Sequence record: OP589283.1 | Strand: one strand, 5' to 3' | DNA: 64,000 nucleotides | Part shown: piece after piece, positions 1 to 64,000 of the stretch | Layout: every line of letters starts with the position of its first letter | How positions within the stretch are numbered: position 1 is the first letter of the stretch | Position numbers and translations under genes: made by a program | The notes under the pieces: model-generated | The model's database searches: none | What the model was told of the DNA's origin: nothing | Seen by the model: the letters and a program-made list of their open reading frames with translations, nothing else

Positions 1-11
1 ATTATTCCCAA

Positions 12-1244
12 GTGAAGAATCATCTTTACGATAAAGGATTCAAAGTTCCTTTATCAGCATCACACAAAGCGATTGTGTTGAATGAACGTCCATCCGATAT
101 ACCAACGGATGGGATTGTCGTTAAAGCAGATGAAATTGCTTTACAAAGAGAATTAGGGGAACGTCAGAATAACCCTCGTTGGGCAATTGCGTATAAGTTC
201 CCTCCTTTAACAGGTACCGCCGAATTTCTTGGTGTACATTGGAACCTTAGTTTAACCGGCACTTTATCGCCCGTTGCAATTTACACCCCGGTTAGTATTG
301 GTGGAGTCACTAACACTAATGCCACTTTGTTTAACTATCGCACGTTTAAACAAAAAGGACTGCGATTAGGGGCGAGACTAGAAATTAGTCGCAACGGTGA
401 CTGTGTGCCTTATATTGCCAATGTCATCGAAAATGGGACGGGTAAGTTAGTCACCGCACCAAAAGAGTGCCCAAGTTGTGGTGCGATACTTCAGTATTCT
501 GGGGTTAATGATGAGGAGGTTAATTTATATTGTCCTAACAGTATCGGTTGTAAAGGGCAATTGGCAGGTAGGGTAAATCAATTCCTTGGTAAAGCAGGTT
601 TAAATGTGAAAGGGATAGGTTTAACGACGATAACAGAATGGGTTAAGAAAGGAATAATCACGAAGTTAACTGATTTGTATACTGCTTCTTCAGAATTATT
701 AGGTGAACGGTTTTATAACCTCATCCACAATAATACTGAATGTAAGTTAAGTAACTTTTTAGTAGGATTAGCATTACCGGGAGTAGGCATTGTTACTGCC
801 AAAGAACTGGTAAAACTATCTGAAAGAGAGAAACCGATATTAGAGTTGCTAAGCGATAATCAATTGCTGATTAAATTTGGTATTGAGATTGGTATCGCGC
901 TAGCGGTTGCTGATTACTTTTCTGAAACCAGCAAATACAAAGAAGTTGAAAAACTGTTAAGTTATCTGACCATCTTACCTGAAGATAATGAAACACTATT
1001 GGGTAAGCGGGTTTATTTAACCGGGGTGTGTGATATCCCGCGTAAAGAAATAAAGGCATTGCTTGCGTTAAACGGCATTGAATTAGTAGATAATTTCAAT
1101 GGTTCTGTGAGTGTGCTTTTAAAAGGTAGTAATCCCGGCGAAAGTAAAATAAACGCCGCCAATAAACGTAAAATAAAGATTGTGGAGATTACTCCACCAT
1201 TCAACATCAACACAGTCCTTAGGGAGATTAACAATGAGCATTAA
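12..1244 (+). CDS. ligA: NAD-dependent DNA ligase, 5'-truncated by the window edge (C-terminal adenylation motifs, OB fold, Zn finger, HhH, BRCT)
   Basis: DGIVVK and [10 protein letters not shown] motifs; OB segment [13 protein letters not shown]; CPSC...YCPNSIGC zinc finger; Hh[16 protein letters not shown]; BRCT-like end VYLTG...[12 protein letters not shown]. The frame is open back to position 3. Confidence 0.95.
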
Positions 1245-2559
1245 ATTAAAAGCAAAGAAAGAAAAAGAAACCCCAGTTGCAGTAGTAACTGACGAAGCGG
1301 TGTTAACCACAGACAGTGGTGTTAAAACGTTAGCTGAGAAAAAACACCCTAAAGCGGTTAACTTACGTGAACCTTTTGACGAGAAAAAACATCTCAATTA
1401 TCCAAAGGTAGAAAATGCTTCTGGTGAAATCCTTAAACCAATAGAAGTGATTACGTTCTATGGTGGGATCGAAAAAGTTGTGTTTAGTAATGAACACGAT
1501 AAACTAAGAAGCAAATTAAGTAAATTAAAGTGCTCTCTTTTTGGTTATCGCCAATTTTCAGTTGATAAAGAACTAGAAAAACCCATTAAAAATAAAAAGC
1601 TCTATTGTTTTAAAGATAAAGACGTAACACTCTACCTAACAGATGATTGTGAGGTCAGATTCGTAGAAGGAGGTTTTTATGGGTTTAAACCTTCAGAACC
1701 TACCATTCTTGTTGCTTCAGGATTAAAAACTTCCGAACTTCGTATTAAAGGAATTAACCTTTTTATGGGAAATGGAGTTGAGAGTTTGGCGTATGTCAAC
1801 CTTTCTGATTCAATTACCCTATTAGGTGATTTTGATATATCGGTGAACTCCGCTGGAAATATCAACCGAATCAATATCCCTAATCAAACGTACTATAAAA
1901 CACAGGGTGGTTCGTTTATTTCTAGAAGCGCTGTTTTTGCCGGAAGACATTCCAGCAAAACAGATATATCAATAGAAAAATCGATCGTCACTTGCGCCCA
2001 TTTCTTTAACACTGACTCGTTAAATGCTAATCAAAGTGTTTTGTCCAATGTAAGCATTAATGTTAAAAACATGTATTTAACCCGTGTTTCTATTATTGGC
2101 GGGAGTATCAATCTCAAAAGCATGTATGTGAAAAATGTGAAGTTGGTTAATCCCGCTATTTATTCTCCCACTTCAACTGTTTCAACAGACCATTCTTACG
2201 GTATTTCAGAAATACATCATCCGTTATTACCCAAAGTAATGGTGTTGGTTAACGGAGAAAAAGAAGTATCCTTAAAAGCATCACACTTTGATGAAACGAT
2301 AACAATCAGTTTAACAGACACGGTTTCTGAGATTATTCAAAAATTAATCGGCTGGAAAGACAGTTTTAGTAAACCCATGTTCACAGAAACTGAATCGTTG
2401 GAATTGGCTAAGCTGATTTTCTCCAGAACAACTGTATTGCGCACGTTGAGTAATATTGAAAATACAAGACGACATTTCAATTTTGTTAATCGAATGCACC
2501 TACCGATTCTTGATGAAACAAACGATTATGATGATTCTTGGGATATCGGTGAATTTTAA
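1234..2559 (+). CDS. hypothetical protein with beta-solenoid-like C-terminal half
   Basis: Long ORF; ATG at 1234 behind GGGAG, overlapping the ligase end; repetitive S/N/V/I-rich short strands. Confidence 0.75.
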
Positions 2560-2565
2560 TCAACT

Positions 2566-2595
2566 AAGTAAGAGGGAGATTACTCCCTCTTACTT
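2566..2595 (+). terminator. 13-bp perfect hairpin (AAGTAAGAGGGAG-ATTA-CTCCCTCTTACTT)
   Basis: Inverted repeat between two ORFs, followed by T residues. Confidence 0.6.
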
Positions 2596-2613
2596 TTATA
2601 AAGGAGTTGTCTC

Positions 2614-3159
2614 ATGGCAACTAAACCTTACATTGTTTACACCGATGGTTCTGCATTAAAAAATCCAGGGCCAGGTGGATACGGTATTGTGCTAAGGCTA
2701 GGAAGCCAAATGACAACCTTATCCAAAGGATTTAAACTCACCACCAATAACCGCATGGAAATTATGGCAGTAATAGTGGCATTACAAACGATAGGAGAAG
2801 GAAAGAAAGTCGAAATCCACACAGATAGCGAATACACCATTAATGCAATCACTAAGTGGATTTTTGGCTGGAAGAAAAATAACTGGATTAAACATGACGG
2901 TGGGTCAGTAACCAATCGAGATTTAATCGAACAACTTGACGAACTTGTTCGATTAAATAAAGTCACATTTATCAAAGTAAAAGCTCACGTCGGTATCCCA
3001 GATAACGAGTTAGCTGATAAATTGGCTAAAGAAGGTGCTGGTAATCCCACAGAAATTGATGAGGGATATTTAGAAGAGTTAGCTAAACCTAAACCCCCTG
3101 TTGTCAATAACAATTATCAAAACAAGTATAAACCCTGGTACTATAAAAAGAGAGCATAA
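2614..3159 (+). CDS. rnhA: ribonuclease HI
   Basis: YTDGSALKNPGPGGYG, TTNNRMEIMA, IHTDSEY and KAHVGIPDNELADKLA; all four catalytic acidic residues present; AGGAG SD. Confidence 0.96.
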   Translation: MATKPYIVYTDGSALKNPGPGGYGIVLRLGSQMTTLSKGFKLTTNNRMEIMAVIVALQTIGEGKKVEIHTDSEYTINAITKWIFGWKKNNWIKHDGGSVTNRDLIEQLDELVRLNKVTFIKVKAHVGIPDNELADKLAKEGAGNPTEIDEGYLEELAKPKPPVVNNNYQNKYKPWYYKKRA

Positions 3160-3161
3160 AA

Positions 3162-3716
3162 ATGATCCCGCAATATAAACCCAACGTAAGTTTAATTACT
3201 GCCAAGATAGGCAAAATAGTAAACAACCTATATTGGTTAATTAGTAACTCTGGAAGTTCAATTCAATATCCAAAAATTGAATTGGGTAAAGACCGCGTAG
3301 TTGTTAATCGACACTTGATTAATTTACTCACTGTAAATGAAAAAGATTATATCACCTACCTAGCTTTCATGTATAGACTCAATGAAGAAGAAAATGTGGT
3401 GGTGCACTTCAAAGTGGATATGGAGAAATTTGAAGTCACCGATTTTCCTGTTGTATTAAATACGCTTGTCAAAAGTATTTTGAACACATCATCGCTTGTT
3501 CATGAATACGGTGTTGTACTTAATCGAGATAACTTTATAAAGTATGTGGGATTGGTTGGTTATGTAGACCAATATGAAATTGAATCAATTGAAACATCAT
3601 TATTTAAGATGATGATTTCTGATGAAGACATACCTCCTTCTACTTACGAAAATATCCGATTGTTAGAACTCAATGATTTCATTGGGGATTTCCTCCAAAT
3701 GTGTAAACGTGTATAA
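3162..3716 (+). CDS. hypothetical protein
   Basis: 184-aa ORF directly after rnhA. Confidence 0.7.
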   Translation: MIPQYKPNVSLITAKIGKIVNNLYWLISNSGSSIQYPKIELGKDRVVVNRHLINLLTVNEKDYITYLAFMYRLNEEENVVVHFKVDMEKFEVTDFPVVLNTLVKSILNTSSLVHEYGVVLNRDNFIKYVGLVGYVDQYEIESIETSLFKMMISDEDIPPSTYENIRLLELNDFIGDFLQMCKRV

Positions 3717-3733
3717 CGTTAAAAATGTTCAAC

Positions 3734-3750
3734 CCTATATTACCTATGTG
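3734..3750 (+). promoter_or_regulatory. putative phage early promoter CTATATTACCTATGTGA
   Basis: Contains TATATTAC (phiKZ early-promoter consensus) and fits the CTAYAT-N7-GTGA motif seen at other intergenic sites. Confidence 0.65.
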
Positions 3751-3791
3751 AATCTGTCACATCAAACTTTATATCAAGAAGGATTTTCAGT

Positions 3792-4205
3792 ATGACTAAC
3801 GCCACTACCCCTTTAAAAACGTTCGAAGTTCCTTTCACTAAAGAGTTCCATAATGTATTAGAAAGTAGCTTTTCACGCGCAATGAAAAAGGCGGTAAGAA
3901 GAAAAAGACTTCCGATAATAGCTCCTATTTCGGAAATTAATAATAACAACACCAGTTTAGTAATGGGTGCGTTAACAACTTGCCAAATTGGAGAATTGCT
4001 AATTAATAACATCTCTCCATTAGAAAATGGTGGTGTAAAAATCTCGGGTACGCTCACTCCTTTCGGGGATGGAGCCAGACTGTTCATAGAAGCGGTCAAC
4101 AATGGTACCTTAACTGACAGCATTACAAATCTTTACGGACTATGGGGTCAAGAAGACCATAAGTTTGTAACAGTTTTAGGGTTAGAGTCCTCTCTAGCTA
4201 AGTAA
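3792..4205 (+). CDS. hypothetical protein
   Basis: 137-aa ORF with AGGA SD, downstream of the promoter motif. Confidence 0.7.
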   Translation: MTNATTPLKTFEVPFTKEFHNVLESSFSRAMKKAVRRKRLPIIAPISEINNNNTSLVMGALTTCQIGELLINNISPLENGGVKISGTLTPFGDGARLFIEAVNNGTLTDSITNLYGLWGQEDHKFVTVLGLESSLAK

Positions 4206-4211
4206 CCACAA

Positions 4212-4244
4212 AAAGGGGATGTCAGGAGTCCCCTTTCTTTTTTT
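4212..4244 (+). terminator. intrinsic terminator
   Basis: AAAGGGGA...TCCCCTTT stem followed by a T-run. Confidence 0.65.
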
Positions 4245-4258
4245 ATTGGGAGTTAACA

Positions 4259-5890
4259 ATGAAAGGTCTTATTTTAAATACTGAAGCCGAACAAACGGTA
4301 GAAACTGTTGTTAAAGATTTTGAAACAGCAGTCGGTTCAACCCTTGGCCCTAACGGTAATTACGTTATCATCAGTTCTGGTACCAGCAGTAAAGTCACTA
4401 AAGACGGTGCGACGGTAGCGAAGTCAATTGATTATGACGACCCATTCAAAGCACACATCGCTAACATCATTCGTGAAGCGGCAATTAAAACTGAAACCGA
4501 GTGTGGCGATGGTACAACCACAACCACGTTGTTTGCTTGTGACTATTACTCTTTATTGGCGAAGTATAACACTTATCGCGAACATGAAATCATTCGTCAA
4601 CTCACTGACAAAGTCATTGTCGAAGTTTCTAAGTGTGAAGTTGATACTGAAGAAGCTATTCGAGCGGCTGCGTTAATCAGTGCCAACCGTGATACCAGCA
4701 TCGCTGATATGGTGTGCGACATTGTGTTTGAAAACCCTGGTGTTACACCCGACATCACCTTGATTGAAGGGGGGACCAACAAAGATGTGATTGAACGTAT
4801 TGAAGGTCATCGTGTTGCCGTTACACCCGTGTACTTGCCAGACAACTTTGTCAAAGATAAACAGGACTCCCAAATCCGTTTTATTTATATTGACCAGCGT
4901 CTGGATAATGCTGCGCAGTTTATTGAACTGATGCAAGGGTTTGATGTTCACTTCCAAGCAAATCCAAATGATTGTATTTATTTGTTTGTGATGAAGAACA
5001 TCGATAAGTCAGCATTGGCAGTTGACTCAGTTAATCATAAAAATGTGTTTGAACCTATTAAACACCGTTTTGGATTACTGAGTGCTAACATTGGCGGTGG
5101 GATGTCTTATGAACTGTTGGAAGATATGAAAGCGATGACAGGTGGCTGCTCATATCACTCCATTGGTGAGTACGTGACTATCGGCGGAAGTTTGATGTAC
5201 TATGGTGGTAATGAATACACCGTTACTCCTAAGTTCATTCAGGTAAATAATTTAACTAATGCGAATATACCCTCGGTAAACGAACGCATTGAGTTAATAC
5301 GTGAAGAGCTTAAAGGGATGGTGGGGTCTAAACTTCACACAGCCTATGCGGGTATTCTGCGTAAACGATTAGCCAGTTTAGCGAGTCTCCACTACATCAT
5401 TCATGTTGGTAGCGAAACGCATTCCGACTTCTTGGAACGCAAAGACCGTTTTGATGACGTTATCACCAGTGCCGTAACTAACACCATCTACGGAGTTGTA
5501 CCTGGATTTAACACTGTGTTTGTTAACGCTATGTTGGCTTTACCTGAACTTAATATGGTATTGTCGAAATCTGAGGAGCAAATGAATGAATCGGACATGC
5601 TGTATTTCGATTTTGCTAAAATCTTCTTTAAGCAAACCGAACGATTAAAGAACGGGGTGGACACTAAAAATAACGTTGTGAATGACTTAAGTACAGGTGA
5701 GTTCATCGAAATCCCATTAAACTCCACTAACTTCGGTGAAGACTTAATGGAAGCTGCTAGACAGTTAAAGATTTATGACCCTGCTTACACAGTCATTAGC
5801 GCATTGCGTGGTGGGTTTAAAACTGGTCAGATTCTGGCCAAAACTAAATCTGTTGTAGTCAGTAATCGTTTCGCAAGTCAAATGTTGTAA
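4259..5890 (+). CDS. groEL: phage GroEL-like chaperonin
   Basis: STLGPNG, VTKDGATVAK, GDGTTTTT ATP-binding motif, ERKDRFDDVITSA, GVVPG and IYDPAYTV; 543 aa. Confidence 0.93.
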   Translation: MKGLILNTEAEQTVETVVKDFETAVGSTLGPNGNYVIISSGTSSKVTKDGATVAKSIDYDDPFKAHIANIIREAAIKTETECGDGTTTTTLFACDYYSLLAKYNTYREHEIIRQLTDKVIVEVSKCEVDTEEAIRAAALISANRDTSIADMVCDIVFENPGVTPDITLIEGGTNKDVIERIEGHRVAVTPVYLPDNFVKDKQDSQIRFIYIDQRLDNAAQFIELMQGFDVHFQANPNDCIYLFVMKNIDKSALAVDSVNHKNVFEPIKHRFGLLSANIGGGMSYELLEDMKAMTGGCSYHSIGEYVTIGGSLMYYGGNEYTVTPKFIQVNNLTNANIPSVNERIELIREELKGMVGSKLHTAYAGILRKRLASLASLHYIIHVGSETHSDFLERKDRFDDVITSAVTNTIYGVVPGFNTVFVNAMLALPELNMVLSKSEEQMNESDMLYFDFAKIFFKQTERLKNGVDTKNNVVNDLSTGEFIEIPLNSTNFGEDLMEAARQLKIYDPAYTVISALRGGFKTGQILAKTKSVVVSNRFASQML

Positions 5891-5897
5891 TTGACAT

Positions 5898-5932
5898 TAG
5901 TTTACAGCACACTTAGCGTGTGCTGTAAACTA
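5898..5932. terminator. 15-bp perfect hairpin after groEL
   Basis: TAGTTTACAGCACAC-TTAGC-GTGTGCTGTAAACTA followed by T-rich sequence. Confidence 0.7.
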
Positions 5933-5959
5933 TTTCATTTTATTTTTCAGGAGAATATC

Positions 5960-5986
5960 ATGGAACACTCTTCAGAAAATAAATAG
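5960..5986 (+). CDS. possible 8-aa micro-ORF MEHSSENK
   Basis: AGGAG SD with good spacing before ATG; very short, may be a gene remnant. Confidence 0.2.
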   Translation: MEHSSENK

Positions 5987-6024
5987 AAGACATCGGGTCG
6001 ATTAAAGTATGCTTTTTCTTAAGT

Positions 6025-6041
6025 CTACATTATTGATGTGA
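6025..6041 (+). promoter_or_regulatory. putative early promoter CTACATTATTGATGTGA
   Basis: Matches CTAYAT-N7-GTGA, 45 bp upstream of the 6086 ATG. Confidence 0.55.
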
Positions 6042-6085
6042 TGAAACATTAACGTTTTTAATGTAGACTATAAGAGGATTTCAAA

Positions 6086-7567
6086 ATGATTGACAAATTA
6101 AGATTACCCCTGATTAAGTATTCAAAAATCATCGTTACACCAGAAACAGTGAATGACGATAAATATATCCAAAAGATTACTTTGTTTTACAAAGATTTAC
6201 GTGACAAAGAATTCGACAGGATTTTTATTATTAGAGCTGAAGATGACACGTTGGTGGTGTCAAATAATGATGAGTTCTTTTTTGCTATAACTGCTGATCG
6301 AATCACGGTTGCTTCAGATAAAGAATTCTTTATTTATGAAGAACTGTTTAAAACGATGTATTCTAATTTCATGGAAAGGTTGTCCCCTCCATTAGAAAGA
6401 GAAGCGGTGTCTGATAAAAATCTTGCAGATGAAATTTTTGATGCACTAAAGTTTTATGGTATCAAGCCGATGTTTAGTCTTGAATCAACAAGTTTAAAAG
6501 TCTATGTAGACCAGCTTGTTGAGTTCAGTAATACTACTTTAGTTAACATGGGTGTCACCCATTACGGCGTGGCGAACCAAATTAAGGAGCACTTTCCAAT
6601 TTCTGAAACAGCAGAACCACTTACTAAGCAGCGTTATTTCTTTGTGATGACGAAAAACATCGTGGAGAATATTGAAAAAGGCAATATTTCAATATTCGAA
6701 AACTTTGATGATTTAAACCTATCAAAAGAAAAACGTTTTTCCAGATTAGCGTCATTTAATAAAAATATGCGTGCTATTTGGAAAGCTGCCGCTGCGATGG
6801 GGGCAGAAGGAGTTCTTTTTGTTACTGATTCCGAAAAGGAAAGTTTTTCACTACAAATTCAATTGGTAGATGGAAAACATAGAGTCTTTGCTAAATCAGC
6901 GCTCGAAGGGGTCTTCTCCAAAAAAGATTTGGAAACAAAAGCAATTAAACAACTGATCAAAGAAGTGAAAGCGGAGTTTAGTACCTACGCGGTAGATGCT
7001 AAAAATCGTTTTACAATTCAACCTATCAAAACCAGCTTTTTGATAAAAGGAAAAACAATCATGTTTAAACAAACCTTTAAAGACCATTTGCATTTAGATG
7101 TAAATGAACATATTGAAACCGGTCTTCGCCACGGAATAAAAACGGCACCTCTATCTGCTAAACACTTCGCTGAAACAGTAACACAGAATGACGGTACCCC
7201 CGTTAAAACCATGACAAGCATGATAGCAAATAACGCGTTAACTCAACAGAAGCAAATTGCTTTAGTTAATTGTTTTTATACTTGGGATGGGCAGTGTGAT
7301 GAAGACGTTATTACACAGGGTATTTTAGATCGATATGCTGCAATGGAGGCTCCACTTATTGGAGTGAAATTGGTGCGTAAAAATCTTTACAATGTAGTAG
7401 TCCTGGGTATTTTTGAAAGTCATGAAGACTGTCCAAAAATATTATTTGATTTTTCAGTTAAACCGTACATCTGTGCTGACCATATCAGTGATAATCTATT
7501 CTTCCATACAGAAGAAATTAATTTTCTGAAAACATGGTTGATGGAAAACTTTTATCACACCAAATAG
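6086..7567 (+). CDS. hypothetical protein (493 aa)
   Basis: Long ORF with GAGG SD; no motif recognised. Confidence 0.8.
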   Translation: MIDKLRLPLIKYSKIIVTPETVNDDKYIQKITLFYKDLRDKEFDRIFIIRAEDDTLVVSNNDEFFFAITADRITVASDKEFFIYEELFKTMYSNFMERLSPPLEREAVSDKNLADEIFDALKFYGIKPMFSLESTSLKVYVDQLVEFSNTTLVNMGVTHYGVANQIKEHFPISETAEPLTKQRYFFVMTKNIVENIEKGNISIFENFDDLNLSKEKRFSRLASFNKNMRAIWKAAAAMGAEGVLFVTDSEKESFSLQIQLVDGKHRVFAKSALEGVFSKKDLETKAIKQLIKEVKAEFSTYAVDAKNRFTIQPIKTSFLIKGKTIMFKQTFKDHLHLDVNEHIETGLRHGIKTAPLSAKHFAETVTQNDGTPVKTMTSMIANNALTQQKQIALVNCFYTWDGQCDEDVITQGILDRYAAMEAPLIGVKLVRKNLYNVVVLGIFESHEDCPKILFDFSVKPYICADHISDNLFFHTEEINFLKTWLMENFYHTK

Positions 7568-7574
7568 TAAATCG

Positions 7575-7606
7575 AAAATAAGGGAGAAGTTCTCCCTTAT
7601 TTTTTT
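7575..7606 (+). terminator. intrinsic terminator
   Basis: AAAATAAGGGAGA-AGT-TCTCCCTTATTTT plus T-run. Confidence 0.7.
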
Positions 7607-7616
7607 GGAGAAACTT

Positions 7617-7904
7617 ATGACAACTATCGAAACATATAAAGTGGTAATAACGCTGTTATTTGGTGTTTGCTTTTTACTTGCAGTAATTATCGCGCGTTTA
7701 GCAAACCGAGAAAGAAAATATCGGAAAACGATTACCAACCTCATCGCTGGGCTTGATACTTTACATTCCATGAATAGGGATGATAAAGTCGTTCATCAAA
7801 TCCGCAACCCTAATTCACCCATAGCCAATAGACATCAGGGTGGTTATACTCCAATACCTCAACCCGAATATAAACATTGGGGGGCCCCTCCAGGGGATGA
7901 TTAG
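7617..7904 (+). CDS. small membrane protein
   Basis: GGAG SD before ATG 7617; one hydrophobic helix (VVITLLFGVCFLLAVIIA) followed by a basic segment. Confidence 0.7.
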   Translation: MTTIETYKVVITLLFGVCFLLAVIIARLANRERKYRKTITNLIAGLDTLHSMNRDDKVVHQIRNPNSPIANRHQGGYTPIPQPEYKHWGAPPGDD

Positions 7905-7905
7905 T

Positions 7906-8265
7906 ATGAATGAAAACACAGAAGAGTTTAAAGAGCTTGGAAGATTCTTTCCTTCTAAGTCTTTTTCTCCTGAAGTTGTTCTTATCGTCGGGAATCTGTT
8001 AATCGGCGCTAAAGAAAAGGGAAACGAACCACTCGAGGTTCAAGTGGTATCGTTTGAAGATAAATGTAGAAGTGTGTTGATTCGTGTTAAAGGTCAAAAA
8101 TGGAAACCTTTAGCAAAATGGTCTGGGCCAAGAAGAAAACTACACTGCTATACTACGCTACCAGACCACATCAACTATAAGCAGTTTGTTGCATTAGATG
8201 AATGGTGTGATAAATATTTGTCTAGAACTGCTAAACGAGTTGTTTACCTCGAGACTCGTCTTTAA
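7906..8265 (+). CDS. hypothetical protein
   Basis: Likely start at ATG 7906 behind GGGGA; ORF track gives 7840..8265. Confidence 0.65.
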   Translation: MNENTEEFKELGRFFPSKSFSPEVVLIVGNLLIGAKEKGNEPLEVQVVSFEDKCRSVLIRVKGQKWKPLAKWSGPRRKLHCYTTLPDHINYKQFVALDEWCDKYLSRTAKRVVYLETRL

Positions 8266-8269
8266 TAGA

Positions 8270-8303
8270 AACACTGTATCTCCTTAACGGGAGATACAGT
8301 GTT
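8270..8303. terminator. 14-bp perfect hairpin
   Basis: AACACTGTATCTCC-TTAACG-GGAGATACAGTGTT. Confidence 0.6.
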
Positions 8304-8371
8304 AATCTTATATTTTTATTTGTTTTTGAATTTTATGCCCAGTTAACTTTTAATACGAGAGAATACCAGTA

Positions 8372-10039
8372 ATGAGTAGAGACAGTATTAATTTATTCAA
8401 GAAGCGTTTCTTGGAGTATAACAGGGTCAGGTATGTCGAGGAAGACAATTGGCGTATCGCGTTAGAGAGTTTAACGGTAGACGACATCAATGTTCTGGAG
8501 TATGTACCAGACCCTGAATCGAAATACAGAACTGTGTTAACTGAGGTACAATCCGACAAATTCAGTTTGACGGGTTTAGACCAAAAGTACACTAAAGCGT
8601 ATTTCGGTACAGACACGGTTTCTATGTTGTCTGACAGATTTATTTACCCAGACTTGGTATCAGTATTAAACCTGAATATCCTGGGTATGTTTTTCTATGA
8701 GAACAAAGAGGAGCCTGAATTTCCACATGTAGTCATCGCAACCAATTTCCTTCGGGAATGGAGCGAAGGCTTGCCTTTCATTAATGAAGTATTGGAAGCG
8801 ATTAACACGTATACCAAATACGACATTAAAATGATTGAATGTACGTTCAGTAAAAACGAAGAAGATAGTTCCGGTACTCGGGAAGTTATCGACGTGGACC
8901 TTGATAACCACACTATCTGGGGGAGTATTAAAGTAGGTCAAATTCCTGCGGCGTATCCATTAGGGACTTACCCTTATGAATACCTCGGTAAATTCAGTGA
9001 ATTCCACCTCATTGAAAAGAACAAGTTATTGGAACTCTCCAATATCCCTGACTCCCCTTTAGACGAACAAAGCCGTTTGGAAACTCCCTTTGTTTGGTTG
9101 AAATTCCGTTACTACGGAAAAATCGTTTACATTCCTAAATACCCTATTTTGTCTGGGGTAAGTTGGAACACCTTAAACGACCGTGGATTAGTTGGTGGTA
9201 AGACAATTATTACAGGATTGGACGGTAATGAATACCGTTTACGTCTTGTGCTGGTAAATGATGAAGAGAACGAGTGGGACAACCTCATCAAACGCTGTGT
9301 AGATGGCTCTGAGATGATGGAGTGGGAAGCATTCAACTACAGTAATGAAATGCAATATTCTGGTGCACAGGGTTCTACCGCTGTGTTAACAGAAGGGATT
9401 GACTCTACTCAACAGAACTACCTTGTCGGTGGCGCTGGAATGGTTGACCTTATTACCCCGATTGCTAAAGGCACCACCCAGGTGTCTAATCGACTGGTGT
9501 CATGGCTGCCTGTGTTGGAGTTACGTGGTTGTGACCCCATTGACGCAGACAGTGTTCATCCTCACTGGGTTGATTTGAAAGACCCCATTCCAGACCAGTA
9601 TGATGTTGAGTACGAGCTACCACCGGACATGACATTTGCTATCCGTCTGAAAAAGGTAGAATACGAAGGTAAGAACTTAGCGACCATCAGTGTTGAGGCC
9701 GAAAGCCCGTCTGATACTGCTATTGTGTACCCGACTAAAGTGAGTGTATTGAGTGAAATTGAAGAGCCTGATTTAGAACCAGTATCAGTCAGTGCGATTT
9801 CAATCGTGTATCCGTTAAGAGTATCTGAAGCTGCGCTCGATGAAGGAGTGTTAGACATGTCTGTCTCAGCAGTCCAAGATGCTTACTTTATCTCGGTGGA
9901 CACGCTTAAAGAAGTTCCTATTGGTATCAGTGAAGCCGTTATCGATTTACCTAGCGAAACGGATGCTACCATTAAACGTACTCGTATAAGCTACCTGTCC
10001 GAACCTACCAAAACAATCTCTGAGCCTTACATCAAGTAA
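8372..10039 (+). CDS. virion structural protein, tail/baseplate paralogue family (phiKZ gp131-like), member 1 with long N- and C-terminal extensions
   Basis: Central YLGKFS...WLKFRYYGKIVYIPK...SWNTL...EYRLRL...WLPVLEL module shared with the four following ORFs. Confidence 0.65.
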   Translation: MSRDSINLFKKRFLEYNRVRYVEEDNWRIALESLTVDDINVLEYVPDPESKYRTVLTEVQSDKFSLTGLDQKYTKAYFGTDTVSMLSDRFIYPDLVSVLNLNILGMFFYENKEEPEFPHVVIATNFLREWSEGLPFINEVLEAINTYTKYDIKMIECTFSKNEEDSSGTREVIDVDLDNHTIWGSIKVGQIPAAYPLGTYPYEYLGKFSEFHLIEKNKLLELSNIPDSPLDEQSRLETPFVWLKFRYYGKIVYIPKYPILSGVSWNTLNDRGLVGGKTIITGLDGNEYRLRLVLVNDEENEWDNLIKRCVDGSEMMEWEAFNYSNEMQYSGAQGSTAVLTEGIDSTQQNYLVGGAGMVDLITPIAKGTTQVSNRLVSWLPVLELRGCDPIDADSVHPHWVDLKDPIPDQYDVEYELPPDMTFAIRLKKVEYEGKNLATISVEAESPSDTAIVYPTKVSVLSEIEEPDLEPVSVSAISIVYPLRVSEAALDEGVLDMSVSAVQDAYFISVDTLKEVPIGISEAVIDLPSETDATIKRTRISYLSEPTKTISEPYIK

Positions 10040-10070
10040 GGTATCGTGTTATTAACAAAGGAACTTAAGA

Positions 10071-10976
10071 ATGGCTATTACACTCCATTTTGACAACCCT
10101 AACCCAGAGGGTGTTAAGTTAGAAATCTTCCGTGACACGGCCCACATTGACCGTGCTAACCTACCAGCTCCTATTGCGACAATTCTCACTCATGCTGATT
10201 CATGGACTGACGTAACTGCAATTAAAGGTGCGACGTACTACTACGTATTTAAAACCACCGGTGCAGTGGACTCTAAACTGACCCGCAACCTTGAAGTCAT
10301 TGCATTGGACGACAAAGGTGTGGGTAACGACAAACTGTACTTTGGTAACTTAGACTACGGTTACTATGGTAACGTATTGGTGAGTTCATTCTTCACTGGC
10401 GCACAGTTGATTTCTGCGTTGGGCATGACGTTCCCTTTACCCGGTACGGCAATTACCATGTGGCACAAGTTCGCCTATAAAGGCAAGACTGTGTTTGTAC
10501 CAAACAGTTTCGTGGGTAAAGGTCTAAGCTACAACGAATTAGTTGCTGCTGGTCTACGTGAAGGTAAGATTGTTCAATACGGACAATTCCAATACCGTGT
10601 ACGTCTGATGAAAGGTTTCGATCCAAACAGAAACTTCGGTGACTTTATCACCATGAACAACGGTTCTACTGATACAGCGCTTCTCCCAGACTTCGACAGC
10701 GAATTCGACCGTTTAGTGTACCCACTGTCCCGCTATATTCCAGTGAGACAAGCAACACACAACGTCGATTACCGCAACATGGCTGAACTAGGTTATGCCA
10801 CGAGTACTTGGTTCGTGATGGCAGAATTGAACGGTGATGCTTCGTTGTGCTTAACCCGTGGCACGAACACTGAAACAGCCGTTGGGTTAACAACCGCAGT
10901 TGCATTAACACCTGCTACTAAAGTAAACGGTGTGGCCTTCCTTCCAATCCTTGAACTGATCACTGACCAAGTTTAA
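10071..10976 (+). CDS. virion structural protein, tail/baseplate paralogue family, member 2
   Basis: N-terminal Ig/FnIII-like strand pattern; YGYYG, WHKFAYKGKTVFVP, QYRVRL and LPILEL motifs. Confidence 0.7.
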   Translation: MAITLHFDNPNPEGVKLEIFRDTAHIDRANLPAPIATILTHADSWTDVTAIKGATYYYVFKTTGAVDSKLTRNLEVIALDDKGVGNDKLYFGNLDYGYYGNVLVSSFFTGAQLISALGMTFPLPGTAITMWHKFAYKGKTVFVPNSFVGKGLSYNELVAAGLREGKIVQYGQFQYRVRLMKGFDPNRNFGDFITMNNGSTDTALLPDFDSEFDRLVYPLSRYIPVRQATHNVDYRNMAELGYATSTWFVMAELNGDASLCLTRGTNTETAVGLTTAVALTPATKVNGVAFLPILELITDQV

Positions 10977-10993
10977 TGTAAGTGGGGTGAGAC

Positions 10994-11980
10994 ATGGCTT
11001 TAACAATCAATTATGCATTAGACCCTAACACGGCTTCTGCTGTATTGAAACGCACTGTTGGTCGCGATTACTCCCCCGGTCAGGCTCCTGATGACACTGT
11101 GACACTTGATGTAGGTGCCGCAGCTTATTCATACGCTGATGGGGTAGAAGGTACCAAGTACGGTTTCATGATTACTGCAACAGATAGTACGGGTAAAACG
11201 ATTGACAGTAACCCGTTCAGTTTAGTTTATTTTGAAGACACTGGTCCTGGTGTACAGAATAAACCAACACGGGGTTATCCAGACTTTGGTGTCTTTGAGT
11301 TTCTGACTACTGCACAGTTTGGTAAAACACCGTCTGAAGTTCGTGATATGGTTATTGCGTTGGGTTTCCCAAGTGTAGGGTTACCTTATACTGGCACAAC
11401 GACAGGTTGGTATAAATGTCTAGTGGATGGCAAGATTATCTTAATTCCTAAGAACTTCTTCATCTACTTAGATTCGATACTCAGTCAGATGATTCCATCA
11501 CGACTCATCAGTTCCGGTCTTATCTCTGCGGGAGCCGCTGGCGCACATAACTTCGATAACTGCCCGATTGTGACCATCGGTGGTTTGAATTATAAATGGC
11601 GTGGTTTAAAACATTGGACGGGGGATTTAGTCGACATCAACGATAAGTTGAAGGAAACTACCGCTAAAGACTACGGTCGTTCAAGTGAAGCGGATATGTA
11701 CATGTGTTTGACCAACCCGACTACTGCAAACGCGGGTTATGACCCAGGATTGAGTGGGGCTTCAAATGTGGGTAAGACATTACCTCCATTCGTAGCGGGG
11801 GATGATAACCTCATTTTCGGACCCACAGCCAACGCGGGGATGGTGCTCTTGGGGAATGCTAACTGGCCCAATGCAAACGGGGCTTTCCGTTTAATGGGAA
11901 CAACGGCTAACTGGTTCTCGAGTACAGGTTCAATTTACGGTGCGAAAATGGTGCCGGTGCTTGAACTCGTCAGTAACTAA
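10994..11980 (+). CDS. virion structural protein, tail/baseplate paralogue family, member 3
   Basis: MALTINY start; TGPG..RGYPDFGVF, GWYKCLVDGKIILIPK, YKWRGL and VPVLEL motifs. Confidence 0.7.
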   Translation: MALTINYALDPNTASAVLKRTVGRDYSPGQAPDDTVTLDVGAAAYSYADGVEGTKYGFMITATDSTGKTIDSNPFSLVYFEDTGPGVQNKPTRGYPDFGVFEFLTTAQFGKTPSEVRDMVIALGFPSVGLPYTGTTTGWYKCLVDGKIILIPKNFFIYLDSILSQMIPSRLISSGLISAGAAGAHNFDNCPIVTIGGLNYKWRGLKHWTGDLVDINDKLKETTAKDYGRSSEADMYMCLTNPTTANAGYDPGLSGASNVGKTLPPFVAGDDNLIFGPTANAGMVLLGNANWPNANGAFRLMGTTANWFSSTGSIYGAKMVPVLELVSN

Positions 11981-11994
11981 TTGAGGTAACTAAC

Positions 11995-12975
11995 ATGGCG
12001 TTAACGGTTAATTACAAAGTCTCTCCCGATGCCACACTTGCGAGACTCTATCGCAGTATTGGTTCGAAGATTGACTTAACTAACCTTCCAGCCAACCCAA
12101 CGGTGCTGGATAAAACTAAAACCCAGTATGTTTACCCAGATGGCGTAAACAATACTCACTACAGTTTTGTGGTAGAAACAACAGATATTAATGGAAATAA
12201 GAACTTTTCCAGTATCCAAGATATTCTTTACAAAACAGAATTGGGGCCTGGTCCTACTAAGGTCACACGTGGTTATTTTGACTTTGGCGTATTTGGTGAA
12301 GTCAGTTCAGAAGAACTCGGTGCTAACCCACATGCTCTACGGGATTACATCAACACTATCTCTGGTAACTGTCCGGCATTAGACGGACCTACTGGACAGG
12401 GTTGGTTTAAATGTCTTGTTAACAAGAAAATCATTTACATCCCTAAAGATGTGCGTTTTTACCACGGTGCTTCGGTCTCTTACACAAAAGCAGTCTTGTA
12501 TCCGACCAGACTGTGCGATGATAACGGACTGTTTGATGACTGCCCAATCATTACGTTGAAAGGCCGTCAATACAAATGGCGCAGTCTTGCTCATCACGAC
12601 ACTTCCCTAACTGGTGCTGCCGCATTAGCGGCGATTAAGGATATTGGAAGTGGGACTTTCCTAACTAAGCAACGTTCTGAAATCATGATGATGGTTTGCT
12701 TAACCGCTTCAAATTACGGTGGTGCTGACTTTGATGGGTTGGGTTTACCGGTGGCTCCATCAACAGGTGGCGCCCCATTCCGAGCTGGTGAACTTAAACC
12801 ATTCAACAACGACCCTGCGTTTAAAGCGTACGGTATGGGTACAACTGGTTGGCCAAATAACGGTTCCGGTATTTTCGCTTATCAGGCTAACCCACCATCA
12901 CTTGGACAACAGGGCGTATCTTCATCATCACCTTACTACGTGTGTTCGGTGCCGATTTTAGAACTGTTGGATTAA
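11995..12975 (+). CDS. virion structural protein, tail/baseplate paralogue family, member 4
   Basis: MALTVNY start; LGPG..RGYFDFGVF, GWFKCLVNKKIIYIPK, YKWRSL and VPILEL motifs. Confidence 0.7.
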   Translation: MALTVNYKVSPDATLARLYRSIGSKIDLTNLPANPTVLDKTKTQYVYPDGVNNTHYSFVVETTDINGNKNFSSIQDILYKTELGPGPTKVTRGYFDFGVFGEVSSEELGANPHALRDYINTISGNCPALDGPTGQGWFKCLVNKKIIYIPKDVRFYHGASVSYTKAVLYPTRLCDDNGLFDDCPIITLKGRQYKWRSLAHHDTSLTGAAALAAIKDIGSGTFLTKQRSEIMMMVCLTASNYGGADFDGLGLPVAPSTGGAPFRAGELKPFNNDPAFKAYGMGTTGWPNNGSGIFAYQANPPSLGQQGVSSSSPYYVCSVPILELLD

Positions 12976-12987
12976 TTGGAGACGGTC

Positions 12988-13893
12988 ATGCTAACAATCT
13001 TTTGGGATAACCCTAATGAGTTGAGCTTTGACCATATCGACGTCTACCGGTCTAGTAGTAAGAACGGGGAGTTTGTTAAGGTAGCTACTTTACCTTCTAC
13101 GGCTCTCCAATTCAAAGACACCGCATTACCCAAAATGCACCACGTCTATTACTACAAAATCGTGTTTGTGGATGAGTACATGGATGACGCGGACTCTATT
13201 GCTTTCCCAATGGGTTACTACCCATTAGGAACAGGTCCGGGACCTCAAGAACTCATGCGAGGAAATTGGAACTTAGGTTACTTCGGCCCAGTTAATATTG
13301 GGTTGTTACCTAGTTTTGGAGAAATTGCTGCGGTATTAAAGCATGACCCTCCTCAGATTTTCTCACCGTTTGTATGGCATAAGTTTGTTGCTCAAAGTAA
13401 CATCATCTACGTTCCTGACAAATGGGTAGCGTGGAACCAAACTGCAGTGTCTGCTATTAATCTCAATACCCCCGGTGAAGACCGAGATGACGTTATTGGT
13501 CTTCTTACCAAGGATGGACACAACTATAGTGTCAGAGCTCCCTATGCGGACTCTTCTCGACGCAATGATTGGGTCGGATATGAAGATGTTGATTTAAGAA
13601 CATCTGAAAACGTGAAAGACTCCGAGTTAGGTGCTGTGATGTCGATGTGTACCAACCTCACCGAGGAAATTTACGGGGGTTGGTTTAAACTCGTTGAAGT
13701 TCCTGAATTGAATGATTTCAGCTATGCCGTCACCACCAGTACTCCAGGCAAACCAACCGCGGACAGTAATTTCCCTGGTCGAACCACTATCCCTTGGAAA
13801 ATTCCAGCGGGACCGGCTGGTAAGGTACTCCCCGTTACGGACGCCGCAGGAAACCGTATGGTATTCAACATTCTAGAATATTTATTTGACTAG
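12988..13893 (+). CDS. virion structural protein, tail/baseplate paralogue family, member 5
   Basis: ATG 12988 behind GGAG; TGPGP..RGNWNLGYFG, WHKFVAQSNIIYVP and FNILEY motifs. Confidence 0.7.
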   Translation: MLTIFWDNPNELSFDHIDVYRSSSKNGEFVKVATLPSTALQFKDTALPKMHHVYYYKIVFVDEYMDDADSIAFPMGYYPLGTGPGPQELMRGNWNLGYFGPVNIGLLPSFGEIAAVLKHDPPQIFSPFVWHKFVAQSNIIYVPDKWVAWNQTAVSAINLNTPGEDRDDVIGLLTKDGHNYSVRAPYADSSRRNDWVGYEDVDLRTSENVKDSELGAVMSMCTNLTEEIYGGWFKLVEVPELNDFSYAVTTSTPGKPTADSNFPGRTTIPWKIPAGPAGKVLPVTDAAGNRMVFNILEYLFD

Positions 13894-13909
13894 GACTTAA
13901 GGGTACACC

Positions 13910-14545
13910 ATGTCAGAAAAACTTAACCCCATGGAGTTGTTTCTTGACAAGTTTAAAAGTGTTAACTACGAGAAGTTTGCAGGTAACGACTACGTAATCA
14001 GACAGTTGGACGCAACGGAAATTGACACAGTGGTATTCTCCAAGATTACCCAGACGTTGATAGAAGATGAAGGTCAACGATTACGTCGTTCTACCAACAT
14101 TAACACGCCGGGTTTCTTAATTGCGTATAACCAACGCTGGACCACCGCCTTCTTTATTTCTCCTGAAGCAAGTACGTTAGGAGCAATGCCCCCTATTCAT
14201 GTTGATGACGTGAAGTTGGATGAAGGTGCCTCCGTGTTTACGTATTACGAGACCCCACCCAACATTGATGATTTACCTGCGGGTACTGAAACAGTGCAAG
14301 TGCGTGTGCGGTTAGGTGCGACTATCCCAGATAGCGTACCTGACAAACTTCAATTCCTTTTCGAGATGCTCTATCCTTACGCTAAGTATGAGTTTGGAAA
14401 ACAGCATCTTTCGTATGTAGGTAACAATATTTACTTGTTAGATACTCCCACTATTTACGAATACATTCGTGTGTTCCAATTTAGTATCTCTCCGAACTAT
14501 CTAACCATTCCACCCACTTTCTACGGGAAAATGCAAAATGGCTAA
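13910..14545 (+). CDS. hypothetical protein, probably structural
   Basis: Continues the structural operon; 211 aa. Confidence 0.7.
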   Translation: MSEKLNPMELFLDKFKSVNYEKFAGNDYVIRQLDATEIDTVVFSKITQTLIEDEGQRLRRSTNINTPGFLIAYNQRWTTAFFISPEASTLGAMPPIHVDDVKLDEGASVFTYYETPPNIDDLPAGTETVQVRVRLGATIPDSVPDKLQFLFEMLYPYAKYEFGKQHLSYVGNNIYLLDTPTIYEYIRVFQFSISPNYLTIPPTFYGKMQNG

Positions 14546-15191
14546 AACCAATCCAAGAGTGTTATTCTTCCAAGCGTTCAAGGCGTTTAACCAACAGCGT
14601 TACGCTGGTAGCCGTGTAGATAAACCTCGTTTCCAAGGTCTACAGATGTCTGAGTTAGTATTCGGTAACTTAAAACGTACACCTGAAACCCAAACCGTGG
14701 TGATTGATACTATCACCTCTGCCTCTCGTCGTTTCAATGCGGTTAACCAATCGTTCATTCGTTGTCAGTTGAGCGATGCAGGTATTGCGGCAATTAAGTC
14801 TACCGGTTACCCATACGAAGACATCACCACCATGAAAGCACTGGCTGAAGCTGGCTTGAATGCTTACATGAACCCAGCGCAAGATGCGGTGTTAATCGCA
14901 GTAGTGTTCCCAGAGTCAGTTGCTGATGACCCTGCGGAAATCACTCAAGTTGTTGAAACCACCATCATTGATGCGTGTAACTACGAGATTAAACCAGAAG
15001 AAATCACTGTGAGTGCTACCGAAGACCCTAAACTTTGGACAGTGTCAGTAGACAGTGAAATCATCTACGCTGAATTGATTGCAGTGCGTTCTGAAATGCC
15101 AGTGCTTGATATTCCGGCAACTGACTACGGTCATCTGTCTACTCCAATTCAAGTACCTAATCCGTACCCACCAGTACAAGGTCCTCAGTAA
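14538..15191 (+). CDS. hypothetical protein, probably structural
   Basis: Overlaps the previous stop (translational coupling); 217 aa. Confidence 0.7.
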   Translation: MAKTNPRVLFFQAFKAFNQQRYAGSRVDKPRFQGLQMSELVFGNLKRTPETQTVVIDTITSASRRFNAVNQSFIRCQLSDAGIAAIKSTGYPYEDITTMKALAEAGLNAYMNPAQDAVLIAVVFPESVADDPAEITQVVETTIIDACNYEIKPEEITVSATEDPKLWTVSVDSEIIYAELIAVRSEMPVLDIPATDYGHLSTPIQVPNPYPPVQGPQ

Positions 15192-15205
15192 TCATTAAAT
15201 AAGAT

Positions 15206-15243
15206 ATAACCTACCTATCCCTTAATTGGGATAGGTAGGTTAT
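15206..15243. terminator. 16-bp perfect hairpin between convergent genes (probable bidirectional terminator)
   Basis: ATAACCTACCTATCCC-TTAATT-GGGATAGGTAGGTTAT. Confidence 0.7.
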
Positions 15244-15251
15244 TCATATAG

Positions 15252-18200
15252 TTACATAAATACATCAAAAGGAGTGCGACAACTACTTACAGGAAGAGTA
15301 TCAGGCTCTAAACTGAGTTCATACAGTTCATTACCTGTCACATCATTAAACACGTTACCGAGTTCATGTCCTGCAATGTCTAACATCATTTCTGCTACTT
15401 GGTCTCGACTCCACTGAAGGATGTCCAGTGTAGTAGTACTAATGTTAGGTTGGTCTCCAGTGTCTAATCGCAAACACCAGAAGAAGGTAGGACTGTCTTG
15501 GCCTTTACGGTGAATACGTGCTTTAGTTTGAATCACTTCATAATCCCTATACGGGACATCAATCATAATCAGTTGGTTAGCCATTGTAAGTGGATAGCCT
15601 TCCTTTAGACTTTTGTATGTCGTGATTAACGGGTTGGTATTAGGGTCATTTTCGAACCGTTTAATCTCGCTGTCTGTATTTCCTAGATTCTTACCCGTAA
15701 TAGTAACTGGCTTAAATCCATTAGCAAGAAAGTATTCTTCAGCTGCTTCTACCGCTTCCACATACGTACTGAAAAACAACGTTTTCTTTTCGACATGGTT
15801 AACTAGCTCAATTAATCCAGCGTGCTCGATAATCGCTTTAGCGCATTCTCTTCGAGCTGCACCAAATACGTTACCAATTACTTCCCCTTGAATTTTCAAA
15901 CTCACGTATTTTACCGCGGAACAATTAGAACGAAACTCTAACCGTTCTCTACCTGCTAATACACCTTCTATTTTTTCTTCAACACTTTTACAGAATTTAC
16001 TTTTATCTCCATCTGTAAAGGTATTGAATCCTCGCTTATTGAAGTCATGAACATAACGCTTGTACAATTCAAGTTCTTGTAATGCAGTTGCATCACGTTT
16101 AATCTTTTCTTCGTACTTATCAACACACGCAAGATACTGCGAACGAATAGAAGGAAGGTTAGCTTGATAGAAAGCATAGCGTTCCCGGATGTAGTTCAGC
16201 ATTCTTAAACGGATGTTTTCAATAGTGAATTGTTCGGCTCCTTTAAAGCTGACATTAATCACTTCGGTATCGGGTGCTTCATCCATTCCGTCGATTGCCG
16301 CAATTGTAAACTTGTTACGTCCAATCCGACGAGCAAACAGTTCATTTAAACGCTCTCTACCGCGTCCATACGCATCTTTAAACCGATCCCTAGCCAACCC
16401 TACGAACAACGGGTCTGTTAGGCTAAAAATAGCGTAGGATTCTTTACTGCACGCTTTCAATGGAGTACCACTCATAGGGAGAGTATGGCTAAAGTATCCT
16501 TTGTCAGATAACTCAATGATCATTTGGGTGCGGTTAGAAGTGGGTTCGTTGAAATTATGACATTCGTCTATAATTAATTTAAACTGATTACCTGATTTCT
16601 TATAGAACATCATGAACCGTTCGAATTCTTCAAACCCTTTGTTGGTTAAAAAATCATAATGCAAAATAAAGAATTCAACCGATGTATCTAGTGATAATCC
16701 ACTCATACTTGTCCAGTAAGGTGGTACTACTCTAAACTCTTTATCCAACGTTTCTTTCCATACTTTATCAACCAATTTAGGGGGACAAAGAATAATCGTT
16801 TTTGTGTTGTTCCCATTTAACATACGGGACCACATTAATGACAAAATCGTATTATGTGTCACAATAAAGTCATCAGTGATGTACAAATGACTTGGGTGGT
16901 CAACAGAAATACACTGAGTTAACTCATTAGCACGTTTTTCAATATTGATTATCTCTAATTTGAGATTATCAGAATACTGAGTTTGTGTGGCTCTCTCGCG
17001 CTTATGAGTTAACGTAAACAACTCCTCAGGTCGAGGATACCGAATGGACAATCGATAATCTGTTCTTCCTGATTTCTTTTCTCCTTTGTAAGAGTAATGT
17101 GGGATTCTGGTAGATAACAGTGCTATACCTCCTAAACTCCGCACTAGATACTGCACACCTAAAGCAAGTTGTTTAGAACTGCTTGAGAAACTAATTGTTT
17201 TATTGGTGCCCGATGTACCATCAGTATCCAAAAGACCTTGCAACAACTCCAATCGCTGTTGTTTGTTTGAATTTAAAAGATAGTCTACGGGAATAACTTT
17301 TTCCCAAGAACGTTTACCCATTAAATCCATTTCCCTTAAATCTTTTGTTATGTGAGAATCTACTGCTTTCTTTGTTCTTGGTGTGTTTAATGTAATGTTG
17401 AAAGTTACATCGTCCACCCATTTACAAGAAAGATGGGGCGGCAACAATTTCTGCACCTTATCAAACAACTCTTGATAAGGTTTAGATATGTACGGAGTTG
17501 AGCCAGAAAGACTACCGTCACCCAACAATACACCCATTAAATAAGGATGGATTTTGAATTCTTTGGCTGGTCCATCCTCGGGCTCACACAAAGGGATATA
17601 TATACGTTCATTTTTATTTTTCTTTAGTCTTTGCATTATGTAACGTAAAGACTTGGTGTGCCATCTTTCACCCCACGGCTTACCCTTTACCGCATCTTTA
17701 TTTTTTTCGTAGATGTCCCAAAGATGGTCTGGGTTACAATCTGTGTGACGCCCATCTTTGAAATGCACACGATAGACTTCGGTAATGCCCTGCGGGAATA
17801 CCCCTGTGACTTTGGTATGAGAACCGTCTTTTGCAATAACGGTATCTCCTACCTTGATATCCCCCATTTTCTTCCACCCATTAGGGACTTTAAGTAAAGA
17901 AGATAATGTCTGAGCTTTCCCTGAGCCTGCTTTACCATCTAATAACAACCCTTTTAACTTGTAATTCTTAGTGATTGTTAGGTAACTATCAAGAAATTCT
18001 TTTTGTGTGGGAAAGGGTGTTTTTATAAATTCAGCTAAATAACTTTGTAATGCTTGATAAGGAACTGGATTAATCGTATTTTTAATCCATGTCTCGCTCT
18101 CCAGTAAATCTTTTAACTCAATTAGCTGTTTGCGTTTTGTCGCTGTTCTGCGGACTGTTAGTAATCTGGATACAATGTGGTGAAGTTCTAATAAAAAGAA

Positions 18201-18371
18201 TTCACGAGTACGGATAACACTACCGCTTCGTAAAAACATGTACTTACCAATCACCGAGGTATTATAAAGACGCCCGATGTCGTATTCAAGTTTACGGGCA
18301 TCGATACCTTTAATTTCCACTCCACCCATTTCGTTGATTGTTATTCTCACAGAGAAGAAATCAAATAACAT
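15252..18371 (-). CDS. superfamily 2 (SNF2/DEAD-like) helicase containing an intein
   Basis: Walker A DGKAGSGK|T (after intein removal), LIIDECHNF, MSGTP, FFSTYV, SLKEGYPLT and QTKARIHRKGQ. Confidence 0.9.
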   Translation of the reverse strand: MLFDFFSVRITINEMGGVEIKGIDARKLEYDIGRLYNTSVIGKYMFLRSGSVIRTREFFLLELHHIVSRLLTVRRTATKRKQLIELKDLLESETWIKNTINPVPYQALQSYLAEFIKTPFPTQKEFLDSYLTITKNYKLKGLLLDGKAGSGKAQTLSSLLKVPNGWKKMGDIKVGDTVIAKDGSHTKVTGVFPQGITEVYRVHFKDGRHTDCNPDHLWDIYEKNKDAVKGKPWGERWHTKSLRYIMQRLKKNKNERIYIPLCEPEDGPAKEFKIHPYLMGVLLGDGSLSGSTPYISKPYQELFDKVQKLLPPHLSCKWVDDVTFNITLNTPRTKKAVDSHITKDLREMDLMGKRSWEKVIPVDYLLNSNKQQRLELLQGLLDTDGTSGTNKTISFSSSSKQLALGVQYLVRSLGGIALLSTRIPHYSYKGEKKSGRTDYRLSIRYPRPEELFTLTHKRERATQTQYSDNLKLEIINIEKRANELTQCISVDHPSHLYITDDFIVTHNTILSLMWSRMLNGNNTKTIILCPPKLVDKVWKETLDKEFRVVPPYWTSMSGLSLDTSVEFFILHYDFLTNKGFEEFERFMMFYKKSGNQFKLIIDECHNFNEPTSNRTQMIIELSDKGYFSHTLPMSGTPLKACSKESYAIFSLTDPLFVGLARDRFKDAYGRGRERLNELFARRIGRNKFTIAAIDGMDEAPDTEVINVSFKGAEQFTIENIRLRMLNYIRERYAFYQANLPSIRSQYLACVDKYEEKIKRDATALQELELYKRYVHDFNKRGFNTFTDGDKSKFCKSVEEKIEGVLAGRERLEFRSNCSAVKYVSLKIQGEVIGNVFGAARRECAKAIIEHAGLIELVNHVEKKTLFFSTYVEAVEAAEEYFLANGFKPVTITGKNLGNTDSEIKRFENDPNTNPLITTYKSLKEGYPLTMANQLIMIDVPYRDYEVIQTKARIHRKGQDSPTFFWCLRLDTGDQPNISTTTLDILQWSRDQVAEMMLDIAGHELGNVFNDVTGNELYELSLEPDTLPVSSCRTPFDVFM
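16851..17915 (-). mobile_element. class 3 intein (355 aa, Ala1) with LAGLIDADG homing endonuclease, in helicase Walker A
   Basis: Starts AQTLSSLLKVPNGW; block B DHLW; block F TQCISVD; ends IVTHN followed by Thr; endonuclease motifs YLMGVLLGDGS and LLQGLLDTDGT. Confidence 0.92.
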
Positions 18372-18402
18372 AAGAATCTACCCATATTAAATTATTGAAA
18401 AC

Positions 18403-18419
18403 CTATATCATTTATTGGA
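18403..18419 (+). promoter_or_regulatory. putative early promoter variant CTATATCATTTATTGGA
   Basis: CTATATCA core, 30 bp upstream of the 18450 ORF; 3' GTGA element imperfect. Confidence 0.45.
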
Positions 18420-18449
18420 TAATGTTACTTAATTAGGATAAGAAACAAT

Positions 18450-18665
18450 ATGAAATTATTCTTACTAATTTACATCTTTATGTCTTTTATGTTCACACCC
18501 TATAACAGCGTAACCTATTACGGTTTTGAAACAGTAGGGTATGACCCTTCGCTTTGGTGTACATGGGTTCACCCTGACCACGAAACCCGTGTATTAAAAA
18601 GTTCTAAAGCATCTGCGATGACTAAAAAATTAATTGGTCGTCCAAGTGATTATGGCAATTGTTAA
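18450..18665 (+). CDS. small protein with N-terminal signal/anchor-like segment
   Basis: MKLFLLIYIFMSFMF hydrophobic start; AGGA SD. Confidence 0.55.
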   Translation: MKLFLLIYIFMSFMFTPYNSVTYYGFETVGYDPSLWCTWVHPDHETRVLKSSKASAMTKKLIGRPSDYGNC

Positions 18666-18720
18666 TTACCCCCCCCCTCTAATTATTTACATCAACATTT
18701 CTTAATAAAAGGAAAATCCC

Positions 18721-19455
18721 ATGATTCGTATGATTCTTGCAATTAACAACGAGTGTTTTATCGGTAAAGACAACAAACTTATGTATCGTTTAAAAGGCGA
18801 TATGTTAAACTTTAAAACCATGACCCAAGGCGGGATTGTGGTTATGGGTCGTAAGACATTCCAAAGTTTAAAGGGTGCTTTACCCAATCGTACTAACTAT
18901 GTCATCACCAGTGACCCAACAAGCATTAATCACCCATCGGAACTCATCTTGACTCCGGAACAATTCAAAGAAGAGTTTCTCCCACACCATAAAGTAAGTA
19001 ATGATAATGTGTGGATTATTGGCGGTGCTCAAGTGTATGAAACTGCCACTCCTTTCACTAGCGAAATCATCTGTACATTTGTGGATGATGACGAAGTAGG
19101 TGATGTAGCGCTAAAACCTAAACTCTTTGGCGGGTTTACTCATTTGGCGACATTAAAGTCTGTTGATGTGGATGAAGACAACGATAAACCTTATGAAATC
19201 ACCCAGTTAGTGAGACATGAGGATTTAGAACATAAACTTCGTGAACTTCAGGCTCAACAACATGAGATGGAGAAAGAACAGACTCAGAATAATCTTAGCA
19301 CTCCGTTAGAAAATGGCGGGTTAAGACAAGGTGAAGCTTTTGTTATAGCTGCGACTACTTCGGCTGCGCTATCACAAATCGATACCGAATCCAGAGAAGA
19401 CTCCAGTGATTCTGATTCAAGTTCATCTGATTCAAGTTCTCCATCATCTGACTGA
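18721..19455 (+). CDS. folA: dihydrofolate reductase with C-terminal coiled-coil and Ser/Asp-rich extension
   Basis: MILAIN..FIGKDNKL, GDMLNFK (Asp27 equivalent), VVMGRKTF, LPNRTNYVIT and WIIGGAQVY. Confidence 0.92.
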   Translation: MIRMILAINNECFIGKDNKLMYRLKGDMLNFKTMTQGGIVVMGRKTFQSLKGALPNRTNYVITSDPTSINHPSELILTPEQFKEEFLPHHKVSNDNVWIIGGAQVYETATPFTSEIICTFVDDDEVGDVALKPKLFGGFTHLATLKSVDVDEDNDKPYEITQLVRHEDLEHKLRELQAQQHEMEKEQTQNNLSTPLENGGLRQGEAFVIAATTSAALSQIDTESREDSSDSDSSSSDSSSPSSD

Positions 19456-19512
19456 TTTATCCTCCAATGAATTTTAAGAGGGCTACCTTCTAACTATTCA
19501 TTGGAGTTTACT

Positions 19513-20034
19513 ATGTCAGTAACCGCGATTGTGGTAATGAACCACGAAAACAAATTAACAACCACGCAAAACCCACTTCTACGTGTTAAAGAAGTAGAAG
19601 AGATGTTGACGAAGTATGCAAAAGACGCCGTTGTATTTATTGACGAACGTCAGTTTGATTTACGTCGTGCGCTTTCAGACGGCGCCCGTGAATTATTTGC
19701 CGTAGTAGGTGAACAAAATAAACCCATTGTTGGGGTTGAAAACATTTTACCTAAGTCAGCAGAGTTGTTAATTAAACATTACTACAAAGCAAAAACAAGC
19801 GATGTTGTGCTTTTTATTTCTGCTTCTCAACTTGACAGAGTGAAAACTCACTTAGATCAAGTCGTGCTGGTTACTATTAATAACCCCAGTCGAGAATTAG
19901 AAACTATCAGTAAAGGGTTTACTGATGACCTTAAGTCTCGTGTGAACCGTAAAAAACTGTCCATGACGGAATGGTCTATCGCTCAATCAACAGAAGAGCA
20001 TAAACGTCGTTACTCTGTTAAAATCTATTCATAG
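19513..20034 (+). CDS. hypothetical protein, probable degenerate DHFR-fold paralogue
   Basis: ATG 19513 behind GGAG; aligns by eye with the upstream DHFR but lacks its catalytic and cofactor-binding motifs. Confidence 0.55.
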   Translation: MSVTAIVVMNHENKLTTTQNPLLRVKEVEEMLTKYAKDAVVFIDERQFDLRRALSDGARELFAVVGEQNKPIVGVENILPKSAELLIKHYYKAKTSDVVLFISASQLDRVKTHLDQVVLVTINNPSRELETISKGFTDDLKSRVNRKKLSMTEWSIAQSTEEHKRRYSVKIYS

Positions 20035-20041
20035 TAAATAA

Positions 20042-20078
20042 AAACGACTAAGCGGATGTAATGTCCGCTTAGTCGTTT
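20042..20078. terminator. 15-bp perfect hairpin
   Basis: AAACGACTAAGCGGA-N7-TCCGCTTAGTCGTTT. Confidence 0.65.
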
Positions 20079-20094
20079 ATTATAAGGAAACATT

Positions 20095-21585
20095 ATGTAC
20101 TTGCGTGAACCTCAATTTCATTTAAAGAATTCCAAACTCGCTGAAGTGTTTAACACCATTTTCAACGACCTTATTGTCGGGAGACAAGATGTTGAAACAT
20201 TGGAAACAGAATTGTATTCATATGACATTTATGTTAAGAATACCATTTTAACCGTGTTTATTTTCCGTGCTGAAATCGTTTCTCTCTTGGGTGAAAAAGA
20301 CGTAGAAGTATTAGGTTTCTGTTACCCACGAGAGTTGGAGCAAAAGATTATTGACGTGTCTGTCAATAAAAACTATCAGACGGTGTTTAAAGTACCTAAC
20401 GGGATTAAAGACCTAGAAACTGTTGAGGTTCGTAACCTTCGTTTACAATCCCCCGGGTTCTCAGAGTTGTATAGTCGTTTCTTTATTAACCCGCATTACT
20501 ACATTTTAAATGCGTATCCTGTACACTGCGATCCAAAACTTACTTTTGTTGAGCCTGCACCACTAACGCCTGAACAAGAAGTTGAAGCAGCAGCGTATGA
20601 CCGTTTTTGTTTACACGATTTGCCTAAGTTTGAAAAGGCAAAGACTTCATTGATTAAAGAAATGGGTGTCGCCTTTAGTCGTATTCCTGAAATGTATGGG
20701 CGTTTCCGATTAAAGCGGAAAGATCCACCAACAGACCTGGTTGCAACTTGTGGTGCTAAGCCTAATTTCAATGCTGATGATTACGAAGAACGTAAAGTCG
20801 ACCATGACTTGTACTTTACATTCCTAGGTGAAAAGATTGAAGAGGTAACGCCTAATCCTTTCACTGGTTATTATGATGTATTGAAACCGGCCTTTATTGC
20901 TATACCGCACTATATGGAAGAAACTGGAACCCGAGTTGTAACACCAGTACCTTTTGATAAAGTGGGTGTATCACCAAAGTCTATGCAGACTTATGTTGAA
21001 AAAGAATCTGATGAAGAAGATTTGCTGCTTATTGAAGAAGAAGATAAAGACAGCTTATTGTTTGTCGATATAGACTTGTTTGAAGTCATGGACCGCATTC
21101 AAACTGCGTTTGACCATGTCAATCAAATGATCACTACCTTTATCAAGAAATGGGGTTATCACCCTGAGTTGGTTTCAAAGACATTTGAAACCATTAACAT
21201 GTTCTCTTATGTAGCAAGTCAAAAACAAGACTTGTTATATTCTTTCAATAGCACCGAAATCTTGGAAGCTCACCTAAACAAAGTGTTAGGTCGAATTGAC
21301 GAGATGAAAGCTGAACAGGGTGTCCCTGATGCGGAATGGGGATTAGATTGCGATAGCTGGGTATTATGGGATTACACAAATCCAGACAATCCAGTAAAAG
21401 TCCCTGAATGGCATTTAGGTGAAGAGTTGGTAGACCACTATTCTGAACGTTATGTGGAATACTTCTCTGGGTACTCAAAAAGTACACCTCATAAAAGCTT
21501 ACGTCCCTATGTCACCACCACTGTAGTGCCGGAAGAGAAAATTGCTGAACATGCAATCGGTAGTGTTCGTCATACGTTCAATTAA
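20095..21585 (+). CDS. hypothetical protein (496 aa, acidic)
   Basis: AAGGA SD; long ORF with no recognised motif. Confidence 0.8.
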   Translation: MYLREPQFHLKNSKLAEVFNTIFNDLIVGRQDVETLETELYSYDIYVKNTILTVFIFRAEIVSLLGEKDVEVLGFCYPRELEQKIIDVSVNKNYQTVFKVPNGIKDLETVEVRNLRLQSPGFSELYSRFFINPHYYILNAYPVHCDPKLTFVEPAPLTPEQEVEAAAYDRFCLHDLPKFEKAKTSLIKEMGVAFSRIPEMYGRFRLKRKDPPTDLVATCGAKPNFNADDYEERKVDHDLYFTFLGEKIEEVTPNPFTGYYDVLKPAFIAIPHYMEETGTRVVTPVPFDKVGVSPKSMQTYVEKESDEEDLLLIEEEDKDSLLFVDIDLFEVMDRIQTAFDHVNQMITTFIKKWGYHPELVSKTFETINMFSYVASQKQDLLYSFNSTEILEAHLNKVLGRIDEMKAEQGVPDAEWGLDCDSWVLWDYTNPDNPVKVPEWHLGEELVDHYSERYVEYFSGYSKSTPHKSLRPYVTTTVVPEEKIAEHAIGSVRHTFN

Positions 21586-21604
21586 ATAACGTATTTATAA
21601 CCAT

Positions 21605-21640
21605 ATTAACCAGTAGCGGGATTTCCCGCTACTGGTTAAT
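21605..21640. terminator. 16-bp perfect hairpin between convergent genes
   Basis: ATTAACCAGTAGCGGG-ATTT-CCCGCTACTGGTTAAT. Confidence 0.7.
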
Positions 21641-21656
21641 TTATTATTGTTATTTT

Positions 21657-22289
21657 TTATGGCGTTGGATTTGCTATCTTTTGTTCTAATACTTTAATGT
21701 ACGCTTCTTGTTTGGCTACTTTCTCTTGTAATTCCCGAATGACTTTGACGTTAGTTTTGGCAGCCGTAATAGCGTTCTTGCGTGTATTCTCAAATACCTT
21801 TGCTTGACCTGCACTAATATATGCAGCAGTAGGGACCACACCAATATGAACAGTATTATTAACACCTACTCGTGCTAATACCAAATCTTGGATTTCTTGT
21901 TGTGTTTCTGCTAGTACGTTACGCAACTGAGGTGGGACCACCCCTAAGTCTACAATCATCGCCATATGCTCGTAACGAGTACCGTCTGCACTGGGAAAGC
22001 TTTCTAAATAAGAGCTGGGTAAATAGACATCTTTCTTACCTACTGCGGTAAGTACGATAACCACGCCCGCAGAATTATCCAATTCTGTTAGTACTGCTTC
22101 CGCATCTTCTTCTGTCATTTCAACAGGAACAAACACAGTTTGATATAGATTAACGTTAGCGCCACGTAATTCATCAACGGTGCGTAAAGCTTCAACGGTA
22201 AAACAAACTTCAGGGTCTACTACTTTGTCAAAGGGGGGCTTGGCTTTAAAACTCCCTTCTACATACATTCCGGGTATCATGTTACTCAT
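21657..22289 (-). CDS. putative virion structural protein
   Basis: 210-aa ORF; style typical of phiKZ-like structural proteins (inference). Confidence 0.65.
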   Translation of the reverse strand: MSNMIPGMYVEGSFKAKPPFDKVVDPEVCFTVEALRTVDELRGANVNLYQTVFVPVEMTEEDAEAVLTELDNSAGVVIVLTAVGKKDVYLPSSYLESFPSADGTRYEHMAMIVDLGVVPPQLRNVLAETQQEIQDLVLARVGVNNTVHIGVVPTAAYISAGQAKVFENTRKNAITAAKTNVKVIRELQEKVAKQEAYIKVLEQKIANPTP

Positions 22290-22323
22290 TGTCTTTTCTC
22301 ACGTTTGAAATCACTATATGATT

Positions 22324-22355
22324 TAAAGGCTACCGCATCATTGCGGTAGCCTTTA
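22324..22355. terminator. 14-bp perfect hairpin
   Basis: TAAAGGCTACCGCA-TCAT-TGCGGTAGCCTTTA. Confidence 0.6.
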
Positions 22356-22357
22356 TG

Positions 22358-23707
22358 TTACTCTTCAGTAATTAAACCATCTTGAATAAGTTGATGACGA
22401 ACCAACATTACAATGCGAGTTACCCCCACTGTTTTACTAACGTAAGTGCTACCATTTCGTACGATACGACTCACACCAATAGGAACTGAGCTAGTAGGTG
22501 TAACTACCCAAGCAGCCTCCAGTAACAACTCAATAGTGTTAATGAAATCACGAGTGACTGGTTCCATCATTCCAAAGTCACTATCTAGACTAGGAATTAA
22601 CTGATAATCGGTGTACACATCTGCGAGATTTTTATAACCGGGACGGTTAGTTGGTTTACCCACAAAGGCAATGTTAGCACTTTTGTACATAAAAGGAACA
22701 TACACAAGGGATTCTATGATATGTTCTTCAGTGGTGTACGGTTTAGCATAACGATCAACCAAGATACGACGCACATCTTCTCTCACCATGGGAGAAAGTG
22801 TACTTGTTTCGTTAGTTAAATTCGTGATACCTTTTCGAGTATAATCAGGATACGCTAAATACTCTACCGGGTTAAACAGGTCTGGGATTTTCTCTTCCCA
22901 ATCTGCCAGTGGGTATTTAGACGTGGCAAGAATTTCTTCTCTAATTTTTTCAAATAACGCATCTTCAGAATCAAGGTCGTTTCCCCAACTGATGTACCGC
23001 CAGTAACCCAATACAGACGTTTCGTTTACGTCGTCCATGATTTCAAATGGACGTACACCACGAGCAGTATATGGGTAGGCGTTATTGTTAGTCAACTCAT
23101 CCGTACGTTTTTGGATGACGTCTGGGGTTTCTTCATCAAAGCGTGCTTTGATTTGTTGGTAGTTCATTTCCATTAAACTATCGATTTCAGCCAAAGGGAT
23201 AGGGTGAATGATAGTAAAAATAATGTTGGGATATTGACGACGGAAATATTCGTCAGCAAACCATAAATAGAACTCGTGACGAACAGGTTGACCATCCACC
23301 GTTTCAATATGGTTACCATGTACCATACTGGGTAAGTAGATAGTAGAATCTGTTACCATATCACCTACTGCTAAAAATTCAATGTCAACAGTGAATTGGG
23401 TTTTTAGCATTGCGAGACAGCTTGCTTCATTGTCATTTAAATTGCCTTTCTTAGCCTGGTCATATAACCAATCTGAGATTGCAATTTGACGTTGAGCGAT
23501 GGCTGTTGGCATGACGATGTCAGCAGTCCCATTTGAGCTATAGAAGTTAAACAAAATCGTGGGTGAGTCTGTTACTGCTCCAAATACAGCCGGGTCTTTA
23601 CAATACGTCCTGGCTTTGTTAGAAAGTTCTCCAATCGGAGAAACAGTGATAGCACTGTTATTATGTAATTTGGCAATACTGCCAAATGAGAGAAACGTAT
23701 TGCTCAT
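22358..23707 (-). CDS. putative virion structural protein (449 aa)
   Basis: Long ORF next to the previous structural-type gene; no enzyme motif. Confidence 0.7.
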   Translation of the reverse strand: MSNTFLSFGSIAKLHNNSAITVSPIGELSNKARTYCKDPAVFGAVTDSPTILFNFYSSNGTADIVMPTAIAQRQIAISDWLYDQAKKGNLNDNEASCLAMLKTQFTVDIEFLAVGDMVTDSTIYLPSMVHGNHIETVDGQPVRHEFYLWFADEYFRRQYPNIIFTIIHPIPLAEIDSLMEMNYQQIKARFDEETPDVIQKRTDELTNNNAYPYTARGVRPFEIMDDVNETSVLGYWRYISWGNDLDSEDALFEKIREEILATSKYPLADWEEKIPDLFNPVEYLAYPDYTRKGITNLTNETSTLSPMVREDVRRILVDRYAKPYTTEEHIIESLVYVPFMYKSANIAFVGKPTNRPGYKNLADVYTDYQLIPSLDSDFGMMEPVTRDFINTIELLLEAAWVVTPTSSVPIGVSRIVRNGSTYVSKTVGVTRIVMLVRHQLIQDGLITEE

Positions 23708-23737
23708 ATTCAGTACCTAATATGTGGGAATTAAGAG

Positions 23738-24280
23738 ATGGTCAATGTCATAATGGAATTAATTGATAGGTTCATAGAATTTATCTTGCAAAGGTTGCCG
23801 GACGATGCACCCGAAACAGAAAAACACCGTTATGTCATGCGTATGATGGTTATTTCTTTTTCTGTGCTATTTTGGGGGTTAATTGCAATTACCGCAGCTA
23901 ACATCGATTTAAAAAGAGATAACTATGCATTAAATAAAACAGTAGGTAAAGTTAACAAATTGTTAGACGTTAACGATACGACTAACCCGCTTAACGCGTT
24001 GTTGATTCTTAATAAAGAAACGTTAGTTAAGTTGCAGGGTGTTAATCACGAGAATATCGAATTAACGAAAATGGTACTACAGTTACAAACACAGTTGTCT
24101 GTATGTCAGGAAGGGTTAGTTATACTGGATGATAAAATTAAAGAGGAGCAAGATAATCCTCTCGATAATAGAAGTCCACCTAAACCAACCCAGGCTATCA
24201 TTAATCGTCCCATAAATGGAATTAAAGAAGACGAAAAGTTAATTGACGAAGCAACTTACCCTAATGAGTTAAGAAAATAA
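23738..24280 (+). CDS. membrane-anchored coiled-coil protein
   Basis: One TM helix (MMVISFSVLFWGLIAITAA) followed by heptad-rich sequence. Confidence 0.65.
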   Translation: MVNVIMELIDRFIEFILQRLPDDAPETEKHRYVMRMMVISFSVLFWGLIAITAANIDLKRDNYALNKTVGKVNKLLDVNDTTNPLNALLILNKETLVKLQGVNHENIELTKMVLQLQTQLSVCQEGLVILDDKIKEEQDNPLDNRSPPKPTQAIINRPINGIKEDEKLIDEATYPNELRK

Positions 24281-24282
24281 AC

Positions 24283-24318
24283 TAACTAGCGAAGAGGCAT
24301 TGGCTTCTTCGCTAGTTA
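24283..24318. terminator. 13-bp hairpin
   Basis: TAACTAGCGAAGA-N10-TCTTCGCTAGTTA. Confidence 0.55.
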
Positions 24319-24365
24319 AAATATACGATCAAGTATATGTAATAGTGATTTTTGGAGAAAACCTC

Positions 24366-25853
24366 ATGTCAGAAGAAACCCTTATTGTCCAGAAACAAGG
24401 ACTGATTGTTTATCTTAAAGATGGTGGATTTGAACACGCTAAACAATCTCATTGGTTTAGTGGAGTTCATGGTTATTTTTACAACGATGACAAAGAAGGT
24501 AAAAAGAAACTAGCGAAGAACGTTCCTACCGTGAATGGGTATTATACAGGCAATGCTAATATGAGCAATAGCGTGGTTGCTATTGAACGTTATTTGTCCG
24601 GGTATACCGTAGGGTATAAAAATGCATTTGATAACGCAGAGAGCGTTTTAGGTGCCTTATTAAAGACAATAGAATCACTTGCATTGAGTTCTTTATATTT
24701 AATCGTTGATAGTGCTTTTATTGTCGGGTTTTTATCACAACCGATTAAAAATATTGAAAAGAATTTAAAATTAGCACGGCACGAGATTACCCCTGAGCAA
24801 CTGGAACGATTAAAGGCATTCCGTGAAACATTCGAAGAACTAGGTAACAGCATCACAGTAACGGTAGATGCAAATAGTGCAGTAGAAGGTGGGTTGGGTA
24901 ATCGTACAGTTAATAAGCAAGTTAAGCTCGCTGAAGCGTTTACCAGAGGGTCTAAGAAAACCTTAAAGCTAATTACATTGATAGAAAAGAAAGCCTTTGA
25001 AAATCCAGAGGTGGACTTTAACAAAATTGTGTGTGGTAATCGTTGGTATATTAACACAGGTAAAGATACGACGCATTACGAAGTTATAGAGGGGTATCGT
25101 TATTATTCCTTTGGTACTGTAGAACCTAAGAAAAAGTATTACGGTAAACTCACCCCCGATGTAACCTTTTCACGACTGTATACAAAAGAACCCATGGTTG
25201 CGTTGGATAAACTATTTAACTACATGCAGGAGCAGATTCCTAATAAAGAGGGTTACCTCAGTGCGGGGAACATTGATTTAATTAAAAGTCGAGACCTGAC
25301 CTTTTTGATTGACAGTATTCCGGGGATTCCTCACGGTAATAATCTGGTAATGCCTCATCGTGTTGGTGCGGTAGACGAACCTGTTTTAATTGAGTTAATT
25401 AACCCCCCAATGATGTCTTACGTTATTAAAGAACGTTTGGAAGTATTGGACAACGCATTAACGTTTTTCTTACATCCTGATAAGCGCCCTGATAATTTGA
25501 CGTATATTGACATCACAGACCGTATTTACGATAAGGTTCCTAATAAGAAAGGAGATGTTAAAGTTTCACTGGTTAAGGAACTTACCCCTACTACTGACTT
25601 TATTAAAGTCGACGCAGAACACCGCAATGCTAAAAAGCCTGTTCCGTTAATCGTGTCTTTCCGATACGACCTTCCTGAACGTAACGGGTTAAACAGTGTG
25701 GACAACCCAGATGTTAAAGTCTGGTTGGTGGTAGACACGCGTTTACATAAAGGGTTGAGTTTTTACACCATTGTTGAAACACCCGATTGGATTTATATTA
25801 ACACTAATGCGGTAGGTAACCTTCGTATACTGAGTGAAAAAGAATTGAAATAA
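24366..25853 (+). CDS. RNase H-fold protein with large C-terminal domain (phiKZ-like core RNase H family)
   Basis: ATG 24366 behind GGAG; YLKDGG, DNAESVLGALLKTIE, YLIVDSAFIV and GNRTVNKQVKLA line up with the four RNase HI segments. Confidence 0.6.
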   Translation: MSEETLIVQKQGLIVYLKDGGFEHAKQSHWFSGVHGYFYNDDKEGKKKLAKNVPTVNGYYTGNANMSNSVVAIERYLSGYTVGYKNAFDNAESVLGALLKTIESLALSSLYLIVDSAFIVGFLSQPIKNIEKNLKLARHEITPEQLERLKAFRETFEELGNSITVTVDANSAVEGGLGNRTVNKQVKLAEAFTRGSKKTLKLITLIEKKAFENPEVDFNKIVCGNRWYINTGKDTTHYEVIEGYRYYSFGTVEPKKKYYGKLTPDVTFSRLYTKEPMVALDKLFNYMQEQIPNKEGYLSAGNIDLIKSRDLTFLIDSIPGIPHGNNLVMPHRVGAVDEPVLIELINPPMMSYVIKERLEVLDNALTFFLHPDKRPDNLTYIDITDRIYDKVPNKKGDVKVSLVKELTPTTDFIKVDAEHRNAKKPVPLIVSFRYDLPERNGLNSVDNPDVKVWLVVDTRLHKGLSFYTIVETPDWIYINTNAVGNLRILSEKELK

Positions 25854-25868
25854 TTCACTTATGTTTCA

Positions 25869-25942
25869 TTTAAAGTCTATATCACTTAAGTGAATAAATC
25901 AAACAATGTTGTTTGATACTTACTTAAGGAATTCGATTATGA
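25869..25942 (+). repeat. 74-bp exact direct repeat, copy 1 (promoter, hairpin, RBS and ATG)
   Basis: Identical to 63927..64000. Confidence 0.95.
25877..25893 (+). promoter_or_regulatory. putative early promoter CTATATCACTTAAGTGA
   Basis: CTAYAT-N7-GTGA motif containing the perfect palindrome TCACTTAAGTGA. Confidence 0.65.
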
Positions 25943-26277
25943 CTTTATTTGAACTTGTTAAAAAGGCGATTCAAAATACTTCTTCAAGAAAAGATGTATT
26001 ACATTTACCCGCCATCGAGTTTAAAAGAATCGATTTATCAAGTAATAACCCAGGTTACATTGAAAAGTTGATTATTGAACACATAAACAACTTTGCAGTA
26101 GACCCACGGCACGAACTTGATTTTCGTTTGCATCATTGCGAAATTAATTACAACATTAATGACGCACGTATCGTTAAAGAAGGTTTAAGACGGTTAATTA
26201 AAAGTAAGTACGCTTATAGCTGTACTGAATCAATTACCATTACTAAACCAAACTCAGTAGATGTAACAAAACTATAA
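25939..26277 (+). CDS. hypothetical early protein
   Basis: ATG 25939 behind AAGGA SD; track start 25906 lies inside the leader hairpin. Confidence 0.7.
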   Translation: MTLFELVKKAIQNTSSRKDVLHLPAIEFKRIDLSSNNPGYIEKLIIEHINNFAVDPRHELDFRLHHCEINYNINDARIVKEGLRRLIKSKYAYSCTESITITKPNSVDVTKL

Positions 26278-26282
26278 AGCAT

Positions 26283-26316
26283 AACTACCAGCGTCCTTAA
26301 TTGGACGCTGGTAGTT
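26283..26316. terminator. 14-bp perfect hairpin between convergent genes
   Basis: AACTACCAGCGTCC-TTAATT-GGACGCTGGTAGTT. Confidence 0.7.
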
Positions 26317-26336
26317 AGTTTATCTTTATTTTTTTT

Positions 26337-27146
26337 TTATGCTAAATCTCTTAGCATTTGGCGGGTATCATCCATCACGGCTGACATTTCATTTAACAAT
26401 ACGAGCATAGCGCCTGTCACGTTAGTTAAGTGAGCAAATGTTTTGAACATGCTTTCCAGCCCACGGATTTCATCTTCATTGGTAGGGATATCACCAATTC
26501 TTAATTTCTCGGCGATTAAGCTGGAGATATCATAAACCCGTTTAAGCTCATTGTTCAACATTTCAGCGTCACGCGATTTAAAGTTACTGACGATTTGGTT
26601 ATACTTATTAACCACATCGATCATTTCATTTGTATTACCGTAGACTTCCTTCAATTTGTAAGAACCACGGTTTTGCTTTAATCCTCTCATGAAGACTTCA
26701 GCACGTTGAATAACTTTATCGGTATCGGTAACCACCCATTTAAACGCAATAGGAGCAACACCTGATGCAGCAAACTTTTTCATGCGGCTGTACATGGTGG
26801 ACGCTTCGGTATTAAGAATATCCATCAGTACGGCGGTGTCAGCTAATGCCTTTACGTAGTTAACCATCCACTGAGGAGATTTAACAAAATATTCTGGTGT
26901 TGGACAGAAAACGGAGCCGTGTTTATAGAACGCAGATGCATCATGTACCATTACACTCAGTTCAGCAGACATATCAACTTTGTGAATATTGAACGTGAAC
27001 TTGGAATAAATTTTTTGAATGAACGAGTAAATGTCAGTTAACCACATTTTGACATGCTCAGGGAAAGAGAGCTTCTCCTCACCCGTGACATATTCGAATA
27101 CAGGAAATTTATTATCCTGTAGGTATGTATCTAAGATATTTTTCAT
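26337..27146 (-). CDS. hypothetical alpha-helical protein, possibly an internal head protein
   Basis: 269-aa ORF with predicted helical character; function is inference only. Confidence 0.65.
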   Translation of the reverse strand: MKNILDTYLQDNKFPVFEYVTGEEKLSFPEHVKMWLTDIYSFIQKIYSKFTFNIHKVDMSAELSVMVHDASAFYKHGSVFCPTPEYFVKSPQWMVNYVKALADTAVLMDILNTEASTMYSRMKKFAASGVAPIAFKWVVTDTDKVIQRAEVFMRGLKQNRGSYKLKEVYGNTNEMIDVVNKYNQIVSNFKSRDAEMLNNELKRVYDISSLIAEKLRIGDIPTNEDEIRGLESMFKTFAHLTNVTGAMLVLLNEMSAVMDDTRQMLRDLA

Positions 27147-27299
27147 GATCGGCCTTTACGTCTGGGAAATTGAATGGGAGACATAGTATTTTTATTCTAT
27201 ACTTTTGAAGCGTTTAATAATACGAATATCCCATTGTTATAGTCAACAGCGTCTTCTCAATTCACATAACAAATTATCGTTAACATTTAAGGTGCGAAC

Positions 27300-28727
27300 A
27301 TGAACCCCTTTTCTTTTTTAGCAAAGTTAAAATCACACGATACAATCACACCGATGTTTAACTTTTCCCCTTTATTTGATTGCTTATCCGGATATTACGC
27401 AAAAGGTGTCGACGACGTCTATTACCTAAATGGTGGGTTAACCCCTAACAACGCTATTACTGGTGGTAATAACACTCAGAAAACGGGTGTCTGTGTTTTA
27501 GCGATGGCGAGAATGTTAATTTATTGGCCATCCAGTGTGGTTATTTTCTTTGACGTTGAAAGTACATTTGATGTGACACGTCTCGCTAAAATGATAGACC
27601 GTGAGATTGGCATACCTGGATACTTTGATGAACATATCTTAGATAAACGTTTCTTCTATTACACTCGTTCTAAAGGTATGGACGGAACTTTCATCCATAA
27701 CTTTGTAAAAGATTACGCCCTCAAAGTACAAGACGCTATTAAAAACAAAGAAGACGTGTATCTAACTTTGCCGTTTCCGGATAACGACGGTAATCCCATC
27801 AAGGTAATAAGTCAGACCACACTGGTTGTTGACAGTATTAGCGAAATGGATTTCATTAAAGTCAGCGAACACTTCCAAGAAGGGGACGTGGATTCCGGCG
27901 GTGAGAAACGAACACGTGACATGCAGTTAGGTAACATGCGCCGTGTTGTTTATGAAGACCTTGATGTTATTGGTGGAAAATCAGGATTCGTACAGCTCTG
28001 GACAGCGCAGGTTGTTGATATTATCAACATGACAGGTCAACCTTTAGAAAAACAATCTGTCTTCATTAGACAGGGTAAGAAATTAAAGGCACCTAAAGCG
28101 TTGTTACAACGTCCTCCTTTGGGTATTGAAATCTTTCGAGGTGGCCCATTAAAGAACGGCCAAGAGTGGATGTACCCCAACCCATTTGGTAAAGACGTGG
28201 TAATCACGAGTGACGCTAAGGAAGCACCAGACTTAATTCAATACAGTTCTGGTACTTACCGTTGTAAGAGCGGACCTTCTGGTTTCATCTTATCGTTTAT
28301 CGGTAGTCAATCACTGGGTATCCAAGAAGAACTCAGTATGTACGATACACTAAAGAAAAACGATTACTATGGGTTGGATGGAAGCAAACAATCACATGCT
28401 TGTACGTTCTATCCTGAATGCAAGGTTAGCCGCACGACAGTGTGGGGTAAAACCATGGAAGACCCACGGTTATGCACTGCATTGACTTTACAATATCACT
28501 TATTGGTATTAACTACAACAAATCTTGAGCTAGATAAAAAATATCGATTGTCGCCCAAAGAGGTGTATGATTTAGTTATTGAACAAGGGTATGATTTCAA
28601 CGAGTTCCTCGACACGGTTTATTTTTATCATGGTAATCCTGATATTAAGAAACCAACACTAACGATTATGGAACTTCTCTGTATTGCGGTAGATAAAAAG
28701 AAACCCTACTGGCACAAGAAAAAATAA
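27300..28727 (+). CDS. uvsX: UvsX/RecA-like recombinase
   Basis: Walker A-like ITGGNNTQKTG, IFFDVEST, Walker B LVVDSISEM and LWTAQV. Confidence 0.8.
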   Translation: MNPFSFLAKLKSHDTITPMFNFSPLFDCLSGYYAKGVDDVYYLNGGLTPNNAITGGNNTQKTGVCVLAMARMLIYWPSSVVIFFDVESTFDVTRLAKMIDREIGIPGYFDEHILDKRFFYYTRSKGMDGTFIHNFVKDYALKVQDAIKNKEDVYLTLPFPDNDGNPIKVISQTTLVVDSISEMDFIKVSEHFQEGDVDSGGEKRTRDMQLGNMRRVVYEDLDVIGGKSGFVQLWTAQVVDIINMTGQPLEKQSVFIRQGKKLKAPKALLQRPPLGIEIFRGGPLKNGQEWMYPNPFGKDVVITSDAKEAPDLIQYSSGTYRCKSGPSGFILSFIGSQSLGIQEELSMYDTLKKNDYYGLDGSKQSHACTFYPECKVSRTTVWGKTMEDPRLCTALTLQYHLLVLTTTNLELDKKYRLSPKEVYDLVIEQGYDFNEFLDTVYFYHGNPDIKKPTLTIMELLCIAVDKKKPYWHKKK

Positions 28728-28766
28728 AAGCACTTATAAGGGGGGAACATCCCCCTTTCTTATGGG

Positions 28767-29162
28767 ATGAAAATAATGGAAGATTTGGACTTTCTTAATA
28801 CTAAACCAGCGCCTTTATCAGTCCTGCTTCTTGCAGATAAATCATTTATGCGTCGTTGTTTAAACCCAGATGAATATTTGGTTAAACTCAAACAATACTT
28901 TGTAACGAATAAAGGAGAGGATGTTTGTTTATATACTCCTTCTTCTATGTACAACCTTTCTTTTGATGGTGTGAAGTTTGTTGATTTCGAATGCCAAAAT
29001 AAAACGTCATTTGTTTATTCCTTGGAAAACACCATCAACATGTACGATGAATGTTACATTATCAGTCAACAGGATACATCTGACCCTTACTTAGATGGTG
29101 CCCGTGAAATCATGACAGCACACAACAAATCTATTACTGGGTTAGGGTACAAATTGAAATAA
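28767..29162 (+). CDS. hypothetical protein
   Basis: 131-aa ORF in the operon after uvsX. Confidence 0.65.
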   Translation: MKIMEDLDFLNTKPAPLSVLLLADKSFMRRCLNPDEYLVKLKQYFVTNKGEDVCLYTPSSMYNLSFDGVKFVDFECQNKTSFVYSLENTINMYDECYIISQQDTSDPYLDGAREIMTAHNKSITGLGYKLK

Positions 29163-29173
29163 GGAATACCCTT

Positions 29174-29857
29174 ATGAGTAATAAAAACCGTAAAGCGGCT
29201 GAAACGTTCTTATTAACTTTTATGGGTAAGTTAACTAAGGGTGGTTATAACCGAACCGTTTATGAAAACTTATTTAAGCGTCTAGACGATAAACAGTTTG
29301 AAGCTTTTGTTAATACTGTTGCTGAAGGTAATCCACTCAGCATTTGGATTAGTAACTTCGACCCGACTGAAGCACTGGATTGGGGCAATTTAATCCAATT
29401 GTGTGGTGAATACGGTTATGACCCAGAACAACATTTGGTTGTTTATGATGTCGATACAGGGGTAAGAACACTCACTCCAGTTAAATATGTTGCGGGCAAC
29501 GCTGAAGTACGTAAGCAACGTCAGCATTTGTTTAAGAAGTTCGGAGGCGCTAAGGACGATAGCCAGGTTGATGATTTGACAGGCCAGGTAATTAGTACCA
29601 GCCGTTCAGCGGGTTTATCTGCACCAGAAGTAGGGGTGTTGATGGAACTTGGATTAGTAGTTACCACTCACGAACTGTATAACGTGAAAGGTGGTGACGT
29701 TGATGCATTAAAGGCGTATAAAAACGATTTAATTTCAACGGGTAAAACTACTGCCATTGGAAGTTTACGTCAGGGTAGTGGTGTGAAAAGCTTGCGTACA
29801 CTTCAAAGTATTTTCCGAGGTCGTATGCTTGACAACAACTTTGGGAGCAACCAATAA
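29174..29857 (+). CDS. virion RNA polymerase beta subunit, C-terminal part (phiKZ gp149-like)
   Basis: DDLTGQV...GLSAPEVGVLMELGL...ELYNVKGGD matches the bacterial beta C-terminus (TQQP...GEMEVWAL...EMLTVKSDD). Confidence 0.82.
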   Translation: MSNKNRKAAETFLLTFMGKLTKGGYNRTVYENLFKRLDDKQFEAFVNTVAEGNPLSIWISNFDPTEALDWGNLIQLCGEYGYDPEQHLVVYDVDTGVRTLTPVKYVAGNAEVRKQRQHLFKKFGGAKDDSQVDDLTGQVISTSRSAGLSAPEVGVLMELGLVVTTHELYNVKGGDVDALKAYKNDLISTGKTTAIGSLRQGSGVKSLRTLQSIFRGRMLDNNFGSNQ

Positions 29858-30300
29858 TGAGAGATCATCATTTAAGAATAATGCGTTATTCAGCTTTAAA
29901 TGTATTTAGAGTAATAAATACGGTTTTTAAAGCTGATGATTCAACGCTCACTCCACATCATCAGTTATTGCGGTTGCTTTCCAATTTGTTCAAGGTTCCT
30001 ACCATCCGATTCATTGAAGGTTATCAGACCTTTTTAGATGAGTTGAGTAGTAATAACGAAGCGCTGGATAGTTGGTGTAAATTGCTTGGTGTGTTTACTT
30101 CTGAACTTGGGGAAGATGCTAAAGAATTAAGCATCAAAACCATTAAAGATTTATTCGCCACTTTTGCCGAAATGCACCCTTCATTAAGCAACCACTTTAA
30201 AGTGTCAGGTGAGCCTGACATGAGCCAAGTACTTGCTTACATGTTGTGTATTGTCCAGTCTACTGAATTCGATGACTTTAAAGTGGTGAAACATGGCTAG
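29857..30300 (+). CDS. hypothetical protein
   Basis: TAATG coupling to the previous gene. Confidence 0.7.
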   Translation: MRDHHLRIMRYSALNVFRVINTVFKADDSTLTPHHQLLRLLSNLFKVPTIRFIEGYQTFLDELSSNNEALDSWCKLLGVFTSELGEDAKELSIKTIKDLFATFAEMHPSLSNHFKVSGEPDMSQVLAYMLCIVQSTEFDDFKVVKHG

Positions 30301-31033
30301 TAAAAAACTTTTGGCGTATACTGACTTAGACAGCATCTTTGACAGTAGTCGCGGTATCGCTCAAAAACTGATTACACAGCATTTGTCACACTTACCCTTA
30401 AAAGAGCGTATTAAAGAAAGTGATGCTTATTTCCACAAACATTTATTACGTAAATATAAGGAACGCACTTATCATTTATTCAATGCACCGGAATTAGGAA
30501 TTACTCCTGAAATTTTTAATACTGCCTATCTTCATCGTTCTGCTGATGATTTTGATTATTATTATCCTACTCCATTACTGGATGGTATTTTTAAAATCAT
30601 TGTTGGGATAGAGAACAGTAAGAACGGGGGATTTGATGTTGAGGAAATTAATCTCACTGTCAACGTTCACCCGTATGACTTTGATGAGGAACTATTGACT
30701 GAACTGGAAAACCAGATTAAGTTGAAGGTGGGTGGGTACTTCAAAAACATTCATATTGTAAACTTGGATATCGAAGAGAAAACTGCTTCTTATTTCCAAG
30801 GGTATGATTATGTGTTTAAGAAAGATATCATGTTTGGCTGTAAGAAATTTCATCAGTCTCTTGAAAACGTGTATATTCCTAACACACAGCTCATTGTTCC
30901 TATCTTGCATTATAAATACAACGAAGGATTTAAAGGCACCCCAAAAGAAACACTAGAATTATTCAGTGTGACGATGGGGACAGTGATAGGAATCACTCCT
31001 ATTGATAAAAGTCTTTATGACTGTTATTTATAA
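30293..31033 (+). CDS. hypothetical protein
   Basis: Overlapping start; 246 aa. Confidence 0.7.
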   Translation: MASKKLLAYTDLDSIFDSSRGIAQKLITQHLSHLPLKERIKESDAYFHKHLLRKYKERTYHLFNAPELGITPEIFNTAYLHRSADDFDYYYPTPLLDGIFKIIVGIENSKNGGFDVEEINLTVNVHPYDFDEELLTELENQIKLKVGGYFKNIHIVNLDIEEKTASYFQGYDYVFKKDIMFGCKKFHQSLENVYIPNTQLIVPILHYKYNEGFKGTPKETLELFSVTMGTVIGITPIDKSLYDCYL

Positions 31034-31037
31034 TGGC

Positions 31038-31070
31038 TACTCCTACTACTCCAGTGGAGTAGTAGGAGTA
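31038..31070. terminator. hairpin between convergent genes
   Basis: TACTCCTACTACTCC-AGT-GGAGTAGTAGGAGTA. Confidence 0.7.
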
Positions 31071-31081
31071 TTTAGTTAGCA

Positions 31082-31594
31082 TCACGCTACTTTAGTACCA
31101 TTAATATCAACCAATGAATTACCTTGTTCTAATTCAGCGGGAGAGATTGGATTAACCCCCGGCGCATTACCCAACAAACTTTTAGTGGGGTCAAGAAGGA
31201 AACTACCAATATTAAACGTAGGTAATTGAATCTGCCCTGATGAAATTTGTTTCATCGCCTCCATCATTTGGTTAAAGGTCAGCTTATCATCCTCTTTTTC
31301 TTTGGCACGGGCTTTCTCTTTACGGTCATCCCGGACTGTCTTTTCAATCTGGGCTAATAAGCTAGTGATGGACTCCAACATCTTTGGATTGGTTGGATTA
31401 CGTTGATACGCCATCATCGCATAATTTAATAAGACGTACTTATTGTGCTGGACAGCCGTAATCAAGGATTTTTGTTCTGGGTCTTCCTCGTTTTGTTCAA
31501 TTGTATTACGAATCTGTTCTAACGCAGTAATCACTTCCAGCTCTCTAATTTGCTCCGGAGTTGCTGGTGACGGAGTGGATTGTGTTTGTTCCAT
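31082..31594 (-). CDS. hypothetical helical protein
   Basis: 170-aa ORF. Confidence 0.7.
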   Translation of the reverse strand: MEQTQSTPSPATPEQIRELEVITALEQIRNTIEQNEEDPEQKSLITAVQHNKYVLLNYAMMAYQRNPTNPKMLESITSLLAQIEKTVRDDRKEKARAKEKEDDKLTFNQMMEAMKQISSGQIQLPTFNIGSFLLDPTKSLLGNAPGVNPISPAELEQGNSLVDINGTKVA

Positions 31595-31650
31595 AATTTA
31601 TTCAAACCTATATTACTTAAGTAGAAAGAGATAATTAAGGTAGTTCAACT

Positions 31651-32220
31651 ATGCTCAAAAAAATAAGGGCTTATTTTTCCACTAAGCGAAAAAAAGAAAC
31701 GATAGCGAAGTTAATAGAAATAAAAGCCGGTTTCTACAAAGCAAATGCGCAATACACTAATAACCTTAATGAGCTATACAATGTCCTATATAACACTGAA
31801 TTGACGATTACAGACGATTTAGTGTTATTAAGGGGGGTTACTATTGAATCAATGTTTACATCGTCTAAGGAAGCATGTGAGTTCGTTTTAGACGTAGTTG
31901 ATAAGGGAGACGACTACCACAATAATGTATACCTTAACAAATATATTCCAATTAAACAAAATTATTTAGATTGGCGAGTCAACGATTTTACACTTGTTGA
32001 ACTGGCTAAACTTTATAAATTGTTTATTAAATTGTTTTATTTTCATCGCGCCAACAAAGACAACCTTCTGTCTTTGGATGAAGTAAACATTTATAATCGA
32101 TTGACATTTAATCAACTCGATTTTTTCAAATCCATTCACGCATCACGTTTAAGAGATGAAGCGATAAACTTTTATATTTTATTGCTTCAACTGGAGTTAG
32201 GGAGCTACCATGAAGAATGA
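31651..32220 (+). CDS. hypothetical protein
   Basis: 189-aa ORF with AAGG SD. Confidence 0.7.
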   Translation: MLKKIRAYFSTKRKKETIAKLIEIKAGFYKANAQYTNNLNELYNVLYNTELTITDDLVLLRGVTIESMFTSSKEACEFVLDVVDKGDDYHNNVYLNKYIPIKQNYLDWRVNDFTLVELAKLYKLFIKLFYFHRANKDNLLSLDEVNIYNRLTFNQLDFFKSIHASRLRDEAINFYILLLQLELGSYHEE

Positions 32221-32659
32221 GCGAAAAAATAAACCCGATTCTAAAGGAAAAACATTGGCAGATACCATATCTAAGTATGTCAAAGACGAAGATTTATTGG
32301 ATACACCTGCACGGTTATTTCGGGCACTTCAGAATCGTATGAAAATGAATCCAATCATGTGGGCTAAATTACTCCGAGAATATTTAGAGCATTCGATTGT
32401 GATGCGGGACAAAGAGAAAGAGAAGAAAGCGCGTGCTCATCAGGCGGGTAACTATAAAACGGTTTTCTTCAATAATAATACGTTGACATGGAATAAGTTG
32501 CTTGAGGGGGTAAGTATCCTTCAGGCAAAAAAATGTAAGTTCACCATGCAAGTAACGATGATGGATGATACGGTAATTGAAGTATCAGAAGAATGTATCA
32601 TTAAGAACTGCAAAAACTCAGGCGATCCTGTTGAACTTGATGATTTAGATATTAAGTAA
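32210..32659 (+). CDS. hypothetical basic protein
   Basis: GGGAG SD; overlaps the previous stop. Confidence 0.7.
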   Translation: MKNERKNKPDSKGKTLADTISKYVKDEDLLDTPARLFRALQNRMKMNPIMWAKLLREYLEHSIVMRDKEKEKKARAHQAGNYKTVFFNNNTLTWNKLLEGVSILQAKKCKFTMQVTMMDDTVIEVSEECIIKNCKNSGDPVELDDLDIK

Positions 32660-32664
32660 TCTGG

Positions 32665-32696
32665 GTAGGAGTAGAGGCTTCGGCTTCTGCTCCTAC
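32665..32696. terminator. hairpin with C(UUCG)G tetraloop
   Basis: GTAGGAGTAGAGGC-TTCG-GCTTCTGCTCCTAC, including G-U pairs. Confidence 0.7.
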
Positions 32697-32716
32697 TTTA
32701 CTGTAAGGATTTTTTT

Positions 32717-33949
32717 ATGGGTACAGCATACGGTGCGGGTAATCAAGGCACATTAGACAGCATTAAAGAACGGTTAGATAACGCTAAAAAATTAGGGAGT
32801 ACGTCAGTAAGTAGTTACGAAGTCTCTGTTGAAGAAACACAATCAAAAGGGATAGCCATCATTACCCCGGATGATGTGAGTGCTGAATCCGCGATTGGAA
32901 GTTACAAAGAGACTGTCGTTGAACAAATGGACAGCAAGGTAGGTAACGCCGCAGGAGGTATTTTAAACGCAGTTACGGCACCTGGAAAAGATACACTTAA
33001 CCGTATTCAAAATGATGATGCGAGTGTGGTCGATGACTTATTTAGTAAAGTTGACCAATATAAGAACGCTCCCAAAGGTTATCAAACAGCGATATTAGAC
33101 GATCTTGCCAATAACGTTAACAACGCTGACCTCGGAATGGAAGGAACCTATTCAGCAACGTTAAAGGAATTAGGTACTCGTAACTTTGGTAGTGGAAGCG
33201 GTGGGTTTAAGAATAACCTTGTTGAGAACATTAACTCTGCCTTTAAACTGGCTACTGGTGACAACAGTACCAAGTTACTTTTAAGTAACGGTTCAGGTGA
33301 AAATCCAGTATCCCTACAACTCAGCTCTTTATTGTTAAAAGGGGGTGGTGATAAACTCTTAAACGTAGTCAGTGATTATACTGGTTTTAGTTTAAGTAAT
33401 GTTGCACAGAAGAACGCCATTGTTAGCACACTTCTTGGTAAAGTAATCGATTTAGGGGTAAAGGAGTTAATCGACCCTTTAATCAATAAACTGCTCTTTG
33501 GTGCTGAACGAGATGAAGCGTTATTATGGAATGCAAGTGGTGCAATTTCCGGTGGGGACATTCGTACTTTAAACAAAATTATTGAAGCCCTTAGTGACGA
33601 TCAAGCCAGAAAGAATCTGTACCGCACTTACCCTATGGCGGTAGCAGATATTTTACGAGCATTTCGTTTTCGTTACGAAGATAAAGAAAAGGATTATCCA
33701 TATTTAAAATCCCTTATGTTGGATATCTTTGTAAAGTTCGGCGGAACAAACTGGATGTATCATCCTGATTATCTCACTGAGAAGTATGTTAATTTAACCT
33801 ACACTTCTGTTTCTCCTGATGCAATTACTTTGTTGATGGACATTCCAGAAGTTGCGCCTATCATTCAGTGTAATAATTTATTTGCTATTATTCCTGCTAA
33901 AATGGTTTTCTTACGCGACTTCAGCAATGTGCCTATTGTAGACTATTAA
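32717..33949 (+). CDS. putative virion structural protein (410 aa)
   Basis: AAGGA SD; located beside the tail gene cluster. Confidence 0.7.
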   Translation: MGTAYGAGNQGTLDSIKERLDNAKKLGSTSVSSYEVSVEETQSKGIAIITPDDVSAESAIGSYKETVVEQMDSKVGNAAGGILNAVTAPGKDTLNRIQNDDASVVDDLFSKVDQYKNAPKGYQTAILDDLANNVNNADLGMEGTYSATLKELGTRNFGSGSGGFKNNLVENINSAFKLATGDNSTKLLLSNGSGENPVSLQLSSLLLKGGGDKLLNVVSDYTGFSLSNVAQKNAIVSTLLGKVIDLGVKELIDPLINKLLFGAERDEALLWNASGAISGGDIRTLNKIIEALSDDQARKNLYRTYPMAVADILRAFRFRYEDKEKDYPYLKSLMLDIFVKFGGTNWMYHPDYLTEKYVNLTYTSVSPDAITLLMDIPEVAPIIQCNNLFAIIPAKMVFLRDFSNVPIVDY

Positions 33950-33957
33950 CCCCACTA

Positions 33958-33995
33958 TACTCCTCCAGTATCCCATTTGGGATACTGGAGGAGTA
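33958..33995. terminator. 17-bp perfect hairpin between convergent genes
   Basis: TACTCCTCCAGTATCCC-ATTT-GGGATACTGGAGGAGTA. Confidence 0.7.
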
Positions 33996-33997
33996 GA

Positions 33998-36022
33998 CTA
34001 TCTTGCCATTTGTTTGTGGAAAATACGGAATACGTCTGACACAATACTATCACTTACTTTAGCAGCGATGTTTTGCGCACTAAATGTTTGTGTGATATTG
34101 AGTTTAGCGGAAGTTAAACGTTGGTTTAAGATACGGTATTTCAAGACGGTGTCTAAATAGTCTACCGCAGTTAATCGACTCAAATAGTTGTTATATCCAT
34201 GAGTATCGTTTAACATCCGTTTAACATAGTGAGCAGGGTCACTTAAATCAAATAATCCACCCCCACGCATAATAGGAACACTGACCATAGGGTCTAAGTC
34301 CACAATATTGAGTCGTATCCGAATGTTTAATGGTTTACGGTCTTTTGTCCAACCTGCATCCCCCATACCAAATTCGAAGTCAGCAGACTCCACCATTCCT
34401 GTACGAATAAACGTTTTTCCCTTAGAGAATGCTGAAACCATCAAAGGAGCACTGTGAGAACTCGCACCTGTACTTGCACCTGCTACTAGCGGGAGTATCA
34501 TTGCAAACAACGCCCAAATTTTAACAATCTGTTCGTAAGGGTGAGCGTAAGTACAGTGACTTTCAATGGTAAACGCTTCTCGATGTAAACTGGTGCTAAA
34601 GGATTCCCAATGTTTCGGTAATCGAATATACGAGTTATTGGCAAGTGCTAACGGGATGTTACCAATAATGGAACCTGATAACGCACCGTTAATCATATCC
34701 ACGCCAATATTCTTAATAGCGTCAATAGGGTCAAAACCAGTGTTCATTCCACCAGTAGCAAATTTAAGTTGGTTAATCGTTTGGGTCAATCCATTAAACT
34801 TGTCTTCTAATGGTGAGCTGGTTGCACTGTTGCTAAAGCTATCACTCACCGAACTTTTGTCGTTGTCAATTCTAAATGTAATACCGTTTAACCCACCATG
34901 GAAAGCAGCGGTTAACATTGATTTAACATCGTTATACCAACCTCCCTTGTCTTGTTTATAAGCATCATTAAACTTCTCATCAGGAATTTTTTCGTTTGCT
35001 GCTTGAGAATCGTCGACAATTTGTTGGTTAGCTTTAGCACGGTAGTATGCTGAAGCTTTCTCCGTGTTTTTAGCTTCTTCTTCTGTAGACCCCCGAATCT
35101 TACTTACCGCATTGATTTCCATCTCCGCAAGCTCATGAGCATGCTGCCCTTGAATTTGTGGTATAGTCATTTCAAGGTTTTCGATGATACTTTGAATAGC
35201 GGCATCTTTTTCAGAAACAGTTGTAATAGCTTGGTTGTCATCCAGTTTGGATACCTGGTCAAGCATGTAAGCGTATTTACGCGCACCCTTTTGAGATAGT
35301 TTCAATAAGTCCAGTGTGCCGTCTGGGTTTACACAACCAGGAAATAACGTATGAAGACGACTCATCTCTGTTGCAAGCTTGGTTTTGTCACCGGGTAACA
35401 TACCGTGAAGCATGTTGTAACTACTGTTTTCACGAATAGGTAACACAGGGATGATGTAACCTAGCTTTACCATGATGTCGTTTAATACACCCTGAGCAAT
35501 CATCATGTGATGACCTGTTGCTCTTTTTAAGTTATAAAAACTGGAGTTAGGGGTATCAAATAAAAACTGTAAGAACGTTACACTAATACTTACTAATTGG
35601 AAAGGCCAGAACGCAATTGAAGCTGCACCCTGTGCCAAATAAAAAGCGACTCCCGGTGCACGACCTTTGTTAGCAGCTACTGCCGCTTCACCATCAATCA
35701 TGTTTGACACAAAGTCAATCAGACCTGCAAATTCTGGGACACCTGCTACTAACGTTACCGTGGATACGTTGTCGTCGTACATTGACTTGTACATATGACC
35801 CATGCCACCTTCTTCACTCACCATCGCTCGTTTAATACGGGGGTCGGTTGCAGGACTGAATTGGGCAATGGTGTTAAAATAGGTATTGTCCCCAGTAGCG
35901 CTACTGAAGATATTAAATTTGGTTCCCCATTGTAATCTGTCTAATACTTCTTGTGGGTCGGTACCGTGAGAGATTAATCTCAAGGATTTCAAAATAAGAC
36001 TCTTGTCTTTAATTCTCGCCAT
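33998..36022 (-). CDS. putative virion structural (baseplate/tail) protein, 674 aa
   Basis: Directly downstream of the tape-measure-like gene on the same strand. Confidence 0.65.
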   Translation of the reverse strand: MARIKDKSLILKSLRLISHGTDPQEVLDRLQWGTKFNIFSSATGDNTYFNTIAQFSPATDPRIKRAMVSEEGGMGHMYKSMYDDNVSTVTLVAGVPEFAGLIDFVSNMIDGEAAVAANKGRAPGVAFYLAQGAASIAFWPFQLVSISVTFLQFLFDTPNSSFYNLKRATGHHMMIAQGVLNDIMVKLGYIIPVLPIRENSSYNMLHGMLPGDKTKLATEMSRLHTLFPGCVNPDGTLDLLKLSQKGARKYAYMLDQVSKLDDNQAITTVSEKDAAIQSIIENLEMTIPQIQGQHAHELAEMEINAVSKIRGSTEEEAKNTEKASAYYRAKANQQIVDDSQAANEKIPDEKFNDAYKQDKGGWYNDVKSMLTAAFHGGLNGITFRIDNDKSSVSDSFSNSATSSPLEDKFNGLTQTINQLKFATGGMNTGFDPIDAIKNIGVDMINGALSGSIIGNIPLALANNSYIRLPKHWESFSTSLHREAFTIESHCTYAHPYEQIVKIWALFAMILPLVAGASTGASSHSAPLMVSAFSKGKTFIRTGMVESADFEFGMGDAGWTKDRKPLNIRIRLNIVDLDPMVSVPIMRGGGLFDLSDPAHYVKRMLNDTHGYNNYLSRLTAVDYLDTVLKYRILNQRLTSAKLNITQTFSAQNIAAKVSDSIVSDVFRIFHKQMAR

Positions 36023-36088
36023 GGTATTTACTCAAGTTAACTGAAAAATAAAGGGAGGGAGCTAACCTCTACCTCCCTCCTTTATTAC

Positions 36089-39000
36089 TTATTTTAACGC
36101 GACTGTCATAGGATCATTTTTTGATTGATTCATTTTCTGCAATTCAACCAAAATATTCGCCAACAGTTTAGAACTATTTGGATCATTAGTGTTGATGCCT
36201 CCCGCTAACAATTTCTTCAGTTCATCGTTGTTGTTAATCACTTGAACTGGAGTAGGTGCCGCAGGAGTCTCTTTAGGTAATGGTGCAAGTGACGCAGGTA
36301 CACCATCAGGCTTAGTTGTACCAGTAGGTTGTGTCGCAACTTGTTTGTTAACAACACTATCATCAGGCGCAGCCACTCCTGCAAACGGAATACTGGATTT
36401 CTGGTATGGTGCTTTCTTTGGAATAGCAGCAGTAGAAACTGTCTCAGCTTTCTTATCTTCATCCTTGTTTTCTGCCGTTAACGTTCCGTCTACTAAACTA
36501 CTTAAGTAATCTTTGTAATAACCAAAACGTTTATCCATATCCGGTAAGTTTGCATTCACCCCTTGTGAAGCAAAAGCAAAGTTATCATTCTCCGTGATTG
36601 TTCGCATCTTTTTGTTGCTAGCAAAATATTCTACGAGAATCTTGGCCATGATATTTGGGTCTTCACTGGCAAGTTTAGGGTTACCCACTAAATCTAATCC
36701 CAGTCTATCCCCAATTGACTTATAGTTGTTCTTACCGGTTAATTGAATGAACCCGCGACCGCGATAGCGCCATCCATCCCCCGGATTAGTGTTACCTAAA
36801 CTAAGTCCTTTTGCACCTCCATAAACCGTGTTAGCCGTAGTCACAGGACCTGCTTTCATTAAGCTACGTGCTTGCTCGATCGTCTTCACTTCACTGAATA
36901 AGTCCACCATCCGTTTAGGGTCGGTGTATTTCAGGTTCTCTGTCGACTTCTTAAATCCACCGGACTCCACGTAAGCGTTTGCTAATACTAACGCAATTTC
37001 ACGTGGGTCGGTAAATCCTCTCGCCAGCATTTCCTTAATAATAAGCTGTTCTGCTAACTCCCTTGGTACACTAATACCTTGGTCGTCTCCTTCGTTAGCT
37101 GTGACACCACCGTAGTCCAACATTTTGGTGTCAGTGTTACCTTTGATGGGTTCAAAATAGGTTTTGGTGTAAGTATTACCACCATACCCACCTGCTAACA
37201 TAAAGTCTTTACGACTCTTCGCATCATTCCCTGTTGTGCGGTTAGACGTGTAAAGAGTTTCTTGTCCCTTTGTGTTGGTTTCAACAATCTTACCTAAATA
37301 AGCTTTCGTGCTTGTCCGTTTTGCTTCCGCAATAGGGTCAATCAAATTAGCACGAGAAGATTTCTCTTCCAACACACTTAAATAAGCAAGAATCTTTTCT
37401 CCCAATTCATCATCGATACCGTCTTTAAATGCACTGTATGATGTCGTTTCAATAACAAGGTTGCGACGTCCTGTTAATGATTTCGTTAGAGTAAGTGCTT
37501 TTGCAATTTTGTACTTAGCGGTCGCAGATAGTTTCGTCCAGTTTTTACCTGGGGCACCTGTACCGTACTCATTGTAATAACTCATGTACCCTAAGAATGC
37601 AGGTAAGAATCGACTGTTGAACCAGTTAATCCATGTTCCACGATTTGAGACGTTATTACCAAACACACTGGAAACTTCGCTGTAAACATCAATAGGTGTT
37701 TTTGAGAAGGTGACTTCTTGCCCATTGATGGAAACGTACTTCTCACAGTAACGTTCTAAATACAGTACAGCTTCCACCTCGCTTTGATTAATTAACGATA
37801 CCCCATACATCCCAACTCGTAATGCGACAAATGGGTCTAGTGTACCATCTTCAGGCATCAAATCAGTAACGGATAAATCATTACCACTCTTAAACTTAAC
37901 CACCGCTTCGTTATTAAGGAATTTCAGTTTTTGTTCAACATCCTGTAATTCTCTTAAGTTAGCAGTGCGTTCAAAATAGTTTTTACCGTTAAAGTTATCA
38001 TCCCTAGCGATTTGTTTTAACTCATCGCGTTTAGCTTCTAATGACGCCTTAGATTCCATTTTTAACTGTGTTGTTACATCAGTCTTTAACGCATCACCTA
38101 ACAACTCTTTCCAATCTTCAAAAAGATTATCGGTAAAGGTTGTGGTATTATCCAAGTTAATCAGTAAGGTATCTTTATCAATACGTGGGGTGACGTCGTA
38201 GACATTAGGGGTGATACCGTTGATTGCACGTTGAACGTCTTTAGCGATACGATAACGAATAATATCTTCGTCACTGTCATAAGCTTCCATGCCTTTAACG
38301 TCTAAAGCCTGCATGGTTCCACAGTAATTCAGGAACACAGGTTTAAACCGGTAAGTAAACCAAGATAAGAACGCTTCTACTTCTTTACCATCTTTTGGAT
38401 TTTGTAAGAAAAGTCTTAGCATCCCTTCCACATCAGCTTGTTCTGATAAACTTGCAGATGTACCTTTAATGACAACATATTCTTCTAAGAAACGTTCTAA
38501 GTTGAATACCCGAGCAGCAAGGTCACTTTGGGAATCAGCAACACCATACTGTGCCATACGAATTTGAGCAGGAAGTTTTGGTTTATCAAAATGTTTATAA
38601 GCTTTGTATGCGCCGTAACCAACCGCACCTACGGCCGCTGCACCGATTACCACAGGCCAAGATAACAATCCTGCAATACCAGCCGCTGCACTGCTTAATA
38701 AACCACCTACACTGTAACCACCTAATCCTAACACAGAGTTTGCCATACCCCATGTACCTGCTACCCCTAATGCGGTAGACGCTACACCAGAGACGTCATC
38801 AACAAGACCACCTTCTTCCACTATACCAGAAGACACTAAAGCACTGGTGCCATAACTTAATGCTGCGCCAGCCCCTAACAGTTTACCTCCTTTAAGGAAA
38901 CGAGAAACGGCTTTACCTTTATTACCCGCTTTTACTTTTTCTCGCTTGGCTTTTTCTTTGTCAGCTTTATTTTGTTTGCGTTGTTCTGGAGTTAGGTCTT

Positions 39001-42000
39001 TATCTCCCCCAAAATCAGGAATCCAACTTCCTCCTAACGCCCCCACAATTGCTGCGATACCACTAACCAATGTTCCACCAATAGATAGAATACCAGTAGC
39101 GATTTTGGGTAACAATCCACTGATTAATCCAAAGCCAGAAGTCAATAAACTGAGTAAGCCTCCTTTCTTCTCCTCCTTCTTCTCTTTGTCTTTACCTAAC
39201 CCTCTGACCATGTCTAAGAAGGAACGACGATACTCCTTCTCTTCTTTCTCCTCTTTTTCTTGTTTCAAATCTTCAAAAGAGTTTTCACGGACAAATGGCT
39301 TCCCGTCTTTATCAGTGGTTGGTGTTTCACCCTTCGCTTTCTTACGGCGTTGTTTACTAATAGGGTCTACCGTTCCCTCTTTACTCTTATCAGACGACAC
39401 GGGAGGAGTCACCCCAGCGGTTCCGGGTTCAGCAGGCATTGGTTCCCCTGTTACAGGGTCGTTAAAACGAGGTGGGGTTTTGCTGTACTTCCAGTGTGCC
39501 ATCAATAAGTCATAGATGCGGTCTACCGAAGACACCACTGGGGTTAAGTCAGTAGTAAACGCATTCTTTGTCATTTCTTTAGCGCGGTTCATTGCAGGAT
39601 TAAAACGTTCCTTCATAATCCCGAACTTTTCACCTAACCATTTACTGACTTTTCCAAGAGTTGATTTGGTAGTATCTAAACTTACCCCAAAGATATTGCA
39701 TAATCCATTATCGTAATCTGTTTGGGTAATAAGAGGTTCCATATCACGGTCATAGACAGGACCTTTAATATCCGACCATGAAGTAACTGGGTTACCATTC
39801 TCATCAAAGTACCAACCTTCTTGGAAACCTTTCCGTGTTAATACTGGGGTACGGCTTACTCCGGTATCTGTTTTCAGATACACCGCAGATTGTTTAACTC
39901 TTGTGACCGCTGCATCTTTTAACTTAGTTAAACGATTTAAAGGGTCTAACCATCTAAACGCTCTAAAAAGTAAATCCTTACCTTTGTTTAATCCTGCCAA
40001 CAGAATAGGTTTACCTTTACTCGTCCACAGCTTCTTACTTAATTGATAAGCAGAAGCAACCAATGCACCGGTTTTAGTGACAACGGCACCAATGATTTCT
40101 TTCCAAGACGTTAATACCTTTTTAGCTACCGCACAATAGTACTCACCCCGTTTCAGACGTTCTGCTTCCAGTAACGGAGATTCCGCACCTTCTTCATAAA
40201 TGTCTTCGTCGTCATACACACCACGTGCTTGTGCCTTCTCATGGAACTTCATGTATCCCACAGTAAGCGCACTCACCCCACCAATTAACATCGCCATTTT
40301 GGGATCATGGAATGCGGTGGCTGCTAAGCCCCCTAATAAGCCGCCTAAGATGAGTGGGTCATGTTTAAGTATCTTATCCATCCCACCAGAGAATAATCCA
40401 CTACCGAAGCCCTTGATGCGTTCTAGGATACCTTGCTTCTGAACTTCTGCTTCATCTTTCTCTTGCTTCTCTTTACGACTCACAATTGTTTTAGTGGTGA
40501 TACCTTCTTTTGCTACTCGTTCAAGTAGTGCTTTCATGTCAGCCGTATTTTTAGCAACATCAGCAATACCAGAATTGATTTTCGCTAAAGTAGGTTCAAG
40601 ATTCTTTAACCCACCCAAATCAAATTTACTGAAATCCAACTTCTTAATGTTTTCATTAAGTTCGCGGAAGACGGTGTAATCGATAGCAGTAGGTTGTTCG
40701 GTGTCTTGATTAGCCTTAGGAGTTTGCAGTGAATTAAATCCACCGTTATTGAAATTAGATTTACTTTTTGATTCTGCTTTCTCCATCGTCTTAGACAATG
40801 GGTCATTACCTTTGGCATATTCCTCAATCAAACGCCAACGGAGTTCATTATCAAATGTATCATCTTCTTTCAAAATACCTGCACGACGTAAAGCATCGGT
40901 ATTACCCGCAGCTTTCATTTCGTCAAAACGGTCTGCAATGCTTTGTGCACTTTGTCCAAGGTAGTTGTAAGACTCGCTCACCTCGTTTAAGCGTTTAATG
41001 TCTTTGATACCAGCAAGCGCTTCAAGCACACTACCTAAATTACCACTTTTGAATTTGTCGATATCATCTTGGGTTAATCCCCATTGAGAGATCATCAACT
41101 GCCGTACTTTCTCAGCTTCGGCTTTAGTAAACCCTTCCCCTTCTAATTCCAAATAGCTGTAAGGGCTGAACGCTAATCCTTTATCTTGATTACGTGCAAC
41201 TAAGGCAGCTAATTTCCCACGAAGTGTTTTATCATTAGTTAACACACCATCTTTATCTAACTTATCCACAACGCGTAAAGAAGAATCAGCATAGCTACCT
41301 ACTTCATTTTTAGCAAACACACGAGACATAACAGAACTGTCACGTTCTTTCTGCCCTATGAATCGGGCTTTAACAATGTCGTAGTGTTCGGCTTTTAAAG
41401 AATTGTTACCCGTGCGGATTTTTTCTAAGCTTAGGTTAATGTTGGCTAGATGAGCTGGAATCACTTCGTTCAATGTCAAATCATTACGTAGAGACCATTT
41501 TGCAGGATTAGCTAAATCAGCATGACGGCGAAGTTTGTTGGTGATACGTGTACCAGAAGAGTTGTATAAATCCTCTGTTAGACGATTACCTACATGAGTA
41601 GCACCTGCCTTTATTTTTTCCTGCGTCCACCACACTACTTTATTGAGGGGTTTCTTGCCTTCTTCTTGCATACGTTCTACGTAATCATCGTAAGACAAAT
41701 CTTGTCCTTCGTAATCATCGTAACTAGAAGAATGTTTGGCGGCTAGGTTAACCAACCCTTCAGTGTTACTGGTTAAATAACTTAACCGACCACCCTTGTC
41801 GTCTAACCAAGCGTATTTACCTTTTAACTGTTTATACAGTTTAGGGTTCTTACGGATAAAACTGCGAATACGTTTCTTCGTCCACCCTGATTTAAGAAGT
41901 TTGGGGATTAACGCGTTAACAGCATATTCACCCGCCAGACCGCCCGCAATGTTGAACATGTCTAGTTCCATACCTTCTGACATGGAAGCAGTCATTTCAA

Positions 42001-42970
42001 TAGCACTGGTTAAGGTATTTAACGCATCATACTTTTCACTCCGGGAGTCTTTACCAAACTTCTCGTTTAACATTTCACGAATACCGCCAGATTTACTAAC
42101 TGCGGTATTGTAGATGCTTTCTCTTAAATTCTTTTTAACAAACTGACTGGTGGTAGTCTTTTGGAAATCAGACATCGCTGTTTGTTTGTTAATGGCTTTA
42201 AGCTCCTGAATCGCTCTGTGTTGAGCTTTTTCCATGAACTTATAGAACTTAGCGCTGGTAGCATATTGTCTCGCTAATAAGCTGATTTTAGCCTTATCGT
42301 TAGCCGTTTGAACACGTTGCTGATAGATGACAATATCTTGCAACGTTCTGTTCATTTGACCCATGCCGGATGCAATAGCGTTGCTGCTACCTAACAGGTG
42401 ACTTGCAGTCTGAGTGATTGTTTGACTAATTGCATCTCCCACAGTAGATAATGCAGAAACGGTGTTGTCTCCGCTTTGTGCCACTGTGCTAACTAATTGG
42501 TTAACTTCTTCATCAGAAGTTTCTTCCATCTTAATCGTGTCATCACTACTTGAGCTTGACTTCTCCCAATCACTGAAGTCGTGTTTAGAAAAGCTTTCAA
42601 CCCCCTCTGAAATCTTATTAGGCAAGTACCGGTCAATCTTATCTTTTGAAGATTTTGCGATAGATTGCAGGTTGACCATACTTTCATGGGTGTTATTTTT
42701 AATTTCTTGAATCAACTCACTGCGTTGTTGTTCAAGACGTGAAATATTACTAAAGAAAGGTTTAAAACTGTTGGGGAGAACGCGTTCTAATGTACGTAGA
42801 TTCGTAGAAGTGTCACCGTAGGTTGAATCAGTCGCACCTGCCAAAAATCCAGTAACAAAACTTTTTAATTTGCTTTTAGGTTTTGACGAATCGAAATCAT
42901 CATCAAAACTCATATCACCTTCAAATGGGTCATCTCCCCAATCGAAATCATCATCGAAATTATCACTCAT
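36089..42970 (-). CDS. tail tape-measure-like / cell-puncturing protein with C-terminal GH19 (chitinase-like) muramidase (phiKZ gp181 position)
   Basis: About 2290 aa from ATG 42970 (MSDNFDDD); long helical regions, hydrophobic Gly/Ala segments and internal repeats; C-terminal NAYVESGGF..ENLKY...GDGWRYRGRGFIQLTGKNNY. Confidence 0.85.
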   Translation of the reverse strand: MSDNFDDDFDWGDDPFEGDMSFDDDFDSSKPKSKLKSFVTGFLAGATDSTYGDTSTNLRTLERVLPNSFKPFFSNISRLEQQRSELIQEIKNNTHESMVNLQSIAKSSKDKIDRYLPNKISEGVESFSKHDFSDWEKSSSSSDDTIKMEETSDEEVNQLVSTVAQSGDNTVSALSTVGDAISQTITQTASHLLGSSNAIASGMGQMNRTLQDIVIYQQRVQTANDKAKISLLARQYATSAKFYKFMEKAQHRAIQELKAINKQTAMSDFQKTTTSQFVKKNLRESIYNTAVSKSGGIREMLNEKFGKDSRSEKYDALNTLTSAIEMTASMSEGMELDMFNIAGGLAGEYAVNALIPKLLKSGWTKKRIRSFIRKNPKLYKQLKGKYAWLDDKGGRLSYLTSNTEGLVNLAAKHSSSYDDYEGQDLSYDDYVERMQEEGKKPLNKVVWWTQEKIKAGATHVGNRLTEDLYNSSGTRITNKLRRHADLANPAKWSLRNDLTLNEVIPAHLANINLSLEKIRTGNNSLKAEHYDIVKARFIGQKERDSSVMSRVFAKNEVGSYADSSLRVVDKLDKDGVLTNDKTLRGKLAALVARNQDKGLAFSPYSYLELEGEGFTKAEAEKVRQLMISQWGLTQDDIDKFKSGNLGSVLEALAGIKDIKRLNEVSESYNYLGQSAQSIADRFDEMKAAGNTDALRRAGILKEDDTFDNELRWRLIEEYAKGNDPLSKTMEKAESKSKSNFNNGGFNSLQTPKANQDTEQPTAIDYTVFRELNENIKKLDFSKFDLGGLKNLEPTLAKINSGIADVAKNTADMKALLERVAKEGITTKTIVSRKEKQEKDEAEVQKQGILERIKGFGSGLFSGGMDKILKHDPLILGGLLGGLAATAFHDPKMAMLIGGVSALTVGYMKFHEKAQARGVYDDEDIYEEGAESPLLEAERLKRGEYYCAVAKKVLTSWKEIIGAVVTKTGALVASAYQLSKKLWTSKGKPILLAGLNKGKDLLFRAFRWLDPLNRLTKLKDAAVTRVKQSAVYLKTDTGVSRTPVLTRKGFQEGWYFDENGNPVTSWSDIKGPVYDRDMEPLITQTDYDNGLCNIFGVSLDTTKSTLGKVSKWLGEKFGIMKERFNPAMNRAKEMTKNAFTTDLTPVVSSVDRIYDLLMAHWKYSKTPPRFNDPVTGEPMPAEPGTAGVTPPVSSDKSKEGTVDPISKQRRKKAKGETPTTDKDGKPFVRENSFEDLKQEKEEKEEKEYRRSFLDMVRGLGKDKEKKEEKKGGLLSLLTSGFGLISGLLPKIATGILSIGGTLVSGIAAIVGALGGSWIPDFGGDKDLTPEQRKQNKADKEKAKREKVKAGNKGKAVSRFLKGGKLLGAGAALSYGTSALVSSGIVEEGGLVDDVSGVASTALGVAGTWGMANSVLGLGGYSVGGLLSSAAAGIAGLLSWPVVIGAAAVGAVGYGAYKAYKHFDKPKLPAQIRMAQYGVADSQSDLAARVFNLERFLEEYVVIKGTSASLSEQADVEGMLRLFLQNPKDGKEVEAFLSWFTYRFKPVFLNYCGTMQALDVKGMEAYDSDEDIIRYRIAKDVQRAINGITPNVYDVTPRIDKDTLLINLDNTTTFTDNLFEDWKELLGDALKTDVTTQLKMESKASLEAKRDELKQIARDDNFNGKNYFERTANLRELQDVEQKLKFLNNEAVVKFKSGNDLSVTDLMPEDGTLDPFVALRVGMYGVSLINQSEVEAVLYLERYCEKYVSINGQEVTFSKTPIDVYSEVSSVFGNNVSNRGTWINWFNSRFLPAFLGYMSYYNEYGTGAPGKNWTKLSATAKYKIAKALTLTKSLTGRRNLVIETTSYSAFKDGIDDELGEKILAYLSVLEEKSSRANLIDPIAEAKRTSTKAYLGKIVETNTKGQETLYTSNRTTGNDAKSRKDFMLAGGYGGNTYTKTYFEPIKGNTDTKMLDYGGVTANEGDDQGISVPRELAEQLIIKEMLARGFTDPREIALVLANAYVESGGFKKSTENLKYTDPKRMVDLFSEVKTIEQARSLMKAGPVTTANTVYGGAKGLSLGNTNPGDGWRYRGRGFIQLTGKNNYKSIGDRLGLDLVGNPKLASEDPNIMAKILVEYFASNKKMRTITENDNFAFASQGVNANLPDMDKRFGYYKDYLSSLVDGTLTAENKDEDKKAETVSTAAIPKKAPYQKSSIPFAGVAAPDDSVVNKQVATQPTGTTKPDGVPASLAPLPKETPAAPTPVQVINNNDELKKLLAGGINTNDPNSSKLLANILVELQKMNQSKNDPMTVALK

Positions 42971-43001
42971 ATGCTTACTCTCTTTTAATGAGGTTAGAAT
43001 A

Positions 43002-44462
43002 ATGAAACCAACCAGAATTAAATTATTAGACCCCAAAACAATTTTTCCACCTCTTATTAACGAAGTGAGTAGTGGGGACACGTTTGACCGGGGCACGCAC
43101 AACCTTCACGAAGAAGGGTTATATTCTCCTACCATCTTTGGTAGAATCGGACGTAAAGACCGGTTTTCCAAAGAAGGGTTTATCAATACGGGTGCACCTA
43201 TTTTAAACCCCACGTATTATAAAACTATCGTGGGATTGAACAACGGTCAAAACGGTTTATACGCCGGTATTTTGAAAGGGATCGTTTACGCAAAATGGGA
43301 TGCCCAGAAAAAGGATTTCATAAAATCCGATATCATCGAAGGAAGAACAGGATATAGTTTCTTTTTAGAACACTTATCTGAGTTCGCACCTGAGTTAAAA
43401 GATTCCCATTCCCGTAAGCAAGCCATTAAGTTAATTTTGGAAAACAAAGATAAAGCATTAATGAAACGCTTTATTGTCATTCCGGCAGGTTTACGGGATA
43501 TTGAACATCGCCCCGATGGTGGGGTTAAAGAAAAGGAAATTAATAAAACGTATCAACGTTTAATTTTCCGTGCCCGTTCTTTACAAGGTATTAACGAGCG
43601 TGATGAGAACGATCCTGTTTACGATAACTCTCGTGCATCCATTGGTGAAATTGTTAACGAAATAGACCACGAACTGTTTGAGATGTTAAACGGTAAGAGT
43701 GGTTTCATTCAATCTAAAGTAGGTACCCGTGGTTTAGTCAGTTCTACTCGTAACGTGATTGTGGCCAGACAAGTCAGTCGTACTCATTTAGACGAAGATG
43801 ACGGTAAAGGCATCAATAGCACCGATATCGGTTTATATCAAGCAATGTTGATGTACAATTATGCTTGTTTACATGAACTGATAAACGGTTGGTTATCCAC
43901 TATTTTTACAATAGGGGCTAACGTGGGTAAATTAGTTGATACCAAAACCTTAACTTCAGAATACGTGGATTTGAAACCAGACACCATCAGTAAGTGGACA
44001 ACCGTTGAAGGGTTAAATAAACTCATCTATGGTTTCAAGAACGTCCATCTACGCCATAAACCAATTGTGGTGGAAGGTTACTACCTTGGGTTAGTTTACG
44101 ACGATGGTAAAGAGGTTAAACTACTCAGTGACATCGGCGAACTTCCAGATGGAAGGGATAAAAAGTTTGTCACTCCATTGACGTACTTTGAAATGTTTTA
44201 TTTAATTTGTAACCAAGCCATTAAACAAAACCTGATGCAACAAACGCGTTACCCCATTATCGGTATCGGTAGTACGTATCCTTCTTATAACAATCTTGTT
44301 ACGGGAAGTGAAAACAAACCCCGTAACGTATTAAATGAAATGTGGGAAACCGAATATCGTTGTTTAAGTTATCCTGAGAAATCAGAACATCCAGTTTATT
44401 ATGACGCAATGTCTGTTGACATTAGTCGATATGCTAACTTGGACGCTGACAACGACGGCGAT
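43002..44462 (+). CDS. virion RNA polymerase beta' N-terminal subunit (phiKZ gp180-like), exon 1
   Basis: GLYSPTIFGRIG, VIPAGLRD, LNGKSGFI...RNVI, RYPIIG; ends at the catalytic LDADNDGD. GAGG SD before ATG 43002. Confidence 0.9.
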
Positions 44463-46263
44463 TTTCTTGTACATTAATAAAGATGTGATTATTGCACCTT
44501 CGTGTTCTATTTTATATAGATAAAACCGAGGAAATAACATGTCACTCTTTACTTTACATTATCTTAAACTTCCAGAGTCAAACATTACGTATGAACTCAA
44601 GAATGATTTTTTGTTCTACGATGGAGAAACCACTCTCCCCCACTTAACTTTTACTGACAGCCCAGATAAAGTGTTGGTTAAAAATCCGTCTCCTAAGAAG
44701 GAAGGTGACGCTTACCTTACACTGGATAGAGGGTTACTTATTCTTTTTGCATGTCGTCGTTTCTATCTTCCTCTCAGTTTATGGAGGATGGTTGATATTC
44801 AGTTTTTAGATGATAACACAAAAAATTATGACCCTCGTAACTTATATGTCATGTACAAAGAAAAAATACCCTATCCTGAATTGGAGGGATTTTACTACAT
44901 ACCAGGACACGAACTGAACGTCATCAATGAAAAAGGAGTGGTGTTTAATATTCCTTGCTCTAAACTCAGACCCCCGAAAATAAACAATGCGCACATTGAT
45001 AAGAACACCTACATCGGTACCACTGTAGAGATAAAACCTCATAAGTTTGTCACAAGGGTGTTACATCGATTACTAGGGTTGGTATTTAAGAACCCCCCCA
45101 AGGGTTATCCTAATTGTGTGGTAGACCATTTGAATGCGGTAAAGTACGATTTCTCATTGGATAATTTAGAATGGGTATCGTCAGGTGAGAATAATGACCG
45201 TGCTAAACAAATGGGGTTACGAACGGACAATAAACGAGTTGAAGTGTTAGACACTAAAACAGGTATAACGTCCACATACATCTCAGGTAATAGTGCAGCG
45301 GCCGCTATAGGCTGTTCTAACGGGATTTTGAGTAATGCGTTTACAAGTGGTTCTAGGGTAGTTAAAAAGCGGTGGAAAGTAAGGTACGTTGGAGAAGAAG
45401 TCAATTGGGATTCGATTTCAATCAAACCCAGCGGAAACTCAGAAGTAAAACCTATTTTAGCCAGAAATGTTGTGTCTGGTCATATTCGTAAGTTTCCGAG
45501 TGTAAGGGAAGCCATGCGAGTATTGTCAAAAGAAGGTGTACGCGTTCATTTGGCATCCATCACCAGACAAGTTAACAACTCTGCGGAGAAACGAATAACA
45601 GGCGGGTATGAATTCAAATACCAAGATGATAGTACACCTTGGCATGTATTCACTGAATGGGATGTAGAGGTATTTAGACGCGGCCTCAATACTCGTACAC
45701 CTGTTTATAACGTTACCGATGTTACCACCAAAGAGTCAACCATTTACTTTGGTTGGCAACCAGTTGCTTTATTAACTGGAGTAGAAAAGCGTGCTGTACT
45801 CATTGCAGCGGCTGAGGGTGGTATACTGGCTCGTAAGTTTAAGATAGTAAAGTTAAGGTAATAATGTATTATGTCCAGCTAGGCGCGAAAGCCCTAGACT
45901 GTTTTCCTTTGAATTGACTGGGACGACCACAAAAGTGAACCGCTACTGCTCATTAGAAATGATGAGTGACAGAGACGAAAGTCAGAAACAATGGTGTTCA
46001 CCTGCCCTATGCTAACCAATAACGCTAAGGGGTATTGACAAGGGTCTATCAGCAGCTAAGCTCCGTACGAGGGTTATCCCTCAGGAGAATGTCCAACGAC
46101 TAAGGCCTAGCCAGCCTGTACTCATGACATGGATTCGTTGTGGGGAAGTGGAGGAGACCTAAGGTTACAAAAGTAACTATGGTTAAGATATAGTCTGTCC
46201 CTGGCTTAAGAGCAAGGCGGGTGTCTGTGCACACCGGGTGTAAGTAATACACCGGACAAAGAG
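44463..46263 (+). mobile_element. group I intron (~1801 nt) carrying an HNH endonuclease ORF
   Basis: P AATTGACTGGGA (45912), Q ATCAGCAGC (46048), R GTCCAACGACTA (46091), S AAGATATAGTCT (46185); 5' exon ends in U, intron ends in G; splicing restores DGD-QLNANG in frame. Confidence 0.88.
44539..45861 (+). CDS. intron-encoded HNH homing endonuclease with three NUMOD1-like DNA-binding repeats
   Basis: VVDHLNAVKYDFSLDNLEWVSSGENN HNH motif; repeats KRVEVLD..TYISGNSAA, KPILARN..KFPSVREA and PVYNVTD..IYFGWQPVA; own GAGG SD. Confidence 0.92.
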   Translation: MSLFTLHYLKLPESNITYELKNDFLFYDGETTLPHLTFTDSPDKVLVKNPSPKKEGDAYLTLDRGLLILFACRRFYLPLSLWRMVDIQFLDDNTKNYDPRNLYVMYKEKIPYPELEGFYYIPGHELNVINEKGVVFNIPCSKLRPPKINNAHIDKNTYIGTTVEIKPHKFVTRVLHRLLGLVFKNPPKGYPNCVVDHLNAVKYDFSLDNLEWVSSGENNDRAKQMGLRTDNKRVEVLDTKTGITSTYISGNSAAAAIGCSNGILSNAFTSGSRVVKKRWKVRYVGEEVNWDSISIKPSGNSEVKPILARNVVSGHIRKFPSVREAMRVLSKEGVRVHLASITRQVNNSAEKRITGGYEFKYQDDSTPWHVFTEWDVEVFRRGLNTRTPVYNVTDVTTKESTIYFGWQPVALLTGVEKRAVLIAAAEGGILARKFKIVKLR

Positions 46264-46434
46264 CAATTGAACGCTAACGGGATTGTTGCAGAAGACAGTA
46301 AAGAAGAATGTAAAGGTTTATTCGGTAAACGTGACTTTTACATTGGTGGTGGGGATAACTTTTATTATACCCCGGTTACTGATACATTGGCTTGGTTGCT
46401 TAAATCTGCAACTTCGGGACTTAAATCCGTTTAG
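46264..46434 (+). CDS. virion RNA polymerase beta' subunit, exon 2 (56 aa, QLNANGIVAED...SGLKSV)
   Basis: Open 57-codon frame starting right after the terminal G and ending 8 nt before the beta gene; absent from the ORF track. Confidence 0.8.
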   Translation, partial: QLNANGIVAEDSKEECKGLFGKRDFYIGGGDNFYYTPVTDTLAWLLKSATSGLKSV

Positions 46435-46442
46435 GAAAGATT

Positions 46443-49400
46443 ATGAAACAGGCACCTTTATATGAATTGTGGTATCGTAAGCTCGGGTTACGTAAAAAGC
46501 AAAACATTGCTAACCCAATGTTTTTGTCTTTAGCGGAATTGAGTTTACCGTTATACAGCACAATTCATTATTTAGCAAAACATGAAAATGAGTTAGGCCC
46601 CAGCCCAAGTGAAACGTTAATTTCAAATTGGTTGGGCGAAAACATTTACATTAACTTTGTGAACACCTATACTCCTTATATTGGGAGTATTGGCCCTGCT
46701 GTGTTTGATCTACGTAAAAACATTAAGAAATATCGTGCAAGTCATTTTAACTATAGTTGGATTATGAACATCAATGACGTCTATAAACGTCGTGAAAATT
46801 TGATTGTTTGGAACCACGCTTGTGCGAATAAAACGTTCAAAGTAAGAGCAAGTCTTTTTGCTACCTATGAACGTTATTATAATGATTTCCGTAACGTAAT
46901 CGAAAGTGTTAATACCGTTACTGAAAAAGGATTACGTAATCAATTTTTAAGAATTGAACTACCCAATCGGATGCCGAACTTTTTACGTATTAGTGATGAT
47001 TTAAATCATTTTGCTAAGGTGCGTAGAGAATACGCCAAAACCGGCAAGATGATGCTGAATAAAGAAATGATGCGTCAGACAAAAGGCGAAAGTTGCTATT
47101 GGGTATTAGAGTTACTCAGCTTCTTATTAACAGATTTAGCAACTAATAAGAAAGGGGAAGAAGCTGAAGAAAAAATTAAAATAAGTTTATTTAACCTACT
47201 CAATGATGAGTCTAAACATAAATTAAATATTGTGTTTAGTTATCAAGGTACCGGATTTGTCGTTAACCTTGGTTTATTAGAAAGTTGGTTTAAAGAGCTT
47301 CGCGATGATGGTAGTCGTGTTAATGGTTTCAAACGTTTCTATCTTTCTCTTATCAAGTTGTCTAGCACCGAAATGGTTTTAGAGGACGAAAATGAAGAGA
47401 TTAAAAACACTGTCGAGGAGACTACGGAAGAACCAGAGGAACTGGATGAAGATGAGTCAGAGGCGCCCATTGAAAAAGATGAGCAAAAGGTCGCTGTTCA
47501 CGATACTACTCCTATTCTTGATATTTTCGCTGATCAAGTCGATTCTGATGACGGAAGTCTTCAATCCGGAGGAGACGAGGGAGGGGAAGATGATTCTGGA
47601 GAGCCTGCTGAACAGTCGTGGACCGATCCAGTAGACGATAGTCTATTTGAAGAGCCTGAGGTTGCCACTGAGACGGATTCAGGTCGTAATGTATTCGCTG
47701 ACCCTTCCGCAGGTATTGAACGCAGTCTTCGCTTAAAAGGGAAAGAGAACGGTATTAGCGCAAGAGAATACGCTCTCTTTAAAAAGAAATCGGAGTCTTA
47801 TAAAAACATTGTGTTACCTAACGGTGAAACGATGGAAACGTTTATGAAGATAGACGAAAAAGAACTCCGTAATCTTGACGGTAAAATTAAGGGGACTTTT
47901 GAAACCGTAAAAGACCCTTCGTTATTACAGTCTCGTACTTCGGAATTGCGTAAAGGGTACGTGAAGAAGTTTTTACATAAAGACATCATTCGTACTTTAG
48001 TTGCTTTCCAAAACAGTGGTACCGCGTTAACTGATTTGTCTATCACTGAAGAGGGTGACAAAGAAGGGATGTATGAAATTTATAACGCGCAATTCCATCC
48101 TGTTGGGGGAACTGTTAAAACCGTTCCTATTCGCATGCCGAAAGTGCTACCTGACTGCACCATCATGATAGATGGTAATAAAAGCTATTTACAAAACCAA
48201 CGCATGGAACTCCCTATTCGTAAGGTGAGACATGACGAAGTAATGCTATCTAGCTTTTATGGTACACGATTAAGTTTAAAACGCAGCCGTATGGTGAAGG
48301 ACGATTATCATCTTTGGTTATTACGTCAAATCATCAAAGGGGATAAAATCAACGGTTATCAAATTGCATTGGGTCGTAGTAAAACAAGCCACTTAAAGGT
48401 TCCTCAACTTTATTACACGCTTGCAGCCAAATTTAAATCTATTGCATTTGATGACATGACCTTTGTTTTCTCAATGGACACGTTGATTGAAGAAGACCCA
48501 GCGATTGAAAAGTTGAATTCCCCTGATAGTGTAGTCATCGGTAAAAAGGGTGACAAATACATTACATTGGATGCGTTTAACAACGTTTATGTCGGGGATG
48601 AGTTAAAAGGTGGGTTTACTGAGTTAGTTAAAATCGACCAGCGCAAAGCTCCTGTTGATATGGTGAGTTTGTTGTTGAATAACGTAAACTTCCCTATTGT
48701 TATTTTGTTGTGTTATTATTTCGGTATCGATAAACTATTGCAGGTTACCAAAGCAAATTATCGTGTGGTACCGAGTAATGAGAAAACTGTCTTAACCAAT
48801 GACGAATTCAAAGTCGTATTTAACGACGAGACACTGGTCTTTAACCGTAACGACCGGGTGACCACGTTAATCTTTGGTGGATTAGTTGGGTTGAAAAACT
48901 TAAGTAACTTTAACAGAGTTGACTTAAATAACAACGATAACTTGCTTACGGTGATGGGTTCGGAAAGTAAAGCAAAAATCACTCACTTCTATGAAATGGA
49001 ACGGCTGTATCGTTTGTTCATCGACCCTATCACTAAAGATGAATTAATTCGTCTGAAGTACTCTGTTGACTTTGATTATTTGTTGTTGGATGCTGTTGAG
49101 CTATTAAAAGACAGTTATCACCGCAATGAAGTGGAAATTGAAGAGCAACGGATTAGTGGTTATGAACGTTTAGTTGGACACATGTACACGCAACTCTGTC
49201 GTGCTAACCGTGAATACGGTAACAAGACAACAGGTAAGAAAGTTTTCTCATTAAATCCTGATGCTGTGTTGATGGCCATCCAACTGGATACCAGTTTAAA
49301 CCAAGTGGAAGAGGTCAACCCATTCCACCAAATCAAAAGTGATGAGGAGGTTACGTTCGGTGGTACTGGTGGTCGCGGTGACGATGTAATGGTCGCCAGA

Positions 49401-49601
49401 ACCCGTGCTCAGCTACAAAGTTATCGTGGTGTGATTTCTGAAGCGCATAAAGACAACCAAAAGGTGGGGTATGTTACCCACTTAACGTCAGATGCTCGTA
49501 TCAGTGATTATCGTGGTAACATTGATAGCAAAGAAACAATAACCAATGCAGGACTAGCGTCTGTAACAGGTAACTTGTATTACGGTTCCTTTAAAGATGA
49601 T
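46443..49601 (+). CDS. virion RNA polymerase beta subunit N-terminal part (phiKZ gp178-like), exon 1
   Basis: IDGNKSYLQNQR, QVEEVNPF, VTFGGTGGR, GVISEAHKDNQKVG; ends ...GSFKDD. Confidence 0.88.
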
Positions 49602-49942
49602 CAACATAGGGTCCCCTTATTTGGAAACAGATAAGGTGCTATAACCTCTAATTGCTGGGAGGGTTTGTTAAACCTCATTACACCACTGCGTAACTGGAAA
49701 CGGTAAACGTGAAGGTTTGAAAAGTAATGAGCTGAACCTAGTCAGCAGCAAAGCACCTAAGGTATTGTTGAGATAACAAGATACGGTGTGCGTCCAGAGA
49801 CTATCGCTGAAATGCGAGTAGGGGTCTAGTGTGATTCCGAAACGGGGTTTGCTTACCGTGGACTGAAGAAGTCCTATACGGTTGCATGAAATATAGTCCA
49901 CTGTGTTCGATGATTTCTTATGGATAAGAATAGAGCACATTG
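49602..49942 (+). mobile_element. group I intron (341 nt) without ORF
   Basis: P AATTGCTGGGA (49650), Q AGTCAGCAGC (49740), R GTCCAGAGACTA (49792), S GAAATATAGTCC (49888); exon 1 ends GAU, intron ends G; splicing gives DD-PKR in frame. Confidence 0.88.
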
Positions 49943-51049
49943 CCCAAGAGAACCAGCTTCAGTAACGGCCAAGCATCTCAAATCATGGCGTCATCAGGTT
50001 ATCAAGTTAACCCAATGCGCACAGGTTATGAGGTAGTCATGCCACATCGAAACTACGACCTTTACACTAAGGTTGCTGAACAAGATGGGGTGGTTACTGA
50101 AGTTACCGATAAATATTTATTGGTAACTTATAAAGACGGTTCGACAGACACCTACTTGTTAGGTTATGAAGTGGGTTCTGCGGCAGGTGAGTATCATAAG
50201 CACAATAAAGTAACCGATTTAAAAGTAGGTGATAAATTCAAAGCCGGAGAGGTGATTGGATTTAACGATGTGTGGTTTGCTCGTGACTTCTATAATCCAG
50301 GGCAAGTGGCTGCTAAAACAGGTATCTTGACAGGTGTTGCGTTAACCCAAGGGATTAACGTTTACGAAGACAGTATTAGTATTAGTGCTGATTTCGCTAA
50401 AAAGTCAAGCTCCAGCTTCATTAAGCAGATTAGCTTTAGTGCGGCTTTAAAAGACACCATCGTTGAAAAAATCAAAGTGGGGCAAACAGTCGATCATGAC
50501 CAAGTGTTATTTGAGGTCATTGAAGAGAGTGTTGCAGCACTTAACGATGAGAATGAGGACGCGGCTGATATTAACCGTTTAGGCATTCGACAAGTTAAGA
50601 GTAACCACCACGGTGTGATTAAAAAGGTCGAGGTTTCCTACAATGGTGATTATGCTGATATGAGCAGTTCAGTCTTGAAGTTTGTTAAACCTAAAGACAA
50701 AGAAGTTGCTGACTTAGCAAAAGTCACTAAAAGCAAGATTGTTGACAACCGAGTATCAGGTGGTAAAAACGTTCCTCCTGGTCGTATCAAAGTCCGTGTC
50801 TACATTGATGCGGAAGAAAGCAGTGTGGTTGCTGACAAATTTGTAGTGGGTAACCAAATGAAATGTACTGTTAACAGTATTTACACTAAGCGCATGTACA
50901 CTCAATCTGGTATTCCAATTGACCTCACATTCAGTTATAAGAGTTTGTTTGGTCGGATGGTATTGAGTTTACGTGATAAGTTAGTGGGTAACCAGTTAAC
51001 TGAAATCGTTTCAAAACAATTTGTTGATATTTACAGGGGTGAACAATGA
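49943..51049 (+). CDS. virion RNA polymerase beta subunit, exon 2
   Basis: PKRTSF, YEDSISIS (equivalent of bacterial FEDSI) and DKFVVGNQMKCTV (equivalent of GDKMAGRHGNKG). Confidence 0.88.
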   Translation, partial: PKRTSFSNGQASQIMASSGYQVNPMRTGYEVVMPHRNYDLYTKVAEQDGVVTEVTDKYLLVTYKDGSTDTYLLGYEVGSAAGEYHKHNKVTDLKVGDKFKAGEVIGFNDVWFARDFYNPGQVAAKTGILTGVALTQGINVYEDSISISADFAKKSSSSFIKQISFSAALKDTIVEKIKVGQTVDHDQVLFEVIEESVAALNDENEDAADINRLGIRQVKSNHHGVIKKVEVSYNGDYADMSSSVLKFVKPKDKEVADLAKVTKSKIVDNRVSGGKNVPPGRIKVRVYIDAEESSVVADKFVVGNQMKCTVNSIYTKRMYTQSGIPIDLTFSYKSLFGRMVLSLRDKLVGNQLTEIVSKQFVDIYRGEQ

Positions 51050-51915
51050 GTATTGTAAAAGACAACTCGGTTAAAAAGATTCAATCTGCATTAGCCGAGT
51101 GTGAGTTGTACAAGTCAAAGATTGACGGCGCGTGGGGTGGTGGTAGCACTACTGCATTCACTACCTTAGTAAGAGGGATGTCTGACAGTGTCGAAATTCA
51201 GTTTACTGATGTCAAAGATGACAATGCTGTTATTTGTGACGTTCAACGCGTATTGAAAGGGATTGGGTTGTACCAAGGTGCTGTAGATGGCGCGTGGGGC
51301 AAAGGCTGTGTAAATGCTATGGATAACCTCGTTAATCATTACAAACGCAATCACGGTTTACCTACTTATGATTTACCTTGGAGTAAATCCGTCTCCCCTG
51401 AATTTATTAACCAGATTTACGTATTAGCACGTGAACACGGCTACTCTTATGAGTGGACACAATGGCTGATGTCATGCATGCATTTTGAAACAGGTGGGAC
51501 TTTCAGTTCTACTATTCAAAATGGTGCAGGTGCTAAATATTTTGGATTAATTCAATTTGGCACTGCTGCTGCATCTGATTTGGGAACCACCGTTGAAGAA
51601 TTGACCAAGTTAACCCCGGTAGAACAATTACACTGGGTGTTCGCTTACTTCAATTTATGGCGTAAGCGTGGCAAAACTTACACTCAATTAGAAGACTTGT
51701 ATCTTACCATTTTTTATCCTGCTGCGGTAGGTAAAAATGCGGACACAGTTATCTTCTTAAAAGACACTGTGGGTTATCGTCAAAACAACGGGTTTGATTT
51801 CGATAAGAACGGGGAGATTACCGTAGGTGAAATCTGCGATCGTATCTATAAAGTTCATTTCGATGGGCTTTTACCTATTAACCGCCGAGTACAAAAGGGT
51901 GTAACATGGAATTAG
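51046..51915 (+). CDS. modular endolysin: two peptidoglycan-binding repeats plus lysozyme-like catalytic domain
   Basis: DGAWGGGS and DGAWGKGC repeats; MHFETGGTF, FGLIQFG, EQLHWV and YLTIFYPA motifs. Confidence 0.85.
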   Translation: MSIVKDNSVKKIQSALAECELYKSKIDGAWGGGSTTAFTTLVRGMSDSVEIQFTDVKDDNAVICDVQRVLKGIGLYQGAVDGAWGKGCVNAMDNLVNHYKRNHGLPTYDLPWSKSVSPEFINQIYVLAREHGYSYEWTQWLMSCMHFETGGTFSSTIQNGAGAKYFGLIQFGTAAASDLGTTVEELTKLTPVEQLHWVFAYFNLWRKRGKTYTQLEDLYLTIFYPAAVGKNADTVIFLKDTVGYRQNNGFDFDKNGEITVGEICDRIYKVHFDGLLPINRRVQKGVTWN

Positions 51916-52091
51916 AAGAATTAGAAGTCGGTGCTGTGCGTGGCGCTTTGCTAGTGCGCATGGTATCGCTGGTATTAGCCAAGGCAGGTTATGAACATGC
52001 CGAACCACTCCCCGTTGAAGAAATTCAAGGGATCGTTATTCAACATGCTGGTTATGAATCAGCATCTGAATCTGAGGTGTATCCATGTTAA
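51906..52091 (+). CDS. small hypothetical protein
   Basis: 61-aa ORF bridging the endolysin and the 52085 gene, overlapping both. Confidence 0.5.
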   Translation: MELEELEVGAVRGALLVRMVSLVLAKAGYEHAEPLPVEEIQGIVIQHAGYESASESEVYPC

Positions 52092-53560
52092 CTAAAGCAG
52101 ACTTTTTGTGTGGTACGTTAATCGCACCTCAGAAAATCAAGTTTTCAAAAACCTCATTAATGAGCAACCTTGAAGAACTGCTTCACTTGCAGGGTGACTA
52201 TAGTACTTTTACTACTCAAGCCGCCGAACAAACTAAAGACCCTGAGTTTATTGGTCTAGCTGAAGAAGTTGCCCAAAACATTGCTGATGAATTAGTTCAA
52301 TCGGTGCTGCGTATCAAAGAACACGTGGTGCCTGTATTAAACCAAATCGTTAGAAATGTGGTTGATGGTTTTTCATCAGGTCGTATTCTGGAAAAAACCA
52401 TTTCTGGTTTAAACACCAACTTTGGTTGTCTTGACAATCCGTTCTTCGACAGTGACCTTTTCCCAACGGGTCGTAAGTCAACTGTATTGTCATATGAACG
52501 TTTACAGTTGCGTGGTGAGTTCCCTGACGGTATGATTGACGACGTAGAACTGACTGAAGAATTAATTTCTCAGTTCGTGGTTAAACACCCTGTTATCACA
52601 CGTCTGTTCAATGACCCTGATGAAGACTATCGTGAAGCTATCCGTTTTATTCATTCTCGCGAATGGTGGAGCCGTCATTTTGGTGAAAACAACGGTGAAT
52701 ACTGTCAATTCAACAAAGTGGAATATTTTGATTTAAATGCCATCTTCCGCGTGTATGTGGTATTAAGTCGTATCCGTGCGAGTGAATCATTGTTGCTTCC
52801 TGTAAAGGGTGTTTCACTTGAGCGTTACAAAACACTGATTAACGATTTATGGGAAGGTATGAACGTTTACCTACCTATGTTGAAAATCATGTGTGACCAT
52901 TACCGTAAAGAAGGTTTAGTTATTCGTCAGAAAAGCAAGTTTGAGTTATACGAAGGAACTTTTGACGGTATCAAAATGAAAGTTCTTCATGGTGACTGTG
53001 ATATTCTCTATTCAAGAAAATACGCTACTCACATTGATGACAACGGTAGCTCACTCGCCGAAGTTGCGTACAACTACATTCTACACATCATCGAATCCGG
53101 TGGTCGTCCGAACGTGAGTGCGTTAGCATTCGTGGGTATGAACGAAGGTACTTTCGGTGAACACGTACCGTTGGAAGCACTACTTCGTAGCAATATGGCT
53201 GCTTGCCGTGAAAAAGCAAGTGACCTCATCAATTTAAATGCGCGGGTGTTAATCACTAAAAAGCTTGCTGAAATGGGAATTGAGAATCCCGATTTAAAAC
53301 CACTAGATCATTTCTACATTGAAGGTGGTTCTATTAATGGCCTCAATATCGAGTCACTGGATATTCACTCCTCCATTATGTCTTCTGGTATCGGTGGTGT
53401 TCTACTGGGCCTGATGGGCTACCGTAATGCTGAAAAATTACTTTCATTTGTTCGTCATGAAATGGAAAGTGAACACGGTAAAACAAAAGCCATGGCACGT
53501 GCTTATGCCGCTTTTGCGGTATGGTATCTAACCCGTCATAACGAAGCCTTAGTGGGTTAA
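52085..53560 (+). CDS. putative virion structural protein (491 aa)
   Basis: GAGG SD; lies in the head-gene operon upstream of the protease. Confidence 0.7.
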   Translation: MLTKADFLCGTLIAPQKIKFSKTSLMSNLEELLHLQGDYSTFTTQAAEQTKDPEFIGLAEEVAQNIADELVQSVLRIKEHVVPVLNQIVRNVVDGFSSGRILEKTISGLNTNFGCLDNPFFDSDLFPTGRKSTVLSYERLQLRGEFPDGMIDDVELTEELISQFVVKHPVITRLFNDPDEDYREAIRFIHSREWWSRHFGENNGEYCQFNKVEYFDLNAIFRVYVVLSRIRASESLLLPVKGVSLERYKTLINDLWEGMNVYLPMLKIMCDHYRKEGLVIRQKSKFELYEGTFDGIKMKVLHGDCDILYSRKYATHIDDNGSSLAEVAYNYILHIIESGGRPNVSALAFVGMNEGTFGEHVPLEALLRSNMAACREKASDLINLNARVLITKKLAEMGIENPDLKPLDHFYIEGGSINGLNIESLDIHSSIMSSGIGGVLLGLMGYRNAEKLLSFVRHEMESEHGKTKAMARAYAAFAVWYLTRHNEALVG

Positions 53561-53562
53561 TC

Positions 53563-54297
53563 ATGGATTATCTTTCCCTTCCTCGAAAACCTGAGATGTT
53601 AGAAAAAACACTTCAGGTGCAAGAAGATGGGTCAGTTATTGCGTTGCGTAAACTCGAGGTACATCTCCTACAGCGTTGGGAAGAAAGTTGGTTCACCACT
53701 GTAGGAGAAACAGTATCATCGTATTTAGTTGCGGGAATTGTTACTGAAGATTACTTCTTTAGTTTAACGGCGTTACTACAAGTCGAATTCTTGCCAAGAG
53801 ACATGGAAGTCAAAACGATTGACACTGGTGCTAAACGAGAAAACTATAACGTATTGTTGTTTGAAAAGGGTGACGTGGTGATTGAAAACATCAACGTTAT
53901 GCGAGATAACAACGCTGCGTATAAGTACTTCACTGAGTTTAAGAAATTTGCACGGGTTCCTTGGTACGTTGATAATAACACACTTTCAGGGTTATTTGAT
54001 AATGCTGCCGAGGAATGTGGCGGACGGGTAGGGATTAAACCTCAAGCTATTCGTGTGTACGACGCATTCCAATATCGTGACCCTGACAACTATAATACCC
54101 CTTACCGTTATAGTAAAGCAATGCTGGAAGGTCGTCCTCCGGTTATTGTTGGATTAAACAACGTCAGTATGCTGGTAGAAAGCACCATGGCAAAATCGAT
54201 GGGTGGGTATCTCAATCAATCAACTATCGCTGCTATTGTTAATCCTTCCGACAGGGTGACAATCACAGAGAAAGTTATTAAAGGGGCAATAGACTAA
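53563..54297 (+). CDS. putative virion structural protein
   Basis: Tightly packed in the same operon. Confidence 0.7.
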   Translation: MDYLSLPRKPEMLEKTLQVQEDGSVIALRKLEVHLLQRWEESWFTTVGETVSSYLVAGIVTEDYFFSLTALLQVEFLPRDMEVKTIDTGAKRENYNVLLFEKGDVVIENINVMRDNNAAYKYFTEFKKFARVPWYVDNNTLSGLFDNAAEECGGRVGIKPQAIRVYDAFQYRDPDNYNTPYRYSKAMLEGRPPVIVGLNNVSMLVESTMAKSMGGYLNQSTIAAIVNPSDRVTITEKVIKGAID

Positions 54298-54298
54298 T

Positions 54299-55180
54299 AT
54301 GGCTAGTGCTAATCGCATTGTTACAGTAGGTAACAACCTACTTGCGGGAAGTGGTAAACGTGGGGTGTTGCGTCCTATAGACGATGATAGCCCATTCCCT
54401 TATTACAAACTTCGTGCGGGTGGGTTTAACATTAAAAACCGTGTGGGTATCACCTACACTTTAAACGAGTACATTAAAGAATGTTCTCGTGAAGGCAGTG
54501 ACTTTCACCGTCGGGTTACGATGGGACAAATGTTTGGGGAGTTAGGTCACCCTAAACAATACTACCTTGAAAAAAAGAACGGTCAAGTAGTACGTACACA
54601 AATCACCGATGTTTTTGAATGGATTATGCGTCTTAAGACAATTGATGAATCAAATGTTGCAATGCATATTCGTAAAGTCCACTTTATTTTCACAGGTGGT
54701 GACCGAGACCCGGTCTTTAACGATATCGAAGTGTGCGGTCACGGACCTTGGAAGGATGTGTTCAATTCTGCTATGGAGAACCCGGATATTAATGGGGCAG
54801 TCAGTATTCGTACTGTAACCAAACCTCAAGCCCCGGGCGCTACAGAACGTGAAGTGGACTACTGGTCAGCTTATGACCTTGTCCTTGAACAGGGTATGCT
54901 TGATGCTTGTAAACATTTACAAGCAGGTTTAGAAAGTTTAATCACCTCTCCATTTGTTTCATTAACCAACGATGGCATTGAAGTTTCTGCTGACTCATTA
55001 ATCGATTTATGTGAACGTGAGTTAAATAACGTAGTAAACATTGAACGCTATCAAGGTAACGAAAGCTTTATATCGTTACAAGGTTTAATCGAAACATTAA
55101 AAAGCAATGAGTATTACAACGCCCACAAAGGCACTACTCATCGTTTTAAAGGTGTGTCTGGTTTAGAAGCCTTCTTGTAA
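54299..55180 (+). CDS. prohead (head maturation) serine protease, phiKZ gp175-like
   Basis: MFGELGHP (His), GAVSIRT (Ser) and AYDLV (Asp) motifs of the T4 gp21/phiKZ gp175 family. Confidence 0.85.
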   Translation: MASANRIVTVGNNLLAGSGKRGVLRPIDDDSPFPYYKLRAGGFNIKNRVGITYTLNEYIKECSREGSDFHRRVTMGQMFGELGHPKQYYLEKKNGQVVRTQITDVFEWIMRLKTIDESNVAMHIRKVHFIFTGGDRDPVFNDIEVCGHGPWKDVFNSAMENPDINGAVSIRTVTKPQAPGATEREVDYWSAYDLVLEQGMLDACKHLQAGLESLITSPFVSLTNDGIEVSADSLIDLCERELNNVVNIERYQGNESFISLQGLIETLKSNEYYNAHKGTTHRFKGVSGLEAFL

Positions 55181-55187
55181 TCAACCC

Positions 55188-55223
55188 TACTCTTACCGTA
55201 TCTGAAAAGATACGGTAAGAGTA
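55188..55223. terminator. 16-bp perfect hairpin with GAAA tetraloop
   Basis: TACTCTTACCGTATCT-GAAA-AGATACGGTAAGAGTA. Confidence 0.7.
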
Positions 55224-55273
55224 TTATTATGTGAGGAATTTTTTAACACACCTATTATGTTTAAGGAAAGAAG

Positions 55274-56092
55274 ATGACAACATTTAATTTGAAAACACTG
55301 GCCAATGTAACCGTTGTTACCGAATTTGCAAACGCTCGTTTACAACTCGAAGGAATAGTTTCCTTATTCAACGATATGCAAAAGATGTGGTTTGGTTTAC
55401 ACGACCAACAAGGCAACCACTTCATCATCGGAGTAAACCTCGCCCACACTAAAACCGATGCTTGCAAAGGTTACGCAAGTGAATTAATCGTGCGTTATTT
55501 TAACGCGCACGGTATGACTTTACAAAGCTGGTCTCCTGAAAGTCTTCGTACTCAATCTCGTGACCGTGAAGGTGGCTTAGCGGCTATTGGGGTACAAACT
55601 TATCAAAAGCACGAAGATTTGTTTAAATGGGTTATGTCATTTGTGATTGGTGTTGACCCACTTTTGGTGGATGCTGCATTTGCGTTAAGAGATGGAAACT
55701 ACCGTTTAAGTAGCATCTACTTGGTTTATTGGATACTCAACCGTCATAAATTTATTGTCACTTCAACGGAATATGACGAATTCCGTAAACCTGATTTAAA
55801 ACAAGTGGAATACAATTGGCCAACATTGGTGCGGAACACAGAGTTATTGCGTCGTGAAAACATCAGTGTCATGTTTGAGCGTTTAATAGAAGCCGCTAAA
55901 GACGAACGTTATGCCGATTTAGAAAAAGATGATTTCTTAGATGCGGTGTTGGTGAACACTGTAATGGAGCCTACGTTTGAGCAGGCGTCTTCTCAGAATC
56001 CCATCAATGCTAAAACAGTGGTAATCGCTGCCGATGACCCAGACCCGGTTAAGGCTGTTGCTGAAGCCCGTGAAGAATCATTAAAATCATAG
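55274..56092 (+). CDS. hypothetical protein
   Basis: AAGGA SD; 272 aa. Confidence 0.75.
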   Translation: MTTFNLKTLANVTVVTEFANARLQLEGIVSLFNDMQKMWFGLHDQQGNHFIIGVNLAHTKTDACKGYASELIVRYFNAHGMTLQSWSPESLRTQSRDREGGLAAIGVQTYQKHEDLFKWVMSFVIGVDPLLVDAAFALRDGNYRLSSIYLVYWILNRHKFIVTSTEYDEFRKPDLKQVEYNWPTLVRNTELLRRENISVMFERLIEAAKDERYADLEKDDFLDAVLVNTVMEPTFEQASSQNPINAKTVVIAADDPDPVKAVAEAREESLKS

Positions 56093-56104
56093 AAAAGAAC
56101 AGGT

Positions 56105-56121
56105 CTACATTACTTACCTGA
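56105..56121 (+). promoter_or_regulatory. putative early promoter variant CTACATTACTTACCTGA
   Basis: GTCTACATTAC resembles GTCTATATCAC at 25875 and 63933. Confidence 0.45.
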
Positions 56122-56176
56122 CAGACTGAGCAAGCGCTCACGTAGTGGACACCACTACTTTTGTTTAGTCAGGTAA
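56114..56176 (+). ncRNA. candidate structured leader RNA (three-way junction)
   Basis: TTACCTGAC/GTCAGGTAA closing stem enclosing TGAGC/GCTCA and GTAGTGG/CCACTAC hairpins. Confidence 0.4.
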
Positions 56177-56211
56177 TTATAATTATTTTCTTTCTTTTTA
56201 AGGATATCACG

Positions 56212-56661
56212 ATGTCTATCACCAAAGCATTCAAAAAACACATGACCACTTTAACTGCTCAAATCGCAGAATCAGCGGACATCAATACCGCAACTAACAC
56301 CGTTAACTTCTCACTTGAAAAAGTCGAGATGCCTGAGGGTGTGACTAAAGAAAGTTTAGGTGTGCACGTTAACTTTATTAATGACTTATCTGCGGGCGTT
56401 GAAAGTTCTACAGCGGATATCGCCAGAACCATGTTTGCCGACAATGACAAACTCACCACTGTCGACTCGTCGTTAGTTGTGTGCGATGGTTTAACCATTC
56501 GTTCTCAGCATCACCTGAAACAAACATTGGGTGACGACAACTTCCTGTACGGTGAGTCCACCACAGTGATTGGTTTTGAAGGCACTGAAGAGCAAGCCAA
56601 GTGGCTAAGCGACATGCAAGAACACAGCAAAACCCTAGCACGCAATTTGTTCAATAAGTAG
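56212..56661 (+). CDS. hypothetical protein
   Basis: ATG 56212 behind AAGGA. Confidence 0.75.
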   Translation: MSITKAFKKHMTTLTAQIAESADINTATNTVNFSLEKVEMPEGVTKESLGVHVNFINDLSAGVESSTADIARTMFADNDKLTTVDSSLVVCDGLTIRSQHHLKQTLGDDNFLYGESTTVIGFEGTEEQAKWLSDMQEHSKTLARNLFNK

Positions 56662-56669
56662 TAAATCAT

Positions 56670-56700
56670 TAACTCTAGGAGCATTACGCTCCTAGAGTTA
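56670..56700. terminator. 13-bp perfect hairpin
   Basis: TAACTCTAGGAGC-ATTAC-GCTCCTAGAGTTA. Confidence 0.65.
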
Positions 56701-56732
56701 TGTTATGCGTTATTTTATTTAGGGATTAAATT

Positions 56733-57155
56733 ATGAACAACATTTCTACGTGGAAAGTTTCTTACCGAACGATGCTGTTATTTATCAGTATCTTCTTTTG
56801 GATGTTTGCAACCGCTTCAGAAAACCGCGATAAAACAACCTTTACTGGTACTGACTCTGCGGGCATTGTTTGGGAGTTAGAAGAAAGTTCGGGGGATTTA
56901 GTTGTTTCCCGTACTTACCCAAATGGTACTACGGTTTCAGTTAGAACAACTGATATCATGTGTAACCAAATGGAAAGCGACGAGCAACTGGTGACAACCA
57001 TGGATTTAGAAATACATGATATTTATTTCTTATTCCACAAGCATGTCGATAAAGTTAACCAAAAAGTGCAGCACCGCATTCAACTCAGCCAAGATAAACG
57101 AAGTCAGCTTTCTGTCTTTAAAAATGTAGGTGGGGATTTTTGTTTATCTAACTAA
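56733..57155 (+). CDS. putative exported or membrane-anchored protein
   Basis: Basic N-terminus, hydrophobic MLLFISIFFWMF, then an ATA-like cleavage site. Confidence 0.65.
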   Translation: MNNISTWKVSYRTMLLFISIFFWMFATASENRDKTTFTGTDSAGIVWELEESSGDLVVSRTYPNGTTVSVRTTDIMCNQMESDEQLVTTMDLEIHDIYFLFHKHVDKVNQKVQHRIQLSQDKRSQLSVFKNVGGDFCLSN

Positions 57156-57165
57156 AGGGCGTGTC

Positions 57166-57459
57166 ATGTTCACAGGTTATCGTAAATCAGTTGTTTTTCT
57201 TTTTGACAATATCCATCAAGATGATGTTTGGATGCTTGCAAGAATAATGCGTTATAGTTTACGCTATGAATTATCATTACTTGACTCATTAGAAAAGATT
57301 CCTCATTATGACCATGAACGACTGAAGCCAATTCTTCAGCAACATGATTTCATTGCGGAAATTAAGTCTTTAATTGTCGGCGTACCAAACACAGCTAAGT
57401 TTGCTGTTTCACCCCGTAATGAAACAGAGAAAACGTTTTCCATTACTGTTAGTTATTGA
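57166..57459 (+). CDS. hypothetical protein
   Basis: ATG 57166 behind AAGGG. Confidence 0.65.
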   Translation: MFTGYRKSVVFLFDNIHQDDVWMLARIMRYSLRYELSLLDSLEKIPHYDHERLKPILQQHDFIAEIKSLIVGVPNTAKFAVSPRNETEKTFSITVSY

Positions 57460-57473
57460 TACTGGAGTTAATC

Positions 57474-57635
57474 ATGTCTGAAGAAGTTTGTGCTGTAGAA
57501 AATTGCAATGAGCCTGCCACAGTAGACATCACTGTTAAAGAAGGCGAACAAACTCACAATGTAAAAATTTGTCAGAAGTGCTGGGAAGATTTAAACTTTA
57601 ACAATGTGTTATTGAAATTTAAACCTTTTAAATAA
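57474..57635 (+). CDS. 53-aa zinc-finger microprotein (not in ORF track)
   Basis: GGAG SD; MSEEVCAVENCNEPATVDITVKEGEQTHNVKICQKCWEDL...; C-x4-C and C-x2-C. Confidence 0.7.
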   Translation: MSEEVCAVENCNEPATVDITVKEGEQTHNVKICQKCWEDLNFNNVLLKFKPFK

Positions 57636-57646
57636 CGGTCGTGTCG

Positions 57647-57678
57647 TACTCTCCTAAGGTTGATTCCTTAGGAGAGTA
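57647..57678. terminator. 13-bp perfect hairpin
   Basis: TACTCTCCTAAGG-TTGATT-CCTTAGGAGAGTA. Confidence 0.65.
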
Positions 57679-57698
57679 TCTTTAAAGGAATAATCGCT

Positions 57699-58439
57699 AT
57701 GTTATTATTTAAATATTATTTGTGTGCTTTATTGGCTCATTTTTCCCCTGTTCGATTTAACGATAAAAAAGACGCATTTGGAAAAAGAATTGTTAGACGG
57801 ATATTAAACTCGGATATTTATTATTCGAGACTCCAACATCTTCGTAATAATAAGCCTGGTGATTACACTAGAAAACACACTATCTTGGAAGATTATTTGC
57901 AACATTTACTCGGAGAGGTTATCAAAGGTGACACCGACCTTTGTGAGTCCAATAGTGTACTTGAAGAATTATTCAGACCCTTTAAAACAAAATTAAGTAG
58001 AATGTTGTTTGCAAAACTATTATTGGAAGACACTGACTATCAATATTACCATTTAACAGAGGATACAGTTCCCACGGACTATTGGTATTACAATGTTGAA
58101 GAACGAGTCACTGCTGTTAAGTTTTGGTTTAAAGGTATTCCTGAACATTCCAGAATACACTCTTATTTAAACAAACGAAAGAAACTCATGTTTGCGGATA
58201 ATATTTTAAGCGAACTTTTTTCAGTTTTAGAAGACGGTGTTGAACCCGGGGTATTAACCAAACATTATTTTTCAAAATGTCATAATCGGGAACAAGTTAT
58301 CCACACGGCAAAACATTTAATTCAAAAACATGTAATCGCCACCATAGGTAACCACTTGTTTAATATTACTTCGACGGACAGTGCGTTGTCTTTCTTTTAC
58401 CATTATCAAAAGGAGCTACACAGAGTATGCGATTATTAA
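57699..58439 (+). CDS. hypothetical protein
   Basis: AAGGA SD; 246 aa. Confidence 0.7.
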   Translation: MLLFKYYLCALLAHFSPVRFNDKKDAFGKRIVRRILNSDIYYSRLQHLRNNKPGDYTRKHTILEDYLQHLLGEVIKGDTDLCESNSVLEELFRPFKTKLSRMLFAKLLLEDTDYQYYHLTEDTVPTDYWYYNVEERVTAVKFWFKGIPEHSRIHSYLNKRKKLMFADNILSELFSVLEDGVEPGVLTKHYFSKCHNREQVIHTAKHLIQKHVIATIGNHLFNITSTDSALSFFYHYQKELHRVCDY

Positions 58440-59293
58440 AACGATTTGATGAGCCGCTCTTCAGTTATGTTTCATTGGTTGAAAAAGAATTCAACAAACA
58501 CTTGTCTAAAGAGAAAATAGTTTCTTTGTTAAATGAAGTCCCTTCTTCTCATTACCGTGATTACGTCATTGAAGAGATGGATAAAGTGTCAGGTGGGTTT
58601 ATTTGTCCTGTTGAAAATAAATACATTTCCCCCACTCCTCAAGTATTGGTGCATGGTGTTTATTTTAAACACATCAACCCCTCTCACTCAGGAATCGTGG
58701 ACAGTTTTATCCTTCCTGTACATGACATCAGCAAAGAAACTAAAACAACTATTGAATGGGAAATTTATAAAGCAATAAGGTCAATTCGAAAACCTTCTTT
58801 AAGAATGTTATCCGATGACGTCTATAATTGGCTAAACAAAATCTTGTTTGGTTATAGTTCCCGTTTACTTAAAGTGGATTTTACTTTAGAAAAGAACATC
58901 ATCGTAGCGACATTGCGATTAGTGAATCCAGGTGAAGTAAATCCTGATATCACTATACTGTGTCGTCGTGATGGTCGATTCAAAGAACATTATCAAGACC
59001 TTGTTGCAGGTAGTGATATGTTAGAAGTTCACGATATCTATTTAAAAGCCAACGGATTTTTAAATATCCGTCAAGTTAAAGAAAAGAAAACGGTTTTAGT
59101 AAGAGGTAACATTATGTCAAGAGTGGCAGAAATGAAGAATACTGGATATCCCAATTATGCGACATTGCAAAACGGAATAGCCACAATAAGTAATTTCATT
59201 AACTCACCTACTGATTTGTGCACGCTAACCTCTCTAGAACGTTCTATTTTGAATGAAGCGTGTGATTACACCCCTTGGGTAAGGAGATATTAA
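58427..59293 (+). CDS. hypothetical protein
   Basis: AGGAG SD, overlaps the previous gene. Confidence 0.7.
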   Translation: MRLLKRFDEPLFSYVSLVEKEFNKHLSKEKIVSLLNEVPSSHYRDYVIEEMDKVSGGFICPVENKYISPTPQVLVHGVYFKHINPSHSGIVDSFILPVHDISKETKTTIEWEIYKAIRSIRKPSLRMLSDDVYNWLNKILFGYSSRLLKVDFTLEKNIIVATLRLVNPGEVNPDITILCRRDGRFKEHYQDLVAGSDMLEVHDIYLKANGFLNIRQVKEKKTVLVRGNIMSRVAEMKNTGYPNYATLQNGIATISNFINSPTDLCTLTSLERSILNEACDYTPWVRRY

Positions 59294-59295
59294 AA

Positions 59296-59442
59296 ATGGA
59301 TTTAATGGTCATTGGTTACGTTTTAGCAATGGTGATAATACTACAGTTAATCTTGTTGTGTTCTTCTGTTGCTAGAATGAGTACTTGCACTCTTCTTATT
59401 GACGAACATGAAAAACTAACCGCATTAGAAAAATTAACCTAG
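59296..59442 (+). CDS. 48-aa single-pass membrane microprotein (not in ORF track)
   Basis: AAGGAG SD; MDLMVIGYVLAMVIILQLILLCSSVA... Confidence 0.6.
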   Translation: MDLMVIGYVLAMVIILQLILLCSSVARMSTCTLLIDEHEKLTALEKLT

Positions 59443-59456
59443 TGATTTTTTGATGT

Positions 59457-59473
59457 CTATATAACTTAGGTGA
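59457..59473 (+). promoter_or_regulatory. putative early promoter CTATATAACTTAGGTGA
   Basis: Fits CTAYAT-N7-GTGA, upstream of the 59523 ORF. Confidence 0.6.
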
Positions 59474-59522
59474 TAACAGACGTGTTATTATTTACTCAGT
59501 ATTATTATCAAGGAAAATAATT

Positions 59523-59927
59523 ATGATAGTCGACCATAATGCTTGTTTGTCAAAGGGTGCTCGTTTAATTCGTGGTTTATCATTAGGTGACCACGTAGAG
59601 AACAAAGTTGTTTGTCATATCGACGAACGCTTTCTTTCCCATTTTCAGGAAATCGCTGAAGAACTCTTAAAAGAGCGATTACCTGTAAACATCGGAGTGC
59701 CTTATTGCTTTTACGTATTAAGTAAAGGTATGGAAGATTCTCGTTGTACTTGGCAAAGGGATGAGTTCTTTGATTTATGCAAAGAACAATTTGAAAGCCG
59801 TTGTAAGAATTTAGACGCGTTTTTAACCTCCCCTATTTTGCAAGACAGATACAAAAAGGTATTTAAAGACTTAATGGATAAGTTAGAAACCATTATCAAA
59901 AATGTTAAAGCGAAGAAAAGTCTTTAA
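59523..59927 (+). CDS. hypothetical early protein
   Basis: AAGGA SD; 134 aa. Confidence 0.7.
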   Translation: MIVDHNACLSKGARLIRGLSLGDHVENKVVCHIDERFLSHFQEIAEELLKERLPVNIGVPYCFYVLSKGMEDSRCTWQRDEFFDLCKEQFESRCKNLDAFLTSPILQDRYKKVFKDLMDKLETIIKNVKAKKSL

Positions 59928-59934
59928 TGAGTAA

Positions 59935-59968
59935 ATAACCTGAGAGTGGATATCCACTCTCAGGTTAT
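59935..59968. repeat. perfect 34-bp palindrome
   Basis: ATAACCTGAGAGTGGATATCCACTCTCAGGTTAT equals its own reverse complement. Confidence 0.9.
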
Positions 59969-59987
59969 AAATTATAGGAATTTAAAA

Positions 59988-60131
59988 ATGGGTACGGTTG
60001 GTTCGTTGTTATTCAGTATTGTTATTGGCTTAGTGACTACTGCGTCACTATCAGGAAAACAATGTCTATGTTGGAAAAACTACATGGAGAAGAATAATGG
60101 ATATTTTCTTTCTTTGGTTGTGTGTGTTTAG
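59988..60131 (+). CDS. small membrane protein
   Basis: ATG 59988 behind AGGA; hydrophobic GSLLFSIVIGLVTTA. Confidence 0.5.
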   Translation: MGTVGSLLFSIVIGLVTTASLSGKQCLCWKNYMEKNNGYFLSLVVCV

Positions 60132-60369
60132 CACGACGTTATATTTCTTTGGTATCTTTAAACGTCAACTCATGTTCATCAAACACCGAATTCAGTTTGA
60201 TGTCTGGCATGTGATGTTTTGTTTAAGTACCATCCCGATGATGATGTCAGTAATTCCATTTATTGATTTGTTATCGGGTCGAATTTACACTTTGTGGGTA
60301 GTCCCTTTGGCTTTCCACATGGCAAATATGGCTGATTTAAAATCCCGCTTTAATAAGGAACGAAAGTAA
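60097..60369 (+). CDS. small multi-pass membrane protein
   Basis: Three hydrophobic segments in 90 aa; GGAG SD. Confidence 0.65.
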   Translation: MDIFFLWLCVFSTTLYFFGIFKRQLMFIKHRIQFDVWHVMFCLSTIPMMMSVIPFIDLLSGRIYTLWVVPLAFHMANMADLKSRFNKERK

Positions 60370-60512
60370 TGAAAAAGTCTACTGTTCGCGCTATAATCAG
60401 TATGGTTAACGCTCAACTAAACGTTGAGATGTTTGATCGTGTTATTAACGATATTTTGGGATGGGATGAATTAAAGAGTTATCTCTCCCCCCCGCTTGTA
60501 ATGAAAAGTTAA
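60369..60512 (+). CDS. 47-aa microprotein (not in ORF track)
   Basis: TAATG-coupled; MKKSTVRAIISMVNAQLNVEMFDRVINDILGWDELKSYLSPPLVMKS. Confidence 0.5.
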   Translation: MKKSTVRAIISMVNAQLNVEMFDRVINDILGWDELKSYLSPPLVMKS

Positions 60513-60572
60513 TGGTTATGATCACTGAAATGTATCACAAAGTTAACACACCAAGATAACTTAAGAGAATAC

Positions 60573-60606
60573 CTCCTCCTACTCCCTTAATTGGGAGTAG
60601 GAGGAG
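60573..60606. terminator. 14-bp perfect hairpin between convergent genes
   Basis: CTCCTCCTACTCCC-TTAATT-GGGAGTAGGAGGAG. Confidence 0.7.
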
Positions 60607-60613
60607 TAAATCA

Positions 60614-63600
60614 TTACGCTGCTTTTTTTCTTTGCATCATGCGTTTGTTACGTGCTAGTTTAGCATCTTCCAAAATACTGTCCACAGTAATTGTGTTACG
60701 TGTGCTGTCTTCTGGAATGAGTTTTCCTAACTTAATAATTTCAGCTTCCAATCTTGCTGCTAAAATATTGTCGTTAGTTGCCATCAGCTCTTCGGTGTAC
60801 TGTCTAATCTTGTCCCTGATTTTATCAATAAATGCAATCAGTTCAGGGTCGAGTTTAGCGTAAGCTTCATTGCTGTCATTGGCCAGTAAGTTTTTGGTAT
60901 CAATCAATGCTAATCCTGTTGGAATGTTGTACATTTGTTTACTGACACCTAACTTAATGAACCAGTACGTTAACAACCACGCAATAACCAAGTCGTCGTG
61001 TTTATTAACATCGTGGTCAATACGCCCACCTTTAACACGCAGATTGATTAATTCATCACACAGTTTATCGTAACACAAACCATAACCAGTCACAGCAACC
61101 GCTTCTTGAATATACCCGTACATTGTCGCACGACTACTCGCGTTAGTATTAAACCCGAAGTGTTTCTTATATTTCAAGTAGAAGTCTTTATCACGGTATT
61201 GTGGTTTAGTGCGTTTAATCTCATCAATTTCCTTAGCGTATCTAACCGGGTCTTGATAGATTTGGTTAAACAGTTTTTGGAAGGGGTCTAACCCTAGTGA
61301 GTTAAGACTAATCAAGAGACTATCAATCATGTGATGCGCGTAGTTACGTTCAATGATTAACATAGAGTTAGGGATGGTCGATAATACATCCACCAAAACG
61401 CCTCCAACGTCATCTAGGAACGCTAAGGGGTATCTTCCTACTCCCACTACCTTACCTGTTCTAAAGCTCCGCATAACCACAGTACAGGCGTCTGAGTTAA
61501 TTGCAGAAGAAGTATCGCATCCCACTAGGATAAAATCGTTATAAGAAGGGGAACACATATTTGCAAATTCTTCTTTGGAAATAAACATATCCAAGAATAA
61601 TCCACTGCGTCGGTATTCCTTACTCCACATCACGTTTCGTTTAGCTTCACTAATCCCTACCCGTGTACGGTCATCAAACAGTTTATCTTCACCGTCTTCT
61701 ACCCACATTAACAGTAAGTCGATTTTAGCCCTACCGAGACCTAACCCTAGTTGGTCAATTGTCTTCTTCACCCAATCAGGACCTTTACCCAATTGCATGT
61801 AGTTATAAACCATAGACACACTAGGAGAAGTAGTAGCACGGGGAGATGCTTTAATCAACCTATCAATCAAATGACTTTCTGAGAAACTGTCGAAGAACTT
61901 TTCTCGCCATTCAGTAGAGTTCATCACCTTATCATACATGTATTCACCAGAAGGGTGTAATACGGTGTTAGGTGTGGTGATATAACTGATGCCATAAGGT
62001 AATCCGGCATTACGACAGTTTTCCATTTCTGTCAATGCTGAAGGTGTACAACCGTCGACAATCGCCCAAATCCAGTTAATATAACTTGGTTCGTCGATAG
62101 TGGTGGTTCCTACGGTTAAACCCCGCCCTAAGTCACCTGCGGCAGCCTCACCCTGTTGCGGCACACTGATAGTCATGACGTTAGTTTCAGCATCACCAAA
62201 ACTACGATAAGTTAAATACGTACCCGCGTCTTTATCTCGGTAGGTGGGGTTTACCAAATACTGAGGTATACAACTTCGGATAGATTTAACCGCTTCAATA
62301 AATTGAGCACGGTTATCTGACTTCAACGTAATAATGTGAGATTTATATCCCCGCCCTACGATATACGTTAACCAGAAGTTAATCACTTGGACTGAAACGG
62401 TGTTATGGGTAACAATGAAGTCATCGGTCACATACAGTTGATCTTGTGAATCCACTTCGATGCAGTATGCTTCATTGTGATGTGAATACTCCACTTTTTC
62501 AATGTACAACGTGTTATCTTGAGGTGGAACTTCCACTTTCTTGTACTTGAAATATTCCATGTCTTCAGAAAGTGTAATGAACAATCCCTCAGGAGTTTCT
62601 TTAGCAGTGCCTCCTAAGCTCCGTACGACATATTTCATGTCATGACGTAACTTTGTATTACTTAATGATAAAAACACTTTACCGTCGATTATAGACCCAT
62701 TAGCATCCATAAATCCTTGTACAAGGTCAAGACGTTGCTGAATACTTGCTTTAGTATAATCTGAAGGTAACCCTACATCCTGATAATTCGCATTTGGGTG
62801 TTTGTTGGCGATGTATAAATATTCACCATGTTGTTTCACCGTAAAGCAGTCAGGAGTGTGTGGACGCATTTGTTCAACAGTGATACCATCTTTTTTCATT
62901 ACTGTGCTGGTTACATCCATCCCTCCTAAGAAATAACCGTAGAAATAAGAATCCAGTAATTTCTGTTCTTTAAACTCAGTGGGGTGAATTAATGGTAATG
63001 AAAGTGTTTTGGGTTCATAATCTTTCTCTTTTAACAAGGCTTCAATTTGAGCAGTGGAATAATCTACTATACCACCAGTACGGCCTCGTTTCTTATCGTG
63101 AACTGTCCAAAGATGTTTAGTCCCTGTATTCAGTTTACGACCATCGCTTGTATGGAGAGTGTAGAGACGTTTAATCCCCTGAGGATGGATACCAATAACA
63201 CGGGACGTTTCTCCATCCACCGTGGCGATTTCATCACCAATGTTTAACTGTTCGATTTTACGCCAGTCACCCTTAGATGTTAAAATCTTCGTACCCTTCT
63301 CTTGCATCTTACCTTGTTGGCGAGGCATGATCATGTAGCTGGTAATGTGGTTTAAATAGCTCCAAATAAAACTGATATTACCCCGATTAGCCTTAAACCG
63401 AATAGTGGGTTTTAACTTACATACCTCACGTAAGAAATACCAGAAGTTACTTTTACATTCTTCATAAATCATCGTCTTCTGTTCATTAGTGAGGTCTTCA
63501 CTAAAGGGGTCAACACCTTTTAATAACGGGTTGTTTAACTGAAGCATAAAGTAATAGTTTTTATTACCTTGTAGTCTAAACAACTCTGATGTTCTTAAAA

Positions 63601-63847
63601 AAGATTCATTGGTTGTTTCTAAATCTGGTGCGGCTTTGTAGTTATAGAAATCTTTTAAGAACCGCACTGTTTTAATAGAAGATAAACTATCTTCGTAAAA
63701 GTGTGCCAATATTTTCTCATCTTCTGTTCTTGATGTGGAATCAATTCTTTTCTTTTCGTCATCATAAAGAACGGTAGGAAGGATAGGATTACCGAGGTGA
63801 GCTAATATTTGTTTAGCCACTTCTAAGTCTTGAATAGGTTGTGACAT
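60614..63847 (-). CDS. terL: terminase large subunit (phiKZ gp25-like) containing an intein
   Basis: FWYFLRE, Walker A MPRQQGK|T, Walker B TTTIDEP, YITTP, nuclease VGCDTS and KHDDLVIAW. Confidence 0.92.
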   Translation of the reverse strand: MSQPIQDLEVAKQILAHLGNPILPTVLYDDEKKRIDSTSRTEDEKILAHFYEDSLSSIKTVRFLKDFYNYKAAPDLETTNESFLRTSELFRLQGNKNYYFMLQLNNPLLKGVDPFSEDLTNEQKTMIYEECKSNFWYFLREVCKLKPTIRFKANRGNISFIWSYLNHITSYMIMPRQQGKMQEKGTKILTSKGDWRKIEQLNIGDEIATVDGETSRVIGIHPQGIKRLYTLHTSDGRKLNTGTKHLWTVHDKKRGRTGGIVDYSTAQIEALLKEKDYEPKTLSLPLIHPTEFKEQKLLDSYFYGYFLGGMDVTSTVMKKDGITVEQMRPHTPDCFTVKQHGEYLYIANKHPNANYQDVGLPSDYTKASIQQRLDLVQGFMDANGSIIDGKVFLSLSNTKLRHDMKYVVRSLGGTAKETPEGLFITLSEDMEYFKYKKVEVPPQDNTLYIEKVEYSHHNEAYCIEVDSQDQLYVTDDFIVTHNTVSVQVINFWLTYIVGRGYKSHIITLKSDNRAQFIEAVKSIRSCIPQYLVNPTYRDKDAGTYLTYRSFGDAETNVMTISVPQQGEAAAGDLGRGLTVGTTTIDEPSYINWIWAIVDGCTPSALTEMENCRNAGLPYGISYITTPNTVLHPSGEYMYDKVMNSTEWREKFFDSFSESHLIDRLIKASPRATTSPSVSMVYNYMQLGKGPDWVKKTIDQLGLGLGRAKIDLLLMWVEDGEDKLFDDRTRVGISEAKRNVMWSKEYRRSGLFLDMFISKEEFANMCSPSYNDFILVGCDTSSAINSDACTVVMRSFRTGKVVGVGRYPLAFLDDVGGVLVDVLSTIPNSMLIIERNYAHHMIDSLLISLNSLGLDPFQKLFNQIYQDPVRYAKEIDEIKRTKPQYRDKDFYLKYKKHFGFNTNASSRATMYGYIQEAVAVTGYGLCYDKLCDELINLRVKGGRIDHDVNKHDDLVIAWLLTYWFIKLGVSKQMYNIPTGLALIDTKNLLANDSNEAYAKLDPELIAFIDKIRDKIRQYTEELMATNDNILAARLEAEIIKLGKLIPEDSTRNTITVDSILEDAKLARNKRMMQRKKAA
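62402..63307 (-). mobile_element. class 3 intein (302 aa, Met1) with degenerate LAGLIDADG domain, in terminase Walker A
   Basis: Starts MQEKGTKILTSKG; block B KHLW; block F AYCIEVD; ends IVTHN followed by Thr; endonuclease motifs YFLGGM and FMDANG lack the catalytic acids. Confidence 0.9.
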
Positions 63848-63926
63848 TATTATTTTTCCTCTATACGCGCTGGAGCGCCAGCACTATAGCTAGCTAACAT
63901 ATAGGATTCATTTAACTTATGGTTCG

Positions 63927-64000
63927 TTTAAAGTCTATATCACTTAAGTGAATAAATCAAACAATGTTGTTTGATACTTACTTAAGGAATTCGATTATGA
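63927..64000 (+). repeat. 74-bp exact direct repeat, copy 2 (runs to the window end)
   Basis: Identical to 25869..25942, including the ATG at 63997. Confidence 0.95.
63935..63951 (+). promoter_or_regulatory. putative early promoter CTATATCACTTAAGTGA
   Basis: Same motif as 25877; divergent from the terminase gene. Confidence 0.65.

Follow-up and report, generated by a model that had tools for sequence, protein, structure and literature searches.

The last 64 kb of the genome of Shewanella phage FishSpeaker (OP589283.1; this whole 64,000-nt stretch is hereafter called the window) contain two group I introns, in the virion RNAP β′ and β genes, and two inteins, in an SNF2-like helicase and the large terminase subunit (Table 1). 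FishSpeaker is a jumbo phage, a phage-EL-like chimallivirus, and its GenBank record annotates none of the four splicing elements. Comparing their anatomy, homology, and distribution, from which RNA and protein splicing, nuclease activity, immunity, and mobility are predicted, we conclude with a probability of about 0.8 that the four are selfish self-splicing elements, independent of one another and at various stages of the homing cycle, and not one coordinated system. Nearly every combination of presence and absence of the four elements is found across relatives, which argues for their independence; the data support a single link among them, namely that the two RNAP introns, located in neighboring genes, statistically tend to co-occur. 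A first-pass annotation had described two matched pairs of self-splicing elements, each with one armed and one disarmed member, acting as a system. Its inventory agrees with the sequence anatomy: all four elements lie where it placed them, the inteins are of class-3 type, and one nuclease is intact per pair. The single system is mostly unsupported, because the inteins are divergent and uncorrelated in distribution and the HNH lineages are site specific.

TABLE 1 Splicing elements and interrupted genes in the window
Feature	Position	Strand	Basis
SNF2-like helicase gene, 1039-aa precursor	15252..18371	-	Pfam SNF2-rel_dom, ResIII, Helicase_C
Helicase intein, 355 aa (aa 153-507), class-3 type	16851..17915	-	Motifs, Pfam, PDB match
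Virion RNAP β′ (N-terminal subunit) exon 1	43002..44462	+	tblastn; alignment to intron-less RisingSun gp229
Group I intron 1, 1801 nt	44463..46263	+	Rfam RF00028; junction by comparison
Intron-encoded HNH homing endonuclease, 440 aa	44539..45861	+	Pfam HNH_3 E 4.8e-9
Ribozyme core of intron 1 (P2 to P9.x)	45853..46263	+	Rfam alignment
β′ exon 2, 56 aa plus stop (QLNANGIVAEDSKEE...SGLKSV)	46264..46434	+	Translation; alignment
Virion RNAP β exon 1, ending ...GSFKDD (GAT GAT)	46443..49601	+	blastp to RisingSun gp230
Group I intron 2, 341 nt, no ORF	49602..49942	+	Rfam; common core motifs
β exon 2 (PKRTSFSNGQASQ...)	49943..51049	+	Alignment to RisingSun gp230 ...DSPQRTSFASIQASQ...
Large terminase subunit gene, 1077-aa precursor	60614..63847	-	GenBank annotation; tblastn
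Terminase intein, 302 aa (aa 181-482), class-3 type	62402..63307	-	Motifs; Pfam Hint hits only

Group I introns in the virion RNAP genes

Counterparts of the β′ gene were found by tblastn in 310 chimallivirus records. Exon 1 of FishSpeaker ends with GAT, the codon for the third Asp of the DADNDGD Mg-binding motif, and comparison with the intron-less gp229 of Erwinia phage RisingSun, with EL, and with Klebsiella phage Miami places the inferred exon junction at 44462|46264, giving ...DADNDGD|QLNANG.... Miami (empty) and VB_ZK_P1 (occupied) provide a natural allele pair at this D3|Q site. Exon 2, which aligns to the C terminus of RisingSun gp229 and to EL exon 2, is absent from the GenBank annotation; there, the β′ CDS extends past the end of exon 1 to 44477 and thus gains FLVH, read from the intron.

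Intron 1 opens with a brief 5′ leader, followed by the HNH ORF and the ribozyme core; the core matches RF00028 at 45853-46217 (E 6.9e-11; 53.9 bits, where the gathering score is 50). The base before the 5′ splice site is U and the last nucleotide of the intron is G. The ORF sits in a loop closed by an 8-bp helix (44469-44476 with 45860-45867), and exon GAU pairs with GUC, a guide sequence at about 45871; because the P1 core is just these 3 bp plus an 8-bp extension, the 5′ junction rests mainly on the protein alignment. The core is 65% identical in nucleotides to that of the EL β′ intron, with a peripheral insertion in common, and shows compensatory pairs in a six-intron alignment.

The ORF-less intron had been placed 3.3 kb downstream of the HNH intron, and the measured gap is 3339 nt. 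Intron 2 reaches 28.1 bits (E 2.5e-5; local scan of 441 nt), which is below the Rfam gathering score. It does have the core elements seen in intron 1 and in the introns of EL and PhiPA3, with core motifs in common with four related introns; the P7 motif ARATATAGTC occurs twice in the window (0.36 expected), once per intron. Its P1 joins GAUC with GGUC, the splice site being marked by a U.G pair; a junction at 49607|49949 is a less likely alternative. The GenBank CDS for exon 2 begins at 50039, 96 nt too late. The insertion follows a conserved Asp-Asp, the same site as in EL and PhiPA3. All four elements were earlier said to occupy essential catalytic motifs; for the β site this needs correction, since it lies near the active centre and is not the catalytic triad itself. 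GXNNE2 has a precise natural intron-less allele of the EL β intron, and Miami versus VB_ZK_P1 gives another empty-allele comparison at the +9 site in β.

The PhiPA3 gp210 intron (Birkholz et al. 2024, Science; PMC11620839) comes from the same virus family and interrupts the same gene as intron 2, at the identical codon position directly after the two conserved Asp residues, and its ribozyme core is related (about 50% nucleotide identity, with motifs in common). It shares with intron 1 an ORF placed before the core. It contains a nuclease gene, whereas the FishSpeaker intron at that site has none; the FishSpeaker HNH intron instead interrupts the neighboring β′ gene, at the DxDGD motif, and belongs to a separate β′-specific HNH lineage, as judged from sequence.

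Site specificity of the HNH nucleases

The FishSpeaker HNH ORF has its own ribosome-binding site, an intact DH...N...N core of the HNH motif, and, besides HNH_3, a weak NUMOD1 match. Its product is 36 to 37% identical to EL gp185 and VB_ZK_P1 gp270, both in the same gene site, and is homologous to PhiPA3 gp210 at 24% identity (E about 3e-19 to 4e-19). E values range from 1e-47 to 1e-81 among β′-type proteins and reach 1.5e-35 among those of the β type, but across the two types they are merely 1e-9 to 1e-19; the HNH genes thus split into site-specific lineages, one for β′ and one for β. FishSpeaker encodes only the β′ type and lacks the gp210 type of the β site, which indicates that its nuclease is not the cognate enzyme of that site and argues against the proposal that the armed β′ intron mobilizes or protects the β intron.

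The further proposal, that armed elements attack relatives, has a precedent: in PhiPA3, gp210 nicks the β allele that lacks the intron, to the detriment of PhiKZ (PMC11620839), and the FishSpeaker homolog may act likewise. The β′ intron, situated in the codons of the Mg-binding DxDGD motif, encodes a predicted I-HmuI/gp210-like HNH nicking endonuclease; since the nuclease gene is retained, it could invade or damage intron-less β′ alleles of co-infecting relatives. The β intron has no nuclease gene and lies after the Asp-Asp where PhiPA3 has its gp210 intron. We propose that it is an orphan that persists because any loss short of a precise one would leave the gene broken; its presence would incidentally destroy the target of gp210-type nucleases.

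Co-occurrence of the two RNAP introns

Both introns are present in 5 lineages, only that of β′ in 2 to 3, only that of β in 4, and neither in about 50, an association beyond chance (Fisher p about 4e-4 to 9e-4, at lineage level and not corrected for phylogeny). On the β tree, FishSpeaker and EL, each with both introns, are not sisters, and intron-less lineages lie between them. Together these observations point to some coupling, whether by linkage, co-conversion, or shared exposure. The co-occurrence comparison across related genomes, proposed earlier as a check, thus gave a divided answer, with the introns associated but the inteins uncorrelated (p=1).

One form of coupling would be hitch-hiking, in which a nick by the β′ HNH enzyme starts gene conversion whose tract often spans 3.3 to 5 kb into β, so that the armed intron would maintain and spread the ORF-less one as a linked unit. 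T4 td and SPO1/SP82 are established cases of co-conversion and marker exclusion, and the short gap, the association, and the sharing of both introns by FishSpeaker and EL all fit. We nevertheless consider it unlikely. GXNNE2, 98% identical to EL, has the β′ HNH intron yet a precisely empty β site, so that intron content differs within one species; the β′ intron occurs alone in VP4B and PDCC-1, and the β intron alone in PhiPA3, 201phi2-1, and others. CF8 and PS1 have both introns with an ORF in neither, showing that co-occurrence does not need an armed partner, contrary to the original pairing. Moreover, the exon between the introns is about 98% similar in VB_ZK_P1 and Miami, like its surroundings, with divergent patches only beside the insertions.

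Collaborative homing and co-conversion are exemplified by T4 td/nrdB, I-HmuI/II of SPO1/SP82, and the cyanophage psbA intron with its free-standing F-CphI; in the former, the ORF-less intron occupies the exact site that the nuclease cuts. FishSpeaker resembles these cases in that a nuclease-less intron lies near a homing nuclease gene that appears active, that the HNH protein is of nicking type, and that the introns co-occur statistically. It differs in that its HNH lineage is tied to another site, 5.1 kb away, and that the two target sequences are identical at only 20 of 50 positions.

Inteins in the helicase and large terminase

Both inteins lie between Lys and Thr of Walker A, begin with Ala (helicase) or Met (terminase), and end ...THN|T. 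Counterparts of the helicase occur in chimalliviruses with and without an intein. The FishSpeaker helicase intein shows A1, HLW in block B, QCISVD in block F, and VTHN|T; Pfam detects LAGLIDADG_3 (E 3e-8) and Hom_end_hint, and its LAGLIDADG motifs, LLGDG and LLDTDG, both retain their acidic residues, so this P-loop class-3 intein apparently has an active nuclease. The best PDB match is the class-3 intein 6BS8 (Msm DnaBi1). Between FishSpeaker and PhiPA3, the helicase inteins are more alike (44.8%) than the exteins (28.9%), and the intein appears to have moved horizontally among chimalliviruses.

With tblastn, matches spanning at least 80% of the terminase precursor, intein included, came from 56 phage records. 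The terminase intein has M1, HLW, YCIEVD, and VTHN|T, but its LAGLIDADG motifs are degenerate: FLGGMD (motif 1 Asp to Gly) and FMDANG (motif 2 Asp to Asn). These motifs are intact in Miami, ZPAH34, and N1M2 and degenerate in several clades. The inteins of FishSpeaker, EL, and RisingSun have the Asp-to-Gly change in common and form one clade (support 100/99), which indicates that the nuclease was already dead in their common ancestor and does not fit the suggestion that an armed intein sustains the disarmed one. The terminase intein belongs to a sister lineage, nearly fixed in FishSpeaker's phage clade; it would have lost its nuclease before these three phages split, and its splicing domain stays under purifying selection.

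As a matched pair, the two inteins fared poorly. They are 27.5% identical to each other, and each has nearer counterparts in other phages; that of the helicase shares 47% identity with the terminase intein of Miami and 44 to 45% with the helicase intein of PhiPA3. The quoted similarity of their insertion sites was read accurately but is confined to the GK|T codons (8/12 identical over ±6 nt, 13/40 over ±20 nt). Likewise, the near-identical C termini were quoted correctly; since this region is conserved in every relative examined, it is nothing special to the FishSpeaker pair.

The same evidence bears on the broader idea that armed elements mobilize or protect disarmed ones while four splicing steps serve as condition-sensitive checkpoints on transcription, replication, and packaging. 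All four host genes are essential, and class-3 inteins can act as sensors of redox state and zinc (PMC6195587, PMC7360933); redox-sensitive splicing, as had been suggested, is plausible by analogy with 6BS8, the closest solved structure and such a case, and a second Cys in block B of the helicase intein (TDCNPDHLW) might pair with the catalytic Cys. Against it stand the low identity and dissimilar targets of the inteins, their separation by about 45 kb, and the site specificity of the HNH lineages. Presence of one intein is uncorrelated with presence of the other (Fisher p=1): RisingSun has the terminase intein alone, VP4B the helicase intein alone, and pTD1 neither, and EL has both with both nucleases degenerate. 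Insertion into conserved motifs is the general rule for selfish introns and inteins (PMC2814812, PMC12908238), making a regulatory explanation unneeded. We regard an integrated system as extremely improbable, and the checkpoints as speculation.

The terminase intein might instead have been domesticated: nuclease-dead but full length, it would be kept as useful, for example, in setting when the packaging ATPase matures. Many genera have it, close to fixation (the 56 records above), no mini-intein form was found among nine lineages (290-360 aa), and EL and GXNNE2 differ by 9 synonymous and 0 nonsynonymous changes. That the three lineages with a dead terminase nuclease all retain a full-length remnant of its domain counts against our preferred reading. 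However, any intein in an essential gene should show purifying selection on its splicing domain, and the nuclease-like part contains only one of these differences, leaving the test there without power. The intein also evolves faster (36 to 41% identity) than its exteins (64 to 70%), and the terminases of pTD1, VP4B, Kc263, Survivor, and pEt-SU work without one. Domestication thus seems very unlikely, and independent selfish elements remain our preferred reading.

Relation to phage EL and to known class-3 inteins

Pseudomonas phage EL (NC_007623) has all four elements in the same four genes (gp184/gp185 HNH/gp186/gp187, helicase gp166, terminase gp011). The HNH proteins are 36% identical, the β intron site is identical, and the terminase inteins are sisters. 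The EL β′ intron, in contrast, lies 6 nt upstream of FishSpeaker's (DHD|GDQ vs DNDGD|Q), and the EL helicase intein is shortened to 262 aa and has lost the first LAGLIDADG motif, which leaves EL with two disarmed inteins, whereas FishSpeaker's helicase intein is intact. Their hosts differ as well (Pseudomonas and Shewanella).

The FishSpeaker inteins fit the class-3 definition (Tori et al. 2010, PMC2807308): like other class-3 phage inteins (Kelley et al. 2016, PMC5050341; 6BS8, PMC6195587), they lack the N-terminal nucleophile and have the WCT triplet and Thr at +1. Their position between P-loop Lys and Thr of an SNF2 helicase and a large terminase is shared with known examples, being the "classic" intein site in phage terminases (PMC5050341), and related class-3 inteins likewise occur in different ATPase genes, as in mycobacteriophage RecB and TerL1-d. 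The FishSpeaker inteins differ in residing in a Gram-negative chimallivirus jumbo phage instead of an actinobacteriophage; DnaBi1 is a mini-intein, whereas they have LAGLIDADG domains. A branched intermediate at the block F Cys is predicted for them.

Four unannotated elements in FishSpeaker

The two introns in the virion RNA polymerase (RNAP) genes of Shewanella phage FishSpeaker and the two inteins in its SNF2-like helicase and large terminase are best read as independent selfish elements, which occupy known hot spots and stand at different stages of the homing cycle; they reveal no new kind of system. What is new is the four unannotated elements themselves, and the most useful by-products are corrected gene models. 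GenBank record OP589283.1 annotates no introns and no inteins and is wrong at four genes: a β′ exon is missing, a β exon is truncated, and two precursors are given as mature proteins. Our literature search found no paper that mentions FishSpeaker, and jumbo-phage reviews treat introns and inteins in general terms only.

FishSpeaker is a 203-kb jumbo phage whose isolation host is S. oneidensis MR-1. Gene content and best matches, among them a GroEL-like gene, the split multisubunit RNAP genes, and the terminase, place it among the nucleus-forming chimalliviruses, in the group of phages EL and RisingSun. Phage EL is known to encode a GroEL-like chaperonin as well.

Coordinates of FishSpeaker features (in the window) and of intron points in loci of relatives (L-numbers are our locus labels; a slash marks a junction)
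Feature	Position	Remark
Window	139357-203356 of OP589283.1	identical sequence
GroEL-like chaperonin	4259-5890	
DfrA-like dihydrofolate reductase	18721-19455	
2337-aa protein	36089-43102	tail fiber per GenBank; endolysin or chitinase in counterparts' records
β′ ORF, annotated CDS	43002-44477	extends 15 nt into intron 1
β′ Mg-binding motif codons	44448-44462 and 46264-46269	split at at least 3 points within 6 nt among phages
Intron 1 junction	44462/46264	1801 nt
Helix closing ORF-containing loop of intron 1	44469-44476 with 45860-45867	8 bp
HNH ORF	44539-45861	wholly within intron 1
RF00028 match, intron 1	45853-46217	full length
β′ exon 2	46264-46434	absent from GenBank annotation
Intron 2 junction	49601/49943	341 nt
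β exon 2, annotated CDS	50039-51049	begins 96 nt downstream of inferred splice acceptor
β′ point after second Asp	L004 10429-10443	EL
β′ point after Gly	L014, L102	CF8, PS1
β′ point after third Asp	L012, L013	VB_ZK_P1, VP4B; also FishSpeaker
β point after DDxKR	L012 7100-8620	VB_ZK_P1; gp210-like HNH
β point after DDxKR	L016 3500-3910, L101 3300-3760	PS1 and CF8; ORF-less introns
β′ intron of Photobacterium phage PDCC-1	L015 3920-5660	point unclear
EL helicase intein (gp166)	L007	262 aa

Group I introns in the β′ and β genes

The β′ ORF terminates in ...DADNDGDFLVH and a stop codon and is followed by an ORF with HNH_3 and NUMOD1 domains; downstream of a match to Rfam family RF00028 (53.9 bits, E = 6.9e-11, above the curated gathering score of 50 bits) lies an unannotated 56-codon stretch in a different frame, QLNANGIVAEDSKEE...SGLKSV and a stop codon. 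RisingSun gp229, which is intron-less, is continuous across the site (...DHDGDALSAIAVNGEDSKKE...), and EL β′, with the same split layout as FishSpeaker, reads DHD/GDQLSSHSVVAEDSK. We placed the intron 1 junction where length and motif are kept, which gives GAT as the exon end and G as the last intron base. Splicing after GTACAT or at GAT/GTG (44484) was rejected: the conserved DxDGD-QL segment would be lost or lengthened, or stop codons retained. A natural pair of phages, 96 to 98% identical, differs at this D3/Q site: it is empty in Klebsiella phage Miami (GDFDGD-QLNSN) and occupied in Raoultella phage VB_ZK_P1, and the BLAST breakpoints between them coincide exactly with the predicted position. 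A guide GUC just 3′ of the HNH ORF pairs with the exon GAU, and a helix closes the ORF-containing loop. P1 is weak, with a core of only 3 bp, and therefore at the RNA level we infer the junction.

In the β gene, the 1063-aa ORF ends in ...GSFKDDQHRVPLFGNR and a stop codon, the following ORF starts in ...PKRTSFSNGQASQ..., and RisingSun gp230 runs continuously over the site (...GGTVDSPQRTSFASIQASQ...). The KDD/PKR junction preserves length and allows GAU/C to pair with GGUC, with U·G at the splice site. Its position is that of EL (HDD/VKR) and PhiPA3 (NDD/MKR), and the EL junction is proven by GXNNE2 (98% identical), which has the precise intron-less allele CAT GAC GAT/GTG AAG CGA. A junction at 49607/49949 (DDQH/RTSF) was dropped on account of the EL/PhiPA3 site, the U·G in P1, the RisingSun Pro, and the EL Lys. 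The insert contains no ORF and matches RF00028 at 28.1 bits (E = 2.5e-5 in a 441-nt local scan), under the 50-bit gathering score; whole-window Rfam scans, in gathering and E-value modes alike, missed it. Its core blocks AATTGCTGGGA, CAGCAGC, CAGAGACTA, and AAATATAGTC are common to intron 1 and the EL, PhiPA3, and VP4B introns, and within the window the P7 motif occurs only in introns 1 and 2.

Six related introns (two each from FishSpeaker and EL, and those of PhiPA3 and VP4B) align with invariant AATTGCNGG, CAGCAGC, CARMGACTA, and ARATATAGTC blocks and keep the guide GUC. Compensatory changes occur in 24 of 50 predicted consensus pairs, in an alignment that is small and consists partly of close relatives; this covariation supports a conserved catalytic core with P3-P4-P6 and P7-P8 elements. 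Introns 1 and 2 are both preceded by GAU and both end in G, and exon joining restores DxDGD-QL and DD-PKRTSF at a length equal to that of intron-less homologues. By these sequence features, both are predicted self-splicing group I introns. They are a matched pair only at the family level: they share 44% identity with each other, whereas intron 1 is clearly related to the EL β′ intron (65% identity in the core and 36% in the HNH protein), inserted 6 nt away, and intron 2 and the EL β intron share 50% identity.

The PhiPA3 gp210 intron directly follows two conserved Asp residues of virion RNAP β, in the region of E. coli D675, and PhiKZ is crippled by gp210, which nicks the β allele that lacks the intron (Birkholz et al., PMC11620839). 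Because its insertion position is the same as that in PhiPA3, intron 2 is a nuclease-less occupant of the gp210-intron site. It holds, too, that an intron would protect the site it occupies.

Inteins of the helicase and terminase

The first-pass annotation described four elements, with an intact LAGLIDADG nuclease in the helicase intein and a decayed one in the terminase intein, and motifs and Pfam bear this out. The helicase (Pfam SNF2-rel_dom, ResIII, and Helicase_C) reads ...DGKAGSGK/AQTLSS...(355 aa)...FIVTHN/TILSL and the terminase ...MPRQQGK/MQEKGT...(302 aa)...FIVTHN/TVSVQ. Position 1 is Ala1 or Met1, not Cys, Ser, or Thr, and both inteins have the WCT triplet (Trp at block B position 12, Cys at block F position 4, and Thr at block G position 5) in HLW, QCISVD or YCIEVD, and VTHN; Trp lies two residues past the block B His, and a terminal His-Asn precedes Thr at +1 (...THN/T). 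By published sequence criteria (PMC2807308), both are thus assigned to class 3. Block F aligns with RCVEVD of the class 3 Msm DnaBi1 intein, 6BS8, the closest match to the helicase intein among solved structures. The 6BS8 paper (PMC6195587) notes such inteins for phage terminases as well as for SNF2, DnaB, and RecG helicases, most of them inserted in the P-loop, and Kelley et al. (PMC5050341) regard Lys/Thr as the classic P-loop insertion.

The helicase intein retains both LAGLIDADG motifs (LLGDG and LLDTDG; Pfam LAGLIDADG_3, E = 3.2e-8), as expected from sequence for an active nuclease. A Pfam scan gave no LAGLIDADG match for the terminase intein, whose motifs, FLGGMD and FMDANG, have Asp-to-Gly and Asp-to-Asn changes at catalytic positions compared with the intact Miami, ZPAH34, and N1M2 counterparts; the motifs are degenerate in several clades. 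Since FishSpeaker, EL, and RisingSun have the same Asp-to-Gly change, the decay is older than their split. EL and GXNNE2 terminase inteins differ by nine synonymous and no non-synonymous changes, nearly all in the splicing domain; the nuclease-like part has a single difference, which leaves a selection test powerless. The EL helicase intein is shortened, lacks the first LAGLIDADG motif, and has a very long branch in the intein tree; thus, in EL, which has all four elements, HNH alone is still armed.

The two FishSpeaker inteins had been proposed as a matched pair, but they are not one. They are homologous (BLAST E = 3e-27), yet only 25 to 27.5% identical, and in a tree of 13 inteins one branch (88/92 support) separates helicase from terminase inteins. 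Each has closer counterparts elsewhere: the terminase intein clusters with its EL and RisingSun counterparts (100/99 support), and the helicase intein shares 44 to 45% identity with that of the PhiPA3 helicase and 47% with the armed Miami terminase intein. The near-identical C termini are real, but the motif, LY(I/V)TDDF(I/V)VTHN, is found throughout the family. Likewise, the similarity of insertion-site DNA stands at short range (8 of 12 over ±6 nt) but not beyond (13 of 40 over ±20 nt and 17 of 60 over ±30 nt), the matches being confined to positions forced by the GK/T codons.

Descent also seems to differ. Identity among terminase inteins is lower than among their exteins (36 to 41% versus 64 to 70%), which points to vertical descent, whereas between FishSpeaker and PhiPA3 the helicase intein is more conserved than its extein (44.8% versus 28.9%), which points to horizontal movement. 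Redox and zinc control have precedent in a class 3 P-loop intein (PMC6195587, PMC7360933); there is no support for the further ideas of cooperation between the FishSpeaker inteins or of the four splicing steps as regulatory checkpoints.

Distribution of the elements among relatives

Occupancy of all four sites was determined for annotated phage genomes by tblastn with intron-less or intein-bearing queries followed by locus inspection, and that of the two intron sites also for 77 IMG/VR loci (46 clusters at 90% identity). The latter were retrieved with a four-sequence alignment as the query; an IMG/VR scan with FishSpeaker β protein alone gave no match.

Occupancy of the four sites in annotated phage genomes (+, occupied; -, empty; ?, uncertain)
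Phage	β′ intron	β intron	Helicase intein	Terminase intein
FishSpeaker	+	+	+	+
EL and five close relatives	+	+	+	+
GXNNE2, GXNNA8	+	-	+	+
RisingSun, Joad	-	-	-	+
Miami group	-	-	-	+
phiKp_32, VB_ZK_P1	+	+	-	+
PDCC-1, 2 TSL-2019	+	-	+	+
phiKT1019, phiKT1028	-	-	+	+
VP4B	+	-	+	-
pTD1	-	-	-	-
Kc263	-	-	-	-
Aphrodite1 group	-	-	-	+
CF8	+	+	+	+
PS1, PS2	+	+	?	+
PhiPA3	-	+	+	?

Partners in a coordinated system would be expected to occur together; across related genomes, inteins and introns give different pictures. Intein occurrence is uncorrelated (6 both, 1 helicase only, 8 terminase only, and 2 neither; Fisher P = 1, kinship ignored). Counted by lineage, the introns show a positive association (5 both, 2 to 3 β′ only, 4 β only, and about 50 neither; Fisher P = 4e-4 to 9e-4, kinship again ignored). 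This association is probably real because, in the β tree, EL is not sister to FishSpeaker and lies within a well-supported clade of intron-less relatives.

The association is what might be expected if the two virion-RNAP introns were a linked mobile pair, in which a nick by the β′ HNH protein starts a conversion that regularly spans several kilobases and carries the ORF-less β intron along. If so, the nuclease-less β intron would persist and spread by hitchhiking, FishSpeaker would have a weapon at one RNAP site and immunity at the gp210-type site, and co-occurrence of the two introns across unrelated chimallivirus lineages would be explained. An armed partner is, however, not needed for the association (both introns are ORF-less in CF8 and PS1, and both have an ORF in VB_ZK_P1), nor is the association obligatory, since GXNNE2, VP4B, and PhiPA3 each have one intron alone. 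Between VB_ZK_P1 and Miami, similarity in the exon separating the introns equals that of its surroundings, and the more divergent patches adjoin each insertion. This profile agrees better with separate conversions than with a single long tract, although not decisively. The nearest uncultivated relatives of EL, at 62 to 77% identity, are too distant for co-conversion tracts. We consider a linked pair unlikely and prefer independent elements.

Site-specific HNH lineages and closely spaced intron points

The HNH protein of intron 1 (Pfam HNH_3, E = 4.8e-9; NUMOD1, E = 1e-3) has an intact DH...N...NLEW...EN motif. It is 24% identical over 262 aa (E = 3.7e-19) to PhiPA3 gp210, experimentally shown to be an intron nickase, and nearer to the β′-site genes of EL, VB_ZK_P1, and PDCC-1 (30 to 37% identity). 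The β′-site genes (FishSpeaker, EL gp185, VB_ZK_P1 gp270, and PDCC-1 gp150) match one another at E = 1e-47 to 1e-81 and the β-site genes PhiPA3 gp210 and VB_ZK_P1 gp272 at E = 1.5e-35, compared with E = 1e-9 to 1e-19 between sites. On these matches, HNH genes divide by insertion site, with a lineage for each; the β-site lineage is absent from FishSpeaker. By analogy to gp210 (PMC11620839), the FishSpeaker protein may be a site-specific nickase, and the armed intron may, as had been suggested, attack intron-less relatives. In a coordinated or collaborative homing system, the target of an armed nuclease should resemble the site of its disarmed partner, but it does not: empty β′ and β sites are identical at 20 of 50 positions, the intein sites at 13 of 40, and the HNH lineages are site specific.

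A second by-product is a map of the virion RNAP genes of chimalliviruses that shows multiple, closely spaced intron points and the HNH lineage specific to each site. In nucleus-forming jumbo phages, introns recur in the β′ DxDGD codons and in the β Asp-Asp region: β′ has three clear points within 6 nt and an unclear one (PDCC-1), and β has two, of which the second, after DDxKR, lies 9 nt downstream of the one used in PhiPA3, EL, and FishSpeaker. The map broadens the view, based on PhiPA3 and PhiKZ, that intron nucleases serve as weapons, and it predicts, site by site, which phages are armed, immune, or vulnerable.

In FishSpeaker and in EL, the last exon Asp codon, GAU, is paired with the guide GUC of the β′ intron; the second Asp codon of FishSpeaker is GAC, which may account for the shift between the two insertion points. 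In PDCC-1, β′ exon 1 ends ...LGGD, followed by a stop codon, and the intron has the same 3′ end as that of VP4B, where exon 1 terminates in ...GGDYDGD. No frame of the PDCC-1 intron region was found to contain the 12 nt expected for YDGD, and the base preceding the apparent splice site is C rather than U; the allele could be defective, contain a tiny exon, or follow another pattern of splicing. In IMG/VR contigs L074, L075, and L077, the β′ match lies about 1.2 kb farther upstream of the β match than at other loci, which suggests a further insertion between β′ and β or in the N-terminal part of β.

A Pfam scan of ten additional large ORFs found no further Hint, HNH, or LAGLIDADG domains. Many intein-bearing chimallivirus terminases and helicases are labeled "DarB-like antirestriction," "putative ATP-dependent DNA helicase," or "gyrA: DNA gyrase subunit A" (for example, in NC_042100.1, NC_070950.1, NC_071007.1, and NC_007623.1), and these are probably naming errors due to the intein domains.

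Follow-up and report, generated by a model that had tools for sequence, protein, structure and literature searches.

The 64,000-nt stretch of DNA analysed here, referred to as the window, originates from Shewanella phage FishSpeaker (OP589283) and carries an interrupted gene of a multisubunit RNA polymerase (RNAP); all features described below lie on the + strand. Exon 1 (43002..44462) encodes 487 amino acids, the N-terminal part of the putative virion RNAP β′ subunit with the C-terminal sequence ...LDADNDGD, and ends with the codons GAC GGC GAT, the final base of which, U44462, is the predicted 5′ splice site nucleotide. Unspliced read-through past exon 1 would only add the residues F-L-V-H before a TAA stop codon at positions 44475-44477, which agrees with a first, sequence-only reading of this DNA that had placed the stop four codons past DADNDGD. 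The same reading had proposed a hidden 56-aa exon that resumes in frame after a G. This exon 2 could be located at 46264..46434; it starts with QLNANGIVAEDSK..., encodes 56 amino acids followed by a stop codon, and its translation directly after G46263 is QLNANGIVAEDSKEEC... (QLNANGIVAED...). The interval between the exons, 44463..46263, comprises 1801 nt and harbors a gene for an HNH endonuclease. In GenBank, OP589283 lists a CDS at 182358..183833 and an 'HNH endonuclease', but neither the intron nor exon 2; automated annotation thus presents the gene as truncated, as had been foreseen. A truncated virion RNAP catalytic subunit is also found in the public records of several relatives, for instance Aeromonas phage CF8, and the neighboring FishSpeaker β gene is likewise mis-split in the public record. 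Searching the protein database yielded roughly 560 homologues and no identical protein of the spliced length, and no paper mentioning FishSpeaker was found in the literature.

The β′ exons align over the full length with gp212 of phage PhiPA3 (32.7% identity, E 1e-78), the database record of which mentions a similarity to phiKZ gp180, and FishSpeaker and PhiPA3 have a common gene order consisting of a large lysin/tail-fiber gene, the gp180-like gene and a gp178-like gene. Orthology and gene order support the earlier assignment of the interrupted gene to virion RNAP β′ and identify it as the orthologue of phiKZ gp180, the virion RNAP β′ (N-terminal) subunit. For phiKZ, it has been established that Gp180, a virion RNAP subunit with a DFDGD motif, is present in the virion and is involved in early transcription (PMC10612078). 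A homologue in Klebsiella phage N1M2 bears the name virion-associated β′. The β′ family profile matches AR9 β′ in the PDB (7S00/7S01, E 1e-15) as well as bacterial β′ chains, including their gDyDGDvLn segment; direct phmmer searches of the PDB with β′ exon 1 and β exon 1 gave no match, and only the family profile reached the β′ chains. Pfam searches returned no match for either RNAP exon. In the alignment of homologues, D483, D485 and D487 of β′ are nearly invariant. The gene is interrupted one residue past the third aspartate, inside the metal-binding loop.

The position of the splice junction is defined by homologues that lack the intron. Exon 1 corresponds to positions 6-489 of the profile PHROG 2986 and exon 2 to positions 490-538, and the joined-exon junction falls at positions 489|490. 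Alignment to 22 homologues without the intron places the end of exon 1 and the start of exon 2 in adjacent columns (DGD|QL), and the homologues read DxDGD-QLNxNG with 0 residues missing or added relative to the joined exons; they consequently possess the QLNANG-like continuation for which the sequence-only reading had suggested looking. The predicted DNA junction, GGCGAT|CAATTG, rebuilds DGD-Q-L as that reading had it, and the predicted junction peptide of spliced β′ is YANLDADNDGDQLNANGIVAEDSK. This junction also fits the rule of a U before the 5′ site and a G before the 3′ site: the last intron base (46263..46263) is the terminal guanosine (omega-G), and the introns of all relatives also end with G. 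Intein and group II intron readings were considered and are ruled out by the in-frame stop codons and by the match to the group I model described below.

A covariance-model search of the whole window with the Rfam group I intron model RF00028 yielded a match at 45853..46217 with 53.9 bits (E 6.9e-11), which exceeds the gathering score of 50, spans model positions 1-253 and contains the aligned P, Q, R and S elements. Together with the homologue-fixed junction and a covariation-supported fold, this match confirms, at the level of sequence, the group I intron of 1801 nt that had been proposed for 44463..46263. Chance can be excluded because of the Rfam E-value and the residue-exact junction. The introns of locus L004 and of CF8 were not detected by Rfam at E<0.01; however, an nhmmer family profile detected both. 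In an alignment of nine related introns, 93.2% of the cells are paired in the proposed fold, including the P3/P7 pseudoknot, as compared to 32-48% when the partner strand is moved by 1-3 columns. Compensatory changes are found in 27 of the 53 pairs, and none of 500 shuffles matched any observed covariation value.

The predicted core starts with the P2 hairpin (45877..45900), which carries compensatory changes in six of its nine pairs. It is followed by a region formed by the 5′ strand of P3 (45905-45910), P4 and P5 (45905..46055 as a whole), which is defined by the Rfam alignment and by covariation. Herein, P4 with the P and Q elements pairs 45914-45921 with 46049-46055, and P5 (45925-45928 with 46043-46046) carries an extension of approximately 115 nt. 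The P6 hairpin (46061..46087) precedes the P7 region (46098..46195), in which GACUA at 46098-46102 pairs with UAGUC at 46191-46195; this guanosine-binding helix with its R and S elements is formed in 100% of the cells and shows one double compensatory change, in the relative L009A. Enclosed by P7 are a 47-nt insert with putative extra hairpins (46103-46149), the 3′ strand of P3 (46150-46155; compensatory changes in four of the six P3 pairs) and P8 (46156-46184). The insert lies where subgroup IA introns have P7.1/P7.2, namely behind P7 and ahead of the 3′ strand of P3, and one short hairpin with some compensatory changes is predicted within it. The hairpins P9, P9.1 and P9.2 (46200..46252) complete the fold and are, like P6 and P8, part of the covariation fold.

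A comparison of the window with the related loci L002 and L003 bears on the question of whether this ribozyme is still functional. The ribozyme core is 95-97% identical between the three, whereas the β′ exons share 75-81% nucleotide identity and the HNH proteins only 31-53% identity. Exon 2 has retained 81-90% amino-acid identity at 75-81% nucleotide identity, and in L002 and L003 a start codon is absent near its 5′ end (CAA CTC.. and CAA CTA..). Since exon 2 is conserved as a coding sequence yet lacks a nearby start codon in these two relatives, it can be expressed there only by joining. These observations argue against a dead relic, in which the intron would not be spliced and β′ would either be truncated and non-functional or consist of two unjoined polypeptides of 487 and about 55 amino acids that assemble like the naturally split RNAPs of jumbo phages. 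RNAP genes of jumbo phages are indeed naturally split (PMC7598289), and exon 2 of the window has an in-frame TTG at codon 2 with AAAGAG just upstream. It has further been reported that predicted introns of phiKZ show no splicing in long-read transcriptomes (PMC10914365), so intron predictions of such kind can fail. However, the break inside the metal-binding loop does not coincide with a known natural split site, the fold has accumulated compensatory changes, and FishSpeaker depends on its virion RNAP and has been isolated as a viable phage. A dead relic is therefore very improbable, and we infer that the β′ pre-mRNA of FishSpeaker is spliced.

The P1 guide pairing, which had escaped identification by eye, is identifiable. 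The exon sequence GAU (44460..44462) forms the 5′ strand of P1 and would pair with the internal guide sequence GUCC (45873..45876), the P1 3′ strand, with U44462 and G45873 forming the U·G wobble. GUCC corresponds to columns 1-4 of the intron alignment and is invariant in the nine related introns, in every one of which GAU precedes the 5′ splice site, and sequence conservation between the window, L002 and L003 begins at this guide. As the guide lies 3′ of the HNH gene, the latter sits in the P1 loop. The exon-guide pairing comprises only 3 bp in the window, and the exon sequence GGAU of L003 adds a fourth pair. The loop containing the HNH gene would be closed by a P1 extension helix, formed by GUACAUUA (44469..44476) and UAAUGUAU (45862..45869). 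In the window, this helix is weak (z = -1.2, reached by 12% of shuffles), whereas the homologous helices of L003 (z = -4.9), L006 (z = -4.1) and L008 (z = -6.6) are strong and differ in sequence in each case. A loop-closing helix is retained despite sequence change in L002, L003, L006 and L008, and in the ORF-less L009B it is a plain hairpin, as read by eye. Significance was assessed with per-locus shuffles; a cross-pairing energy matrix failed to separate cognate from non-cognate pairs.

Three other P1 candidates were rejected. A local hairpin directly after the 5′ site (UUUCUU / AAUAAAG, with G44482 opposite U44462) has an A·A mismatch adjoining the splice site and is conserved in neither L002 nor L003, in which conservation begins only at the GUCC behind the ORF. 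Pairing of AUUGC (44490-94) with the exon sequence GCGAU would place a U-A pair where U·G is expected and is not conserved, and duplex folding of the window selects a pairing of GACG with UGUC that does not match the register of L002 and L003. In the window and its relatives, the bases 5′ of the guide show no complementarity to CAAUUG that would indicate a P10 helix; many group I introns can do without P10.

The 3-bp P1 and the missing P10 could point to an intron that is spliced in vivo only with a protein helper, either the HNH protein acting as maturase or an RNA chaperone of phage or host, in which case self-splicing in vitro would fail. A precedent for such a dependence is provided by T4 introns, which are spliced efficiently in vivo only if translation takes place (Sandegren and Sjoberg 2007, as cited in PMC10914365). 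However, all canonical helices are present in the core, and ORF-less relatives with a GUCC guide exist, namely a second intron of the window, L009A/B and L014, which means that splicing cannot depend on the HNH protein in general. We consider a non-autonomous intron unlikely, though less so than a relic. The weak P1 pairing and the several U residues following the proposed 5′ site (UUUCUU) could also suggest that splicing uses a junction different from GAU|CAA, for instance one by which additional residues are retained behind DGD. In contrast, GAU|CAA alone restores the homologue alignment without gap or insertion, a shift by one base would produce a stop codon or change Asp to Glu, and the GAU/GUCC register holds in nine of nine relatives, which makes another junction hardly credible.

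The HNH gene (44539..45861) encodes a protein of 440 amino acids. The HNH ORF claimed by the sequence-only reading is corroborated by matches to Pfam HNH_3 (E 4.8e-9, residues 191-219) and to PHROG 59, HNH endonuclease; a NUMOD1 match of 19.7 bits stays below the cut-off of 22.8. The protein shares 24% identity with PhiPA3 gp210 (E 2.6e-18). H197, N209 and N218 are invariant in eight HNH homologues, and H197 aligns with the catalytic H82 of gp210, the mutation of which abolishes nicking (PMC11620839). Based on this homology, the FishSpeaker protein is a putative endonuclease that presumably targets intron-less alleles. A Shine-Dalgarno-like GAGGA, read from the sequence, is located at 44528..44532, with a spacing of 6 nt to the start codon of the HNH gene, and the motif CTATTTTATA further upstream (44507..44516) is kept in related introns amid unconserved surroundings and could serve as a promoter or a regulatory sequence.

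Taken together, it is highly probable that the virion RNAP β′ gene of FishSpeaker is interrupted at 44463-46263 by a mobile group I intron, which is spliced at GAU|CAA and carries an HNH gene in its P1 loop. According to this model, exon GAU would pair with the guide GUCC, presenting the U·G wobble at the splice site, and the extension helix (44469-76 with 45862-69) would close the P1 loop, which measures 1.4 kb and includes the HNH gene. The P3-P9 core would then bind guanosine at P7 and cut after U44462, and the freed exon would attack after G46263, thereby joining GAU|CAA. The product would be a protein of 543 amino acids in which the ...DADNDGDQLNANG... magnesium loop is intact and the 56 C-terminal residues are present. 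The HNH protein would be translated from its own start behind the GAGGA site and probably nicks intron-less alleles of co-infecting relatives, so that the intron is spread or protected.

The adjacent virion RNAP β gene of FishSpeaker, with exons at 46443..49601 and 49943..51049, contains a second group I intron of 341 nt without an ORF (49602..49942), for which the predicted junction is GATGAT|CCCAAG. Whole-window Rfam searches, with gathering as well as E-value thresholds, miss this intron, and only a local search finds it. It occupies the site of the PhiPA3 gp210 intron, a group I intron that encodes an HNH nicking endonuclease and interrupts the PhiPA3 virion RNAP β gene gp211/gp209, the orthologue of phiKZ gp178 (Birkholz et al. 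2024, PMC11620839); the sequence-only reading had erroneously assigned the PhiPA3 intron to the non-virion RNAP. Interruptions affect approximately one fifth of the related genes and fall at five staggered positions of the catalytic loop, all of which lie within an 18-nt stretch encoding the catalytic aspartates, and an invariant GUCC guide reading GAU is common to all introns of the main lineage. It is conceivable, though rather doubtful at present, that these introns belong to a single lineage, which has a minimal guide of three bases (GUC, reading GAU) and is mobile among the Asp-GAU codons of RNAP catalytic loops, that is, the three DxDxD aspartates of β′ and the DD site of β, and that movement between sites is RNA-guided, by reverse splicing or ectopic integration, and not purely driven by endonuclease homing. 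If true, such a lineage would account for the staggered introns at D1, D2 and D3 and for a relative in which a 6-nt micro-exon lies between two introns, and would fit HNH cassettes that are swapped independently of the ribozyme.

The kind of element is already known, and the FishSpeaker intron is a real member of it that is missing from public annotation. The PhiPA3 gp210 intron is the sole studied relative of the FishSpeaker introns. Both phages belong to the same phage group and have the gene cluster in common, and in FishSpeaker intron 1 as in the PhiPA3 intron, a 5′ site after GAU is followed first by the HNH gene and then by the guide (GUCC), P2 and core. The ribozymes are alignable (51% identity) with a common covarying fold, the HNH proteins are homologous with a conserved catalytic histidine, and both introns adjoin catalytic or fidelity aspartates. 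However, FishSpeaker intron 1 is located in β′ after the third Asp of DxDGD and the PhiPA3 intron in β after DD, the FishSpeaker HNH protein is about 115 residues longer at the N-terminus, and the second FishSpeaker intron, at the PhiPA3 site, has no ORF. Bacillus phage AR9/PBS1 and Staphylococcus MarsHill-like jumbo phages also have introns in RNAP subunit genes, but are only distant relatives of FishSpeaker (approximately 25% identity, partial matches). The T4 introns in td, nrdB and sunY resemble the FishSpeaker intron in that they are phage group I introns in essential genes, in their case of nucleotide metabolism, with intron-encoded endonucleases; however, these are of the GIY-YIG or other types, and their ORFs are looped from other helices. 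The DNA-polymerase introns of SPO1/SP82/Bastille with their I-HmuI-type HNH nickases likewise interrupt an essential polymerase gene at a conserved position, albeit in another host gene and another phage group. [quoted passage not shown]

For FishSpeaker, the annotated catalytic subunit lacks all that lies past the metal-binding loop, and its true product would need RNA splicing. It has been shown that the PhiPA3 gp210 intron cuts the virion RNAP gene of a rival, which gives its phage a competitive advantage (PMC11620839). By analogy, the FishSpeaker intron could be a weapon against co-infecting relatives, cutting their virion RNAP catalytic codons. With a gp210-family intron in each of two catalytic-subunit genes and S. 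oneidensis MR-1 as a tractable and harmless host, FishSpeaker would provide a convenient second system, and the staggered sites in combination with the invariant GUCC guide would make insertion-site switching by group I introns directly testable.

The window matches exactly the final 64 kb of the 203,356-bp record OP589283.1 (window position = record position - 139,356), the genome of Shewanella phage FishSpeaker, which infects S. oneidensis MR-1 and of which a literature search found no mention. GenBank labels window positions 43002..44477 as 'RNA polymerase beta subunit' and lists an 'HNH endonuclease' beside this shortened CDS; intron and exon 2 are both absent, so that the gene is annotated as truncated, as the sequence-only reading had expected. 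The ORF ends in ...LDADNDGD-FLVH-stop, that is, four codons past the catalytic motif as claimed, and the last Asp codon of exon 1, GAT, occupies 44460-44462 (+ strand). The proposed continuation was likewise found: an unannotated frame, QLNANGIVAEDSKEECKGLFGKRDFYIGGGDNFYYTPVTDTLAWLLKSATSGLKSV, lies on the + strand at 46264-46434, directly after G46263. The 539-position family profile PHROG 2986 assigns positions 6-489 to exon 1 and 490-538 to exon 2. Exon 1 alone, used as the query of a database search, retrieved 557 homologues, and most of the best 120 are around 538 amino acids long; one of them, P0006 (57% identical), reads DHDGDQLNANGIMGEDSK. When the two pieces were entered as rows of their own in an alignment with 22 intron-less homologues, the end of exon 1 and the start of exon 2 occupy adjacent columns (DGD|QL) with no residue lost or gained; the intron-less proteins thus continue directly, and alignment and profile agree on the rebuilt DGD-Q-L. 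The junction obeys the group I rule, with U preceding the 5' and G preceding the 3' splice site, and shifting it by one base creates a stop codon or converts the catalytic Asp to Glu; splicing at a different junction is most improbable.

The family profile matches the RNA polymerase (RNAP) beta' subunit of phage AR9 (7S00/7S01, E about 1e-15) as well as bacterial beta' chains, including their gDyDGDvLn metal loop. Exon 1 aligns over its full length with gp212 of phage PhiPA3 (32.7% identity, E 1e-78), which is noted in the PhiPA3 record as similar to phiKZ gp180, and gp211-gp210-gp209 are noted there as similar to phiKZ gp178. The gene order corresponds to that of PhiPA3 gene for gene, with a large lysin/tail-fiber gene on the opposite strand, gp212 and gp211-gp210-gp209, and a head maturation protease further along in both neighbourhoods. 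Orthology to gp212 and phiKZ gp180 together with this gene order therefore supports the earlier assignment of the interrupted gene as virion RNAP beta'. In phiKZ, Gp180 is a virion RNAP subunit that carries DFDGD and assembles with Gp178, Gp80 and Gp149; about 10 copies are packaged per virion (PMC10612078).

A search with the Rfam group I intron model RF00028 yielded a match at 45853..46217 (53.9 bits, gathering score 50; whole-window E 6.9e-11), which aligns P (AAUUGACUGGGA), Q (AUCAGCAGC), R (GUCCAACGACUA) and S (AAGAUAUAGUCU), in line with the complete core recognized by eye. The same site carries an intron in L002, L003 and the more distant L006, all three of them metagenomic relatives; conservation among the window, L002 and L003 starts abruptly at AUGUCCAGCUAGG, just past the stop codon of the HNH gene. 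The P1 pairing, which had escaped identification by eye, can now be assigned: because GUCC (45873-45876) is unchanged in nine related introns and all their 5' splice sites follow GAU, P1 is formed by exon GAU (44460-62) and GUC (45873-75), with U44462.G45873 (+ strand) as the wobble pair. Since the guide lies 3' of the HNH gene, the P1 loop contains this gene. The loop is closed by a second helix (44469-76 with 45862-69, + strand), which in the window is rich in A and U and falls short of significance by itself (z = -1.2). Helices of other sequence at the same position are strong in L003 (z = -4.9), in L006 (z = -4.1) and in L008 (z = -6.6, with 12 perfect pairs) and modest in L002 (z = -2.0), while the ORF-less intron L009B has a plain 6-bp hairpin in its place. 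The fold was scored from P2 to P9.2, hand-completed and including the P3/P7 pseudoknot, in nine introns (the window's two, L002, L003, L006, L008, L009A, L009B and PhiPA3). Standard pairs occupy 93.2% of cells, a share that drops to 32-48% on sliding the 3' partners by 1-3 columns. Of the 53 pairs, 27 have changed on both sides, and none of 500 column shuffles reached any one of the observed values. GGAC (46254-46257), six bases 5' of the terminal G, complements all four bases of the guide and could pair with it in competition with P1; it is found in seven of the nine family members and does not covary.

We infer splicing, endonuclease activity and the endonuclease target from sequence, and splicing calls for caution because P1 is short (3 bp in L002 and the window; 4 bp in L003, which uses GGG for Gly), no P10 was found, and splicing of predicted phiKZ introns was not seen in long-read transcriptomes (PMC10914365). 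Dependence on a helper protein is accordingly conceivable but unlikely. That the intron is a dead relic, or that beta' is made as a two-piece protein, is considerably less probable still: among the window, L002 and L003, exon 2 retains 81-90% amino acid identity at 75-81% nucleotide identity, and its border in L002 and L003 has no nearby start codon, so exon 2 is translated, and solely as an extension of exon 1.

The HNH ORF reported after exon 1 encodes 440 amino acids (44539..45861, + strand, behind a GAGGA site) and matches Pfam HNH_3 (E 4.8e-9) and PHROG 59 'HNH endonuclease', with NUMOD1 under its cut-off. Its product is homologous to PhiPA3 gp210 (E 2.6e-18), and H197 aligns with gp210 H82, mutation of which abolishes nicking (PMC11620839). 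Nucleotide identity among the window, L002 and L003 amounts to 95-97% for the 390-nt core, 75-81% for the exons and 44-59% for the stretch 5' of the HNH gene, while the HNH proteins share only 31-53% of their residues. From these comparisons, the endonuclease cassette carried in the P1 loop seems to be exchanged independently of the ribozyme. The same pattern, 'similar introns, highly divergent ORFs', is known from HMU-phage DNA polymerase introns, according to a study cited as reference 37 of PMC11620839. The motif CTATNTTATA(K) (44507-44516) occurs once in the window. L002, L003 and L004 have it at the corresponding place, and L006 and PhiPA3 approximately so; across these introns it precedes the HNH start codon by 22-40 nt, in surroundings that are not conserved, and it may serve the endonuclease gene as a promoter or regulatory signal.

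The catalytic loop of beta' is an insertion hot-spot. Of the 120 best homologue clusters, at least 25 stop inside it, and across relatives the 18-nt stretch that codes for GG-D-x-D-G-D is broken at five staggered positions. Nine related loci were examined: the metagenomic contigs L004 and L006-L010 (homologue search) and L015 (signature scan), Aeromonas phage CF8 (L011, MK774614), whose pieces are annotated as hypothetical proteins, and the ORF-less L014. Splice sites lie after GG (L010), after the first Asp (L009A), after the second (L008, L009B, L015), after the Gly of DGD (L004, L007, CF8) and after the third Asp (window, L002, L003, L006, L014), and U precedes every one of them. After-Gly introns constitute a second type with a 6-bp P1, whose guide covaries with the exon (GCCAUC/GAUGGU in L004, GCCGUC/GACGGU in L007). 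In L009 (Logan SRR26448590 contig), two introns (2718-3217, Rfam 67.9 bits; 3224-3654, 54.7 bits) are parted by a 6-nt micro-exon, CACGAU, encoding the His-Asp of the loop GSD-HD-GDQL. As the window's core, at the third Asp, is as near to that of L008 at the second (72%) as to that of L006 at the third (69%), site switching within one intron lineage is suggested by these identities.

The adjacent virion RNAP beta gene contains a second, ORF-less group I intron of 341 nt (49602-49942, + strand). The beta exons (+ strand) span 46443..49601, ending in SFKDD (GAU|), and 49943..51049, starting with PKRTSF; GenBank splits the gene into two CDS, the second of which begins too late (window 50039). Whole-window Rfam searches missed this intron; a local search gave 28.1 bits (E 4e-5), and the GUCC guide, P7 and remaining helices are present. 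The intron-less L002 beta gene reads SFKDDLKRTSF, and PhiPA3 reads SMNDD|MKRVGF, so that the second intron shares the site of the PhiPA3 intron. In L002 (7034-11086), the beta' intron is present and the beta gene uninterrupted; its second Asp codon at this site is GAC rather than GAU and thus lacks the U needed for a 5' splice site. The PhiPA3 intron breaks gp211/gp209, the phiKZ gp178 orthologue, immediately past a pair of conserved aspartates, and the phiKZ allele is cut by gp210, the HNH nickase of this intron (PMC11620839). The sequence-only reading had placed this intron in the non-virion RNAP, whereas it resides in virion RNAP beta; apart from this one wrong background statement, the interpretation is supported, and the observation itself is confirmed.

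FishSpeaker intron 1 is an unrecorded relative of the PhiPA3 intron, located in the neighbouring beta' gene rather than in beta. While this kind of element is already known, the FishSpeaker member is new and unannotated, and the analysis adds a second intron at the PhiPA3 site and a hot-spot pattern with an invariant three-base guide, in a phage whose host is tractable. Intron 1 is very probably a functional mobile group I intron that has to be excised before the catalytic subunit of the infection-initiating enzyme can be made; its splicing would yield an intact virion RNAP beta'.

Follow-up and report, generated by a model that had tools for sequence, protein, structure and literature searches.

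The window analysed here is a 64,000-nt sequence from the jumbo phage FishSpeaker of Shewanella (OP589283.1), of which we found no mention in the literature searched. It carries the gene for the N-terminal subunit of the virion RNA polymerase (RNAP) beta-prime chain (phiKZ gp180-like), split by a group I intron that holds a predicted homing endonuclease gene (Table 1). Exon 1 comprises 487 codons, shares 47-54% amino acid identity with the gp180-like genes of EL, RisingSun, Miami and Aphrodite1, and ends in the codons for DADNDGD (44442-44462). Its GenBank CDS runs four codons past this point into the intron (FLVH) to a stop at 44475-44477, and exon 2, which corresponds by homology to the last 55 aa encoded by gp180-like genes without an intron, is missing from the annotation. 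A second intron, which has no ORF, lies in the gp178-like beta subunit gene.

Table 1. Features of the FishSpeaker locus, with positions in the window
Feature	Position	Strand	Basis
Exon 1, virion RNAP beta-prime N-terminal subunit gene (phiKZ gp180-like)	43002..44462	+	ORF, GenBank CDS
Group I intron, 1801 nt	44463..46263	+	Protein alignment with intron-less homologues, Rfam RF00028
Intron leader: 5' strand of extended P1 stem and Shine-Dalgarno GAGG	44463..44538	+	Sequence
Homing endonuclease gene, 440 aa + stop	44539..45861	+	ORF, ATG start, Pfam, I-HmuI homology
N-terminal extension, aa 1-118	44539..44892	+	hhalign, ESM Atlas
I-HmuI-like N-terminal beta domain and HNH (beta-beta-alpha-metal) nuclease, aa 119-229	44893..45225	+	Pfam HNH_3, 1U3E alignment
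HNH motif, aa 191-219, with D196, H197, N209, N218	45109-45195	+	Pfam HNH_3
Repeat 1, aa 230-292, NUMOD1-like helix-turn-helix, equivalent of the I-HmuI C-terminal DNA-binding domain	45226..45414	+	Pfam, 1U3E profile, model, hhalign
Repeat 2, aa 302-368, second helix-turn-helix module	45442..45642	+	hhalign, secondary structure in model
Repeat 3, aa 384-440, third helix-turn-helix module	45688..45858	+	hhalign, model
Ribozyme core, P2 to P9	45853..46217	+	Rfam RF00028; consensus structure
Internal guide sequence GUC(C)	45873..45876	+	Conservation; putative pairing
P2 hairpin CUAGGCGCGAAAGCCCUAG	45879..45897	+	Conserved, compensatory changes across intron family
3' extension hairpins past P9 and terminal G (46263)	46218..46263	+	Sequence
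Exon 2, 57 codons (QLNANGIVAEDSKEE...GLKSV) + stop	46264..46437	+	Homology to C-terminus of intron-less genes
ORF-less intron exactly at the gp210 site (gp178-like beta subunit gene, after DD)	49602-49942

The group I intron in the beta-prime gene

The boundaries of the intron were set by alignment to the proteins of Aphrodite1 and Miami, whose genes have no intron (..DGD|QLNSN..); the 5' splice site was thereby placed after U44462 and the 3' splice site after G46263. Removal of this segment restores DADNDGD|QLNANG in frame, and the insertion point lies directly 3' of the DxDGD codons, after the last Asp codon. Exon 2 has neither a Shine-Dalgarno (SD) sequence nor an ATG; it is conserved, runs colinear with the C-terminus of all homologues that lack the intron, and is in frame only once exactly 1801 nt are removed. 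Self-splicing would be expected to give rise to a 544-aa subunit. All seven related introns that were checked likewise start after U and end in G, with an in-frame colinear exon 2. An exon-exon joint was not found in runs labelled RNA-Seq or metatranscriptome, which behave like DNA, and a search for RNA runs from FishSpeaker-infected cells gave none. With two introns and one unannotated exon, the annotation of an essential FishSpeaker gene is corrected.

The Rfam group I model RF00028 matched positions 45853-46217 (53.9 bits, E 7e-11; gathering score 50), and the endonuclease ORF is therefore located 5' of the ribozyme core, as a prior sequence-only reading of this DNA had proposed. In an alignment of nine introns of the family, 31 of the 56 predicted pairs showed compensatory changes. 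The ORF sits in the P1 loop, with the 5' splice site before it and the guide sequence after it, and its stop falls 11 nt ahead of the guide. The motif (A/U/G)GUCC immediately 5' of the P2 hairpin is kept in 12/12 related introns regardless of insertion site, and in FishSpeaker its GUC (45873-45875) would pair with GAU, the three bases that end the exon, so that a G-U wobble would fall at the splice site. Because a P1 with just three exon base pairs (GAU/GUC) is unusually short, we assigned the guide by conservation only. The 3' extension hairpins are kept in two related introns, L010 and L012, with one G-C to G-U change.

Other candidate elements were rejected. A guide inside the ORF at 44753 (GUCGUCGU) is complementary to the exon over 8 bp, a kind of match of which we estimate that ∼0.16 would occur by chance, and this complementarity is lost at the homologous positions of L010 and L012. 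The leader sequence AUUGC (44491-44495), preferred by the minimum-free-energy fold, would put a U-A pair where the G-U wobble is expected, and no covariation was seen with the differences at exon position -4 in L010 and L012. The first hairpin in the Rfam alignment (45857-45878) is conserved in neither of these two introns. A scan for sigma-70 promoters and terminators performed no better than on shuffled sequences; sigma-70 is the wrong promoter type for phiKZ-like phages.

The intron-encoded HNH protein

The ORF, labelled 'HNH endonuclease' in GenBank (UYE93571.1), is preceded at 7 nt by an SD sequence GAGG (44528-44531), which pairs together with the AUG in a hairpin of the minimum-free-energy fold (z -1.95, a weak signal). 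Pfam HNH_3 matched aa 191-219 (E 4.8e-9), and matches below the cut-offs were obtained for NUMOD1 (aa 232-260) and I-HmuI_NUMOD-like (aa 313-329). A profile built from 12 homologues aligned positions 111-274 with residues 6-170 of I-HmuI (1U3E, 174 aa; E 8e-12), the only significant match of the 440-aa protein to a solved structure by sequence profile. The same entry was the only significant PDB match when an AF2 model (pLDDT 81) was searched with Foldseek (E 5e-8). D196, H197, N209 and N218 fall opposite I-HmuI D74, H75, N87 and N96 in the profile alignment, and H197, N209 and N218 are invariant in the 12 homologues. These results agree with the earlier proposal of an I-HmuI-like enzyme with an HNH core and its own SD, encoded by an intron at the DxDGD codons of a gp180-like gene, and its catalytic residues are intact.

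The three NUMOD1-like repeats noticed earlier proved to be genuine internal repeats, each a beta-beta-helix-turn-helix-beta module, with hhalign E-values of 2.6e-10 for repeat 1 against repeat 2 and 8.7e-9 for repeat 1 against repeat 3. The N-terminal extension had been put at ∼130 aa; an extension is present and this size is roughly right, since it measures ∼118 aa relative to I-HmuI, with ∼190 aa preceding the HNH motif. As a lead, aa 1-118 are probably a degenerate NUMOD4+HNH_3-like duplicate without the catalytic His, to which several weak lines point. Ile87 aligns with His197 in an hhalign comparison of aa 78-102 with aa 186-210 (P 0.002, probability 13%, weak), and an ESM Atlas search with the N-terminal part retrieved HNH_3/NUMOD4 clusters in both its feature comparison (0.90-0.91) and its structure comparison (TM about 0.4), also weak.

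Mobility of the element and its possible roles

The metagenomic contig L010 is a near-identical phage with a different endonuclease cassette in the same intron. Its exon 1 is ∼99% identical to that of FishSpeaker (11 differences in 1479 nt), its next gene differs at 22/3159 nt, and its ribozyme core is identical or nearly identical. In contrast, identity across 44463-45870 is 42-69%, and synonymous sites are saturated (pS 0.78). This amounts to a swapped cassette, whose limits are the 5' splice site on one side and the guide sequence on the other. In addition, wastewater contigs in which 44560 is joined to 45832 represent an endonuclease-less version of the intron. The cassette difference and the endonuclease-less version indicate that the element is mobile now or was so recently, which lends weight to the homing that had been suggested from the letters. 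Comparison of the endonuclease genes of L010 and L012, a sister lineage, gave a dN/dS of 0.10, a sign of purifying selection.

The sequence-only reading had also supposed intron-less jumbo phages as targets, and 92 of the 120 best gp180-like homologues lacked an intron. Among the same 120, all four homologues with at least 78% identity are interrupted at the same site, and the nearest intron-less allele has 57% amino acid identity and belongs to other or unnamed hosts. An intron-less junction was found in none of four wastewater runs containing FishSpeaker's phage group. In IMG/VR and the JGI metagenomes an intron-less allele encoding DADNDGDQLNANG was not found, and a control pattern for the intron-containing form had no match either; these collections therefore simply lack the FishSpeaker clade.

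We consider that the locus is probably a mobile group I intron with an I-HmuI-type HNH homing endonuclease, a member of the PHIKZ179 family inserted after DxDGD, for which homing is primary and damage to rivals a by-product. The endonuclease would be translated from its own SD within the P1 loop and would bind a long stretch of an intron-less allele around the junction ..GAC GGC GAT|CAA TTG AAC.., which it may contact through one HNH-associated beta domain, three helix-turn-helix modules and perhaps the dead HNH-like N-domain. It would then nick one strand near the insertion site, as do I-HmuI and phiPA3 gp210, and recombinational repair from an intron-carrying genome would copy the intron, or the endonuclease cassette alone, into the nicked genome. 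The primary role of the element would thus be its own propagation; harm to a diverged co-infecting phage would follow as a by-product, of hypothetical benefit to FishSpeaker. Three points weigh against this homing reading: long-read transcriptomics gave no splicing evidence for the phiKZ homologue under the conditions used (PMC10914365), no intron-less close relative was found as a potential recipient, and the three-base-pair exon pairing of P1 is unusually short.

Use of the endonuclease against rival phages is plausible by analogy. The precedent from which this use had been proposed was cited correctly: phiPA3 gp210 nicks the intron-less gp178 allele of phiKZ and lowers phiKZ fitness (Birkholz et al. 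2024, PMC11620839). Because gp210 resides in another gene and the close relatives of FishSpeaker that were found are already interrupted, interference stands as an analogy and homing as the default reading. The stronger form of the idea is that the enzyme was selected as a weapon: in co-infections with diverged jumbo phages that lack the intron it would nick their DxDGD region, and these phages would be unable to repair from FishSpeaker DNA, so that their virion RNAP gene would be disabled and FishSpeaker would be the fitter. We hold this to be unlikely. It would draw on the family precedent of gp210, an enzyme of the same type in the neighbouring RNAP gene (PMC11620839), on the abundance of intron-less alleles among the best homologues, and on a junction whose 21 upstream nt are constrained by the catalytic motif and of which the nearest intron-less alleles share 36-42 of 60 bases. 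Purifying selection on the endonuclease family fits it as well, and in FishSpeaker an ORF-less intron occupies the gp210 target site, as would be expected of a phage immune to such enzymes. However, phages without the intron are not known from the same host or lineage, the DxDGD site is already interrupted in the homologues of at least 78% identity, and the intron-less junction was seen in 0/4 wastewater runs. Moreover, the phiPA3 effect required import into the rival's nucleus or hybrid nuclei (PMC11620839), and purifying selection and mobility are equally expected of a purely selfish element.

Two further alternatives concern the intron and the enzyme themselves. That the beta-prime N-terminal subunit truly ends after DxDGD, with the endonuclease in effect free-standing between two RNAP genes, would match the GenBank annotation and the arrangement on contig L061, where a related HNH gene lies directly 3' of an uninterrupted gp180-like gene. 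In the same direction, long-read transcriptomics by ONT-cappable-seq gave no splicing evidence for the phiKZ homologue gp179 under the conditions used (PMC10914365). The complete group I ribozyme 3' of the ORF, an exon 2 without start signals that is conserved and joins the frame only upon exact removal of the intron, and the same pattern in seven related introns make this extremely improbable. An endonuclease that no longer cuts DNA, being either a decaying passenger or a protein kept for another role such as maturase-like RNA folding, is in our view very unlikely. Such a loss would fit an intron that seems to have reached fixation in the close relatives known, at which point endonuclease genes commonly decay, the natural occurrence of the endonuclease-less version, and an N-terminal HNH-like module already without its His. 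It is opposed by the unbroken 440-codon frame, by active-site residues that are intact and invariant in the family, by the low dN/dS of the sister lineage and by the recent cassette swap, which implies a working mobility function; furthermore, we know of no HNH maturase.

A broader reading, which we put forward tentatively and with more doubt than confidence, is that one intron lineage can land after any catalytic-motif Asp GAU codon by means of a 3-bp guide, that its P1 loop takes swappable endonuclease cassettes, and that ORF-less copies act as immunity. The landing sites would then be the three DxDGD Asp codons of beta-prime and the DD of beta. If this were true, FishSpeaker would be one party to an arms race between introns for the RNAP active site, with its weapon at DxDGD and its shield at DD, where the gp210 insertion site holds an intron without an ORF instead of an endonuclease intron. 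Within 12 nt, the RNAP catalytic motif has three insertion sites that follow a common GAU/GUC rule. Together with the cassette swapped between two near-identical phages, the variant that lacks the endonuclease and the ORF-less intron at the gp210 site, they provide a compact natural system for how homing endonucleases and introns move and are resisted. S. oneidensis MR-1 adds a tractable, non-pathogenic host in which the generality of the phiPA3 'intron endonuclease as weapon' result could be tested.

Relation to known intron endonucleases

The central finding, an RNAP intron of a jumbo phage that encodes an HNH homing endonuclease, belongs to a kind that was known before. Homologues with 24-37% identity are present in VB_ZK_P1, EL, TSL-2019, phiKZ (gp179) and phiPA3 (gp210), either in the corresponding RNAP gene or in its neighbour. 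Since homologous introns interrupt other jumbo phages at DxDGD Asp GAU codons, the FishSpeaker element is by homology a new member of the phiKZ gp179/EL gp185 family, of I-HmuI type, predicted since 2002.

Like I-HmuI, the FishSpeaker enzyme begins its homologous part with a beta-sheet DNA-binding domain, continues with an HNH_3 nuclease and then has helices and a NUMOD1-like helix-turn-helix. I-HmuI aligns over its entire 174 aa to aa ∼121-284, with the D/H/N/N active-site residues conserved. The genes of the two enzymes lie in phage group I introns, in each case within a conserved polymerase gene, which is the DNA polymerase of Bacillus phage SPO1 for I-HmuI and an RNA polymerase for FishSpeaker. 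Unlike I-HmuI, the FishSpeaker protein is 2.5 times longer, with the N-terminal region of ∼118 aa and two additional helix-turn-helix modules. The likeness to the nicking I-HmuI comes from sequence and predicted fold, and nicking itself is a prediction.

With the predicted intron endonucleases phiKZ gp179, EL gp185 and VB_ZK_P1 gp270 (the 'PHIKZ179 family') the FishSpeaker enzyme shares a gp180-like host gene, the gene order tail fibre, gp180-like, HNH, ribozyme, exon 2 and gp178-like, a ribozyme of one family, in which the GUCC guide and the P2 hairpin recur, and protein homology that includes the N-terminal extension (27-37% identity). The insertion sites are 6 or 12 nt apart, after the first Asp codon in phiKZ and TSL-2019 (GxD|xDGD), the second in EL (DxD|GD) and the third in FishSpeaker and VB_ZK_P1 (DxDGD|Q), and phiKZ gp179 is shorter (357 aa), with fewer C-terminal modules. 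phiPA3 gp210 is likewise an enzyme of this family, with 24% identity across aa 115-373 (E 3e-10), and its intron belongs to the same intron family with GUCC guide and also lies in a virion RNAP gene of a phiKZ-like phage, after a catalytic-region Asp GAU codon. In contrast to the FishSpeaker enzyme, gp210 has 330 aa and no N-terminal extension, and its intron is in the gp178-like beta subunit gene after DD, whereas in FishSpeaker the intron with the endonuclease follows DxDGD in the gp180-like gene. The activity and competitive effect of gp210 are experimental, whereas the FishSpeaker enzyme is known from its sequence alone.

Group I introns in the two RNA polymerase genes

Shewanella phage FishSpeaker (OP589283.1) infects S. 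oneidensis MR-1 and has a genome of 203 kb; positions 42900-47000 of the window match it at 100% identity. No mention of this phage was found in the literature searched. Its gene order is shared with Pseudomonas phages EL and phiKZ (gp181, gp180, gp179, gp178) and with Raoultella phage VB_ZK_P1. Rfam detected one group I intron above threshold (45853-46217, 53.9 bits). In the intron-less Vibrio phage Aphrodite1 and Klebsiella phage Miami, the gp180-like protein reads ..GGDYDGDQLNSNG.. without interruption. The FishSpeaker exon 1 ends in ..DADNDGD followed by FLVH-stop, and the downstream QLNANGIVAEDSKEE...GLKSV-stop is in frame only if 44463-46263 is removed. Because the homologues are uninterrupted and this removal restores the frame, we placed the intron (1801 nt) from after U44462 to G46263. 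Judged from the sequence, splicing would yield a subunit of 544 aa. The GenBank CDS runs 4 codons into the intron, and exon 2 (46264-46437, 57 codons) is unannotated. An alignment of nine related ribozymes gave a consensus with P2, P4-P6, P7, P8 and P9, with compensatory changes at 31 of the 56 consensus pairs.

Features of the FishSpeaker locus and intron insertion sites at the DxDGD codons (a slash marks the insertion point)
Feature	Position	Strand	Source or occurrence
Tail fiber protein, first in GenBank order		minus	GenBank
RNA polymerase beta subunit, first	43002-44477		GenBank
HNH endonuclease	44539-45861		GenBank
P2 hairpin CUAGGCGCGAAAGCCCUAG	45879-45897		sequence; (A/U/G)GUCC precedes
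RNA polymerase beta subunit, second	46443-49634		GenBank
RNA polymerase beta subunit, third	50039-51049		GenBank
Site A, after first Asp codon (GxD/xDGD)			phiKZ, Vibrio phage 2 TSL-2019, PDCC-1
Site B, after second Asp codon (DxD/GD)			EL; phiKp_32 (ORF-less there)
Site C, after third Asp codon (DxDGD/Q)			FishSpeaker, VB_ZK_P1, contigs L010 and L012; VP4B (ORF-less there)

In the neighbouring gp178-like gene, ..GSFKDD is followed by QHRVPLFGNR and a stop (49634); GenBank begins the next CDS at 50039. L010, a Logan assembly contig of a near relative from a wastewater run, has flanks 99.3% identical and reads ..GSFKDDPKRTSFSNGQ.. uninterrupted, and therefore FishSpeaker has a 341-nt ORF-less insertion at 49602-49942. 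GenBank splits the gene around it into two CDS. The insertion begins after GAU (..KDD, GAT GAT/), has G as its last base and includes GUCCCC, a hairpin resembling P2 and consensus blocks for P4, P6 and P7; its Rfam score is only 19 bits. These elements identify it as a predicted second, ORF-less group I intron of the RNAP beta gene. Its insertion site is exactly that of the phiPA3 gp210 intron, and its occupation would be expected to protect the site from gp210-type enzymes.

Guide sequence and insertion sites

In 12/12 related introns examined, (A/U/G)GUCC lies directly 5′ of the P2 hairpin, and the Asp codon GAU precedes every intron (n=12, including that of phiPA3 and the second of FishSpeaker). 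Because both elements are always kept, we took GUC at 45873-45875 to be the internal guide, which would pair with GAU and include the usual G-U wobble; other guide candidates for the FishSpeaker intron were rejected. With this guide, P1 would be an extended stem whose loop holds the endonuclease ORF, and 11 nt separate the end of the ORF from the guide. Long-range helices closing the P1 loop can be drawn, in our reading, for FishSpeaker, L010 and L012 (another contig) from differing sequences, with an alternative fold also available.

In different jumbo phages, related introns that carry related endonucleases are found at three sites among the DxDGD codons, all inside a 12-nt stretch (window 44442-44462; loci L002, L004, L005, L008, L009, L037). 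Of the best 120 exon-1 homologues, 92 have no intron. The others end at site C (about 12), site B (about nine) or site A (two), apart from five that are unclear. The endonuclease tree does not sort by site: with moderate support, the VB_ZK_P1 enzyme (site C) is nearer to those of EL (site B) and TSL-2019 (site A) than to that of FishSpeaker. A P1 of only 3 bp (GAU/GUC) would explain how one intron lineage is able to sit after any of these Asp codons. phiKZ gp179 has been a predicted intron endonuclease since 2002, and its splicing was undetected by long-read transcriptomics under the conditions tested (PMC10914365). Klebsiella phage phiKp_32 is a mirror of FishSpeaker: its gp180-like gene has an ORF-less intron at DxD/GD, and its gp178-like gene adjoins a gene for an HNH endonuclease (L009:6658-7037, 10412-11464). 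In an IMG/VR contig, an uninterrupted gp180-like gene is followed directly by the gene for a 550-aa HNH protein of this family (L061:4650-6299), which may be free-standing, not intron-borne.

The endonuclease and turnover of its cassette

The sequence-only reading had described a 440-aa ORF with its own SD, an HNH core, three NUMOD1-like repeats and an N-terminal extension of ~130 aa. The ORF is present, with GAGG 7 nt 5′ of the ATG, and the core matched Pfam HNH_3 (aa 191-219, E 4.8e-9); matches to NUMOD1 and I-HmuI_NUMOD-like were both sub-threshold. The PHROGs family is phrog_59, 'HNH endonuclease'. A search of 5.8 billion proteins returned 12 homologues (32-100% identity), whose profile hit one solved structure, the nicking homing endonuclease I-HmuI (1U3E, residues 6-170 of 174, E 8e-12). 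1U3E was also the only significant Foldseek match of the AF2 model (pLDDT 81, E 5e-8). D196/H197/N209/N218 align opposite D74/H75/N87/N96 of I-HmuI, and H197, N209 and N218 are invariant among the homologues. The model shows three beta-beta-helix-turn-helix-beta modules C-terminal to the nuclease, and profile-profile comparison bears them out as repeats (E 2.6e-10, 8.7e-9), the first being the counterpart of the C-terminal DNA-binding domain of I-HmuI. The extension is present, and the part with no I-HmuI counterpart measures ~118 residues, so that ~130 was roughly right. Three weak lines give a lead that it could be a degenerate NUMOD4+HNH_3 copy lacking the catalytic His: hhalign pairs PLSLWRMVDIQFLDDNTKNYDPRNL of the extension with PPKGYPNCVVDHLNAVKYDFSLDNL (P 0.002), and ESM Atlas returns HNH_3/NUMOD4 clusters by features and also by structure (TM about 0.4). 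In the minimum-free-energy fold of the leader (44482-44543), the SD and AUG are paired in a hairpin (z -1.95, weak), which recalls the translational control of T4 intron endonucleases.

Comparison of FishSpeaker with L010 showed differences at 11/1479 exon-1 positions and 22/3159 in the next gene, with an identical or nearly identical ribozyme core; across both exons and the core, identity is about 99-100%. Between them, 44463-45870 and L010:4033-5445 share only 42-69% of nucleotides, the proteins are 52% identical and pS is 0.78 (saturated). Because a saturated cassette lies between near-identical flanks and core, the whole P1-loop cassette has been swapped inside one and the same intron, rather than having diverged fast; dN/dS between the L010 and L012 endonuclease genes is 0.10. 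In contigs from two wastewater runs (X6, X8), 44560 is followed by two added letters (TC) and then by 45832, so that 1271 nt of the endonuclease gene are missing and only 7 codons at its start and 10 at its end are kept. This form is an endonuclease-less natural derivative of the same intron. We read it as a population variant and not as RNA processing, since the sequences are contigs and the runs probably DNA. The FishSpeaker-type cassette was found in two other runs. The nearest of the only 11 exon-1 differences lies at base -4 from the splice site (44459, FishSpeaker C, L010 A). Base -4 differs at both introns (also 49598, T/C), synonymously in each case, at an overall divergence of only ~0.7%; co-conversion or a target-site change is possible.

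Homing and possible interference

The sequence-only reading had also proposed that the enzyme is a weapon against intron-less rivals. The catalytic motif limits how far the DNA 5′ of the junction can vary (consensus GAC-ayGAyGGnGAy), and the nearest intron-less alleles share 36-42/60 junction bases with FishSpeaker, which makes cross-cutting conceivable. The homologues of at least 78% identity (4/4) are already interrupted at the FishSpeaker site, the next allele (57%) being intron-less. No intron-less joint was found in four wastewater runs, and the FishSpeaker clade was absent from public viral and JGI metagenome collections, which therefore weigh neither way. With the close relatives found all interrupted and that joint missing from the four runs, homing is the supported function and interference with rival phages a possibility.

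The precedent invoked for the weapon was accurately cited: phiPA3 gp210 introduces a nick in phiKZ gp178, at the position equivalent to where its own intron is inserted, phiPA3 gains a relative advantage, and escapers map 2 nt upstream (PMC11620839). By this analogy the mechanistic proposal is reasonable, if unproven. The observation itself holds, and the FishSpeaker element adds a new member to a family already known. gp210 shares both its protein family (E 3e-10) and its intron family, but sits in the other gene, that of the gp178-like beta subunit, after DD.

Follow-up and report, generated by a model that had tools for sequence, protein, structure and literature searches.

A predicted ORF-less group I intron in the virion RNA polymerase beta gene of Shewanella phage FishSpeaker

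The gene for the virion RNA polymerase (vRNAP) beta-like subunit of Shewanella phage FishSpeaker (OP589283.1, 203 kb; host S. oneidensis MR-1) is interrupted by a 341-nt element that, judged from its sequence, is very probably (with a probability of roughly 0.9) a functional group I intron; the usual two-step pathway, started by guanosine, would excise it from the vRNAP beta pre-mRNA and give a single 1421-aa subunit. The element was found in a stretch of 64,000 nucleotides, called the window throughout; its region shows 100% identity with the FishSpeaker record. The assignment of the element to the group I introns is well supported by the set of core helices, the U.G pair at position -1, the terminal G, and the match to a covariance model. 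Group I introns in the RNAP genes of jumbo phages are already known, as is the DD insertion site itself; the FishSpeaker intron, an ordinary member of this known kind, is unannotated and unreported, and a literature search for "FishSpeaker" found no paper mentioning the phage.

The interrupted gene and its annotation

The products of the two exons were searched as two separate queries against phrog_3148, an "RNA polymerase beta subunit" profile of 1424 positions. Exon 1 matches profile positions 3-1050 (E 9e-267) and exon 2 positions 1051-1423 (E 2e-120), and removal of the intron joins ...KDD to PKR... in a 1421-aa protein that is collinear with the profile, the break falling at 1050|1051. 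Exon 1 ends on a whole codon at 49601 and exon 2 stays in frame to the stop at 51049, so that 1053 and 368 codons add up to the 1421 residues; a preliminary description of this DNA had foreseen a fusion of two ORFs into a subunit of about 1420 aa by joining GATGAT to CCCAAG. The full-length homology of the protein identifies it as an orthologue of phiKZ gp178, PhiPA3 gp211/209 and EL gp186/187, and tblastn gave matches to EL gp186/187, PhiPA3 gp211/209 and the OBP "virion-associated RNAP beta", in agreement with the vRNAP beta identity that had been proposed for it. By analogy with phiKZ, the FishSpeaker subunit is presumably a part of the virions (PMC11620839).

In the FishSpeaker GenBank record, the exons appear as two separate "RNA polymerase beta subunit" CDSs and an intron feature is absent. 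The exon-1 frame continues for 10 codons into the intron, to a TAA at 49632-49634 within P2, and the first CDS (UYE93572, 46443-49634) accordingly consists of exon 1 plus a 10-codon tail of intron sequence; the second (UYE93573, 50039-51049) starts at an internal ATG, so that 32 codons at the head of exon 2, among them those for the conserved PKR...GQASQ residues, are left out. If the gene encodes one 1421-aa vRNAP subunit, this split is an annotation error, and the same error is found in EL and in several Aeromonas, Klebsiella and Raoultella phages.

Anatomy of the intron

The 5' boundary follows ...AAA GAT GAT, which ends at 49601; on the 3' side the intron ends in ...CACATTG at 49942, followed by CCC AAG AGA (Table 1). 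A string search located the P, Q, R, and S core elements (AAUUGCUGGGA, AGUCAGCAGC, GUCCAGAGACUA, and AAAUAUAGUCC), and a pairing check found 100% pairing in P2, P3, P4, P5, P5a-c, P6, P6a, P7, P7.1, P7.2, P8, P9 and P9a; the coordinates given for a 341-nt group I intron in the preliminary description proved exact. The minimum-free-energy fold alone recovers P2, P4, P5, P5a-c, P6, P7.1, P8 and P9 (z = -2.6). P1 is short, with 4 bp, and places a U49601.G49611 wobble pair at the 5' splice site. In the Michel-Westhof scheme, the criterion for subgroup IA is a pair of additional hairpins, P7.1 and P7.2, located after P7 and before the 3' strand of P3; the hairpins predicted at this position place the FishSpeaker intron in that subgroup.

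The short guide AGGGUC near the 5' end had been proposed to pair with both exons. Its pairing with exon 1 stands, as GUC:GAU with the U49601.G49611 wobble, whereas a P10 is more than the pairing with the CC of exon 2 can bear: this candidate helix (CC:GG, exon 2 with the guide) has 2 bp, no more than expected by chance, and it was left out of the evidence because it has no counterpart in EL, PhiPA3 or L076. The first 9 intron bases, CAACAUAGG, were also considered as a relic of duplicated exon and discarded, the 4/9 matches seen by eye being chance-like; the same question was put to the last 10 bases of introns inserted 10 nt further downstream in related phages (see below), and no claim is made from it.

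Table 1. Coordinates of the intron, its structural elements and exons, the neighbouring genes in GenBank order, and introns in the same gene of related phages.
Feature	Position	Strand	Remarks
Tail fibre gene		opposite	5' of the exons
"RNA polymerase beta subunit" gene	42870-44477		5' of the exons
HNH endonuclease gene	44539-45861		5' of the exons
Exon 1, vRNAP beta-like subunit gene	46443-49601	+	1053 codons, C-terminal ...GSFKDD (ORF list, translation)
Predicted group I intron, subgroup IA type, no ORF	49602-49942	+	341 nt, C49602 to G49942
P1	49599-49613	+	exon G49599-A49600-U49601 and intron C49602 with guide G49610-G49611-U49612-C49613; loop AACAUAG
P2 hairpin	49615-49636	+	CCUUAU/AUAAGG; compensatory changes in relatives
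P3, 5' strand AACCUC	49643-49648	+	6/6 paired with 49844-49849
P4-P5 domain	49653-49747	+	P4 49653-58/49742-47; P5 49662-66/49734-38; P5a-c 49674-49731
P6 / P6a	49748-49791	+	Rfam alignment, pairing, covariation
P7, 5' strand GACUA	49799-49803	+	pairs with UAGUC 49894-49898; expected guanosine-binding helix
P7.1 and P7.2	49804-49838	+	P7.1 49804-49817, P7.2 49821-49838; extra hairpins, subgroup IA type; compensatory changes
P3, 3' strand GGGGUU	49844-49849	+	pairing check
P8 / P8a	49855-49882	+	fold, pairing check
J8/7 and P7 3' strand	49887-49898	+	GAAAUAUAGUC; block conserved in all relatives
P9 / P9a and terminal G49942 (omega G)	49903-49942	+	3' splice site G49942|C49943
Exon 2	49943-51049	+	368 codons and stop; begins PKRTSFSNGQASQ
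Virion structural proteins, head protease			3' of the exons
Intron of Raoultella phage VB_ZK_P1	L002:1399-2832		same gene
Intron of Aeromonas phage PS1	L003:1373-1763		same gene
Intron of Aeromonas phage CF8	L004:1334-1736		same gene

Detection by covariance models

When the Rfam model RF00028 was applied to a targeted region of 651 nt, the intron scored 28.1 bits (E 3.7e-5), short of the gathering threshold of 50 bits, which is a detection cut-off and no structural feature; relatives inserted at the same or the neighbouring site scored between 35.5 and 52.6 bits. A whole-window Rfam scan at the gathering threshold reported only the first intron of the window and not the element at 49602-49942, which was missed again in a permissive whole-window scan with RF00028. 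The RF00028 alignment covers P1 to P7 and P3', and leaves P8, J8/7 and P9 unaligned because of the long P5 and the P7.1/P7.2/P8 insertions.

Given the sub-threshold score and the misses in the whole-window scans, a covariance model, R1, was purpose-built from seven relatives, with FishSpeaker excluded; it has 158 positions and extends from P6 to the 3' strand of P7. Run over the whole window with filters off, R1 matched 49744-49898 over its full length with 98.5 bits (E 3.7e-23), and the first intron of the window with 65.4 bits; a weak match at 43199-43337 (E 0.18) was taken as chance. The covariance-model check suggested in the preliminary description gave a sub-threshold score with the general Rfam model and a strong match with the family model. 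Blastn detected similarity to introns in other jumbo phages and, in the P3-P5 region, to those of Staphylococcus Twort-like phages.

Covariation among related introns

Since P5a, P7.2, P8 and P9 are out of register when full-length introns are aligned with MAFFT, and pair counts for these helices are therefore uninformative, the RNAalifold register and a model-based alignment were used instead. RNAalifold found double changes in 39 of 57 pairs, and the covariation is located in P2, P3, P6a, P7.1 and P7. For P3, 29 of the 30 cells examined in six relatives are paired, with both sides changed in 9. The guanosine-binding helix P7 is identical across seven aligned introns; in L072, a metagenomic phage, it reads GAUCA/UGAUC (L072:5697-5830) versus GACUA/UAGUC in all others, a double compensatory change.

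The exon:guide pairing in P1 is GAU:GUC in five DD-site introns and GGU:GCC in three introns inserted 10 nt downstream; this guide change, matched to the change of the exon triplet, provides comparative support for P1. The pairs on the intron side of P1 also covary, with 1-4 further pairs in each DD-site intron, and a terminal G is present in all eight introns compared.

The predicted splice junction and the active-site motif

The protein sequence on either side of the predicted junction is contiguous at most homologous loci. Among 71 homologous IMG/VR loci, 63 have a gap of zero at the junction; all 42 intron-less junctions inspected conform to D[DS]|[PSTA]KR, with DD in 41 of them and an invariant Lys-Arg. 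Tblastn matches to the two exon ends also abut exactly in many GenBank phages, including Miami, KPN8, BUCTxx100, Joad/RisingSun and several Vibrio phages. These contiguous loci, together with DD-site introns in PhiPA3, EL, L072 and L076, give the presence and absence among relatives that had been named as a check on the intron. At position -1, T is found in all five intron-bearing alleles vs. 22 of 51 distinct intron-less alleles (Fisher p = 0.02), an excess that the U.G requirement predicts.

A phmmer search with the tail of exon 1 against PDB sequences gave no match, and a profile of the intron-less homologues was needed to reach the bacterial beta subunit. In this profile, the stretch ygvtkDDpkRtlfssiqasqav is aligned with a segment of Thermus beta, such that kDDpkR falls on HDDANR (residues 552-557) and the break on HDD|ANR; the equivalence of DDPKR and bacterial HDDANR that had been proposed is recovered in this way. 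The E. coli chain is offset by +121 in the same output, and the two Asp therefore correspond to D674 and D675, and the Arg to R678. This alignment is consistent with the published placement of the PhiPA3 intron just past two conserved Asp, the second of which is E. coli D675 (PMC11620839). Exon 2 alone is similar to a region of bacterial beta further along the chain, which takes in the YEDS/NFEDA segment.

Introns in related phages

A close parallel is PhiPA3, where the intron lies in the orthologous gene (gp211/209) at the identical insertion bond, GAU GAU|xxx AAR CGN (Birkholz et al., 2024, Science; PMC11620839). The two introns have in common the guide GUC, the U.G wobble, the terminal G and an IA-type core; in contrast to the 341 nt, 7-nt P1 loop and missing ORF of FishSpeaker, the PhiPA3 intron is 1352 nt long, with the gene for the HNH nickase gp210 in the P1 loop, and the cores, with about 50-60% identity, fall into different sub-lineages of a tree of 155 nt. 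The intron of phage EL (gp186/gp187) shares with FishSpeaker the bond (DD|VKR in EL), the lack of an ORF, the guide and the sub-lineage; it differs in its length of 415 nt and its 7-bp P1 with a hairpin loop, and is about 51-61% identical. In RefSeq, EL gp186 and gp187 are two CDSs and an intron feature is absent. DD-site inserts of ~406-415 nt are found in EL and most EL-like phages, among them MIZ-Pa99, HHBS47_1, HHBS8_1, phiRU and IR-QUMS; in GXNNE2 and GXNNA8, also EL-like, the gene runs through this site uninterrupted, so that phages which are almost identical are polymorphic for the insert. Two metagenomic phages add DD-site introns of 1511 nt with an I-HmuI-like ORF (L072) and of 378 nt without an ORF (L076). 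All five DD-site introns (FishSpeaker, PhiPA3, L072, EL and L076) combine exon GAU with guide GUC, the U.G wobble and a terminal G.

The introns closest in sequence to that of FishSpeaker, with the same architecture and in the same gene, are those of Aeromonas phages PS1, PS2 and CF8, Raoultella phage VB_ZK_P1 and Klebsiella phage phiKp_32; they gave the only extended blastn matches (66-69% over up to 261 nt). Most likely they are inserted 10 nt downstream, past xKR and one further base, with exon GGU and guide GCC in the alignment column where FishSpeaker has GAU:GUC. The position of this +10 junction follows from the U.G rule and its exact base is a prediction, since a cut one base earlier in VB_ZK_P1 (G at -1) would give exactly the protein of the intron-less phage Miami (PKRALFSG vs. 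PKRSLFSG). The VB_ZK_P1 intron encodes an HNH_3+NUMOD1 ORF.

In the model-based alignment of 155 nt, the FishSpeaker intron shares 68-70% of its positions with the +10-site introns; identity is 61% with EL, 55% with the first intron of the window, and 53-60% with PhiPA3 and L072. A maximum-likelihood tree of ten sequences (window positions 49744-49898 and 46051-46195; loci L002-L005, L072 and L076-L078) separates two groups with 96/98 support that do not track the insertion site: the second FishSpeaker intron groups with EL, CF8, PS1 and VB_ZK_P1, and the first with PhiPA3, L072, L076 and the phiKZ gp180 intron. As a caveat, the alignment of 155 nt is short and follows a model for which seven of the ten sequences served as training set, and the two-lineage split is therefore a lead and no result. 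If the tree is true, ribozymes of two lineages have settled at the DD site, and one of these lineages occupies two sites 10 nt apart.

More distant parallels are the subgroup IA2 introns of T4 td and of the Staphylococcus phages Twort and K, a class likeness that rests on the Michel-Westhof scheme: they have P7.1/P7.2 and a short P1, and interrupt an essential gene where it encodes a conserved catalytic segment. The IA2 phage introns differ in their host genes, and many of them carry or carried endonuclease ORFs in the loops of P6a or P7.2, whereas the relatives of the FishSpeaker intron have them in the P1 loop.

The first intron of the window (44463-46263) and the phiKZ gp180/gp179 intron belong to the same ribozyme family (65 and 85 bits with R1), have the guide GUC past a GAU codon, and lie in an adjacent vRNAP gene; they differ from the intron studied here in interrupting a beta'-like subunit past DxDGD, in their HNH ORF, and in their sub-lineage. 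The upstream exon 1 ends in GGC GAU at 44462, directly after DADNDGD, the counterpart of the catalytic NADFDGD of beta' (ADFDGD in PhiPA3 gp212); by this motif, the upstream gene is beta'-like and not "beta" as annotated. An HNH_3+NUMOD1 ORF (44539-45861) occupies the P1 loop, and the guide GUC lies within AUGUCC near 45870. By analogy with the 3' end of the CF8 intron, the 3' splice site is probably G46263|C46264, which would give DGD|QLNANG... to the stop at 46434; the Rfam end at 46217 is too early, and exon 2 of this gene is unannotated in GenBank. The layout in phiKZ (L078:1386-8113) is the same as in FishSpeaker and runs from gp180 through gp179 (endonuclease) and the ribozyme core (R1 4093-4225, 84.9 bits) to gp178, which is uninterrupted at the DD site.

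Endonuclease content and mobility

No plus-strand ORF of more than 38 aa is present inside the FishSpeaker intron, and no homing endonuclease of its own was found, as the preliminary description had already held. A 90-aa ATG ORF on the minus strand (49668-49940), antisense to nearly the whole intron, matches no Pfam or PHROG family; it is probably spurious. The ORF-bearing relatives PhiPA3, L072 and VB_ZK_P1 encode HNH/I-HmuI-like ORFs, with the endonuclease gene in the P1 loop, which in FishSpeaker measures only 7 nt. In PhiPA3, the HNH nickase gp210 cuts intron-less alleles and the intron marks the homing site (PMC11620839). Since an endonuclease gene is absent, the FishSpeaker intron is most likely a passenger, left after the loss of its endonuclease or acquired without one, and unable to move by its own means.

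It could still be mobile in trans if the HNH endonuclease of the neighbouring intron, or a free-standing endonuclease encoded elsewhere in the genome, cut the intron-less DD|PKR alleles of co-infecting phages. The HNH protein of the window does belong to an I-HmuI-like family with PhiPA3 gp210 (BLASTP E 4e-19) and the Raoultella-phage intron ORF, and both introns of the window share the guide GUC and the preceding GAU codon; yet its identity to gp210 is 24%, which is uninformative on its action at the DD site, and its gene resides in its own intron at the beta' DGD motif, the expected target of that enzyme. Mobility in trans is regarded as unlikely.

Predicted splicing and the structure of the gene product

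For the functional intron that is favoured here, the order of events would be as follows. The pre-mRNA would fold into the P3-P9 and P4-P6 domains, and the 3-nt guide GUC (49611-49613) would pair with the exon-1 end GAU, forming the U49601.G49611 wobble pair. Free guanosine bound in P7 would attack the U49601|C49602 bond; the guanosine site would then be occupied by the terminal G49942, and the 3'-OH of U49601 would attack G49942|C49943, ligating ...AAAGAUGAU to CCCAAGAGA. The predicted spliced junction is AAAGATGAT|CCCAAGAGA, and the spliced mRNA would be translated into one 1421-aa subunit with an intact DDPKR, the counterpart of HDDANR in bacterial beta. Long-read transcriptomics of phiKZ found no evidence that the predicted introns, including that of gp179, are spliced under the conditions used (PMC10914365), and Birkholz et al. 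call the PhiPA3 element a "putative" self-splicing intron (PMC11620839); splicing in this phage group is therefore mainly inferential.

The phiKZ observation, made in one study, would also fit a gene that is truly split, with the 341 nt as a spacer, perhaps the relic of a dead ribozyme, and two virion RNAP polypeptides, the first 1063 aa long and terminated by the 49634 stop, the other starting from TTG 49940 or ATG 50039. The RNAP subunits of jumbo phages are often encoded by separate genes (PMC7598289), the GenBank annotation has two CDSs, and GAGG 5 nt upstream of ATG 50039 offers a possible start for a separate C-terminal polypeptide. Such a polypeptide would, however, lose the conserved PKR..GQASQ residues, and the exon-1 product would end in a 10-aa nonsense tail. 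The break would also disrupt DD|xKR, the part of the protein that is conserved best and that 63 of 71 loci encode without a gap; all ribozyme helices are intact, with 98.5 bits against the family, where a decaying relic should have lost pairings. With an invariant motif at the break and a ribozyme that has kept all its helices, a split gene is considered quite unlikely.

Even less credible is a real intron with its junction elsewhere, past the first GAU (49598) or as DDQHR|TSF (5' near ~49610, 3' near ~49951): GAUGAU offers two GAU triplets to the guide GUC, and an in-frame reading of the first 9 bases of the intron gives QHR, equal in length to PKR, but QHR does not fit the Lys-Arg invariant in 42 intron-less junctions, which rules out DDQHR|TSF among the alleles inspected, while splicing past the first GAU is rejected on pairing (the extra pair C49602-G49610 favours the second GAU), on the retention of both Asp in 41 of 42 junctions, and on the junctions of relatives, four further DD-site introns all being cut directly past the second Asp codon; moreover, with the alternative sites the base at -1 is not U, the intron does not end in G, or both.

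Implications for the phage family

The understanding of how group I introns work is unchanged by the FishSpeaker intron; some interest lies in the missing endonuclease at a site known to be attacked by intron nickases, and in the two-site, two-lineage pattern among its relatives. The intron-encoded nickase of PhiPA3 acts between co-infecting jumbo phages, and intron-mediated interference competition has been demonstrated for PhiPA3 against phiKZ (PMC11620839). Instead of being a decaying passenger, the endonuclease-free intron may persist because its insertion interrupts the sequence recognised by nicking endonucleases of the gp210 type; if this is true, the essential vRNAP gene of FishSpeaker would be immune in such competition. 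Furthermore, the occurrence of the FishSpeaker/EL lineage at the +10 site in Aeromonas and Klebsiella-group phages, with a single guide change from GUC to GCC that matches the exon triplets (GAU to GGU), together with a different DD-site sub-lineage in PhiPA3, would indicate repeated re-targeting of cores among Asp/Gly-codon sites in phage RNAP genes. Both wider readings, protection and re-targeting, are speculative and, taken together, rather doubtful at present. Together with its relatives, the intron shows one ribozyme family inserted near catalytic motifs at three neighbouring sites of the RNAP genes of phages, the guides changing to match, a compact system for the study of intron re-targeting; and FishSpeaker, as a natural allele with an occupied site and no nuclease, offers a comparison for whether the intron alone protects.
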